Positions 1 to 64,000 of a DNA stretch of 64,000 nt are shown piece by piece. Both the position numbers and the translations under genes were made by a program. The stretch's first letter is position 1; every line of letters begins with the position of its first letter. The DNA comes from Syncephalis fuscata S228 (lineage: Eukaryota; Fungi; Zoopagomycota): assembly GCA_025786725.1 (NCBI GenBank), contig JAHLTZ010000062.1, forward strand, positions 9,556-73,555. The letters run 5' to 3'. The notes under the pieces are model-generated. The model saw nothing but the letters and a program-made list of their open reading frames with translations, ran no database searches and was not told the origin of the DNA.

Positions 1-206
1 CGCGATCTGTCCATTCATGTCTTCTAGCATCTCGTTCAAATTGTATTAGCCATAAAATTGGATATTCGTTCTGTACTGTTCCTTCAAATGGCAAAATGTT
101 ACTGCCTACTTTTAGCGTAATTTGATAATTTGATATTAGCGCGTGATAATCGTATTCTTAATTATTAAATATTGCTGGTACTTATTGGCAAGTATATTCC
201 TTTTTT

Positions 207-820
207 TTACTGAAATGATGGCAAATTAATATGTTGATTTAGTGGTGGTTGACTATTGGCGTTTAATACACTTCTTGGGTCGGGAAGTATAAGCTGTGTG
301 TTAGCGGTTGGTCTTAAACCGTAATCTCTATTAAAACTAGTAGTCGACTGTTTCTCTTTCCTACTTTTAATAATAAAATACAGTTGTTTATCTACTTTAA
401 TAAATAGTGATTCTTTTATCTTTTGTTCCATTCCGTCTGCTACCATGTCCTTAATTCCATCTCTACCTAAGTCTACTGCCATTTGACCTAAAAAATGGGC
501 TAGTGATAATACAAATCGTTTCATATCTGTCTGGTCACCTTTTCGCGCATGGATGCGATTATAGAACTCCATGCTAATATTGATTTGTCTAGGCTGCCTG
601 TGCAGTTTATATTTTGTATGAATAATAGTATTCTGCCGCGTAGTGATTCTAACTCTTTTGGGACGTCTTTTATGAAAGCTGAATTATATACTTCTTCGGT
701 GTTATCGTCAGTTAGTTGACTAACAATAAGTTCAAGTGTATTTTTATATTTTTGCATTGTCTCGTGTTTGGATGGTCCAAGCGGTGGCCTTTTTAACGCG
801 TCTTTAGTTGGACCATCCAT
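207..820 (-). pseudogene. Intronless hypothetical ORF pair (521-820 and 207-572), probably one frameshifted or decayed gene of unknown origin
   Basis: Two overlapping same-strand ORFs with protein-like composition; downstream sequence (1-206) has stops in all frames; no family recognised. Confidence 0.3.
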
Positions 821-1665
821 TGTACCATATCTTGTTCTTTTAGTACCAAGAGATCTTTCGGGATTGATAGAATTGTTTTACTAGTCTGAGTGGGCTTGTT
901 AAATGTTATTATTCTATCCCTGGTAGAATAGTAACATCATGTAACTATGGTATCGAAAAGTGTATTTTCAATAATCTAACGGTATTAATTACGTATTTTA
1001 TGTTATCATATGTGATCTAATTTTTATCTTTGTTCTTTCCATATCAACCAAACTAGATGTTTATAGAGTACATTAATAATAATAATAATAATAATAATGC
1101 ATTTTTCGCCCCTGAATTTCATTTCATGTCAATAGTAATATCAGTCAAAAACAACATGCAAAATTTAAATAACAATGATAATAATAGAGCGACGGATAAT
1201 AGTTTATTGCAATATAGGCAATGTATATATTTATATTAAGCATGAGCTACACAAATATCTATATATAAATATTATGCCAAGCAATCTCTAAAAGCTTCAT
1301 ATCTTTGGCTCTATATTTAATTGCAACTACATTACCTGTTATTGCGTAATCTCACGTGCTTTAATTATTTACATTATTAGTACCCTGTTAGCATATTTAT
1401 TTACTTAAATAGTCAGCTATGTATGATACTCGTATAGTTTTTATATTGTTCTAAACAAGGCAACTAATTAATAATAAAACATAATATAGTAGAATTCAAT
1501 AATTTATTAAAAATAACAAACTATGCGTGTATCTATATATAGTAAATGATACACAAATGTCTGTTTATGTATATGCTAAGCAATTTCCAAAGCATAAAAC
1601 TCTTGATTATAAATGATAACCTATGTGTCTTTAAGGCAAGAAACTAACATTATAATTAATTTTAA

Positions 1666-1694
1666 ACTTCAAAATTCAAATTGAATTTTGAAGT
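1666..1694. repeat. Perfect inverted repeat, 14-bp arms with 1-nt spacer
   Basis: ACTTCAAAATTCAA-A-TTGAATTTTGAAGT read directly. Confidence 0.85.
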
Positions 1695-2054
1695 ATCAAA
1701 ATAGTAATGGCTTTTCAAAATCAATAAATCGTAAATCAACACAGAATTGATGTGTAATTTGCATATTAATTTGTTTTTAATACATCAGCTTATCATAATG
1801 AATTGTGATTTGGCCAAGTAATTTACCGCAATTTATATAAACTCAAATTTATTAACACAACAAATATTTAATTGCTGAATATATACTAAAATATAGCTAT
1901 TTACGATTACACAATAGTTATGTGTAGACTTAGTCATGGTTTACTGCATTTTAAAGATATCAGTACTATTTTAGATAACTTTTAATTTATAATTTATTGA
2001 CATCAAGTAAAATTCATAAAGGCAGTGATGCCATAGCTTATTTTAATTTAGAAA

Positions 2055-3064
2055 TTATATATAGTTACTAACAGGTATAAGCCGACTAGAATAGCTTGTT
2101 GTAGTTTCATTTATATGGATATCAGCACTGCGGATATTGTTTGGATCATTCATTGCTGAGGTGTCGGAGTCATTATTTATAGGTTTTTTTGTAACGTAAT
2201 TCACAAGTATCGTTGATGTAATATACCTAGAAAAATGTTAGCTTTGTATAAAGTCGCATGAAATACTTGCCAGTCAACGGTATAAAATATTCTTGAGAAA
2301 TCTCCTCCAACCTCGAAAACAATAATAAGGCAACAGATTACATTGCAGAGAACTATCAGGCACATTATCTGAATACCATCACGGGCCAGTTTCCTCCATG
2401 CTTCATAGCCATATCTTTGATAGCGTCTATAGGCTACAGTGCTAAAAATGATTGAAAAAAGTATGTTGCTTGGAACCATTGTGCCGATCCAGTAGAATGG
2501 GATAAAGAGATGATAGTAAGAAAAGCATCCGGCAGATTTTTCCAATACAATGTGTGAGTAGTTGTATACAATATAAATAAAGAAAAGCTGTGGCAGAATG
2601 CAAATGGTGCCACAAATGGCTACCCAGCGTTGCGATAACAGCACAAGGTAGGCTTTGTAAAGTACAATAATGCTGTTGCAAAAGATCGAAAAGCTTACTG
2701 CCGCTACAATATACCAGACAATTATCCTGCAATTGAGATGGCTTGTTAATGATGCTATTATAAGTACCACGGCATAGCCGACGCCCAAGAATGATGGAAG
2801 AAAATAGCAGACATAAAAAAAGCCGTGTGGCTGAACTCGTATTTTCTGTGCTAGACGGATCAAATTGTAGGCAAATAAAGATCCTAGTATGGTGCTAATC
2901 GTCAACTGAAGCTGAATTCCCGCCAATCGCTGCCGAACCTCAATTTTAGATGTTTCGTGGTCTTGCGATTGACTATTGACAAAACTGAAAAAGTCTATTT
3001 CGCCGAGTGGATGCAGCGGAATACCAAATATCTTTTTGGCACCTGCCTCCCATCCAGTGTCCAT
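2055..3064 (-). CDS. Orphan 7-transmembrane GPCR-like protein, HPLGE family copy 1 (exons 3064-2271, 2226-2055)
   Basis: Seven hydrophobic segments; motifs HPLGE, NCR at the top of TM3, GC in ECL2, AWRKLARDGIQ; intron 2227-2270 (GCAAGT..GCTAAC..TAG) splits the DW Trp codon as in the paralogues. Confidence 0.8.
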
Positions 3065-3247
3065 AGCTTGACGTTATATTCAGGTATAGACTGAACTGAG
3101 AAATGGCTATGAAAAGTGTTGCGTATTTAGAAAATCAATGGAATACATATTTTAGAAGGAAGACAGCAAGTAGGCCAAGGCGAATAAAGAGTAGGACTTT
3201 GGGCCACCAGTCCAAATGTTATTAATAGCACGGGATGAAGTGTTTTA

Positions 3248-3259
3248 AAAACCGGTTTT
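3248..3259. promoter_or_regulatory. Palindrome AAAACCGGTTTT, with variants upstream of all four 7TM paralogues
   Basis: Variants at 48653-48664, 50137-50148 and 51839-51850, each ~120-185 bp upstream of the start. Confidence 0.45.
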
Positions 3260-3969
3260 CGTAACACCATGAGTCATGCGATAGACCGTGTCATTCTATA
3301 TCTTCCAATTCGCATGATTGCTATTAACGTTGATCAACTAGTACCCGCATCTAATTCGCAGATTTATATGCATGTCACTCAATAGATCATAAATAGATGC
3401 GTATGCGACATAATGCATTTATTAGCTAATACTGCTTAATGTCAATAATCTATACGTTTACACTGCAAGAAATAGCTTGTCGCAGTCTATAACAAAATGT
3501 TTATCGGAATCATTAATCGCCAAACTATACTTCTGTTTAATGAATTATTTACTAATTTGTAATTACAGTGCTGGATTGACAAATGACCGCATGGTTTCAA
3601 AAGTTACACAATATTTCTATATTCAGAATATGCGTGAGCATGCACGCAATAGAAACGCACACCCATGATTGTCCATTTGTAATATATTACTTTTTATTTT
3701 ACTATGGCCATTAAACACTTATCACGGCAAATATTTTTTTTACCTTTGTTCCATTCATTTACTGCTATAAATGTAACACTCATTACATAGACTAAGAAAA
3801 ACACCATTTATTTCTCACTCAGTAGATTCCATAATATTAACCTTATTTGTAACAAGTAAAGTGGTAACAGCTTTTTTTTACGAAAAACTAAGTGTTAAAA
3901 GTATGACAATATTAGCTAAACTACCTTTATTGCACTTATATAATTAATATTGGCATACTCCCTGAAGAT

Positions 3970-4038
3970 CCCTGAAGGGAATAAATTTAATTAAAGTACA
4001 ACGAAGCTTAAATTGACCTTCGTTGATTTATGTAATTA
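3970..4038. repeat. Dispersed ~65-nt structured element, copy A
   Basis: About 80% identical by eye to the reverse complement of 52643-52707; CCCTGAAGGG end and CAACGAAG/CTTCGTTG stem. Confidence 0.7.
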
Positions 4039-4711
4039 ATGAACAGTAACAACATTTTTATTCTTAGCAGCATTATTACAGTACATAATAACCGAATAAA
4101 ACACTCAAAATTAATCACGTTTGTTTATCATGACAATTTCATATAGTTTATAAAGCAAAGTATAAAATTGAAATACAAGATTTATTATTAATAATAACGA
4201 ACAATTGTTTAAATATACTAATTTCAGTTTTAATATGTTGTTTGACTGATATTCCCATAACACTTTCAGTTATTTGGAAATGATTAATTGCCAGGTCAGA
4301 TTATTTATAATTAGCAATCAGATTTAATTATTATAGCAATAATGGTGATATAAATATTAGTATATAAACCAGATTATTTTATTAACAGAATAAGCATATC
4401 TTATATTCAGTTGCTACTTGTCATATTACTTTGAAATTAATTTATTCTTTACTACAACTATCTAACCAAATCTAGTAATTTTACAATATTGATAACCATC
4501 TATTAGCAATTGTAGACTTGTAGATAAGCTACTTGGTGTATATAGCACACTAACGCGGTGTTACACGAATTTACACATTGGTTTATGTGCATAAGTCACC
4601 GAAATAAAGACCAAGCCATAGTATTATTGCATAGTTGCTGACTACCCCTTTACTTGTTCTGTACTCATTCAAAGCCATTGTTATACTGCCAATTCAATAA
4701 AAAAAGTTAGC

Positions 4712-7575
4712 ATGAGAGTGATTCCACGCGAGCTCGACAAATTGCTGCTGCATCAATTTGGCAATGTAGCGCAAAAGCGACTAGCACGCGGTCTTTTGCT
4801 AAACACGGGAGAAGCCACCGCGCTTATTGCTTCACAGCTAATTGAACTAATGCGCGATGGAAAACATACCGTAGCAGAGCTCATGGATATGGGCAAGCGG
4901 ATGCTAGGTCGTCGACACGTCCTACCGGAAGTGCCTCATCTATTGCACGAAGTACAGGTTGAGGGCACCTTTCCAAACGGCACGTTTCTCGTCACCGTCC
5001 ACGATCCTATCTGTAGCGAAGACGGCGACTTGAAACTCGCCTTCTACGGAAGCTTTTTGCCTATACCCGAAGATACTGTATTCTCCAGACTAAGCCCACT
5101 GACGGAGACACAGCTGCCGGGTGCATTGGTTGTTCGGCCGGGGCGTATCACCCTATCACCAGGCCGTCAACGCATCAAGCTTAGCGTGACTAATGCCGGT
5201 GATAGGCCGATTCAGGTATAATCCACTACGGATACAGTTACCTATCAGTACTAATTTGGCGACATCGACTGATATCGATTTACTGATAGGTTGGCTCGCA
5301 TTATCATTTTGTTGAAACGAATCGTCTGTTGATATTTGACCGAATGGCCGCGTATGGCTACCGACTCGATATACCATCGGGTACGGCCATTCGTTTCGAG
5401 CCTGGCGATACACGTACTGTGCAGTTGGTGGAGCTAGGTGGCCAGCAAATCATTCGTGGCGGCAATCTTTTGGCTAACGGCCCAGTAACGGAGATGGGTC
5501 GACAGCAGCTAGAAACACAAATAAAAGTGCATGGCTTTGGTCATCGAGACGATCTGCGGGATGCATCTCTAACGCTATCCCCAGCAACCATGGATCGTCG
5601 GCTGTATGCCGATATGTTTGGGCCTACAATTGGCGATCGTCTTCGTTTGGGCGATACTGCGCTTTGGCTTGAAATTGAACATGATTACACAGTGTATGGT
5701 GATGAGTGTAAATTTGGCGGTGGAAAGGTTATTCGGGATGGCATGGGACAAGCCACCATTGCAACACGAGCGATGCACTGGATCTAGTGATAACAAATGC
5801 CATTATTATAGATCATAGTGGAATTATCAAAGTAAATGGTTTATTTGTTCTCAGTGAATACATACTAATTATAATGTATTATAGGCAGACATTGGTATTA
5901 AAGACGGGCTGATTAAAGCTATTGGCAAGGCGGGTAATCCCAATACTATGGATGGTGTGACGCCAGGTATGATTGTAGGAACGACAACAGAAGTACTTGC
6001 CGGAGAAGGACATATATTTACAGCTGGGCTATTGATACGCATATTCATTTTATTTGTCCACAACTTATTACTGAGGTAAGTGTGATGTGCAGGTTTATTG
6101 ATCATAATAGTAACGAATTGACTTTAAACTATATCCAGGCAATTGCTACGGGTATTACTACAATGATTGGTGGCGGTACAGGCCCCAATACAGGTACACT
6201 TGCTACAACATGTACACCAGGACAGTTCCATATCCGTATGATGCTACAGGCTACGGATGAACTGCCGGTCAATATTGGATTAACGGGTAAAGGCAATGCC
6301 ACATCGCCAATAGAACTGGAAGAACAAGTGATGGCTGGAGCTATTGGCTTGAAACTACACGAAGATTGGGGCTCAACACCGGCTGCTATCGACAACTGTT
6401 TGTCTATTTGTGATAAATACGATGTGCAGGTAATTATGGTAATTAATCTAATTGATTTATTAATATTGATGATTATTAGACGACCATTCACACTGATACA
6501 CTAAATGAATCAGGATTTGTTGAAACTACAGTGGCCGCATTTAAAGGCCGCACTATCCACGCTTATCATACTGAAGGGGCGGGCGGTGGCCACGCACCCG
6601 ATATTATTAGTGTTTGCGGTGAACCTAATGTTATTCCGTCCTCGACCAATCCTACACGGCCTTTTGCAGTAAATACGCTTGATGAACACGTTGATATGCT
6701 TATGGTGTGTCATCATTTAAGTCGCAATATCCCCGAAGATGTGGCATTTGCCGAATCGCGTATTCGTGCCGAAACAATAGCCGCCGAAGACGTACTACAA
6801 GACATGGGCGCCATTAGTATTATTTCATCGGATTCACAAGCTATGGGCCGTATCGGCGAAGTGGTGTCGCGTAGTTGGCGAACAGCACATAAAATGAAAC
6901 TGCAACGTGGCGTACTCGATGCCAACGGCGATGCAAGCAGTGGAGCCGCTGGTGATGCTAGCGAGCCACCCGTAGAAGCGGGCGCCGATAACATACGTAT
7001 TAAACGCTACGTAGCCAAGTATACAATCAATCCGTAAGTTGTTCACCACCACTACATTGATGCGCCACACTAACATTGTGCATTGAACATTAAATACTGA
7101 AAGAGCCATTGCTCATGGCATTTCGCATATTGTCGGATCAATTGAGGTGGGCAAACTTGCCGATCTAGTAATGTATGAGCCGGCCTATTTCGGTAGCAAG
7201 CCTAGTCTTATTATGAAGTCGGGTGTAATCGTATGGAGTATGATGGGCGATGCCAATGGCTCCATCTCTACAACTCAACCCATTATCGGCCGGCCTATGT
7301 TTGGCAGTTTGCCAGGTGGTGCCTCTCGTTGCAGTATGGCATTTGTTAGTGCCGCTTCATTGGAACACAATATCGTACAAACGTATGGCTTGAAGAAACG
7401 ACTAGAAGCCGTAAGAAAATGTCGCGACATTAGCAAGCACGATATGAAATGGAACAACGCTTTGCCAAAAATCGAAGTCGATCCAGAAACTTATGTGGTC
7501 AAGGCTGATGGTATTATCTGTATTTGTCCTCCTGCTATTACTCTCCCGCTTACTCAATCAGTATCGCTATTTTAA
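4712..7575 (+). CDS. URE1: Urease, eukaryotic single-chain gamma-beta-alpha fusion (multi-exon; apparent 1-nt frameshift near 5760)
   Basis: [29 protein letters not shown]|[47 protein letters not shown]; first intron 5216-5289. Confidence 0.97.
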
Positions 7576-7746
7576 TATACTGATTCTCCTTATTGATATT
7601 AATAAATGTAACCATTTTATAATTTTGTATAAATCTACATTAGTTTATTTCTATTTAACTTTCTTTTTTAATTCAACACTGATCATAGTTGTTTTAAAAA
7701 CCATTTATTGTAATTGTAATGGTTAAGCTCTAAGTATAGCATTATA

Positions 7747-9148
7747 CTAAGGCTGTCCGTTGTCTACTATCGCTGCCTTTTCTGCTACTCGGTTTTTGTT
7801 AATTGTATCGTATATCGTTAGCGCCTGTGCCACCATGCCACTAATATTTGACGTATTGGCCGGCACTACAACGGTTGTTCCTTTTTGTGCAAGCTGTCCA
7901 AATGCATCAACATATTTCTCAGCTACGGTAAGTGACACGGCATCGCGGCCACCTGGTGTCTCCTTAATGGCTCGTGCCACCTCTTCAATACCGCGGCCAC
8001 AGCTTTTGCTCTCAACAATATAGCTTCCGCTTCACCAGACGCCCTATTAATCTGCTCGGCTTTATCGGCTTCAGATGCCAGAATTGTTGATTGTTTGTGT
8101 CCCTCGGCTACATTAATGGCTGCTTGACGTGAACCTTCCGATTCAAGAATCTGTGCTCGTTTAGATCGCTCCGCCGATACTTGCGAATGCATACTCTCAA
8201 CCACATTACTTGGTGGGTGAATATCGCCTATATAACATCGGTATTAATTAGTGCCTATATCCTATCACTTTAGTAATACTTACGAATTTCATAACGCAAG
8301 CACCGAATACCCCAGTCTTCGGCTGCATGATTGATGGCTTGTACTATATTCAGGTTCAATTGGTTCCTTTCAGCCAATGTACGATCCAGTGTCATTTGGC
8401 CAATTTCTGCTCTCATCGTAGTCTGCGCAAGTTGTGCCACACTATATTCTGCATCCTCAACACCGTAACATGCCTAATAGCCGTATTATTAAAAAGCCAT
8501 GTCAGTACAGATAAACTTACCTTAAATGGATCCACTATACGAATATATAGCACACCATCCAGTTGCAAAGTTACGTTATCTGCACTATTATTAGTATACT
8601 AGCTTGTCATGCTAATTAACCCACCTTGCGTAATGGCACTTTGGGTGGGTATTTCAATTGCCACTTCCTTTAAGCTCTTCACATACTTGACCTGATCAAT
8701 AATTGGCGTTAGAATGCCAGTCCAGGCTCTAATACTCGACTAAATCGGCCCATACGCTCTACAATCCACGCTTCTTGTTGTGGAACGAATTTGATAATCT
8801 ATAGACCATAAAAGCTCGAATCAATACAATTCATAGATTGGCTCGGAGACTTACTGTATTGACGGGTAATGAACGTCGCTGAGAGCGCCAAAATACATCA
8901 CTGGGCGCGTTTTTGCCATACGGTGTGCCCGACGACATATCACGTCTTCCATTATAAATACTATTGTACTGTTGATAAAGAGCGACCACTCTAGCATTCT
9001 AATTAACCAATAAACCAATATCAAATAGTATGGTAAGTGTTTGGTTAACGATTGTAGCGCACGGTCTACTTACAGTCGGCCGCGTCATAATCCGCGTTAG
9101 AGATGCCGGGCTAGCACCTCTGGCCAGTGTGTATCTTGCTGAATTCAT
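7747..9148 (-). CDS. Stomatin-like protein 2 (SPFH/band-7), likely mitochondrial; multi-exon, with apparent indels
   Basis: LPVNT-VIKFVPQQEAWIVERMGRF, AERSKRAQILESEG, AEKYVDAFGQLA; Arg-rich N-terminal presequence. Confidence 0.92.
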
Positions 9149-9520
9149 AAGCGCAATAATAAGTGCCGATAAAGAGTAGGAAGAAGTAGTGAAAAGTACG
9201 ACGCACAATCAATAACTATGGCAATATAAGTCGTGGAAAATGCAACGCACAATCAACAACTATAACCAGTACAAGCATTGATATGAGTAATCTTTAATCA
9301 GATTGTACAATTTATCCGTTTATTAGTAAAATATTGGATATGAACATTAAAAAGATATACTTTAATGTAAATTATATGTATACAATGGCATGATTTATTT
9401 TTCTATTATTCTATTCTAATAGATGCAAGTCTCTGTTAATGTAGAATATAAATAATAGCTATATCATAATATAGCTAATTAACTATATACATCGTACATA
9501 ATAAAAGTATAACAGCATAT

Positions 9521-10321
9521 TTATTGCTTTTTCGTTCTTTCTTCCATCAATTCTTCAACCCAGCCTTTTACTAGTGGATGTTGGAATCGGCCTAATGTTG
9601 ATGCAAAAAAGCTATCCAGTGTCTTTCCTTGTGCTATAATAACATTAGTTTAGCTAATATGACCCGCTTGTATTATTGTTTACCTTTCTCGTATTCAAAT
9701 GCTTGCACAATCATTTCATATTTATCTAAATCTTTGACAAAAAGTGCTTCGTTTGTGGTTGCTTCTTCGTATTCCTGCCACAGAGAACAAATTTCATTGG
9801 CCTGCTCTGTCTCGCCCAACATTTGACGTATCTTTCCATAGCATCCTAGTAACAATAATGATACATTAATACATACGTCTTCACTTCATCACAGCCACTA
9901 CCTTTTCTAGCTTGTATTTCTCGTCTTTCGAGACACCAGCATGCGGCGTAATGTCACCCTATTCAATATACTATTATCGTTTCTATATTTATAATAAACT
10001 ATTTATGCTACTTACAACAATTGCTTCGGCAAGATCATGAACTAGAGCCATTTTAACACACCTAGTATTATGAATTAGAGCGCGTTGACACGTCTCCCTA
10101 GCTTACTTATCGCGATCTAGATTTGGATCGTTTACTAGCATCGCCATTAGTGACATGCGATGCATATGGTCTGCAATAGATTCCGGTTGCTGTACACCGT
10201 TGTCTATCCAGCCCGTCCGCTTGGTGCGCTATTCAATGCAATGATAGGCAAAGTATTCGCATACTGCATAGTAAATTACCTTTAGATTTTCACATAGATG
10301 AAAGAATTCAAGTGCTCGCAT
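9521..10321 (-). CDS. HD-domain 5'-deoxynucleotidase (HDDC2 / Ygk1-Ybr242w family), multi-exon
   Basis: [56 protein letters not shown]. Confidence 0.92.
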
Positions 10322-10501
10322 TTCTAATGTTATAACTGACGACCAACTATGTAATAAAAAGATATAACCACGTTGTTAAAAGCAGTTACAATAAAAGTGA
10401 ACAAAAAGAGAAATGCGTAATAATAGCCGCTTTAAAATATTTAAAACACGTAAAATCATTTCTATTTAATAGAAATAACACTTTACTTAAAACGTATTTT
10501 A

Positions 10502-12456
10502 TTAATCATTTTTACGTTGCTGCATTAATACCATTAACTGTTGTAGCGTGTCTTGATTTCGTTGACAAACATCTGATAATTCAAAAACTTGTGCTTGAAG
10601 CCGCCTAATTTCATCTAATTGTGCTGCTGATGCCTGGCTATGATGTATACCACGATTTGCTAATCATAGTTATATTAATTAATTAAATACAAAGTATCAA
10701 TATTAGTGGTCTATTAAACTAACCAGGCAGATGATCGGTCTCCAAGTCTTTTAGCGGCACCTGTAACAATAGTTAGCTATTATACTCTCGCTCTTCTATT
10801 TATCTTACATGCTGTCCAGGTAGTTGCGCCTGTCGTTCCTTCATCGCTTCCCATACAATGGTAAAGTTACGTCCAACAATAATGGATGGCAACGCAATTA
10901 ACTATAAATAAAATAAGCCTTTATCTTCATTATAGTCTATTTCTTACTAAAATTCCCATCATCATAGCCGGAAAGGCGATAACCTTGCCAATAAATGTCT
11001 GTGGTACCATATCACCATAACCAGTTGTAGTAATTGTAACCATTACAAACCAGCATACTGCAGGAATACTATCAAATTGGCTATATAATATATTGGTTAT
11101 TGCTATTAAATATCTATTATTAAATATATTACCTTGGCAATCCATCACTAGTAACAAACATATGTCGTTCTTCATCCCATACACCTATATATATATATAT
11201 ATATTAGTTAATACTCGTATTTAACTATAATTATATATTACCTCGTTCGGCAAAGTACAGCAATGACGAAAAAATAATTACGGTCATAGCCATAAAAAAG
11301 AATAACGCACTAAGTGCATCTGTACTTCGTTTAATTGCCACAATCATTACTTCAATAGATAACTACTAGTGTATTAGTTATTGAATACTATTAAATAGTA
11401 AAACTTACCTGAATTAATGAAGAGTGTTGATAGACACGGAACACTCGGAATAGACGGAATAATCGAAGAATACTCAAACGAAAAACATAAGTCTATAGAT
11501 ATTAATTAGTTTTATAATATATTTATACTAATCACTTACCGTATCGCTTCCCATTGCATACGCTACAATATATAATAATACAACCAATGTATCTATAATA
11601 GTCATTGGTGCTAGTGATCATTGTGATCTTTAGCGTTCTATCCATCTACTACAAGCAATACTTACACAGCATAAATTTAAAGATACGTGCTGTAGTATCA
11701 GAGTGTGCATAGACCCGCATAGATAACTCGATGGCCAGTAGAATTACTACAGCTGTTTCTAATGCAAACCTATTAACAGTCCCTTTATTAGTATACTATT
11801 TTAATAAATTTTACTGCTAAATAACACGATTTCCCTTTATTTAGTCTATACTCATTATAATACACTTACCAAATGGGCGTTTCACCAGATCGAAACTTTG
11901 GAATAGTTTCAACAGTTGCAATAATAGCACTCATAATAATCATGCACACGACAAACACGCTAATAAAGAAGGCTGCTCCACTAGATGATGGATCCTCCAT
12001 TAGCAAGTAAAAGCGTCGTTTCCAAATATTCTAGATGACATAACATTAGTCTAGCATTGCTATAGCACTTGGAGATGCGCCAGTACTTACATGGATCGAA
12101 GCAGCAGTACGGTTGCGTTCGTTCAAGTCAGGAATATCCATATAGCCGCCAGTATTATCTATCTGGGCATCGAGCTGGTTTCGCGCGTCTTCATAGTCGG
12201 CCGTGTCCGTTTCCACCGGGAATAGTTCAAAGGAGCGTCCCGAAATACGTCGCGATCGATTCGGTATCGAATGTGACGAGTAGTGCGGGTCCTGAACGGG
12301 CGATGTAGCCGTAGCGGCGCCACCCACGTCATCTATGGCCGGTCTCGGTGGGGCGGCAGCTGTGGACACTTCGCCTGTTACCTCGTTCATTTCGAGCGCA
12401 ATTTCATCGTTGTCATTGCCATCGTCGTTAAGGTAACGACGATTCACGCGCGACAT
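10502..12456 (-). CDS. Voltage-gated (6TM, Kv-like) potassium channel, multi-exon
   Basis: Pore WFVMVTITTTGYGDMVP; S4 RLSILRLFRLFRVFRV (exon ~11409-11492); LLMEDPSSS before S1; S6 IALPSIIVGRNF. Confidence 0.92.
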
Positions 12457-12927
12457 GCGAGTGTTTCGACGTAATAAAGCCGGAGTGTACAGTTTCACAA
12501 CGTCAAAACCAACAGGTAAATAAAGGTTTATACGAGTTGGACTCGAGCTATAACGACAAAGCGCTACAAGAGATGAGAGATCAATTAATAGTGTTTAGGT
12601 GGAAGTGCAGCAATAAAGTCTCTAATTGAATATCCTCACGCTATTTGATACAGATTGTGTATGTGTGCGTGTGGGCAAAGCCGGTTGATATTGTTATTAT
12701 TGCCATTGTTACCATTATTGGTATCTCAATTAACAGGCCACTATTACATTTACACTGATTGGTTACTTTTCATGATTTACGATATTCTAAATTTATCACA
12801 TTTAACAGTAATTCTACACTAACCCAGCCATTTGTTATAGTAAAATAAACAATATATTTGTAACATTATGATTAATGGTTGATACCCGTGCCATAATTTG
12901 CATTAGCTATCGATAGGCGGATTAAAT

Positions 12928-14889
12928 TTAGTCTTTTCGTTCTTGGTGCCATTGTTCGAGTAGTTCATCAAAACGTTCGTTCATTGCCGTTTGCAAACCA
13001 AAGCTCTGTGGTGTGCTACTACTAAGCTTTTTGCTTGCTTCGAGCGCGGATAGTTTAATAGGCTTAAAATTGACGCGGCTTGTTTCGGATATCGATCCAT
13101 GAGGACGGTGGCGATAGTGTGGCTGTGTGGCCTGTGTCTTTCGACGAACAATATTGGCTGTACTGCCATTACTAGCATAGTCAGTGGCGGTCATATTGCC
13201 ATTGCTAGGAACGGGTGGTAGCTCATTTACTAGTCGTTGATTTTGCAACAGGGGTGATACACCGCCGATAATGGTGGAGCGTACATCTCTTTTACGCTGT
13301 GCTGCTGAACGCTGTTCCAATGCTGCTACTGTTGGTGGTGGTGGTGGGGGTCGTAGAGGTGGTGCAGGAGTGGTGGCAAGTCTTACCGATGCAGCCGGTG
13401 CATTCGGCAGTGGTGGTACGGGAGGCGTGGCAAGTCTGGCTGGTACGGCTGGTAAAGGCGATGTAGAAGGTGTGGCCAGTCTAGCTGGTGCCGGTTGGTT
13501 CAACTGGCTATTAGGCCTCATTACAAACATAGGATTTTCACCCGCTTGTTGCAGCTGCTGGTAGAACTTTAATGGGCGATCCTCAAGTCCAAAGTAGCGT
13601 TCTATACCATGGCATTAATGTCGACTGTTTAATAATTATTAGTGACTTACTTCGATTGCCATGCACAATAAATAGCGCATAGTTTTTTCCATCATCAACA
13701 AGATTGTATTTCTTTAGTGCCATATCAAGGATCTGTTGACTAGTACTTTCAAGAGTAATTCGAAGTGCTTTATAAGCTTCATTCTCACGACCAGGCAATC
13801 GGTCGCCATAAACACGAATTGCATTTGTATTTAGTGTTGCAGTGGCCGGATTCTAATGCATTATATTTAATCAATAAAAGTATTCATTAATAATGATATC
13901 ATCATTGCTGTTGCTGCTTTGACTTACCGCAAAGTTTGCCAAACGAGGCTCACTCTTTAAATATGGTGAACTAGGTGTGGAATTAATAATGCTATTTCTC
14001 TCAGCTGTGGGTGACCGTGTGGCTTGTTTATCTTTTTTTATAAGAACGGTAATGGGGAGCGTGCACTTTCTTTAATCGATCCCGAAGAAAATAGATTTAA
14101 AGCGGCAGGTTTAGCGCGTTTCTGGGCATTTGCCGCGACGACAGCAGCTGCAGTGGCACTTGGACTATTTTCACTCGATAAATTAGATACAGTGATGATT
14201 GGTGATGCGGATCCTTTGGGTATAGCCGTAATATGGGGAGAGGTTCGGGCAGACTCGCTTGTTTCAGGCTTTAGCGCATATTAGTACAAATCAATAATTG
14301 ATTAATAGAAGTACTTACTCGACCTGCGATCTGGCGTAATACAGGTAACAAATGATCACGTAACATCTTCAATTCGTGACTTATATGATTAATCTCATTT
14401 GTAACTTGGCCTAGTTTTGCATCTAAATCAATATTGATTAGTTACTTGTACATAAATTCACGTATTATTCCTCACTGTGTGATATAGCAATGGATTTACT
14501 CGTCTGGTCTTCCGTCCAAATATCTATATCTAATAGCAATATTAGTAAAATAAACTAGCCAATATGCTAACACTCTACCTTGTGGAATAAAATCATCATT
14601 ATCTATAGGGATGTTGTATTCCAGCTTTAAACGATAAATGGCCTTTAATATACCAAGTCGATGGCCAACAGATAAAACATTAAGATCACGTAATGTATCG
14701 TGCATTAAATGTAAAAGTACGTCTCCGGATACCTCCTCAGCTATATAACCATTTTATTAATGTGATTCATAGTATGTTACACACAGTACCTTCAAATTGG
14801 TGCGTATAAGTACCATAGCCATTTTGTGATAGCCAGTCGGACACTTCATAAACTGACCACTGATGTACGTATGAACTCATGGTGGTCAT
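12928..14889 (-). CDS. STE50: Ste50-like adaptor: N-terminal SAM, RA domain, Pro-rich tail
   Basis: SAM WSVYEVSDWL..LRDLNVLSVGHRLGILKAIY; RA YKALRITLESTSQQILDMALKKY..YALFI..EDRPL..PMFVMR. Confidence 0.75.
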
Positions 14890-16135
14890 TGAAACTGGAT
14901 ACTCAAATAAACGTTACTTTTTGAGCTAGTTTAAGTGTTGGTCTACGTGTAGTAATAGCGGTAATAGTAGCGGTAATAATAATAATAATAGTAATAGTGT
15001 AGTGGCTATTATTGTGACTGTATATAATGGTGGCAGCTTTCTTCGATAAATAATAAAGCTTGCTTGTCAAGAATAATAGAGAATGATGGTGAAATGCCGC
15101 CGCTCTTACTGTAATAATTGATGGATGTAGGGAAAAAGGTAAAAAATATGAATGAGCTTAGAAGGAACAGAGCTAGGAAAACGCCAGTATTTTTGTTGCT
15201 AGCGGAGGCCGCTGATGTGAAGCGGAGTAATAAATTCTAAATCAGAAAAGCTCATTAAACTGGTAGCAACCAATCCAAAACAAGGAGACGCATTGCAACC
15301 ACCAAGATAAAACACAATACTAATAATTAAAATTGCTATGCAAGCATAAATTAAAAAGCTATGCCAATAAGTTTACTAATAACCAGGCATTTAATATCTA
15401 CAGGTTTCGAATACTACAGTATAACTAATCCAATGTGAAATACTATGTCATAGGCTAACTTTTTGTTACATTTACAGAATTTCAATGACCGACATTGAAT
15501 ACTTTCCCATGTTTTGAATGAAGCTATGCCGAAACTGCAGCATTTGTACCACGAGCTCAGTTGCCATCATAGTAATGCAATTAAACCTTTAAGATGGCCA
15601 TAATACATAAGCAAAACAATGAATCAAACATATATAATTTTAAACTAGGGGACATTTGTAATGGTATCATTATTGCTTGCAATACTATGGTGTCATATTG
15701 AAAGCATCAATTTTAATAACATATATATAATATAATAAACGTATATTCATCATAATGGGCTACAATAACTATTAACGTGGCTGTATTTTACCAAAATACA
15801 CAAATAATATCTAATATTTTATCTGTTCATATATAAATAGCTAGTCTTGTTTAGAATATCATTAAACGGGGACGGGGAGTAGACAGGTTACAAATACATT
15901 TGAAACGAGTATGAACGTGAATAATAAAACATAACGTATATGTAACAAAAGTGATGGCCAATTCGCTTCATACTACCCTGTTAGTATGACAACGTAATAA
16001 GTAAAGTAACCAATTTGAATACATGAATTAAATCTAATGACTAATTAACAACTATCAAAGGTATAAACTAACAAAAAAATAAATTGATTTATTATTAATG
16101 TATCAAGGAAAGTAAGAATACTGATATAGTTATAA

Positions 16136-19100
16136 TTAGCGGTGCATTGTAATGGTCGTCGGCGCTTGAGGAATAGGTGGTAAGGGTCTATCTGATTGAT
16201 GACCACTTGATAACGATCGTTTGGCAAGTATTTCAGTTAGGAATCGACGTGCTTCTTTATGAACGGCTGCTCGTAATCGAAGTACGCGAAGGATACAATC
16301 TACTTGATCGGCACCACTTTCCGTTTTCTTCTTCGCCAACTGTTTAATAGTGCCTAGATTGCGACGGGCCATAATGCTTTTATTACGACGGGCACCGCCA
16401 GCACCATTCGCGGCTGATTGAGCATCGGCTGCTTGTTGATAGCGAGTAATCAACGCTTCAGCTGATAACGGATAAATATCTCGAATAAGCATAAGTGTAT
16501 GGTATTTGGGACTTTCCAGAGTTGATAGTGAAATGCCATCACCGTCATCACCACCGTGGAAATACAATTTAAGCAACTAATAGCAAACATAATTAATAAC
16601 TTGCAATAATTAATCAGTCTACTGGTTTTACTTACCTCTAGGCAGGTGTAGACCATTTCAAGCTCGTTGCCCTCTAATGGTTTCATACTTGTTGGCTGCT
16701 CTGATAGCGGTGGCACTAAAAGATTCTCCAAATTTTGCAGCATTTCCTTCCATATCTTTGAAAATACCATCGATGACACTTCAGGTCGTAAATGATTAAA
16801 TAGCGTAAATAGATTTTTATCGAGATAGTCAATGAGCGGGTGCAGTGCTTCATCGCCATCTGTTTCGGTTACGGTAGCATTCTTTCGATTAGAACTGCCA
16901 CCCTTAAAGATTGACGTCATTTGCTGAAGTGCGCTATTGTTATTCATGGCTCGGAAAATAACCTTTTTCGACAAACAATGACGTACATAGCCAGACATCT
17001 ACAAAAAAGAGTTAATTAATTAATTACTATAAAATACTAGAATTGCTTACCTCATCGACAATCATGCGCGCCATATCGGCTTGAGTGCGTTTCAGTGTAC
17101 GGAATGCTTTACCGAAATGGAATCGAATATCATCCTTTTCGCCTTCCATACTCACACGTATTAATAGGCGGCCTTGTGGCTTCAAATCCAACCAAATATC
17201 ATGAGCGAGGAAATCGCCAAATAGCGATGGCTGTAGACGGAATACAGCCGTACCGCAAATATCATCGCCACCAACTAAATCTTTATCAAATACTGTGGCC
17301 AATACTTCGATCGATGCCGATAATCTAAACTCGAACGTCTCATCCCAGCGTGGATTCAGCGATTCTTGAATAACACGTGTTCGAGCCATTTCAACCTCGC
17401 CCGATTGCAGTACAACATAGGGATCACTAAGGCCATTCTGGTCACAATCGGCCAAGTTCTCAGCGAGTACAACTTTCACCGTATAAATATAGACAGGTGG
17501 GCCATCTGACGTTGAAGTCAGTTTTAGTTTTCTCTGTGGATTGGTTGATAGCAGATAGGCCACTTCATCAACATCCAATGTATCATACAATGTATTAAGC
17601 CGATGTCGTACAGCCTCAATATTATTTAAACGCACACACGACTATTTAACTCGATTAGTATTACAATTGTAATTTCACATCCCTTTTCCTACCTCTGATT
17701 TCAAATCTACTGGTGTAGGGTCATTTACTTTACTTGCATCTGCCGATCTTGTATAGTCAAACCACGCCTTACGCGCATTGACTGGCAATGCTGGCCGTTC
17801 CTCTTGAATCATTGGCACTAAATCTTGAACAAATAGCCGTTCCATACTCTCGCAGTATTTACCCACAGCTCGTCCAAAGATCTATAATAGATTATTAGAA
17901 ATTACAAATTAGTTAAATATCAATAATACACACCTTTGATAGCATAGTAACAAATTGTGCTTGTTGTACTTCATCAGGCCAGTGTAAATTTTCCAAAAAG
18001 TCAATTTGTTGTTGGAAGATTGAAAACAAATCTAATACTGATGATGAATGACGTGCCTCTTCCGATAATGGCTCAAACTAATCATAAATGTTAATTAAAT
18101 AGCCAATTAACTACTAGTTACAACTTACTGAATCCTCTCCAATAACATTATCAACCCATTGTACGGTCTTATCCTCTGTAATACGCATCCATCCGTGTAC
18201 ATATCGAGCAAACCATGAGGCCACATCCATGCTTAGTGGTGTACTATTTGTTGTACATATTAGATTCATTACTATAGTAAATATTAATAAATGCTACTCA
18301 CTCTTTACAACGCTTCTTATATAAATCACGCAAAGCCCGTACTGAATGATAAAGTTTAAAGGCGTTCTCGCTGGGACTGCCATCATCGTCATATTCTATA
18401 GGCTGATTCATGGTATTTTCCATTTCAAGTATAAAGTACTTGAGATAAACACCAAGAGATGTACCGGCCACATCCACTTCGCTAATGGCAATAGTCAGTA
18501 TTAGTTAACCATGCTACTAATATGATTAATTACCCAATAATAGGCACCGGGAATCGTTTAGTCATACGACTGGTCTCTGTTTGTAATGCTTCAGCCATCA
18601 ATAGCATCTGATCAATTTCTGGCGCATCCAGTGTTTGACGTAACATTCGCGTCTTAAATCGTGTAAATCTTTCACTAGCTGTATCCTATTTATAATACAC
18701 AAATTAATGGTTGTAGACCCACCATGTAAACTACCTACTTCAATGGCGTCTTTTACTTCATTTCTACAGCCTTGTAAGTCGGGATGGGCCATTCTAAAAT
18801 TTTCATCTTCATGAATATCGTCGAGCATAAATAAAAGTGGTGACAATTCATCCACTGATGTGTTTTCAGGCGCATTCAAGGCAGCGGTAAGCATTGAAAG
18901 CAGTGTTCGATTAAGTCGAACGTGTATTTGAAATAGATAGCGACGCTATAGCATACACAGGTCATTAAACAATACCATAATTTATAATAAACTTACATCA
19001 GTATTTGACCATAATTTGTAAGCATTTCTTGTAGCATTTTTGTACATTGTGGCAAATCCATCGCTAACATGTTCAATACAAACCATTTCTTTAGCAAGAT

Positions 19101-20670
19101 TAAGACATAGAATATCAATCATACTGTAAATGTAATATATATATTATTAGTCTATATAGCTATACTAATTACTAGTTGTATTACTTACGCCAAATCACGA
19201 AAAGTAGCGCCTAATCGCCAACGAACACCACATTCCTTAATAAGATTTAATGAACGAGCCGATAATACACGTTGGTCTGGTGGTGTTGTGCCACTTAATT
19301 GTAGTTCTGAATCCATACATACACTAACAAGCATTTTATAGCACTCGCCCGGTGATGGGGGGATAAAATTATAGGTTGGATTACGCGGATCCTAATTAAA
19401 TTAAATTAATCAAATTAAATTATCAATAAAATTATTACTTACAGCGGTATTTGATCCACCTGCAGTGGCAAATTCACGCTGTTGACCTGGTGCATATCCA
19501 CCAGAGCCTGATGATTGCAATAGACGTGGGTCAGCTGTCACACTATGAGCAATAAGTTGATTCAATTGCTGCACTTCACGCTTCTTCCATTGACTATACA
19601 GTTCAGGATCTTGAAAATCACTTGGCTTAATCGCCGGGTGATTATCGTGTTCTAAAGCAGCCAAACAGCGTTTTAAATCCTCTACTGCTGCCTAGATCAT
19701 CATCATTAATATAGAATAGACCCGTCACATAAACATGCTTGGCATTAGTACATTACAGCTATGCTAGCATTAACACTTATTGCTTTGCTATTACCTTTGG
19801 TGTACACGAGGCGCGTAGACTACGTGCCGTACGCTCATGGTCTTCAACGCTCACGCCTAATACTTGCCGTGTCCACGATACAAGGCCATCGCGGTCGTGA
19901 AAATAGACTTCACTTGTATCGGCGTGGTCACTTTCTGAAATACGTCGGCCATTCGAGTTGCTTGGTCCACTTGATGGTGCAGATGCTGTATCGTTATCAC
20001 TCTGAGTCTGTGCATTCATTTCTCGCATATAGTCTTCATACTGTTTGATCATGGCACCGACATACGGTATGCCGATACACTCATACTTTAAGCAGTCAAT
20101 GGACTCGTTGGCCATGACTTGAATATATGCCATGGGCTGTAACAGTCCTACTTCTCCCGCATAATTAACAAACTCAGACATCAAAAAGGCCACTGTGCTA
20201 TTTCTACTCATGCGATCCTTAAATGTTTGCGACTTCATAGTCGTTACCGCAAAGTTGGTAAGTGTATAAGCAATGCGCGGGTCTGAACTTGACAAGGCAT
20301 TGCGCTTTCCTTCGTAAATACGAGTAAATCGCTTGCGGAATTTACGCAAGAAATCTTTAGTCAATACTTGAGAAGGATCGTTATGTGACGATGATGACGC
20401 TTGTTGCAAAAGATCAGATAGAAAAGCGTTAACTCGTTGAGATGGACTAATATTCCAAGAGACCGGTCGCTGACCACTCGATGCTTGTAAGGAATCAGAT
20501 GCAAATTGAGGTCGCGTAGGAGAGTGGTGTTGAGGCGCATTGTTGGCCACTGCTACTCCCGCCTGACCAATGGCCTCTGTGTTCAATAGAGCACACCGCA
20601 ATACATAGCGATACAGCTCTCTTGACTTATCTTCTTGGGTGGGGTGGGCAGAGCCCGTTTCCGACCGCAT
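16136..20670 (-). CDS. Large C2 and Munc13-homology (MUN) domain protein (Ync13/Git1/Yor296w-like), multi-exon
   Basis: C2 LAENLADCDQNGLSDPYV..LNPRWDETF..DKDLVGGDD; MHD1-like SSVLDLFSIFQQQIDF; MHD2-like LHPLIDYLDKNL..LYFHGGDDGDG. Confidence 0.85.
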
Positions 20671-22639
20671 TAGCAGGGTCTTCTATCGTCGAACGTCGGT
20701 TCATAGTATAGGGACCAACGAGGAGAGATGAAACTAGCTGGCCAGTATAGATGTGCTGTAGTAAATGTAGAAGCAGTAGTGGCAGTAGTAACAGCAATAG
20801 GAATCAAAGCGTAAATGGATAAAACAAAAGCAAAAGCCACTAGATAGATAGATAGATAGAGAAAACAAAGACTAGGTCGATATCTCTCACGATGGCTAAA
20901 GGGCTTAATTGAAAGTGACGAGTGGTAATGGAGAACAACGAATGCAACTGGCCTATTATTCTATTTCTAGGTCACATAACTATTTTTACTTCAATCGATT
21001 CTATTTAAAATCGATTACTATTATTACTATTGTTATTAGTTAACAAGATGTGCACCATTCTTTAGGCAAGAACCAATGGTAGATCACCTTGGCAGTGTCT
21101 ATAAAACTGTTTATTTTAAAATAGGCATATTATAGGCTAATTAGAAGCATGATTAATACAAAAAAAAAGTAACACATCAGCATAGATAAAATGTTAATTA
21201 CACCATTTGTATTTGTATTTGATCATTATTGTAAGTAGTATAATTGTATTTTACTATAAAAATACGATTTAGAATCATTTGTATTAAATAAGTGTAATTA
21301 CTGTATATTGGCTAATTTAATATTACTAACAACTAATGAATATCTTTTACTATTGTTGCAACTTGTCAACTCGAGTAGAACGTAAAAGAATTGTATAGGA
21401 AATGAGTACCTTGCGTCTATTGTTTTATATAACCTTGGCGTAAATTAACCGTCTTTCTACTAGCTATTATAGCTATATTAATAATATAAATTCAACTCGT
21501 GCTTTTCTATACTTGTTTCTTTATTAAGCAAATCATTTGATATTATTGTATGGGCAAGTATACAAGCTCTTTAGTTCTAATTATAAATACCTGTATACTA
21601 TACATAGTAATTCAGGTACAATACTACTTAAAGGGGCATGATTTAAATACCGCGTGTCAACACCGACTAGCAAGTATCATCTCAGCTTGATTTGATAGTT
21701 GATGGCCTTGATGTAGACAACCAATCTATACAATAAACCATAGATACATACAACAGATACATACACATGGTATTACGCCACATGATGTACAAGTACCATG
21801 ATTATAGTTGTAATTATAGTTATAATCATTAATAACGGGTATTACATCAATAAAAGTGACCCTCGTGAGTACAACACGCTGTGTATCATGTGCACGTTCC
21901 GATCACTGACCTGTCTAAGCAATGGAATGAACAAATAAATGGCAAGTAGTATTATATTTGGCTATCTGACTTACAGCACACTACACTACACTACACTAAT
22001 ATACTATTGATATTAATGCAAAGTATCGACTAATTGTCTAAAATGGCGTACATTACACTATTTGTAATGTCGGTGTGGTTATTGTTGTGCTTTGTTAAGC
22101 CTTTTGCCCTTACATCGATTGACCACACGTGTACAAGGCAGAAGAGTTCATTGGTTGTAGTGCCACATGCCCTCAGACTCAGTCACACTGGAACTAGAAT
22201 AATGATGGGCCGTGGAGGTCGAGCCATACAAGGGAAGAGATGTGTTGTTCCCATACTCAATGTATGACTGAACAGACATGATGGTCACTAACAGTAACAA
22301 CACTACATCATTTCCACGTTGATCTTTGTTGTTGTTACTGTTGTTGTTACTATTCTCTATTCTAGCGCTACTCTTCTTCCTCTACTTACCTATACTTACC
22401 TACCTACCTACTTACTTCACACTTTGTCATCTCTCTTTTCTTCCTTTTCCTCTTCTTCTTCTTCTTCTCTTTACTGCTCAAACTTACTGTTGTTTCCTAT
22501 TCTCGTAACTAGCTTACGGCAATTATACTGTGTCCTGCACCCTTCCGATCCTTTAATATTTACTTTGTTGTTCATACGTCAACTATCGCCGTTTAAACAC
22601 TGCCATCCCCACAGCCTACCCTCACTTTTTATTATTCAC

Positions 22640-24187
22640 ATGGCACCAAGAGCTATTCGTCGTAAGAACTTGCTGGACCAGTTTAACTTTATGGTGGCTG
22701 GTGCATCTCGACTTGGCAAATCTGCATTTTTACGCACATTCTTACGTACACTTGATGTGTCGGCCCCATCGTCGGATGAGCCACTGCCTACGCCAGAAAG
22801 CTTCCACGATGGTCCCACCACGCGTATTAACCAAGTATCCATGGTGGTTGACGAAGCAAACGACCGCTTTGGCCTTACAATGGTGGATACGCCTGGATTC
22901 GTCGATGACGGCACCGTAGACGAACAGTGCCGCCTACTTATTACTTTTCTCGAAAATCAATTTGATGCCCGTCTTATCGAGGTAAGTAGAGTAATGCCGT
23001 GTAGGCATACAGCGTATATGCTTACTGACGCATTTATCCATCTAATTAATATACATCGAATAGGAATCACGTGTTAAGCGCAATCCAAAAGCATTACATC
23101 GCCAATTGCACGCATGTCTCTACTTCCTCGATCCATCGCATGCTGGTCTGCGCCTGTAGATATTTCAGTTATTAGCAGTTTATGCGAACGAGTCAACGTT
23201 ATTCCCGTTATTGCCAAGGCGGATACACTAACCGTAGAGCGTATGCGTCGTGTTAGACGGGCTATTCGCGAAGATATCCGTGCTCACCGTCTTCGTATCT
23301 ATGAATTTCCTCAATGGGATGATGAAGATGAAGAGTTGTCCGAAGATGGCGACCAAGAAGAGGAGAACGACGAGGGAGCAGCATTACGTCTATCGTCAAC
23401 TGCTCTGCGTCGTCTTATTCCATTTACTATTATGTCGATGGAAGAAGAATTAGCATCGGCTAATGACGACGATCTAGCCAATGATATTGAACTATTTACT
23501 GATGAAGATAGTGAAGAAGAAGGAGAGCTATTTCTGAATATAGTGAAGATAGCGAAGATAGCGAAGATGAAGATGAAGATGAAGATGAAGATGGTACAAG
23601 TACTAAAGAGAAAGCCAGAAAAGAATCTATCATTACGGCAGATACAACATCAGTCGCTGAAACATCAACCAATGGCGATGTTAAAACAACTGAAGATGAA
23701 GTAGATTCAACTGTTGAAACAACGCCATCTAAAAGTGCAATTAATGGCCACCATGATGAAACGTTACTAATACTACAGACACCACTACTACCAATACTAA
23801 TAATGAAATATTAATACAACATCCACTGAAACTAATGATGACAGTGTATCTCCCAAGATTGAAGGCAATGGACATGCAGCAAAACATGAAGGACCAACAA
23901 GTGAACAACAACAGCCAGCCACTGAACCGTTTCTGGGTCGTCGTTATCCATGGGGCGATGTAATGGTGATGGATCCAACACATTGTGATGTAGCCGTATT
24001 ACGTACACTGTTACTTGAAACACAGCGTCGATTACTACGTGATACAACCGTTGAAGTACTCTATGAACGGTATCGTACAGAACGTATGCGTGAACGTCGT
24101 GCCACAATGTTGGCAGCCCGTAGAGATGCTCGTTCAAGTTCACTACCTAGTTCACCGATATCGCCTCTTCTCGGTGTAGGTATTTAA
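22640..24187 (+). CDS. Atypical septin with long acidic insertions (intron 22982-23063; apparent indels)
   Basis: G1 GASRLGKS, G3 DTPGF, HACLYF, G4 VIPVIAKADTLT, septin-unique GRRYPWG..HCD. Confidence 0.9.
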
Positions 24188-25338
24188 TGGCTTTTCTAAC
24201 TACGTACACTTCTTTCTATTCATTAGCACGTCATTGAATTTAACATTTCTATTTGTTTATCTTTTTAAACTACAACGACCCACGCTTTAATGTATGTGTA
24301 TAGATTACACAGTCCATTGAGATATAGTCAGTAATAGCTTAATAAATCATCATACATCATAAAATAGTATAGTTTTATATTACTATAACAACAATGGCCA
24401 TTTTAATCCATTTTAATCAAATTGATACTTTACAGCGTAGAATTAATCGAATCTTCGATTTAGTCGTTCTATCAACAATGCCCCCAACTTGACCAGGTCA
24501 TATTATTTAACATTAATATGGTGGCATCTATTTGTTATAAGAGTGTGGGTGTGCTTGCAGTGAACACTAGCGATTGGTGAGAATTATTGGTTTGTGTTTC
24601 CTCTTCTCACTTCTACGCTGTTTATCGGCGACCTTCAAGATTCTTTCTTCAAATAAGCGTAAACGACCAGTGGCTTCTGACGAAGAAGCAGCAGCAGTAG
24701 CAGCAGTAGCAGAAGCGGGAGCAGTAGCAGCGACCACCACCACCACCACTGTAGAAGCTATTAAAGTAAAAGAGGGAGAGTACAGAGACGAACAAGTAAC
24801 AGATTCGCCAACGTCTGTCGTCACTACAACTACTAGTGCTACTACGGCTACTACAGCCCGAGAAGTAGTAGTGGGTACCTCATTAGACGGCGTAGCGTCT
24901 CGTCATCTTTATTGTTGCCACGCCACAACACGTTCTCACTGCCACGCCTGCTCTTCTGCCTCTAGTACGTCTACTTCTACTTCTACATATCGTGGTCGTT
25001 ATCGCGATTCGTTGCCGATCGTGTGTTCATCTCAGCCTCGTGAACCAACTTTACGCCGCCTTTCCAATCCTTTCCCAGCTACTACTTTACTTAGTACCAC
25101 CACCACTGCCACTACTCCTACTAGTACTACCAATACACTTATTTCTACTACTGCTGCTACTGCTGCTGCTACTGCTACTGCTATTTCGCCCGTCTCATCT
25201 CGCTCTTTGTCCTCACCTACCGTCACTTCTTCTTTTTCTTCTTCCTCCTCTTTATCGATCTCTGACGCTGCTACTGCACGTCTATCGTTGATCGCCTTAC
25301 TTCGTCGTGGTCACTCTCTCACTACACCTACTACCATC

Positions 25339-25981
25339 ATGGGCAATACACCGTCAACTCAGATGCTGGACAATATGGTCCAGTCAACCAACTGTAAGTC
25401 AATAATACTAAGCTTCATCTCGCGTATTTATTATATTAACCACACTTCATCTAGTCACGGCAGACGAAGTTCAGCGTTTGTACAAGCGATTTATCAAGCT
25501 AGATAAAGATGGCAGTGGCAGTATTGACAAAGATGAATTCCTTGCCATTCCTCAGATTGCTGGTAATCCACTCGCCTCTCGACTAATTGCTATATTCGAT
25601 GAAGACGGTGGCGGTGATGTTGATTTCCAGGAATTTATCCGCGGTCTAAGTGTATTTAGTGTTAATAGTAACAAAATGGAGAAATTACGCTGTAAGTGGC
25701 TATAATAAATGTATTAATTCAGTAAATTAATTTGAATACCATTAGATGCTTTTAAAGTATACGATATGGATCGTGATGGTTTTATTTCAAATGGTGAATT
25801 ATTTCTAGTACTTAAAATGATGGTTGGCAACAATTTAAAGGACCAGCAACTACAGCAGATTGTCGATAAGACAATTATGGAGGCAGACAAGGACGGTGAT
25901 GGTCATATTAGCTTTGAAGAGTTTTGCAACTTTGTAGAAACAACAGATGTTGCTAAGCAATTGACACTTGATGCCTTTTAG
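25339..25981 (+). CDS. CNB1: Calcineurin regulatory subunit B
   Basis: MGN myristoylation start; four EF hands ([36 protein letters not shown]); introns 25394-25454 and ~25692-25745. Confidence 0.97.
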
Positions 25982-26185
25982 TGCGTAGAAATAATAATAA
26001 TACGTACTCTACTTTCGTGAATATATAATGAAAAGAATTAAGTTCTATTTAACCATTAATTACTGCTTATAATATTAAGATGCATATTGTTGTTATTACA
26101 CCTGATTAATGTTGTCATTGTTACTACTGCTTATTACTAACATTTATTATTGTTGCTGTTACTATTCGTTTATTACACGGGCTAT

Positions 26186-26632
26186 TTATTGTAATGAACG
26201 GGCAACAACACCGCCTTCTTGTTTTATCATTTCACGTATTTTCCAAAAGACTGGCCAGGCGCGTACCTCGTCTGGTGCGTCAAGACGATGCTCGTCGGCG
26301 GTCAAATAGTGATACAGGTCCCATTCAGACCAGTCGTTAGACATAATAAGCAATTCATAATCGGCACGATCGCTACTTGATAACAAGGGCAAGTGATCTT
26401 CAGCGAATCGCGATAGAATAAGCGTTGTTTCTAGAATGCCTCGTTTACGCGAATGATACGTTAAGCGTGTTACTTCTCGACTCGCTTCGCTTGATAGTGC
26501 GCTATTATTACTTGGACTGGATGTAAATTGTGAACTCAATGAGCGCAAAAAAATAGCACCAATTCGTGGCTGCACATAGAAGCGCTGCGTACAAGAACGT
26601 GTCAATTGACGGCGAAGTGCGGTGGCAAACAT
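26186..26632 (-). CDS. SDH5: Succinate dehydrogenase assembly factor 2
   Basis: LTYHSRKRGILET, WDLYHYLT; mitochondrial presequence MFATALRRQL. Confidence 0.9.
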   Translation of the reverse strand: MFATALRRQLTRSCTQRFYVQPRIGAIFLRSLSSQFTSSPSNNSALSSEASREVTRLTYHSRKRGILETTLILSRFAEDHLPLLSSSDRADYELLIMSNDWSEWDLYHYLTADEHRLDAPDEVRAWPVFWKIREMIKQEGGVVARSLQ

Positions 26633-27992
26633 AGTGAAGCAAGCAATTATCAACAAAATAAAGACGTGAAAGCAAAAGATTGTAATTGTTCAAGTCTAAC
26701 AAATATTACTATTTTATACCTCTCGATCTATAGCTACAAATAAACGTACAAACACACACACTTTCTTTACACTTGTAACACTTGCAACACTAGTTAGAAT
26801 GATATGGTTGTAACGTATAGTTATACTGAGAGTACAAAAAAGCCAACGAACTTATACGATGGCCTAGGAAAAGAGGAAACAAGAGCAGAACATGTTGATA
26901 AATACCGCGTAGTGTTAGAAGAAGCGATCAAGAATGGAAGGTGTAAATGTCGTTTACGTGTGTGTATGTATGTAGTTGTGTATGGATGTCATAGACAATG
27001 TATAAAATAAAATGAATAGTGGTAGTGATGGAAACGGCGTAGGATGATGTTCGTTACGTGGCCAACCTTTATAATTAACATATGTCAAAGTTATAATAGC
27101 ATTGTAATTGTAATAATAGTGTAATAATAATCAAGACCTAGATGGCCAACCTGGCAAGGTATCCATTTAAAGGAAAATGCCTATAGATGCCATTTAAAGA
27201 GTAGTAGTAGTGGTAGTAGTAGTGTAATTGTAGTGGTAGTAGTCATAGTAGCGCTTTTAACAAAAAAGTTCATTTAAAGCCAAAAAAGTCCAAGTAGGTG
27301 GAGAATGATTATTATAATACGCAACTGTGTATATACCATAAGTGTAGATTGATGCGTATATAGTAAAATAGCTATTGCAGAAGAAGAAGAAGAAGAAGAA
27401 GAAAAAGAAGAAGAGGGTATAGCAATGCTCGATGCATACATGCTACAAAAGAAACGACAACATCCGTCGGCCAGAGTGCACAAAAGGGCAGCTCCTCTAA
27501 AATGGCAGAGAAAAGAGGTAAGGTGTAAACTAGCAAAGATATAGACGATGATATAGAGTGCCGGCTCAGTATCGAATATTAATTCAAAAAGTGCTAGATA
27601 AATGAATAGATAAATGAATAGATAGATATTGTATGCATACATCTATCCATACAAAACTATCCATCAACTATCAAGGCTAGAAATGCATACGCAAACGAAA
27701 GGAAAGAAGAAAAGTGACAGCAACTAAAGAAAACCGACCAATACAGCCGGGTACAAAGAAAAGTGTATAGATAGATAGATAGATAGATGAATAAATGAAT
27801 AGAGAAGAAAGGGCAAGTAAAAGGCAATTGCCATAAACGAGAAAGCAAATAGTTAATAGGATTATTATAATATAAGGAACAGTATTATAATTATCATGAA
27901 ATAAAAGAATTATGAATGAACGAGTGAGCGAGTGATCAGTAGAATGTAGTGACATGTTATACTTTATCTAACAGATCACAAATAAATGAGAG

Positions 27993-28500
27993 CTAGTTGC
28001 CAGTTAGAAAGAGTGCACCTTGTGGGAAATGGGCCAGTGAGGATGATGTCAATGGCGAGGGCGTGGATACTACGGAGACGGCGGCGGCAGCGGCGGCGGC
28101 GGCAGCGGCGGCGGCAGCAGCAGCACGTTGCTTCTTGCCAGGACGTAGAGCCTTACGCATATGCGTACGATGATGTTGCTGTAGATTATCGCTACGGGCA
28201 AACATCTTACCGCAACCTGGTTCGGTACACGTAAATGGCTTTGAATCAGTATGGACGGAAGAGATGTGACGCTTTAGATGTTCACTACGCATAAAAGCGC
28301 GATGGCATTCAAGGCAGATCCATTCACGCTTCTTGTCGTCGCCACGTAGCATACGCTTGCCAATACGACCACTAGCCGTGGTAGAGTGGACGGCACGCTT
28401 CTTAAGTTGGGCATTACGGGCCACGACTGCTTGTTGTTCGGAAGAAGCCACTTCACCGATATTGGCAAATAAGTTGTTGGTTCGTTGGAACTGATGATGG

Positions 28501-28532
<32 letters not shown>

Positions 28533-29792
28533 GTGATGGTGATGGTGATGATGCTGTTGGTGGTGGTGTTCTTCCATTAAATCGTGAGGTGTACGTAGAC
28601 CTTGCACGCCCAAGTCAAATCCAGATACTTGTTGTGCTAGTATTTCATGATAATTATGAGAGTTTTGAACATGTTGTAAGAATACATCTTGATCATGTTG
28701 TTGTTGTTGCATCGTATGCAGACCAGATGCTGAATCGAAGCAAAACTCTACGGGGATTTGATGCGCACCTAGCAAATCATTAGCAGCTGCAGTGGCTGCA
28801 GCACTAGCGGCATTAGTAGCATCGAATACCGGAAATCCCGAATGATTTGATAAATCGCGTAGAACTGGCGTGCCAGGGGGTGGCAATTCAGTAAAGTGGC
28901 CGCTTTCGTAATAAGCAGAAAAAGCCGATACAAGCCTTGGTGATTGGTCGGCAATGTTAAGACCACGGCTTAGATCCTCGGCTGTACGTTCAATCTCCAT
29001 CTCGCGAGTATTATCGGCCAGCAAGTAATTATGGTGTTGGGGCATAATTGGGCAGGGAATTACTTCTTTGGGATCAATAAATGGTGCTGTTGACATCATA
29101 TCGGCTGCGGTAAATCCACTGGTCACGGTGGGGATCATTGATCGTGGATAATGTGAAAGATCAACTGACGTGCCAAAATTCATAAATAATGGCATATCAT
29201 TTGCAGCGGCAACAACAGCAGCAGTGGTGGCAGCCGTTGCTGCTGTGGCATTATTCATGCTATGACCGGTAACATCAGCCGATGAGGTCATCATAGCGGC
29301 AGCGGCAGCCGCGGCCGCAGCAGCCGCCGCATTTACTGGATTGGCAGCAGGCGGGAGGGGCGAGCAATTAGCCAGCACTTCTATGGCCTCAGAGACATTA
29401 ACGGGCATAGTAGACCAGTAATTGCTAATAGGCGTATTAATTGTATCTTGCGGTTCATTCTCTCCCGTAACCGAAGCAATTTGGCGCCAGCAAGAATCGT
29501 CAAGACGGATAACCGTAGGATCTAGTAGCTCAGAGAAGCCGATACGGGTTGGTGTGGGGGGCATTGAGCTCTCGGAGGCCGAACAGCTATCCTCGCACAC
29601 CGAGGCCAGTGTGTTGGCCGGTGAAGTGCCGAATAATTCGGCGGTGGTCAGGCCATTCATATTGTTGCACTCTTTTTTAATTTCTAGTCCAAGACTCGAT
29701 AGTTTAAGCACAGCTTCGGGCTCCATTGGTTCGGTTTTTAGCATTTGACTAACAGTCTGCATCGAAAGTGTACTATCCATAAGATGTGCCAT
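27993..29792 (-). CDS. C2H2 zinc-finger transcription factor, Msn2/Msn4/Seb1-like, with poly-A/Q/H tracts
   Basis: Two C-terminal fingers CLECHRAFMRSEHLKRHISSVH and CTEPGCGKMFARSDNLQQHHRTH. Confidence 0.88.
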
Positions 29793-31629
29793 ATCAAAAA
29801 CGTCTAAATAAGTTTTGAATAGCTTGAAGGTATGGTGCTTTGGCTATAGCGACTGTATAGCAGTAGTAAGTGTTGGCAAGTGTAAGTGTAAGTACTGCTT
29901 TGATAATGGCAGTGACAGTAAATTCTATAAGTGCTTCCAAGAAATAAAACGACTATAGACGGGTCGTTGACAGTCAAAACTTGATGCTGTAGTGTTTGTA
30001 GTGGTGGTTGTAGTGTAGTAGTTGTAGCAGTGTTGTTAAGATCAGAGCGCCCAGTGTGTAACTCAATATAGACAGTGACAATAAGTTCAATCTAAAAAAA
30101 GCAACCCAGTAAACAATAGGTTGACGCGTTAGTGACGTGGTATTTTTTTGTATTTTGGACTCTAATAACCACTCGCTTTAAACAAGAGCTATAAAACAAT
30201 GGTGAAAATAGAAAGTGTAGATTTTTCACAATTCCGGAATATCAAGAACAAATTTGTTTAGTCGATAGAATGTGCGAAAACAGGTTGCGTAAGTTCAAGA
30301 AATATCAATCTTTGATGCACGTGGCAAACCAGGCGCTAGCAGGCAAAGGAGGCAATTACAGCAAGTTAGGGAGAATCACGCAGTAAGTGACAGAGGAGCG
30401 ACGGTGGCGATGATGGATGAAAACAAACAATAAAGAATAGAAGACAAACGATAGGCAATAGCTGTAGAAGAATAGAAGGAACGATAGAAGCAAAAACACA
30501 CACAGAGATAGAAGAAAGTGCCTGACAGAGAGGAGTGAAGTAGAGAGAGAGGGTAGAGTAGAGCAGAGAGTAGAGAGAGCGTAAGCAAGCGGGGTTAGGC
30601 CCAATGTACAAGGTGAGTGTAGGCGTATAACGTGTGATTTAATGGATAAACATAATACAAGAAGCAGAAGTGAAATTGCCGTACACGTGCGTACGCGCCA
30701 ATGCAGCTGGTCGATGCCGCTCATGAGGTTAGTGCCATTGCTGAGAATAATCACAGCCATGCCACTAATAGCAATGGCCGCAGCAGCAACGATAGATCTA
30801 CGCGACGTCAATAGTTCAAAAGGGGAGACATGGCCATAAGAGCACGGCAAAACTATTTAGTCAATAGCTAGCACACCTTCATGGCAACAATGTTTGTAAA
30901 ATCAATGATAAACTTTGTGTGTCAATAATGATGACACTAATGAAAACTACGATAATGGTAATATTAATACTAATTATAGTAAAAATAGTAATATCAATGA
31001 ACTCCGATGTTATAATTAATAGTCATTTATCATTAGCATTATAATCGCCATTGTATCATTGTACTATTACATTATTGAATATTATTATTGCCAACTTTAT
31101 AAACCACACAAATCATTTGATTCACTATCTATTTGTAATCCTTACATCATTACACACACACACTTATAATTATAAAATGTAAAGCCACTCAATAGCCGTT
31201 ATCACAATAAAGATCGAAATCACACGTGTTAACACAACAGCACGTAAATAGAGAAGATCAAGGTGAAGCAACAATGACGATACAGCTGGCATGAAATGGG
31301 AAAGAGCGTTTGCGCAGATCATCGCCCCGGCATTTGCGTGCAGGCATGGCCTATGAAGGCGTGGAGGCACACCCACCCACCCACGCGGTCTACTCATACA
31401 GATGCATGTATGACTGGACAATAAAACAAAAATTTAACCTACGACCACAATTTAGGATGGTCAGCGATTGGACGAGGTAAGGAAGGCGCGCGCGTACGCG
31501 TTGAACATGACGGTGGCAGTGCGTTTGTTGTTTGACAACAGTATCTGCATGCAGTAACAAAAATCATGTGCCCAACAAATGAATTGATGTGGGAGTCTGC
31601 GCATGAGCCTCCTTTGCTGCACGCGGGTA

Positions 31630-31669
31630 TCAAATGTTCAATGTTCAAATGTTCAAATGTTCAAATGTT
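31630..31669. repeat. Short tandem repeat (TCAAATGT)~5
   Basis: tcaaatgttcaatgttcaaatgttcaaatgttcaaatgtt. Confidence 0.8.
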
Positions 31670-34600
31670 GTGGTGGTGTGGTGTGGTGTGTGGAATCAAT
31701 GGCCATAATGGGCATGGCAGCAGTAACAGCCACCACATCCCAAAATAGGCGAGTGATGCAACTCAATGTGTCGATGTGTGTATGTGTATTTGTATACCCC
31801 ACACCTTGGGTAGATGAATAAAATGATCAGAATGACTGCTACTTACCCAGAATTCGGTTACTATACGCAGCAGCCAATATATCTATCTATATATTTGCCA
31901 ATGGAACCTTGCCGATGCAAATAGGCAATATCGGTGTTGTTGATAGAGTAGTTCTGGTGGACTGTATGGTTGGCTGGTAATGGCTATGGTAGATGTGCAA
32001 GCTAGACGTAAAAAGATGTACACTGATGTGAGTATTTGGCAATAGATTGGTAAGGAAATGCGCAAAGCGATTGCAGTTGATTTCAAATGACTTTCGAGAT
32101 CGGCGGCTCAATGGAAGCAGCAGCAACAACAATCAATTACTAGTCCTGTAGTGCAGCAGGTATGCAATGATTTGTTCGTTGTCTACTCAAACTACACGAA
32201 CAAGCGACACAGTAAAGGGCAAATAGGCCAATTTGAATAAAGAATAAAGATGATAGTAATAATAGAATAGAATAGATCAGGCCCGCAAAGGCGTAATGTC
32301 TTGATGGAAGACAAAAAGAAAACGCAATAGATAATAATGCGACGAAATTACCAATGACAACCGGTAATAGTACTGCCGAGAATAATATACCGCTAAAAGG
32401 GGATTTATAAATAGCTATGAACAATAGCATAAATAAACAAATAAACCAATGAACTGTGCACGCCAAGATAAAGAAAATATAGTAAAGAAAGAGCAAAGAG
32501 CAGAATAATGAGTAATTCAGAATCGAGATCAATAAGGCTAATAATAGTAATTGTAACAGTAATAGTAATTGTAGCAGTAATAATGATTCCGATGTTGTAC
32601 AAAAATGTATTCAAAGAATCAAGATAAAAAAAAGCGCAAATTACTGTTTTTAAATGTTTAAAACTTACAATAAGCATATATAGCCCGTATACGAAGCAAT
32701 ATCACCGTCAATAGCAGATATGAGTACGCTTTGGTGTGCTTGTGCTTGTGTGTTATGTGTGTTGTTATAGATAATAGAAGATAAAGATGATAGAATGAAG
32801 ATGATGGTAATGGGTGGATAATGGTGATTTGTATGTTCGACAAGTTAACAAGAAATAAGCAAAAGAAATAGCAAAACAAGTAGCGCAATGTTAAGAAGAG
32901 AACATTCAAATGAAGCTGTGTAGAATTGCAATGTCGATCATGATGGCTGCGGCCAAGCGCTCGCAAGTGAGGTAAGGGGCTTTTATATTAAATTGAGAAT
33001 AATAATTCGACTATCAGAAGGCAGAAAGACAGAGGCAGAGAGAAAGAGAGAGAGAGCAGTGAATATGCACTACGACGACAACGATAACCGCCGGGATAAT
33101 GACGGCAACTATTATTAGTACACGTATGCTATCTACCGACCAAACAATAATAAGCCGAGCAATACAAGATCAAGGCTATTGCTACTACCACTACAGTTAA
33201 ATTGATAAAGGTAGAGGCAGAGGTAAGAGAGAAATAGAGAATTAGAGAGAGAGAGAAAAACACCTGCAGGTTCTACGTGCAGCACAACTAGAAAATGATA
33301 ATAGTTATCATGCAAGCAATAACAACAACAAAAACAACAACAAAAACGCTATCACAACTAAATAATGCCAATGCTTATTATAATTATCATTGTTATTATT
33401 GTTATATTATTATTATTATTATTATTGAAGCTATTATTATTCGCTATCATTGCTATGATAATTATCGTAACTGCTTTGTTGTGATTGTTGTCGTTAGTCA
33501 TACTGTGTGCATGTGCGCATTGTGGTCTGTTCCGCAACGTCATTGCCCTTGTGCGCGACTGCGTTGCAATTATCGCCGATGGCCCGGTGTTCGGAAAAGT
33601 GCACGATACTGTCAGGAGGTGCTCGTGCAAATTATGTATGTGTATGTAGATGTTTGGAAACGTTAGATGCATCTTTTCTGATGTAGTCGACGTGCACGCG
33701 TATCGGCAACATTTGAAAGCAGCAAGCAAGCAAGTGAAAGAGAGCGAGATTAAGTGAGTGAGAAAAACCAGGAGTGTGTACGCACGCACGCGCGCATGCG
33801 CAAACCAACTATATCATTGCTATCATTTCTACCGATGCATGTTGATGCAACTCGGTTCAACTATACTGCAACAAAACAATACTATTTTTGTTTGCTATAG
33901 AGAGGAGATAGTAAAAGAGAGAGAGAGTGTGTGTATGTATTTACCCCCACGCATCGACGCACGTATAATCCCACTCATGTACCTTCTCCTCGATGCAATG
34001 CTAGGAATCTATGCAATTCAATGTCTACTAGGCTTGGGCATGTCAAATACCAATACTGAATGATGATACTGCTACCAATCAAAACTGCCATTATCGTTAT
34101 CGCAATCAATGTACCAACCTTGTGCGTAGAGTAAAGCACACTTGCCGTGTTAACTAACGCAATAGCTAAAAAGAAGGTATCGATGCGTATTCTCCTTTTT
34201 TTCCCACCTTCTTTCTCTTCCTGCAGCGTACTACAAACGATGGAAATTAGGTCAGCCAAGTCTTAACGCAATAAAAGCTACGTGAATGAAATGCATTTTA
34301 AAGGGGCACCACGTTCACTTTTGCATATCAATTTTCCCCTTTTCTCCTACGCGTGTAATCTTTCTCTCACCTTGCTGATGCGTGGCAATAGTAGGAGACG
34401 ATAGCGGCCATGCTATACACCTTCTAAAGCCGTACGCATCTCTATTCAACATGCGATGTTAAACGTCATAGCGGTGTTGTTGTTAACGTGGAATATGCAT
34501 ATTTGCTACCGATTGGTTACTAGATAAAATTAATTGTTAATCCAACGCCAAGCTTGCAAATACCTGTATCTTGGTAGTTTGAATCTATTTCTATCTAAAA

Positions 34601-37600
34601 ATAAATATCTTATTAAGCATCTATATATATCTATATATAACTATGTAACTCTATGGTGATACAAGTAATGGCCAGATAGTTATGTTTACATAGAAACACA
34701 TTTTGTCATTCATTCTGGTAGTGGTCACGACATATGTAAAATATCATTATTATTATTCATAAACCAGTGCTAATTATTTACAATAGATTCAAATAAGCAG
34801 TAATGAGATTGTTTTATTTATACGCATAATATTTATTAGGTTAATCACTTGCTTTATATATTTGAGAAGTATTGTATTAATAGGTATAGTAATAAATGGT
34901 ACGTACTTGTAGTTAAAATTACAATTCAAATGTTTTATCAATTATTTACAAAATATTAGCAACCAACTTAATATACAATGAATTGTTTATTGTAAGAATA
35001 GAAAATACGGACTTATTACTATAGTAGTTTAATATAATGTCACAACAAAATAGTATTTTATAAATTTATAACAACTGATGTACCAAATTACCTACAGTTT
35101 ACTTAGTAAAATAAAAAGGGGGATAATGGTCAATCGTTTCCATGCCTCTATTCTATTGGTTCCCCTTTTGTGACAATAACAACAATCATTATTGTAGTGT
35201 TTTTAAACACATGCTTTATTGCACACTATTGTAATACAAACTTACAGTTAATTTCAAATACAACTAACAAATATATTTTATTTAATTGTTAATTAGTGTT
35301 TATTCTAGTGTTAATAGAACCAAAGCTACTACGTTGTCTACCTAATCTAGCTAGACAAGTTTTGATCCAAGAATGGGATGCTCGGGACAATCCGGAATCA
35401 GGCTGGTCAGGTGATCATCCAAACGCCATTTCCAGCATCATTGACGTGTTCTATAGGCATAGGTAAGTACAATGGACATTGAAAAGTGCTTTGCAGGTAT
35501 GTCATTGGTATTACAGCAATAGTTACAATTTGACACGAGACATTTACACAGTTAACATCAATGAATCAATGGGAATAGATAATGGGTGTTATAACAATAA
35601 CAGTGATGGCAGCAACAATAACAGTAGCAACAATAAGGTGAGCCGCATGGCAGTCAAGGTGATACTAACCAGTGACTGCTCCACCTATGACCAGTCACAT
35701 TTCTTCATTATACTCACATTTACACTTGTGCACTCTATAAGCACAAGTCTAGTGTGCTTTAGTATGGTGTTAAACAAATAAAAATTATAAAAGAAGGATA
35801 TGCCAAGGAGTGAGTGCAATGTAATGAGTATGTATGTATGTGTGTGTGTATTGCCATACAAGTTTGGGTCATACAATTGTTTCATCAACACAACCATCAA
35901 GAATGCCATTCATTTGATTGGCATAACTGCATGCACAAACAATAGATCTTTAAAAACAAATAGCCCTTTTATCAATAAACATAAACTATTTATAAATTAA
36001 ATAACACATTGTTAAAGATTAAACTAGTTGATCGACACGTGACAATACTGTTATAACTGACAGACATTATAATCAGTGTCACTACCACTATCATTGGTTA
36101 TGGCTGTCTATCGACGATAATCAAAGCTATGGCTATGATAATCACCCCTTCTGCCATTGTCTACATGTGGTTTTATGTACGGTTAAATGAATGGACGAAT
36201 GGATTTACGGAACAACAGCAGCCGCATCTATCCAAAAGGCCTATGCTACACTACATCTAAACCCAATAGTGTCTAAATATCTTGGCACAGAAAAGGTGGC
36301 CATAATGACATCATGAATCGGTTTGTTAGAACAACACTTTTTACTCGATTGTAGGTGCTAAAAGACATCAACAATAGCCAAAATTAGTGGCCATTGTCAC
36401 TGCAAAGTCATTTTGTTAAACAATACACGCGTTATTATCCTTTTGAAGTGATTGCAGCCACGTGTTTAAAGTAAGGAGGAAAGAGGAAGAGGAGGAGGAG
36501 AAAGAGGATTTGTTATGCAACGCCAAGAATAGCCGACCGATAAGCAATGGTTGTCCCAAAGTAGATTCACCGAGCAAAGAGTAGAGCAAAGCAATAAACA
36601 ACAATGACGATCTACAGCATCCGACACTAGAAGTACGCCATGCCAATGCCACTCGCCAATAACATTAGTCACTTGCCTACTATCTTTCTATTAGTAATAA
36701 TTAGTAGTATTTGACCATCATTTGTTAATCCATCCTATATCGTCATTCATTACTATTATGATGAATAATCCATTGTTTTGTTCATCGGTTTTAATTCATT
36801 AACAATACGCAATAGTTGTATCAATTCTATTAATAAGCATCTTGTTTATTACTGTTATGGATTTGTTCAATTTTTTACCTTTAGTCTAGTAAATACCACA
36901 TATTTCAACATGCCATTATCATCGTCATTATCAATGGCATCACCTGGACACCAGCTGACACATCAACTCCGTTCCTTCACATTGCACACACACGCACACA
37001 AAAACGAATTACGCTGTTGTTCTCTCAATTTCTACTTTCATCCACACACACACACAATGCACACAAATACTCACACTTACTCACATTCATCAGTCCCCCA
37101 AAATAGTTAACTATTTAAAGCCATCATTTATCTTGACCGGTCTGGGGAGTGGTCACAATTCTTTCTCTTTCTTTCTCGTTTACTTGCCGCTGTTGTTTCG
37201 CTTTCACTCTACCACTACCAGTCACTACTGCACCACCACTTTACTACTACCACCACTACTTTCACTTCACTACCACGTTCTCATCGGTTTACTGCAGATA
37301 GCAATCATAACAATAGTAACAGCTCTGTTCTTTTTGTTATTTGTTTGCTATATCCTCTAGCTACTGCTAACTAACCGCCAATTGACTATAACCAACCAAC
37401 CAACCTTCATCTTGCCTTCATCCTTTTGCCAAAACCTTTCGGTTGACTCGGCCTGTATTCGTGCGGTATCACAACTATTGTACGTCCATAGGCTCTCGTT
37501 CTATTTGCATACTACTCTTGTGATTGTTTCACACGTCTACACACATATATATATACATTTACCTGTCTCCTTTTTACTCGCAATAACCATAGCAATAGCT

Positions 37601-37783
37601 GCAATAGTATTATTGTTTTCGTTACTTAGCAGCAACAGCAACAACAACACCACCAGTAGCATCTCTCGTTCAAACTTTCATTCTCTCTTCGCTCGTATTA
37701 TCGCCACGTCTTTTTTGTGCTGAAACTACTTTCACACACACACACACACCTCTCTCTCCAATCTATACACATCAACGTTCATC

Positions 37784-38646
37784 ATGCAAATCTTTGTCAA
37801 GACACTTACGGGAAAGACAATCACCTTGACGTAGAGTCCTCGGATACCATTGACGCCGTCAAACAAAAGATCCAGGACAAGGAGGGCATCCCACCCGATC
37901 AACAACGTCTTATCTTTGCCGGAAAGCAGCTTGAAGATGGCCGTACACTATCCGACTATAATATTCAAAAGGAATCGACACTGCATTTGGTATTGCGTTT
38001 GCGCGGTGGCATGCGGGTAAGCATCCAGACATTGGCCCATGGCATGGTCACTCTAGAACTGGATGCAGCCGATACTATTGCCGCAGTTAAGCAAAAGTTG
38101 ATTGCTGCACTTGGCGGTCGAACGGCCTCGTCCTCATCGTCTTCATCAACATCACCCGTCATGAATGATGTACAGCAGCAGCCAACAACAACAACAACAG
38201 CAATACCACCATCTTCTATTCACTAGTCAAGGCCACCCAATGTCCGAGGACAATAGAACATTGGCCGATTATGGCGTGAAAGAAGGTAGCGAACTGTCCT
38301 TTGGTCCATCTACAGATGCTACAACAGCTGCGGCAATAGCTTCGGCTATGGCCACCGATGGCGCGGCAATAGCTAATAAGCAGCAGGCAGATGCATCGCT
38401 TGTAGCATCGGCTACTGCTCGTGCTTCACCGGCCAAGCGACGTACCGGTCGTTGTCACTTTGGCGATTGTACGGACCGTGTTGTCAAGATTGTTGGCGAC
38501 TGCCGCTACTGTCAGAAGCGATTCTGTGGCCGTCATCGCCTTCCAGAAGCACATATCTGTGCCAATTTGACGACTTGTCAACAGGCCTCGTTTGAACGAA
38601 ATGCGGGAAATTGCTCCAAGAGAAATGTGTAGCCAGCAAGGTTTAA
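37784..38646 (+). CDS. Ubiquitin - divergent UBL - AN1 zinc-finger fusion protein (three apparent 1-nt indels)
   Basis: [23 protein letters not shown]; second [34 protein letters not shown]; AN1 [26 protein letters not shown]. Confidence 0.88.
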
Positions 38647-39197
38647 CTCTGTTGATGCCGGTTGGCCTTTCTGCCTGTATGCATACTGCGTGCATATATA
38701 CAGAGCTTTCCTTTTCTTTATCCTCTTGCTCTTCCATCATTATTTTAGCCCGTGCAGTTTACTAGTTGCACGTGCCTTAACTTTGCTATTTCCGTAGTAT
38801 GTTGTTGTCGTGCTATTATTGTTGTTGTTGTTGTTGCCATTACCGCTGTATGGTCTACACGCTGTACCAACGATGGTGATGGCACTCCCTCTCCGGTCTT
38901 TACACTCTTTTACGTACATCGTCGTCACACTTTTATGCACACCAACGCAACATTTGCAACATGCATATATGCGGGCACATACACGCATATACTGCCGGCC
39001 CGTCGATACAGCATACAAATGACTTGCGCACGTCTTTTCTATTTTATGTACAATATACCGATGAGGATTGCCCTACATATATACATGTGTCATTTTAATT
39101 GCTATTAATGTTGTTTATTATAGTAGTGTTTGTATTAGTATATTATTTCAATACTATCCAATGTCAATGAATAGCTATTGTGTATTGCATGGTGTTC

Positions 39198-41355
39198 TTA
39201 AAAGCGTATTTGATATCGGCCCGAATTTGTTATACTTCGTAGTCCCTAAATGATATATTCACATACCAGTGCGTGTGTGTAATTAATGTAAAACATTCAT
39301 TAGTCAGCACGTTGAACTATTTGACTTGCATGATGGTTGCGGTTTTGCTTTTTACCTTAAAGTGTGTGTATGATTCGCCATGTAATGCTAGTCCACTCAC
39401 ACGCAAACCCGAAGCAGCAAACCCGTCGATGCGAAAGTCCAATTGGGCCGTATAGCCTGATTTCGGTGTATTCTCCCTACAAATACCAACATATAGTGTA
39501 AGTGGGTATTGTTTTTATCCAACGGCGCTAATGATAGATTGCGAAGCGAATATTTCCCCAATATTTATCGACTACTTACGGACAATTAAATGTGGCGGTT
39601 AACATGGGTAGACGTTCCTTATCCGATATATTGTCCACATTCCAGTAAATAATCTATTATGGCCATTGATAAAGTGTAACAATGAATATGTGTAATATAA
39701 ATACTTACTTTATTTGATGGCTCACAGCGAACATGGCCATAGTTTGCGCTAACGTGTATATTGGTGGCTTGTGGTGGTAATGGCACAGTTAAACGGGTAT
39801 CCTCAACTGCTTTACCGCCTGTTTGTCGTGTTAATAACGATACCTCCAGACGGCTTTCTACATTTACAATAGCCATTATTATAAAACAAAAATATATGAT
39901 AAAATAAAGACTACCTTTATCCTTTGCAAACGTAATCTAGGAGAAACAATAACTGGTAATGGGAGTTTATGAAGTAGTCTATTAAACAAATAAATAAACT
40001 GTATTAATTAATTATATCAATAAAATTACCGGTATTGAAGTAACTTGAATTTGCCATCAGGTGGCACGAATGAAATAACTCGATCTGATTGAAACATTGG
40101 ATATCTAGTAAATGTTATTAATGTTATTGCTTGTATTATAACTACTCGTATCACCTGATACATGGATGAAAGCTGGCATCGGCCAATAGTGTAGGATTGG
40201 TAAATGATAACGATAAATCTGGCATGCCTGTAGTCATTATTATAGTATGATTAATAATCGTAAGTTTAAATCAATTTATATTAAAATAGACTTGCCTGAA
40301 AGACGACAATTGCACTGAACAGTGCCAAATATCTCTGCTGTTACCGCATGTCCTTTACTATATAAATAAATAACATATTTATATTAATAACTATTACTAT
40401 TGTATTACTAGCTATCTTACCTATCGGTAATGACATCCATATCTTCAAGAATATCGAAATAGATCTCGTTATTAGAGTAGCGTACATCGCCTCTTCTCCA
40501 TGGCAGACTCGATATATTGCCACTAAGTGATGTCTCAGTTGTACTAATATTGACAATCAATTAAATACATTAATATCTTTTATTCAACACTTAATACAAT
40601 CGCTACTTACTTTGTTACGCTCGCCACTGTATTCATTACACGTTGATAAACAGAAGGTGGTGGTATCATTTCCTTTAATGCATTGGGTTCAGTCATCAAT
40701 GGAAATCCATTATCAGACATTTCTTCCAATAACTAAATAATATATATATAATATTATTAATGTTATTATATAATAATTATTAAGTGTTATTTACCATGTA
40801 TACAGTAACAAAATTATCTTTGATTACGACATCTGTAACATCACCGAAATAATCATGAAATATATCCGAAATATGTCGGAGAAATGTCAATACAAGTAAT
40901 GGCGATACTATAGACACGTAGATAACACACGAATAATAGGTTAGTACATGGTACTCTATCTACAACCCATCTACTCTTCTATTGCTACTACTACTACTAC
41001 TACTCTACTACTCCCTCAACTAGTATTATTATTGTAACAATTAAAGCTTGTCTTACATTCTCGGTCAACGATCGTAAGATAGATCATTCCATCGCATAGC
41101 ATATGAACAAAAGTATGTCGCTGTGAACGCAATACAGGTGGCACTTCAACTAGACCGCCTTCTTGCTGCTCTACTAACTCGCGGAAATGGTCCACACCGA
41201 ACGATCTACCACACCCCGTAAAGGTTTCTCAATAATAACATTGCTATTCGTATAACGAAGCAATAGTCAGTTCACTCTATCTAGGCATAACTGTTCAGGT
41301 CAGCCTTATTAGAGAAAGCTTACCGAGTGCCATCCAAAATGTAAAGACTATCCAT
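39198..41355 (-). CDS. APM3: AP-3 adaptor complex medium (mu) subunit, multi-exon
   Basis: LEEMSDNGFPLMTEPNALKEMIPPP, SPWRRGDVRYSNNEIYFD, CRLSGMPDL, SFHPCI, SFVPPDGKF, C-terminus GLRSITNSGRYQIRF. Confidence 0.9.
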
Positions 41356-41626
41356 GACGTCAGTAAATGGGCAGAAAGATAGGAGTTGCAATGTGTAATA
41401 ATCAGTTTAATAGATTGATTAATAGCAATTAATACTGTATTTTATATTTACACACTTTTATTCATACACACAACACTAAATAATATAGTAGCAATGACAC
41501 ATAATAACATTAATAATAAAAATATAGTAAATAATTGGACTTTTCAACAATAATCTGTATTGATAACAATAATGGAATGCTTACATCGCTGTTAATAACA
41601 GGATGCTGGCCATTGTGCCTGGTTGT

Positions 41627-42738
41627 CTAACCCGCAAGTTTAGAATAGAGCACCAACATAATTAATGCTACTAATATAAGAATAATTGCCGCAGTAATTA
41701 ACCGATTAGTAGCCATACTATTCAATAAATGGCATAAGTATAGAAACAACAAACGAGTGCTATCAAAGAAGCCGACTACTTACCGACGTGCCATGCCACG
41801 GAGTGTGCGCTGTGCCTTATCGACATACGAATCCGCCTCATGTAACTAGGTGGCCAGTAACAGATCATTTATTAATACAGTTTACGTAAAATGTACACTA
41901 CACTTACTGTATCGCGTGTATGCTGAATTTGTTCTCTTTGTGAGCGCAAATCACCTAGAATACTTGTACCTAGTGCCTCTGTGTATCGATAATAACCAGA
42001 CATGAATAAATATATAGTTATATATATAGTTATTTATCATAATTTGCGCTATTTACCTGTTTCTAGTGCAAGTCGGTGGCCCTCCTCTAGTCGGCGCGTA
42101 CTTTGATTTAGACGGTCGGTGCCATCAAGCATACGCTGTCGATGATCAAGATACGTGCTATCAGCATCATGACCACGGCCCAATGCCGACTGGCCTAATA
42201 GATTTACTCGATCATTCGATTTGGTAGCCACTTTTTTCTACACTCAATTGCATTACTCATCAGTTGGATGCTATGGCCTACAATTCAACTACTAATAGAA
42301 CCTACCATATCACGCTTTAATTTGATCAAATCTGTTTTAGATGCTCGTAGTCGACCACTAAGCCGATCCTTAAGTGGTGCTGCATACCGACCAAGTGTCA
42401 ACTCCATCTGGCCTACCTATAGTCAATGACATATACCGATATTACAATAGCGATAATGTTTAATGATGAGCAGATAACATATACTACAGTTCGCTACTTA
42501 CAATCTCTTCCGCCTCTTCAATCTCACGCTCAGTAGCACGAATAGTGGCATTGCGTTGTTCTATATACAATAAAGTTTAATTCGTCAGTAAATAGATAAC
42601 TGCTTCGATACCAAGTGTTCACTTACCGCCAACTTGGCTAGGAATCAGCGAGTTGACCTTGTTGGCAATGGTCAGCGAAATCGCCTGGTATTCTTGTTCG
42701 TAGCTTTCAAAAAGCTGCGCATCCTGCTTGTTAGCCAT
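41627..42738 (-). CDS. VTI1: Qb-SNARE Vti1, multi-exon
   Basis: LFESYEQEY, RQRMLDGTDRL..RLEEGHRLALETE, DLRSQREQI, LRGMARR followed by a C-terminal TM. Confidence 0.92.
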
Positions 42739-43114
42739 TAGTGCTGAATGGCAGCAATAATAGTTGGTCAGTAAAGGTAAGTTACAACTAGATGGAAGTA
42801 GAACAGTTTGATAAGGTGTATTCAATCAGTCCAGGAGAAGAGGTAGTATTATATCTGTCTGTCTGTCTCTCTCTCTCTGTGTGGGTGTAGTTTAAATAAA
42901 TGAATGTCACCAAGGATGGTAATCCTCTAATAATAATCTACAAGTGATCACGTGCATATCAGCAATTTCTACACTTGTAAAAATAATAGTAATAAAAATG
43001 AACACGTCAATGATGTTTTATTTATTTATTAAACTCTACACAATGCACCAAATGCTGTAGTTGTAGTTATGATGGCTGGGCAGTAGTTACATCATCATCA
43101 TCATCATCATCATT

Positions 43115-45850
43115 TTAATCGACTTCCATGTCAGCGTCGGCCGAGTTAGATGTTGCATCGGCTGCTGCTGCATCTTTTTCTGGAGCTGGCTCACCGGCAG
43201 GTGTGCTTGGTGCAGCTGGTTCAGGCGTGGCTGGCTTTGGTTTTGGCTTTGAAAGAATAGGTGCTGCAAAGAGTACCAATGCCTAATATACCATAATAAT
43301 ACCCAAAATTAATAAATAACGCTATTTAAATGATGTAAAACTTACCTCGCGCTGTTGGAGAATATCCTTGGTGTATAAAACTGAATCCTTGTCCTTACCA
43401 AGTGCATCTTGCTGTTTTAGCTTGCTTTCGAGCCAGCTTTGGATCTTTAAGCACTGGTTGATTACCGATTGCTTATCTTCGGCAGAGATATGCTCGAAGC
43501 GAGCGTCCTGGCCTGAAGCATTAAGCGTGTACTGGTCGATAGCCTCGCGCAAAGAACGAATAGCCTTTGGCCGTTCTTCGGCTTCCTTGTAGCGAATAGC
43601 AATTGGATCGCCATGGCGGTGTAGCTCATCTAGCTTCTCGATATAAACACTTTGGTGGCATCTTCACCTTCATCGTATAGCCATTCTTCGGTGGCATTAA
43701 GCAGGGACATAAATGCACTACGTTCCTGTTCTGACGCATAGTCCTTGTAGCGCATATCAAGCTTGTCGCGCATGTCGTAAACATACTCTTCCAGAGCATT
43801 TTTACGCTCTGCCGTGTCAATAACCAAACGATCTGTTGAGTGCATCTGGCCTTCGTTTTCTTGCAGCTCAGTAATGTACGATGTTGGCAGACTAGGCGTA
43901 GTAGACACAACAGGTATTTCGTGCTTCTTAACTGTCTTCTTTGACTTCTTGGCAGCTGGTGACGGCGATGATGCATCCGCACTTGCTTCTGCCGACTTGT
44001 CGTCCGTGTCCATTTGTGCTGCTTGATCCGGAGTGGCCTCGTCTTCTTCCTTGACAATTTCTTCAGCAATATGCGCACTTTCTACAACAACAACGCCATG
44101 GATATTGACGCGGGCCTTAACACGAACTGTAGACAATTCGCCGTCCTTGGTAGGTACAACGTTCTTTACGCTGAAACGGCCAATTAGTGGCTGAGTACCA
44201 GCTGGCAGTTTGTCTGATGACACGTAAAGTGCCTCAACATCAAACGGATCTTTACGATAGAAAGTAAGGATCTTGGTGCTTGGCATGCTATTTCCCTTGG
44301 CAAATACATCGAGCTCCGATAGAGTCTGCGGGTCGTTGGACGATGGCCAGGCAAATTTGATAGGATATGGCGTAATATCTTGGACAGCGAATTCACGCAC
44401 ACGGAAAGCTGGTGATAGCATAGCACATTGTAAAGCACATCCACGAGCAATGGCTTCATCTTGATTAAGCGTAGTGCTTAATTCCTTGTGGAAAACAGCC
44501 TCTAGCTGCTGTTTAATGGCAGGAATGCGCATAGAGCCGCCTACCAACTCGATAGCATCAACTTGCTCGGCAGTAACGCCAGCATTGACCAATGCTTCGC
44601 GCACTATTGGTTCAACTCGGCTAAATAGACCGGCAGCTAGCTCTTCAAACTGATGGCGTTCTAATATCGAGCTGACATCGCGGTCATTCATCAAGTTTTC
44701 CACATTAAGTGGTGCCTTGGAGTTGGCCGATAGAACCTTCTTTAGCTTCTCGCAGGCCGTACGTAGACGAAGCATAGCCTTGCCGTTGGATTTGACATCA
44801 ATCTTGTACTTTTCTTTAAATTCTTCGCAGAAATGGTCGCAAAGTACTTCGTCAAAGTAACGGCCACCCAAATGGATATCAAAAGCAGTACCCTTGATCA
44901 ATAGCTGTCCCTTTTTGAACTCGACTACAGCAACGCTGAATGAAGAGTGGCCCATATCGGTAAACACAACAGTACGTGGCTTGTCTTCCGGCAGATCGGT
45001 CTTGGTAATGCCATAACCGAGCGCAGCTAATGGACAGTATATGGTTAGTTAGTTAAAAGTCAATCTATAATATATAGCACTTTATTACTCACCAGCCGTT
45101 GTGTCGTTCATCAAACGAAGGCAATTAAGGCCTGCAATCTCTGCAGCATCCAAAAGTGCACGTCGTTGGCCATCGGTAAACCAGCCAGGTACAGAAAGAA
45201 CTACATCAGACACTGGTGCCTTCAACTCGGCCACTGCAGTTTCGCGTAGACGAGCAAGATACATTGCGATAAGCTGCACTGCTGAGAATGTAGTGTCATT
45301 GTCTAGATAATTGACCTATATGTACAGTTAATAAAAGCCAATCTATCGCTTAAGCTAATCTGTGCCTACCTTGGCACCAACTTGGCCGTTCACGTCGCAT
45401 AATTCGGCAGTAATAAAACGCTTTTCCACTTGTTGCACTTCTGGATCATCGAAACGACGACCAACAAGACGCTTCAACGCGGCAACCGTATTACGGAAGT
45501 TACTAATTTCCTACAAAGTTAACAGTATTAGTCGAATGTATTAATGAAAATATTATGTCATACATTAGTTTTGGCTGATTCGCCCAAATAGCGTTGCTTT
45601 GAACCAAACGATACTAACGAACTATAGCAAGTTTGAAATTTTAGTACACAGCAAGTCTAGACGACTAATTCCTATACTTACGGTGTAGCACGATTGGATA
45701 CTTCATTGCAAATGACGTCAATACCACGATTGCGTGCCACTGCAATTACCGACTGTAAATTGCCGAAATCAATACCTGTATACCATGTAGCAGTTAGTTG
45801 CTGCGCATCATAGAAACTACTCAAGCATTCGACCTACCAACAACCGACAT
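43115..45850 (-). CDS. SSE1: Hsp110/Sse1 (Hsp88) chaperone and nucleotide-exchange factor (apparent indel ~43650)
   Basis: [59 protein letters not shown]-terminal MEVD. Confidence 0.95.
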
Positions 45851-46026
45851 GATGTAGAAAGAAAGTTGCGCTAAAGAACAGAGATACAAAGAGCAGATGA
45901 AAGAACTGTAACCGTTGCAAACGAAAGAGAAACGAAAATCGACTGGCTAAATATGCGCGCCTTTTTTTAATTGGTTGTAATGCTTCAAATAAAAAAACTG
46001 ATAAGCGAATCTGACACGACCTCACA

Positions 46027-46049
46027 TTCTAGCATGTTCCACATGTTTC
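46027..46049. promoter_or_regulatory. Putative heat-shock element upstream of SSE1
   Basis: TTCtaGCAtgTTCcacatgtTTC: TTC units at 10-nt spacing, ~180 bp upstream of the ATG. Confidence 0.5.
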
Positions 46050-47540
46050 CATCACCAAATTTCTGTTATTATCGATTGAGTAACATCATTTTAATTTTTC
46101 GGGTAAACCTTTGCAGTGTAGCTAGATCACTATAGTTATAATTACTATTTTTACCTTTTTAATTTTGGTTGAAATATGTATTCTTAATAAATATTACATA
46201 GGAGCTACTATGCTTTGACTTCACATTTTTATTTATCCATTTCACCCTTCAACACGTTTAAATACGTTAAACACCCATTCATCACTATAACATGTATAAT
46301 ATTACGTCCAACATTGATTAATTCATGTGTAATTATTAATACAATAATGTAATTAAATATGCCCAAAATGCAATACTCGAAAATTGGAAAATAAACAGAC
46401 CATTCAAACGCAAGAATCCATGCTGTACGTAGCTGCAACAACTGCGGAATGACATGGAATTGTAATTATATGGCTTTTATTAATATTCAATCAATCTTTC
46501 TACGTATGGCCAACAACAACAATAATCAACCTCAAATGTTTCAAAGTAGTCGAATAGTATGTTACATTCTTTTATTTAAATTAATTTATTAACAACATCT
46601 TAATAGGAAGTAATATAACTATGTTGTGCATTATAATGGTATAACTCTGATTGGAACGAATTGTGCTTTGGGGACAGATGTGGGAGTGTCATAGTTCAGC
46701 CAAAAACAGCTTTTCTATAAAATCCATAGTATTTCCATGTAAAAGTAATAGATTTAAATTGCTATATTTGAAACAGCACCAATGCATTGCTGTTGATTCG
46801 CAAATTGACAATGTTTCTAAAACATCCGTTGCTGGAACATGATTCAATTGCATTTTGATTCAATGCCATTTTATCAATGCTACGATAGTACCATATTTGA
46901 TAACTATAGATCACCTAGATTGTTTCACACTAAAAATCGTAACTACACTTTTGCTATATTTTAAATGCTATTTTCTACTTATGTAGAGCATAGCTATATA
47001 GCTGATTAATTTTTTCTAATAATAAATTTTGAACAAGTTCAGTTAACTCATAATCTATGTATTTATATATGTTTGTAATTGTATTTTGTAATATCATTAC
47101 AATTCATTACAAGCAATACCGATAACTTAATTAGTTAGTTTTTATCTATTTTTATTAATGCTATTAAACAACTTACTAAATATTTAATGTAATTGGGAGA
47201 GGAGATCAAATGATTAAACTTGGAACATTTTCTATTAAACATGAAATTAAGTGGCGAGTGACACCAGTCATCGAAATATTATTTTTTAAATACTTTATAG
47301 CAACAGCAATAATATGGATTTGGGGTTGGTATGATGTTATAGCAACAAATCTTATTTTCAGGAGTAAAAGTCGATGGCAATTTATACAAAATGAAGCGTA
47401 ATTGATGCATTTTAGCATATTATAAATTATTCTGTTACCACCAATAGTCGTTATTTCTGCTAAACTAGTTGCTAATTCTCTATTGCTGTAATGCCTTTTT
47501 ATGCTTCAACCTTTGTAAATTTATAGATTCGATGACAATT

Positions 47541-48499
47541 CTATAAAGTATTGGCCATATGGTACCTTTTACGACTAGCAAAAGAGCTAGTTTTACTCTT
47601 TACGGTTCGGCAATGTCTGATCAGTATTGTACTAACAAGCACCCTAGATTCGTATTAGTACATCAATAATGTTCAATGTGTTAAGGCCCACCAATCTGCA
47701 AGAAACAACAGGTCAGTGTTTCCCCCAACTATATGAAATATTATGCAAATGCAACAAATGATGTTGCATAGCACGGCCAGACACATTGCTTGAATACCAT
47801 CGCGTGCTAGTCGTTTCCATGCGTCCAATCCATACTGGCGATACTGTTGTAGCGCCACGTAATAAAATATGCTTGAAAAAAGTAAATTAATTAATACTGC
47901 TGTCCCAAACCAGTACCATAAGAAAAACGGCGGATAGTTAAATACACAGCCGCTATCTGCCGTCAGTAAAGAGAAGCTGTAGAACACAATTAAAAACCCG
48001 TATACTAGATGTGACAATGTCAGTGGAATACCAACATATGCCACCCATTTTTGGCGATCAAATATCAGATAGGCCTTTTGAAGTAAAATCAAGCTATTGC
48101 AAAAGTAGGAAATTGATATTCCAAATCCAATAAACCATATTGTATGTCGACAATTGAAAACACTGCCCAACTCCATAAGCATAATCATCAGACCGGTTAG
48201 AATTCCAAGGACAGTAGGGACTAGACAGCACCATGAAACTAGGATATATGGTCGCGCTATCACCATCTTGAACGAAATGATAAAGTTGCGTAAAATAATG
48301 AAGGATAGTACTGGAATGGTTATTATTTGCGTTTTGCTACCAAACCATTGATTGCGTTGATCTTCTATACTGTTGGATGCCATCATATAAAAGTCCAGTA
48401 TACTGACTTCACCAAGTGGGTGAGCCGGATTACCCCATAGCTTTGTTGCGTTTCTTATCCATTCGTTTGCAGCTGCATTGTTTAGTCTATGACCGGCAT
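47541..48499 (-). CDS. Orphan 7TM GPCR-like protein, HPLGE family copy 2 (intron 47644-47691; 1-nt indel just after the start)
   Basis: MPVID(Y)NNAAANEW..WGNPAHPLGE, NCRH, DSGC, AWKRLARDGIQ, DW split by the intron. Confidence 0.8.
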
Positions 48500-49101
48500 T
48501 AACAGCTCTGTGTATCAAACATATAATAGGTAGTAAAATAATGTTAAAAGCAATAAATACGATATTGGAATGGGATTATGAGCATTTATGAATCAACGCC
48601 AGTTTACTATTTTTGCCCTTAGTTTTTATGCATAGCGACTAGTTATGGCAATACAACTGGTTTTATTATGAGTGAATATGCGTATATTCTATTGTGGTCG
48701 AACAACATGTAGCCTTAGCCGATTGCACAGTAAGTACCCTTGCGCCTGTCTCGGCTCTTAGCAACAGCAGTAGTATAATACTGCACACAAATAAGTCCCA
48801 TGAACTTTTCAGCAATAGTCTATCCGTAGCAGTGACTTGCTGTATCGCATACATGATGTTATGAATGGAATATAGAGTTTGCACAGACATAAGCACATTA
48901 CTAAATTTAAACCTTTGTGATCGTACAACTGTAATATTCTAATTTAGCATCAGCATTTCACATTGTATAATACCAATCATTGTAAAGTTATATTTTTAAG
49001 CAACATTTATATGAATTATATAAAATATTTGCTAAACAATAGTTAAATTCAAAGGTGACCGTTCATTAGTTCATGCTTTTAGAAATGGTAACCTTTGAGA
49101 A

Positions 49102-50015
49102 TTAGCAATTCAATGTTTTGAAGTTACTTGAATCACTAGAGTTATTTTGTACAGATTGGCAATGCTTAATTAATATAGTACTAACAGCAATCCTATACAT
49201 ATATACATTAACAAATCTTATATATATCGCAGTATTAAAGCCTACCAGCCTACATGAAATACCATGCCTATACAGCAAATCATGTTGCATAGCACAGCCA
49301 AGCACGTTAGTTGAAAACATTGCGTACTAACCATCTCCACGCATCTGAACCATGTCTACAATATTGCTTTAGTGCGATGTAGCAAAAAACACCTAAAAAA
49401 GTAGATTAATTGGCGCTGTCGTTGCAAGCCAGTACCACAGCAGCGACGAAGGGTGGTTAAACGTAAAGCTGCTGTCTGCAGTCAGCGTAAAGAAGCTGTA
49501 GGATATAATTAAAAATGAATATACTAGATGCGACGATGCCAGTGAAATGCCAACATATGTCATCCATTTTTGCCGATCAAGTACCAAGTACGCTTTTGGA
49601 GTAGATCAAGCTATTTCAAAAGTAGGACATTGATATTCCAAATAAAATGCATCATATAGTATGTCTGCAATCAAAGCCAAGACCCAAATACACAATTATA
49701 GAAATTACGGCAACTATAAGTCCGAAATAGTAGGAATTAAGCAGCATCATGAAGCTAGAATATATGGTTGTGCTATCACCATTTTGGAAGAAATAATAAA
49801 GTTGCGCAAAAAATAAATGTTAATACTGGAACAAGCATTAATTATATTTTGCTGCTAAACCACTGATTGCGTTGCTCATCTATATCACCAGATGTTATCA
49901 TATAGTAGCCCAATATATTAATTTCGCCGAGTGGATACATTGGATTGTTCCATATTTTTAGTGCATGTTTCATCCATTCATTGGTGGTGGCATTACTGTA
50001 GTCGGTAGCCGGAAT
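49102..50015 (-). pseudogene. Decayed HPLGE-family 7TM copy 3
   Basis: Start position reads ATT instead of ATG; YPLGE motif; multiple frameshifts and stops; multi-codon deletion before TM7; ECL2 Cys replaced (DSSF). Confidence 0.7.
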
Positions 50016-50709
50016 CTTTTACTGTAAATGTTTGTTCAAATAAAAGTATTAAGAAAACGCTAAAAATTGAATTAAAGTTGACGTGATCCGTTACTTACCA
50101 TCCTTGAAATGTACGCATGATAACCTGTCATGACTATAAATCGGTTTTCTCAACGATATTGGGGAAGTATCAAATATTCTACTACAACCTTTAGTACAAC
50201 TAAATATATTACAAATGCTTAGTTTTATATAAAAACATACACGTGTAACATTTCGATTTAGGCCTACATCATTAAAACATATTTTATAAAATAACATTGC
50301 AATAATGTAAATTCTGGCGTAGAATGTGTAAAACTATTAGCATAGCTAATGTAACTTAGTGTAAAAACATTATACTTTCTTATCATATTTAGTATGCACA
50401 AAAATAATGATCACTACAAAAGTGTAATAAAGATAATTTTATTAATGTTATAATATGTCATTGTATATACATATATATGTGTGTGTATGTGTAGAACTAC
50501 TTTAATGCATACTATTCTACCAGTGTTTTTGGATAGTGTTTTGTAAAAGTAATTGCTAGTTGTAAGCATAGTTCGCAATACCAATAATTACTGTAACCGG
50601 TACATAACATCGTATCACCACATTGATATATCGTAACAAAAAGTGGTGGCTACTCTACTTGTTACAGGTAATTAAAACTAGATTGTTATGCTAAACATTT
50701 ATTTGTATG

Positions 50710-51695
50710 TTATTTTATAAATAGTACGCTTTCAGGTTGGAACGAGTCAATAATACAATATTTTTTGAGATCGCTTGAATCACTAGAGTTATTTTTTACA
50801 GATTGGCAATGCTTGATCAATATAGTACTAACAGCAATCCTAGACATATATTAACAAATCTTATGTATATTGCAGTATTAAAGCCTACCAGTCTGTAACA
50901 AATAACAGATCGGCATTTCCTCCACCTATATGGAATGTTAAGCCTATACAGCAAATAATATTGCATAAAACGGCCAAAGACATTTGCTGAATACCATCGC
51001 GTGCTAATTGCATCCAGGCATTTGATCCATGTTGGCGATATTGCTTCAATGCAATGTGGCAAAACACGCCTGAAAAAATTAAACTAATCGGCGCTGTCAT
51101 TGTAAACCAAAACCCCACAACAAACGGTGGGTAGTTAATTGTGCATCCGCTATCTGCAGTCAGTGCGGAAAAACAATAGGGTATAACAGTAACGAAATAG
51201 AATATATTTAACGATATCAGTGGAATACCAACATATAACAACCATTTTTGCCGATCAAGTATCAGGTAAGCTTTTGAAGCAAAATCAAATTGTTACAAAA
51301 ATAAGATATTGATATCCCGAATGTAATGAACCATATCGTATGCCTGCAAATAAAAATCCAACCCAGGTACATAAGCATAGTTATTGAGCTAGCCATAACT
51401 CCAAGAATACTAGGAATTAGACAGCACCACGAAACTAAGATATATGGTCGCATTAGCGTCATTTTGACGAAATGATAAAGTTGTGTAAAATGATAAATGA
51501 CGCTATTAGAAGGAATAATATCTGTAGTTTACTGCCGAACCATAGACTGCGTTGTTCGTCTATGTTGCCGGATGCCATCATGTAAAAGTCTAGCGTGTTA
51601 ATTTCACCAAGTGGATGAAGTGAATTACCCCATAGCTTTTTCGCATGTTTCCTCCATTCGTTGGTAGCTGCATTATTGTAGTCGATAACCGGCAT
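50710..51695 (-). CDS. Orphan 7TM GPCR-like protein, HPLGE family copy 4 (intron 50840-50888; ~3 single-base indels, artefact or recent pseudogene)
   Basis: MPVIDYNNAATNEW..LHPLGE, ICRH, DSGC, AWMQLARDGIQ, DW split by the intron. Confidence 0.7.
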
Positions 51696-52642
51696 TTTTA
51701 GTAAAGTTATAATAGAGCAAAGCAATGTAAATTCGTTTAAATAAAAGTAACAGAAGAAAATACAAATAATGATAGATTCAGCGTGGAAGCGCCACTCATT
51801 GTACTTGAGGTGCATGCATGATAACTAGTTATTGCAATAAAACCAGTTTTTGGCAATGATGATAAGTGCGGATTCTGTAATGCAGTTTCGTTCTAACTAA
51901 ATGTCCAATGAATATCTGTCATAAAATCAATTGTTAAACATTTAGATATGTCTATTTTATACAATATTTTATTAAGATTAAAGCAATATATATTACATTG
52001 CTTATCGAATGAATATGTATTATAGCGAGTATTACCGGGAACTGCTGTGACCCAGTGGATTTTTATGGAAAAAGCCAGGCCTTTGTGAAATCGTTTATCA
52101 GGCAATATCTCGATTTAGCAATGCATCATTGCAGTACCATGCTTTATAAAATGATATTATAGTATCACTATTTTAATTTAGAACTGCAACTTAAATGACC
52201 AAGCAATACCTTATCCTGACGTTATGTTATAGCTTTAATCTTTAATAGTTACTAATACTTATATTAACACTCAGAGTACAATGTATTGGCTGGTTATATT
52301 GATTTGATAACAAACTTATTTTCTATTGGTTGTTAAATATTACAGTTTAATTATAATAGGCCGAATAACTTGCATGACGCTAAGTAGAAATAAGATTGGA
52401 CTAGAGACTTGATTATCACTTTATTGATATTGAATAAAGCTATTATTACATAATAAACATAATTAATAATATAACTTGAATATTCTATATTCCTTCAGCA
52501 CTAACACAGCATATCGGTTTATTTAACTGCTCATATGTTCACAGCTAACAAGTAGTTATTCGTTATATTTTCGTAATAAACATTTGTTGCTAGCAATTAG
52601 CACTAATACCTGTATCTATATACATATTATTATTAATGACTA

Positions 52643-52707
52643 AATTACATTATTAACGAAGTTCATTTTAAGCTTTGTTATAGTCTAATTAAGGTTTCCC
52701 TTCAGGG
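52643..52707. repeat. Dispersed ~65-nt structured element, copy B (inverted relative to copy A)
   Basis: AATTACAT..TAACGAAG..CTTTGTTA..TCCCTTCAGGG matches the reverse complement of 3970-4038. Confidence 0.7.
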
Positions 52708-53248
52708 TCCATTGCATTTATACTCCATTTAATCGCCCACACTATTATAAATACTTAATACACTGGCTAAACATTAAATAAACAACTTTTCTGCTTCCAT
52801 TACTTTTAGTTTACTTTCAAATTTATACAGTGAGAATTTTGTTTTAAATTGCGAATAAAACTATTTATTGGTAAAAAAGGCACTAAAATATGCTTTAATA
52901 ATTTTATTAACTTAAATATCAACGCTCTGACTAAGCACCTCTATTACTCTCTCTCCTATTTTGGTTGCTTGGCAAACATTACAAAATCATAAACCTGATT
53001 TTGCAACAATATGTGAAGGTACTGTACCATTGAAAATGCACAATAAACACTATTATTTATAGCAAAAGTTAATTACAACATAACGTATTTTATTAGTTTT
53101 AGTTATAAGCAATAATTAATACTGCATCATCTGACTAAGAATAGACTTGATTGTGCTAAAATGAATAATAATCAGGTGTGTCATGTATATAAATGATTCT
53201 AAATATCATTTGTTTCATTTTCATATATTTTTTCTTTACTTGACTACT

Positions 53249-54560
53249 ATGAATAGAATTTATAAATTACTTGGTACGCGTACTGCTTTACGGCCAGTGC
53301 AACAACAGTTAAGTAATCTACGATTATGCGCTCGGCCAACACTTTACAATCGAGCTGTATCTTTCCCCGTGACGTCATACGGTCAACGATCCATCCATTT
53401 TGATACAACAACACCTAACGCTGACGGTCTATTTCGACGCCACCGCACACTACTGCTTACCGTACTTATCGGTGGCAGTATAGGACTGGTCGTGGCACGT
53501 CCATTCATCATTAACGCTTGGAATTACCCACGCGATGTACGACAGACACTACGCCAGGCACTACTTCACGAAAAACACTTACATAAACCCGAAATAGCCA
53601 TCCGTTTGTACCGCAAAGCTTGGCAACAAGCACAAGCAGCCGGTATGAATATGGCCGGCCCATCAGCCACGGGTATTCTTATTGCACTAGGTGGCCTACT
53701 CGAGCAGCAGTATAACGAGCATCCTGATACCTCCCATTGGCGCCAAGAAGCCATTCAAGTATACAAGACGGCATTTGAAACAATTTTGCATCTACCACCA
53801 CCACCCTCATCAGCATCGTCGTCGTCGTCGTCGTCGACAGAGACTTATGAACATGCACATCATGGTGCAGAATCTACTTGGGAGCGACTAACAGATGGTC
53901 AAAAACAACGTTTACTTGGCCTGTCTCAGAAACTTGGCGATCTTTATGCTATGGATCGTGATGACGATGAAGCAGCCGAACGCTACTATGCATGGTCATT
54001 AATGCATGTTATGCGCGCCAGTCAAAAACCTACTACCAATACTAATGATACACTAATGCAACTGCCTAAATGGACCAATAATACAGATTTTGCTGCCTGT
54101 CTTGAAACATTGGCAAGATTTTACTCAGAACGTGGCCTTTATGCGCGAGCTATACCGATCTACGAACTAACACTACGTCGTTTACCTATTGCATCAGATG
54201 ATTGTCGCGTTAGCAGCATACTTTGTCACTTGGCCGATGCAGCCGTTGGTGTAGGCAATCTAGTAAAAGCCAAACAATGTACCGAACAAGGTTTGCAAGT
54301 AGCACGCCGTGGACGAGGCGGTCTCTGTCAGACTATGCGAGGTGCTCTTTTATTCAATCGAGCACTTATACTACATGTAAGCCATTGTGCTATATAATAT
54401 AATATAGTTTAATATAACGCTTTATTAGATGCAAGGTGATGAAATCGGCGCCAAAATAGCCTTTACAGAAGCCGAGAAATTCGCCAATTATTACGGAGAC
54501 GAATCGGTAGCTGAGGCATGTCGACAGGCCCGTATTCAAACACCAATACTACCAAATTAA
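53249..54560 (+). CDS. Mitochondrial single-TM TPR-like protein (Mgr3-like), intron ~54377-54428
   Basis: Presequence, TM LLLTVLIGGSIGLVVA, YPRDVRQTLRQAL, helical repeats KLGDLY, LETLARFYSERGLYARAIPIY. Confidence 0.7.
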
Positions 54561-54598
54561 TACGGAGAAGCATGGAGGCCCTCTACGTAGTGATCACG

Positions 54599-55350
54599 TC
54601 ACTCCTGTTCCAATTCAACTAAAACGCCGCCACAATCCTTTGGGTGTAAAAAGACTACCGGCTTATTATGCGCACCAATTTTTGGCTCACTTGATAGTGT
54701 GCGTATACCTTGTGCACTAACCGACTTCATAGCCTCTTCGATATTATTAACCTAAGAATAGTGGCATATTAATAAACAATAAACCAATAAACCAATAAAC
54801 CAATAAACTTACTTCAATACAAATATGATGCATGCCACCCATTTTATTTTTACTTAAAAAGTTGCCTATTGGACTGTTGTCACCTAGTGGATGCAACAGT
54901 TCAAGTTTTGTATTGCCTAGATTAACAAACACGGTTGTAACGCCATGTTCGGGCAATGCCTAAACATAACATATGAATAGCAACACCACGTCAGTACTAT
55001 GGATTGTAACTACGCTATAGAGATCGACTGACCTGTGGTTCGCTTATTTCGGCGCCCAGTACTTGCTTATAGAAAGCCGATGCTTGTACCAAATCAGGCA
55101 CGGCAATAGCCACATGATTAAGTCGACCAAGTTGCCATAGCTTCTTATCCTAGATTGTACGGAATGAGTTATAACAACAGTCTAATAAAAGACACCAACA
55201 ACTTACGACTTGGCTAGTTATTGAACGTTGAATGACGCCGCCCGGCTTTTTATACGGTGCTGTTACTGTAGGTAATTGCAATGCCATAGATCTACCACTC
55301 AGTGTACTAGTGGCCTTATAAGCACGTAGAGTTGTTCGATACAGTGACAT
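54599..55350 (-). CDS. MCEE: Methylmalonyl-CoA epimerase, mitochondrial (4 exons)
   Basis: LGRLNHVAIAVPDL, LPEHGVTTVFVNLGNTKLELLHPLG, GGMHHICIEV, IGAHNKPVVFLHPKDCGGVLVELEQ. Confidence 0.95.
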
Positions 55351-57615
55351 ATTGATAAGTGGTGGTGGTGGTGAGTCGGGTACCTGACAATGTCGGTTAT
55401 TGTTGTTATTGTATTTGGACTAATACGTAGAAACGTGTGAAATAAAGCACAAGAATAAAGAGACGATCCGTGTCTATTTCTATTCATCAGGCCATCACTA
55501 ATTAGGACAATATGGATGTGATGTATTTAGCTTTGTATTCACTTGTCCTCTCTTTCTCTCTATAGAAATAAATAGAGATAGAGAGTCTATAGAGAATGAC
55601 ACTCCTTGGCCTGTGTGTGTGCCCCTGTGTTTCTCCATAATACTTGTAATAATTAAATAACAACCATAACTTTTTTAGTTGTAATCCTGTTTCATGTGGA
55701 ACGAACGAAAAATACCACGCGCTATCAAAGGAAACAACATTGAACCGCATCGTATTAGCAAAAGTAGCAGTAGTAGCCACAGTAACAGCAATAGTATCTA
55801 CTATAACCACAACAACACGCGCTAGCATAGTCAAACTAAGCCAGACGATGGCCTTGGTCGCCGCTATAGTCCCTTTCGCTCTTTCTATCTCGTGCTCTTT
55901 CTATTCCTCTCTCTCTCTCTATTTTACCATCTTTAAACCTCTTTATATTATTAATAACAACAACAATAATACACTTATATATTCGTCTACTCTAATACTT
56001 GTCATTATTATCCCCTTTCCCCTTGCTTTCAGACCTTGGACGTATAATAGTTGGTTGGTTAATAGTTAGTTAGTTAGTTAGTTAGTTGTTACTACTGCTA
56101 ATACTATTGTCGCTGTTATTGTTGTTACTGCTATTGCTACTATTGCCACCTCTTTCAATCTTTATTCACCGTATCGTATCTGTCTAACTCACTCACTCAC
56201 TTACAGCATTGACACTATACACACACACCACTATACAACTTCTACTACTACAATATTACAGATATAGCTGGTGTCGTTATTACTTTGGTACCCTTTATGC
56301 TATTGTGCTGTTGCAGGAAACACGGCAGTACGCTAGTTTATACGGTCATATAGACACGAATTCACTTTATTCATTCCGCAGTAGGTAAGTTACAGCGAAT
56401 AGAAAGACGGTCAAGGTGTGGTCACTTGACTTGGACAGTGAGCAGGCGCAGTGGTTGCCCCCAATCATTGATTCACTATGAATAGTTGCTATTTCTATTA
56501 TGGCTATGACTACTTGCCTGCATGATGGCTTGTCCATGCACGAAGTACTGCTTGTAGTGGCGGTGGAGGTGTTTGCCGTGCCACTTTCAAGCTTATCTTT
56601 ATCGCTTGGTACACACACAAACCATCAGCCAATATAAAGACCCTATGCAACAGTATGTCATCAAAGCTATATCTCCGCTTCAATCTACATCCATATAATT
56701 TGTGTGTAATATATTCATTAGAATTATTACACTCGCTCATTCACTATTTCACTCTAAACATTTAACATTTAGTCCATCCACCGTTGATGCTCCTTATGTT
56801 GTCACTTTTTCTTTCTTCTCTCAACTCACACTCCTTGTTTACTGCGTATTCCCTCACTCTCTCACTCTAGCTACTCTAACATACTCGGGTTACTTTGAAT
56901 ATATACAATATATTAACTGTAGTCTTCCATCCGACCACACACACTAAAACCACTACAACGCATACGTTTCTTACTGTTCTTTGCTCCTTGTTGTCGTTGT
57001 CGTTGTCGTTGCTGTTTACTTTGTCTGCATCTGAATTCGGCTACAAGCGGGTATTTTCAGTCTCTACTGAATTCTTTCGCTTTATTCAATTTCAATTCGT
57101 TTCTTTCGCTTACTTTCTACTACTTATCGTTCAATATCGCTACAATCATAACAACATCGCTTTGACGCCATTCCTGTCCACGCATATATCCACATTGTTA
57201 GTAACTACCATCTTTCCACTACTACCACTACTACTACACTTCCATCGCGACTAGCACCACAGCATCTGCATTTCTTTTATTTCAACACACGTTTGGCAGA
57301 TAGAACTGCGGTGCTTGTTCAAACAGTGCTGTGTCCACACTCAATTGATTAAAGACTAAATTCAATAGGTCTTTCTACACAAGCGTGCACGTATATACAC
57401 GCAGTCAAGCGTATACACGTGGGCACGTGTCTGTTTGTCTTACCATCTATTTGAGATTGGTTATCGTCGTTGTTGTCGTTGGTGCCTAATCGACTAACTT
57501 TTACTTATTGCTTATCTTATATTACCGATAGGTGGTATCAATCCACTGTCCTACTGCGCAGGCCTATACCACATCATTCAAGCTGATTGCTCTCTTCTAA
57601 GCAGTCTTCTACATC

Positions 57616-60600
57616 ATGGTTGATCCAAAACCCGTCCAAGTTGGCTCTAAAAAAGAGCTGGAGCTTGAAATAGCCAAAATAGTGAAATTATTTAAAGAAA
57701 AAGAGTCTGAGGACAATTGGGAGCGACGCGATAAAGCACTAATGCAAGTACGCGGTTTAATACGCGGCGGTGTACACGAAGAGTATGGCGAAGTATTTAT
57801 GCAAGGATTCCATCAATTACTTGACGGTATCGTTGAAACGGTAAGTAGATCAGTTGTATAGTTATAAAATAGCTTATAAATGATAATAATATATAATATA
57901 TATATAATATATAATATAATAGATTCATAGTCTACGTACTTCTTTAGTGGCCACCGTTCTAGGACTGATCAATGAACTGTCACAAGCACTCAACACGTCA
58001 ATTGACCCAAAAGTAGAGCTTTTACTACAAAACTTGCTTAAAGCATGTGCATCAGCGAAAAAGTTAATATCACAAAGTGCCACTCACACCACCAATGAAT
58101 TACTTCGTAACACATCGTATCATGTACGTAATTTGAATTCCATCCATCTAGCTGTGATGGATAAAAATGGACAGTTACGTACCTGTGCTATGTCGTTTAT
58201 CAAAACTATACTTGAAGCACATGGCCAGAGTCGCTATGATGCTATTACACGCTCTGGCGGTGCCGAAATCATAGATAAATGTTTACGTAAAGGTGTGGCC
58301 GATGCTACACCAGCAGCAAGAGAAATTAGCCGCGATGTATATGTCTTATTTTGGGAGTTATGGCAAGATCGTGCACAAGCGTAAGTATTTTATTAATAAG
58401 CCATTAATAGTATAATTGAGTTAATATTTAATGAACAATTAGTATACTTAATTCGGTAGATTCATCAACAAAAAAGCAACTTATTCGCCATTTGGGCAAA
58501 CTATATACAGCATCTACTCAAGGCATTACCGTTTCAAACCGTGCATCCTTACGACCAGCATCTCGTGCAGCCAATAATGCTGGCAGCAATGGCAATACAA
58601 AGAACCGTGCCGCATCATCTCTTGGCAAGCACGTATTGACGGTAACGACATCAGAGGATATGCCAATACCCGCTAGTCCAACTAGAGCCAGACCACACAC
58701 ACCATCGAGTAAAAGCATGCGATCTGGACGTCCTGGCACGCCATCATCGTCGATTGTATCACCGCCATTGTCGCCACGTCGACCACCATCTCGTATGTCG
58801 GCCTCTAGTTCTAATGAGAGCCGATCACGATCACCAGTTGGTCCACGTCGCGCTCAGCACGGATCGCGGGCCAGTGTCATTTCGCCACAGCCACCTTTGT
58901 CGCCGACTGGCCTTTCATCGTCAGCAGCACGCCGTCTTTCTGTATCGCCGCCACCAGGCCGTCAAGTTAGTGCCACACGTTCCTCATCACCAGGCGGCAA
59001 TAAACGGCCCATGTCACCAACTGCCATAGGAAGGCGTAGCCAGTCAGTTGCCTCGCATAGAACGGGCCTTCAAGCGGCTCGTCGTCCTGGCTCATCACTA
59101 GGCCATCGTCGTTTACCGCTGATCGATCAGCTTAAACACACAGACTGGCGTGTTAAAGTAGAGGGCCTTATTGAAATGACCCATATGATTCAAGCGGATG
59201 GTTCATCCTATGAAGCACTTGTAGAGGCAAAGGCCCTTCCAGTAGCACAAATACTTGCCCCAGTACTGCTTGGTCTCTTCACTGATGCTAATGCTGATGT
59301 GGTAAGACGGTAGTAATGCCAGAGCATGTTGATGCCATTATACAGATTGTGCCATTGGAGCAAATTATTTCTCGTGTCATTAGTATTGAGACAGCGAGCG
59401 AGCTGCTGCTAGCGGTTCAGGTAGAGGTGGTGGTGGTAAAATGACCCCACTTAAACGTTTGAAACATAGTTTGGGCGATTACTTTGTAGCTCCAGCTCTG
59501 TGTCGGTGCTTAGTATCGGGCGGTGCAGCTGGTATGGCCGCGGCAAAGAAATCAGGCAGCACCGCGGTAATGAGTGCCGCTGGACGGCGTAAAGTCATTG
59601 CCGGCGTTGTTGCATGGATGAAAGAGATTTCCGAGCGAGTTATTGACGAAAATAACGGCGAAATTGGCTATGAAGCAAAGTGCTACTTTGCCGATATGTC
59701 CAACTTTAAACTCTATCTTACCCGTCTCTTCCCATTGTTGTCGACCACATCGACGACATCTCATACTTATGAGGATCTAGCCGATTTGATTAACAATTTA
59801 CGCGAAGTCAATCATGTGCTATTTGAACAAGTTCTATATAGTTTTGATGCGGCTGTTGTAGCCGATGTGGAAGTGGTTACCGGTCTTGATGTAGCACGAC
59901 AACTTGAAGAGGAAGAAGAAGGCTACTATGACGACGATCCAGAAATTGGTATGCCTACTCAAGCACGACATGGTATTGAAGTCGGTGAAGAAGATGGCGT
60001 ATACGATGATGGCGAATATGATGAATATGACGCCGATGCTATGGGTGTCTATGATGCAGATCATTATGATGGTGTCAATGAACACGATCTACACGAAGTA
60101 AGTCATTAATAATACAATAATATATTATATAATAACCATGATTATAATGATTTAGTTTGATAATTCAATGGCCAATTTATCACTTAATCAATCATCATCA
60201 CACCAGCTTAATAATGGTAATCTAAATTTACAAGAGACTGCATCAGCAGGATCGACAGCAAAACATCGAGGCATGGCCACTAGTTCACATGATATGGCTG
60301 TACCACTTACACCGCCCAAAGGACGTCCAATTACTAATGGATATGGTGCAATGGTGCTACAACTACAACAACTTCACCACATCCACCACTTAGAATATCA
60401 ACCAATTTAGGACAGGATGCAACTGGGCTATTACACCGTAATGACCGTAAGTTTTTGTAACAATATAGATGGATAATATACTTATCAGCAATGTTTAGCA
60501 CTGTCAGTAACATCGCCTTTACCAGCCGGTGCTTCTGAAAAGATTGATCTTCTACAACGTGGACTGACTCAACTACACTCTGGATGTGCCGATAGTCTAA

Positions 60601-61442
60601 TGTTCCGTAAGCTAATTCGTTTAGCAAAGGAAACATCGCCAGAAGTAGATCCACTGCTTACCAATTCGGTCTGGGGTATTAATGGTGAAGGATTTAGTGC
60701 CTTAGTAACTGAATCAATTACTTATCTAGAGAATGAAAAGGTAAGTTATTATAATATTGGTATATTTGTACTTAGATTGTGTTATTATAGGATGTGGCTA
60801 AGAAAGAATACTGCATTTTGCTGGTTAAACAGCTACTACACTGTGAGTCAACACTACTAGGCGTGGATGCTAATGCACTACTCCGCCAATTAATGGCCTG
60901 TCGTGTTGATGATTCACACTCGGTGTGCAGTGCAGCTGAAGAAGCACTCGATGTATTTGTATCTCTAACCAACTATCAAGTATGTATTGATGCATTGATT
61001 CATCTACTTGAAGGTTGTGCTGCTCATGTTGCTTTATCAGCCGACGAAGAACATCATACAGCTGATGCCAATGCCATTAATTTCCGTTCTCTGTTTGGTT
61101 TAAAATCAAATCCATTAGCTAGTGGGTTTATGTTATTCTCCAAACTGTTACAACGATCGGAAAGTAACATTCTAACCTCCGAGATTATTGCCAAAGTGGT
61201 CGGACTTGCCACCGAGGTAAGTAGAATTAAATGTGTACACACACATATATATGTACTTTTATTAAATCTATGGGTAGGGACTTAATAATCATACGCCAGA
61301 GGTGCGTAAATCGGCCGTTGATCTTATTGTAGCGCTACATTCAATTCAAGGAGACCAACTCGATGTTTATTTAACAAACTTGTCAGTACCACAACGCAAA
61401 TTGGTTGCCGTCTACATTAGTCGTAGTCAGGCAGTACGATAG
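57616..61442 (+). CDS. STU1: CLASP/Stu1 microtubule-associated protein, multi-exon
   Basis: CLASP_N KESEDNWERRDKAL, SLRTSL, SAKKLISQ, DATPAAREISR; S/R/P-rich linker; C-terminal HEAT PEVRKSAV..QRKLVAVYI. Confidence 0.85.
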
Positions 61443-61847
61443 TCATCGTTATTGTTATTTTTATTATTATTATCTTTATTATTACTCCACTACCACCACT
61501 ATTATAATAGGATTAATAATGACTATCGTAGATTACGAGTAATTACATGAATAGTTATCATGTCTACTAATTACTTGTAATCTCTGTGTAAATAACCACC
61601 ACCATCACCACCATACAAATAGCCATAATATAAAAAACCAAGAATAATAGTAATAGTAATAATAAGCCATTATCATTAGGATTATTGTTTAATTGTCTAG
61701 CTATCATTCGTTGCATGCTTATCATGATTCGTCTATATTAAAAAAGAGGACTTATATATTTATTGTTGTGCACTTTGTATTTTATGTATCTATATAAATA
61801 GCGATATGTATAGGTATATGTGTATTTATTTCATTTTAGTTACCAAT

Positions 61848-64000
61848 TCATTCCGGTGCAGCTGGTTCGCGTGATACGGATCGTGTCTATTACGTAGTAT
61901 GCATTATTGGTCTATATTAATACAACTGTTACATTAAATAGTTACCTTTAACTTTGCAATATACTTTTCAAATACTTGAATACGTTCCTCTTCTGACTCC
62001 ATAGCTAAAAATGAGCTTTTATTCTCCACCCGTGGTCGTACCTAAATACATTCATTACACACCATATATATATATATTAGTTAATCTGTATTCTATATAG
62101 ATAGATAGAGAAAGATGTTACCTCATCCCAACAAGCAGTTGATTCGAGACGTGGCTCTAAATGGCGCAATGATGATTTAAAATGATCTTCACGCTTTTGC
62201 TTGTTACGCTCTTTGCGTCGTTGTGTTTCCTCCTCTTTACGGAATGCCTTTTCATGTAACTAAATAATAATCCAATATGCATTTATACATATATATATAT
62301 ATCGTGTCAATAAATACATCTACTATAACACAGTCATTGCTTGTATACCTGTTCTGTTATATAGGCAATATCGGCGTCACACCGATCACCAATATATTTA
62401 TCGGGAATCAATTGACGAATATCGTTAAGAGACATATTGCCGGCAATCTGTATCTGTCTCTCCTACATGTAAATAGTTAGATTTAGCGAATAAACTAATT
62501 TATACACAACCTACTTTTAAATCAGTTTCAATCTTCTTACGGATGGCATACAACTCTTCGTAAACATCCTCAACCAAATCCCAAAACAATTCAATGGGAC
62601 CCGATCCAGGCTGTCCAAGTATATCGATGTATCGGCTATCGTCTTTAATATAGGGGTAGAACTCTTGCCAGCGAGATTTAGCATCAATTTTGCCTTGTTT
62701 CCGATGCTCGCCCAGTAATTCCTAGAAATACATCAGCCAGCTGATCATTGCCATTGTGTCTATGGCTTACTTTGAATGCTGCTCGTCGTACGCGTTCTTG
62801 ACGACGCATTTCATCACGATTCGTTTGTACGTCAGTAAACTGCTTCTTCTCTAATGCCAACACATGTTCTTCAAATACATCCAACATATGCAATCTGTCC
62901 AGTGCTAGAAGTGTTGGATTGGTTTGATATTCGGTATTCTCTTCAAGTGCCGAAAGTACTTGGCTCCAACGTGTAGTGGCCGTCACATCGGGTAGATTTT
63001 CCAATAGTTTCTTGAATTGCTTTTTGCCTTCGGTACGAGCTGTATCTTCACGTTTCTATAAACTATTAGTATGCAGCTATCTATCTAGCACGGCTACTTA
63101 CTACACGCTGAGTTAATAGCTTGGCAACATACTCGCCAAAGTATTCCTCTCGTTCAGATTTTGGAATATCCGCCAACTCTGGTGCCGCCTCAATTATCTG
63201 ACCATATTTTCTATATTAACCAACCATTAGTTATAGACGACGTATTGGTGCAGTTACCTACCGCCATGTAGAAAATACATTAAATCCTTCAATGCTTGTT
63301 AGATACTTCTCCATCATTAAACGGCGTCTCTCATGTTCAGCATCACGTTGTTCCTACGTATTAATAGTCAATGGTGTCTGTATGAATGGACGCGCAATAG
63401 TTACCTGTTCTTCACGGCGCAATTTATCTATATAGATATGGAAGCATTCCTTACGTTCCTTTAGTGTAGGAATGGCTCGATATTCTGGATAATTAACGGC
63501 TGCCGTCATCGTCTGTTCCCAGGTCCACGTCGGATTGACGCCCTATTGGCAAGTAGTGTTGAGTTAATCAATTGTAATAACACTGTTGATTACTTATAAC
63601 AACTTACAATGCGTTGCAGTACACGCTCAAAAGCCTCTTCAGCTGATTTTGGTGGTGGTAAATTCGACACATCCCGTGGTGTTGCCATTGGTTCTGCCAC
63701 TGATGCTGGTTTATCACCCACCTGTGTTGACACAAGTTGTGTCGATTGCACTGATCTCTGTTACTGTACATAGACACATATTATATACATATACATATAC
63801 ATATAAATGTTTAATAAATAATATCTAATTAATAAATATAATACTTACGCTGCATTGGCCTCTTCTAAATACACACCACACATACATTATTCATTTATCA
63901 GTATACTACTTTCTTTGTTTACACTTTAACTGTAATATTATTTACCTGCTACCAATTCATTTGGTTTAGTCCAAGTGGTCTCTTTAGTGATTTGTTGTAC
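61848..64000 (-). CDS. PRP40: Pre-mRNA processing factor Prp40 (WW and FF domains), 5' end outside the window
   Basis: WW tail TKETTWTKP at the window edge; FF repeats VNPTWTWEQTM, TTRWSQV, LGQPGSGPIELFWD, ERIQVFEKYI. Confidence 0.88.

Follow-up and report, generated by a model that had tools for sequence, protein, structure and literature searches.

To our knowledge, zoopagalean fungi that live as obligate mycoparasites are not yet easy to grow or manipulate, and the mechanism by which they find and recognize their hosts is unexplained. The question raised by the 64-kb stretch of Syncephalis fuscata DNA analyzed here (the window) is whether four related genes within it encode seven-transmembrane (7TM) receptors of a new kind. 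An initial annotation had proposed as much, and had suggested host sensing should the organism be a zoopagalean mycoparasite; S. fuscata is indeed such a mycoparasite. As judged by sequence comparison and structural modelling, the four loci are members of an undescribed family of ~300-residue proteins with seven predicted helices and a GPCR-like fold, hugely expanded in this species. We lean towards the view that the family consists of cell-surface sensory receptors that act through a common transducer and turn over by duplication and pseudogenization.

When the window was searched by tblastn with four family proteins, homologues were found at exactly four places, all on the minus strand (2055-3064, 47541-48499, 49102-50015 and 50710-51695, referred to below as copies 1 to 4). 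Their matches to the family profile, with E values of 1e-106 to 1e-123, are far beyond chance. Copy 1 is the only one of the four with a fully open frame. Its exon 1 (2271-3064) encodes an N-terminal cap with the HPLGE motif and continues from TM1 to the first half of TM7; this exon, which is the form of copy 1 used in the searches, matches the profile at E 1.9e-106 (C331:11804-12625), and its nearest relative among those fetched is P0037 (60%). The 44-nt intron (2227-2270) is of the GC-AG type and lies in phase 2 in the Trp codon of a DW dipeptide. The GC donor was deduced because this splice alone keeps the conserved TM7 segment STIL. Exon 2 (2055-2226) supplies the remainder of TM7 and the cytoplasmic tail.

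Copy 2 is 100% identical to the database protein P0001, annotated as partial in GenBank, and its spliced form was used only as that protein. Exon 1 (47692-48499) is open except for a 1-bp gap near 48482-48484, which puts the ATG at 48499-48497 out of frame with the rest, the break falling after codon 6. The 48-nt GT-AG intron (47644-47691) has a branch-like TACTAAT site and is spliced identically in the GenBank model, and exon 2 (47541-47643) was read from the sequence together with that model. Copy 4 has a similar layout, with exon 1 at 50889-51695, a 49-nt GT-AG intron at 50840-50888, and exon 2 at 50710-50839 (from sequence reading and tblastn). Its first exon is divided among three frames by two 1-bp gaps, both at runs of four A residues (51465-51462 and 51275-51272), and carries no other lesion. 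Copies 2 and 4 are sisters in the family tree with support of 100/99, copy 4 having been entered as a read-through with X at its breaks.

Copy 3 (49102-50015), found by tblastn and with its lesions read from the sequence, is a true pseudogene. The start codon has changed from ATG to ATT, and there are four nonsense changes (CAA to TAA at 49844-49842, TGG to TGA at 49749-49747, and two more TGA codons). The Cys codon of the second extracellular loop (ECL2) is lost by a TGT to TTT change at 49467-49465; 33 bp have been deleted, and 1-bp gaps occur at six or more places. The intron at DW is retained, and all four copies are interrupted at the same place, after the second base of the TM7 Trp codon (phase 2).

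The initial annotation had the coordinates and this intron right, as well as the N-terminal motif, which occurs in all four copies in the form W-x3-A-x-K-x-(W/F)-(G/N)-x3-(H/Y)PLGE. Its account of the four homologues needs correcting in that the frames of copies 2, 3 and 4 are broken. The motifs NCR at the start of TM3, GC in ECL2 and AW-x2-LARDGIQ are found in copies 1, 2 and 4. The broken frames need not all mean dead genes. In a comparison of repeat copies, about 90-95% of the differences within the assembly are 1-bp indels, the signature of indel errors, and we rejected on this basis the notion that every broken copy is a pseudogene. Because of this strong signature, the frame breaks of copies 2 and 4 may be assembly errors and both genes intact. 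Copy 3 is the one clear case of gene death in the window.

A multi-copy repeat at least 12.3 kb long (C331:1-12269), with Ty3/gypsy gag, protease and reverse transcriptase, reaches into the window with its right end, positions 1-2714. The edge of the repeat falls within exon 1 of copy 1, at the start of TM3, placing the 3' two-thirds of the gene inside. One might then suppose that the family is not one of genuine genes at all and consists of repeat or transposon ORFs or annotation artefacts, the more so since many family copies are broken. Against this, roughly 108 loci retain an open exon of 800 nt and the conserved intron position, orthologue pairs have been kept between species, and the family arrays hold no transposon genes. 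In addition, invariant residues and a confidently predicted fold (see below) argue for purifying selection on a folded protein. We regard the artefact explanation as hardly tenable.

The expansion is evident when the whole genome is considered. At least 146 family loci are present in S. fuscata, with an estimated total of about 150-200, and about 100 of these have an open exon 1. In the profile search, 127 loci were scored from 548 first-look candidates, about 108 of them with an open exon 1 of ~800 nt; sites coding for ARDGIQ number 79 in the genome and zero in the control. The genes lie in dense tandem arrays, with one gene per 1.4-1.8 kb. Twenty further stretches (21 loci) all proved to be family and all are broken, eight of them carrying at least three breaks or in-frame stops. 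At 50% identity the family falls into 324 clusters. The only named members are those of three Syncephalis species and Thamnocephalis sphaerospora, all within the Zoopagales, in agreement with the earlier description of the family as lineage-specific; a word-index search with an 88-sequence alignment returned nothing but Syncephalis proteins and one gene fusion, and so did not widen this range. The tree contains both cross-species orthologue pairs, among them P0006/P0015, P0004/P0005 and P0022/P0026, and clusters confined to S. fuscata. Numerous paralogues arranged in tandem, along with genuine pseudogenes such as copy 3 with its nonsense substitutions, are the marks of birth-and-death evolution, which had been proposed from the window and holds genome-wide.

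What kind of protein has been expanded? When copy 2 (P0001) was modelled with AlphaFold2 (pLDDT 86.3, pTM 0.83), seven helices were obtained, with a beta-hairpin linking TM4 to TM5. The last stretch of the model is one continuous helix (259-297) with low confidence at the end, and a helix 8 is not claimed. When this model was compared with the PDB by Foldseek, the top 50 matches were all class A GPCRs, with no transporter or enzyme among them, at E values of 1e-4 to 2e-3 and TM-scores of just 0.40-0.53.

Conservation and topology were analyzed in the 88-sequence alignment. Three columns vary least, with an entropy of 0.09: Cys112, with which TM3 begins, Cys180 on the second ECL2 strand, and Trp223; the two cysteines could form a putative TM3-ECL2 disulfide. 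Lys and Arg residues cluster in the tail and in ICL1-3, with 0.07-0.55 per outer loop versus 1.1-2.3 per inner loop. In 49 of the 88 sequences the acidic N-terminus carries an N-x-S/T site. The model helices, the charge pattern and these features of the N-terminus all fit seven transmembrane segments with the N-terminus outside and the C-terminus inside, as in class A GPCRs and as the initial annotation had predicted along with the cysteine pair. The consensus also includes LLQKAYL at the end of TM3 and DW..V.TIL..HC in TM7. Conservation is higher in the inner half of the protein than on the outer side (p = 0.004). Variability peaks in ECL3 and the outer halves of TM1, TM2 and TM4, rather than in the classical pocket helices; TM3, TM5, TM6 and TM7, which usually line the pocket, are fairly conserved.

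Seven helices are also found in microbial (type I) rhodopsins, and a photoreceptor or pump of that kind has to be considered. It is effectively refuted, and we give it almost no credence: Lys reaches a frequency of at most 0.09 in the core columns of TM7 and is conserved in none, so that the Schiff-base residue is missing. In addition, the hairpin connects TM4 with TM5, not TM2 with TM3, and the structural matches favour class A GPCRs.

Sequence comparisons place the family in no recognized class, as had been suspected. Pfam gave nothing relevant, 7tm_1 included, for copies 1 and 2 at E<=1 or for 25 members at E<=10; among those 25, PF20151, PF20152, PF06454, Dicty_CAR and the bacteriorhodopsin Pfam family were all without a match at E<=10. 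A sequence profile search of PDB chains returned chance matches only (E>1), and when the 88-sequence profile was aligned by hhalign with the cAMP-receptor-like GPCR of this genome, the probability was 0.9%, which indicates no relation. The class A microswitches E/DRY, NPxxY, CWxP and D2.50 are absent from the family consensus.

This lack of any sequence link to GPCRs would be expected if the proteins were not receptors, but rather a 7TM family with a function in trafficking, lipid handling, structure or transport, distantly related to DUF6533/DUF6534 or to the THH1/TOM1/TOM3 type and expanded for some other reason. The best structural matches in the ESM Atlas are to DUF6533 (TM 0.67) and then DUF6534 (0.64), ahead of 7tm_1 clusters (0.56-0.63), and the nearest named cluster by protein language-model features is a chytrid THH1/TOM1/TOM3 group (0.93), a lead only and without alignment support. 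The conservation of the core helices TM3, TM5, TM6 and TM7 on both sides also fits such a protein. However, copy numbers in the hundreds, tandem arrays and pseudogenes are typical of sensory or recognition genes and unlike housekeeping membrane proteins. The near-invariant cysteine pair, ECL2 hairpin and N-out topology suit receptors, only GPCRs rank at the top in Foldseek, and the Pfam families PF20151 and PF06454 are not matched even at the permissive cutoff used. We consider the non-receptor explanation rather unlikely, and continue with the sensory receptor as the preferred one.

How a receptor of this family might signal can be considered in light of the rest of the genome. Recognized GPCR families are few, with 3-4 Dicty_CAR loci and about 11 weak 7tm_3 matches, and the sole 7tm_1 match is a separate cAMP-receptor-like gene; the new family outnumbers all of these by more than 10:1. 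Two G-alpha loci lie above the Pfam cutoff, one of them Gi-like and of the GpaA/FadA type. When a complex was predicted between copy 2 (P0001) and the G-alpha protein P0186 of S. fuscata, its score was 0.14, the mark being 0.34; this weighs neither way on binding. With about 100 receptors and two G-alpha loci, with the class A coupling motifs absent, and with a cytoplasmic motif that resembles no known G-protein-binding face, these could in principle be sensory 7TM receptors that dispense with heterotrimeric G proteins, acting as ligand-gated channels, as insect odorant receptors do, or through another partner bound to the AWKRLARDGIQ face. On the other hand, it is well established that hundreds of receptors share a few G-alpha proteins in many animals, ~300 residues with short loops give the look of a minimal GPCR, and nothing in the analysis favours a pore. 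G-protein-free signalling is accordingly, in our estimation, distinctly improbable.

The sensory receptor that we favour would, by inference, sit in the plasma membrane, sense ligands, couple to G proteins and take part in host sensing. The acidic and often N-glycosylatable N-terminus, with its conserved W..A.K..G...HPLGE cap, would lie outside the cell, as would the ECL2 beta-hairpin, tied by the putative disulfide to the top of TM3. The strongly conserved cytoplasmic face, made up of LLQKAYL at the end of TM3 and the TM5/ICL3/TM6 stretch QYR..GSDAWKRLARDGIQ, might relay signals to a transducer shared by the family; one of the two G-alpha proteins is the presumed partner. The repertoire would gain members by tandem duplication and lose them by pseudogenization, and copies 2-4 could represent an old local array in which copy 3 has died. 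A bolder version of this model, which we advance tentatively and think less probable than its denial, makes the family the principal set of sensory GPCRs in zoopagalean mycoparasites, with ~100 working receptors feeding cues from the host or the environment into two G-alpha proteins and the HPLGE cap serving as a lid or tethered element over the pocket.

The significance of the family is best seen by comparison with known systems. Like the class A GPCRs orexin-1, SSTR2, CCK1R and LPA1, the predicted protein has seven helices, an N-out topology, a Cys in TM3 paired with one in the second strand of ECL2, and an N-terminal cap over the bundle; in contrast to them, it has its own motifs, HPLGE, LLQKAYL and AWKRLARDGIQ. 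Expanded PTH11-type and related 7TM families of the Pezizomycotina have been catalogued in Trichoderma mycoparasites (PMC3664084). The PTH11-type proteins likewise occur only in fungi, look like GPCRs, exist in many copies and have been proposed as sensors of hosts or surfaces in parasitic fungi. The present family differs in being shorter, in the absence of a CFEM domain and in its occurrence in the Zoopagomycota, and Pfam scans gave no sequence match between the two. Pfam-based catalogues would overlook it altogether. The DUF6533/DUF6534 proteins of the Basidiomycota are also fungal 7TM proteins and provide the closest ESM Atlas structures over about 250 residues, a likeness of structure only; because they are themselves uncharacterized, the match adds no mechanism. 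The THH1/TOM1/TOM3 proteins are alike in language-model features, with the difference that the new family has no match to PF06454.

If these proteins are receptors, they provide a concrete, clonable set with which to approach host sensing, and we propose the family as a testable candidate for the sensing of hosts or surroundings in mycoparasites. If they are not, a big expansion of a GPCR-shaped protein still wants explaining. The closest parallels in genome organization are the nematode Sr and vertebrate odorant receptors, whose paralogues also number in the hundreds, have few introns and stand in tandem arrays, with many pseudogenes and birth-and-death turnover. There is no homology to those receptors, and variation in the fungal family is found mainly in TM1, TM2, TM4 and ECL3. 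As receptors, the Syncephalis proteins would represent an independent fungal case of a large chemoreceptor-like repertoire, the counterpart of those in animals.

The four homologues reported in the initial annotation are all present where it placed them: tblastn with four family proteins found exactly four places in the window, all on the minus strand, and the motifs said to be shared among them recur in family alignments of 25 and 88 sequences. The anatomy thus holds once corrected: copies 2, 3 and 4 are frame-broken as assembled, and copy 3 is dead. Copy 1 (2055-3064) has an open first exon of 264 codons, followed by a 44-nt intron (2270..2227); this is read as a GC-AG intron from conservation, because no other splice keeps the conserved TM7 segment. 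The apparent GC donor (GCAAGT) differs from the GT of the other three copies. Copy 2 (47541-48499) is 100% identical to the S. fuscata GenBank protein P0001, annotated as 'partial', and shares its 48-nt GT-AG intron with the model of that protein; a 1-bp gap near 48482-48484 puts the ATG of copy 2 (at 48499) in a different frame from the remainder of the gene. A pair of 1-bp gaps, each at an A4 run (51465-51462 and 51275-51272), divides copy 4 (50710-51695) among three frames; this copy has no further lesions and keeps every invariant residue. Copy 3 (49102-50015) has lost its start codon (ATG to ATT) and the ECL2 Cys codon (now TTT, 49467-49465), and carries the nonsense changes CAA to TAA (49844-49842) and TGG to TGA (49749-49747), two more TGA codons, at least six 1-bp gaps and a 33-bp deletion ahead of the DW codon.

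Which of these lesions are genuine can be judged from a repeat at the window start. Over its first 12,269 bases (C331:1-12269, ending at window 2714), the contig is 98-99% identical to stretches on eight other contigs, and the repeat, at least 12.3 kb long and also present in the stretches L003-L008, contains Ty3/gypsy gag, protease, reverse transcriptase and RNase H. When C331:1-12269 was compared with L003-L006, two 10-kb spans showed 61 gap events with 3 mismatches and 109 with 6, and a 3-kb span showed 36 with 9. Single-base gaps, mostly in homopolymers, make up about 80-95% of the differences, a pattern that marks errors in a long-read consensus rather than divergence. This makes every lone 1-bp frameshift of the assembly suspect, and the gaps in copies 2 and 4 are no evidence of gene death. 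Substitution errors are rare, and so the nonsense substitutions and lost invariant residues of copy 3 are real. The eight other repeat copies all stop at one identical base, inside the first exon of copy 1 at the start of TM3, and the upstream third of that copy is unique in the genome; either the 3' two-thirds of copy 1 are a passenger of the multi-copy block, or the contig was joined there.

Copies 2-4 share 71-75% DNA identity with one another and 61-65% with copy 1, and the intergenic DNA among copies 2-4 shows no conservation. An Hsp70 gene and an unassigned ORF border the array, and no neighbour in the window suggests a functional partner. Long ORFs without a Pfam match (E<=0.001) adjoin the array and occur elsewhere (53183-54397, 58492-59313 and 59441-60109 on the plus strand; 19777-20670 on the minus strand). 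In a tree of 26 sequences, copy 2 is sister to copy 4 (support 100/99) and copy 1 falls in the other major clade. Sequences of different species are intermixed, with clear cross-species pairs alongside fuscata-only clusters.

The family is genuine, and it is large. When the 29.4-Mb genome was searched with a profile in six frames, 548 first-look candidates emerged; scoring 127 of them yielded 130 matches, including three second exons. Counted by hand from the scored table, about 108 loci carry a complete first exon as a single open frame, some of these being duplicated across redundant contigs. A degenerate ARDGIQ pattern occurs at 79 sites, against none in a reversed control, with the Arg codon in 71; by hand matching, 41 of the 71 fall within scored loci, 8 belong to the copy-1-like repeat fragment and the other 22 mark additional loci. 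The family thus numbers at least 146 loci, and capture-recapture gives about 190. Twenty stretches over the extra sites held 21 loci, every one a family member and every one broken, 8 of them with at least three breaks or in-frame stops, far above the assembly error rate. In all 21 the first-exon match stops at about profile position 264 and the second-exon match begins at 262-266, so the whole family shares the intron position. In the arrays of contig C361, genes are spaced at 1.4-1.8 kb.

The surmise that the organism is a zoopagalean mycoparasite was borne out, this being Syncephalis fuscata (Zoopagales, Piptocephalidaceae). Among the 29 relatives recovered by a word-index search, every species-named one is from Syncephalis; one ENA sequence was also recovered. 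An exhaustive profile search returned 324 clusters at 50% identity (245 with E<=1e-10), and 20 lower-ranking matches traced by name came from S. fuscata, S. plumigaleata, S. pseudoplumigaleata, Thamnocephalis sphaerospora (Sigmoideomycetaceae) and metagenome/Logan assemblies. Among the matches listed, which the name look-up covers down to E about 1e-29, members bearing names are confined to Zoopagales. Automatic UniProt names for three S. pseudoplumigaleata proteins (P0015, P0022 and P0028) conflict, giving the three GPCR labels 'Srx', 'family 2 profile' and 'family 1 profile', and Pfam at E<=10 reproduces none of these. Two database entries, P0164 and P0185, join a family member to an unrelated protein, in one case a HAD-domain RNA repair protein and in the other a WD40 protein, and are probably gene-model merges. 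The literature searched holds no description of the family.

Recognisable GPCR families are few in this genome. Two G-alpha loci exceed the Pfam cut-off, one encoding a 353-residue Gi-like protein of GpaA/FadA type (P0186). Both lie on contig C306, 15 kb apart (469000-471200 and 484300-486400), and family members occur on that contig at 395992-400558, about 70 kb away. A small cluster of cAMP-receptor-like (Dicty_CAR) GPCR genes on contig C212 (163300-165700 and 178800-181200) has a member of the expanded family within 2 kb; the cluster is the only locus of the genome to score with 7tm_1.

An AlphaFold2 model of P0001, built with 25 sequences (pLDDT 86.3, pTM 0.83), has helices at 40-77, 82-105, 112-141, 146-169, 186-218, 220-249 and 259-297, a beta-hairpin (171-175/179-183) between TM4 and TM5, and a structured N-terminal 40 residues. 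The GPCR-like fold initially proposed agrees with a Foldseek search of the PDB, whose top 50 matches were all class A GPCRs (E 1.3e-4 to 1.8e-3, TM 0.40-0.53). The best ESM Atlas matches were DUF6533 (TM 0.67) and DUF6534 (TM 0.64), followed by 7tm_1 clusters; language-model features placed the family's own Zoopagomycota cluster first and a chytrid 'THH1/TOM1/TOM3' cluster next, at 0.93. In the 88-sequence alignment Cys112, Cys180 and Trp223 are near-invariant, the predicted inner loops and the tail carry the Lys and Arg, the N-terminus is acidic with frequent N-x-S/T, and conservation is higher in the inner half than in the outer (p=0.004). Judging from fold, topology and repertoire dynamics alone, receptor function is the best-supported reading and a modestly probable one. 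Unlike class A GPCRs, the family lacks their microswitch motifs. Against a type I rhodopsin-like identity, the GPCR-like reading is favoured by the position of the hairpin, the Cys pair and the lack of a conserved TM7 Lys in the 88-sequence alignment.
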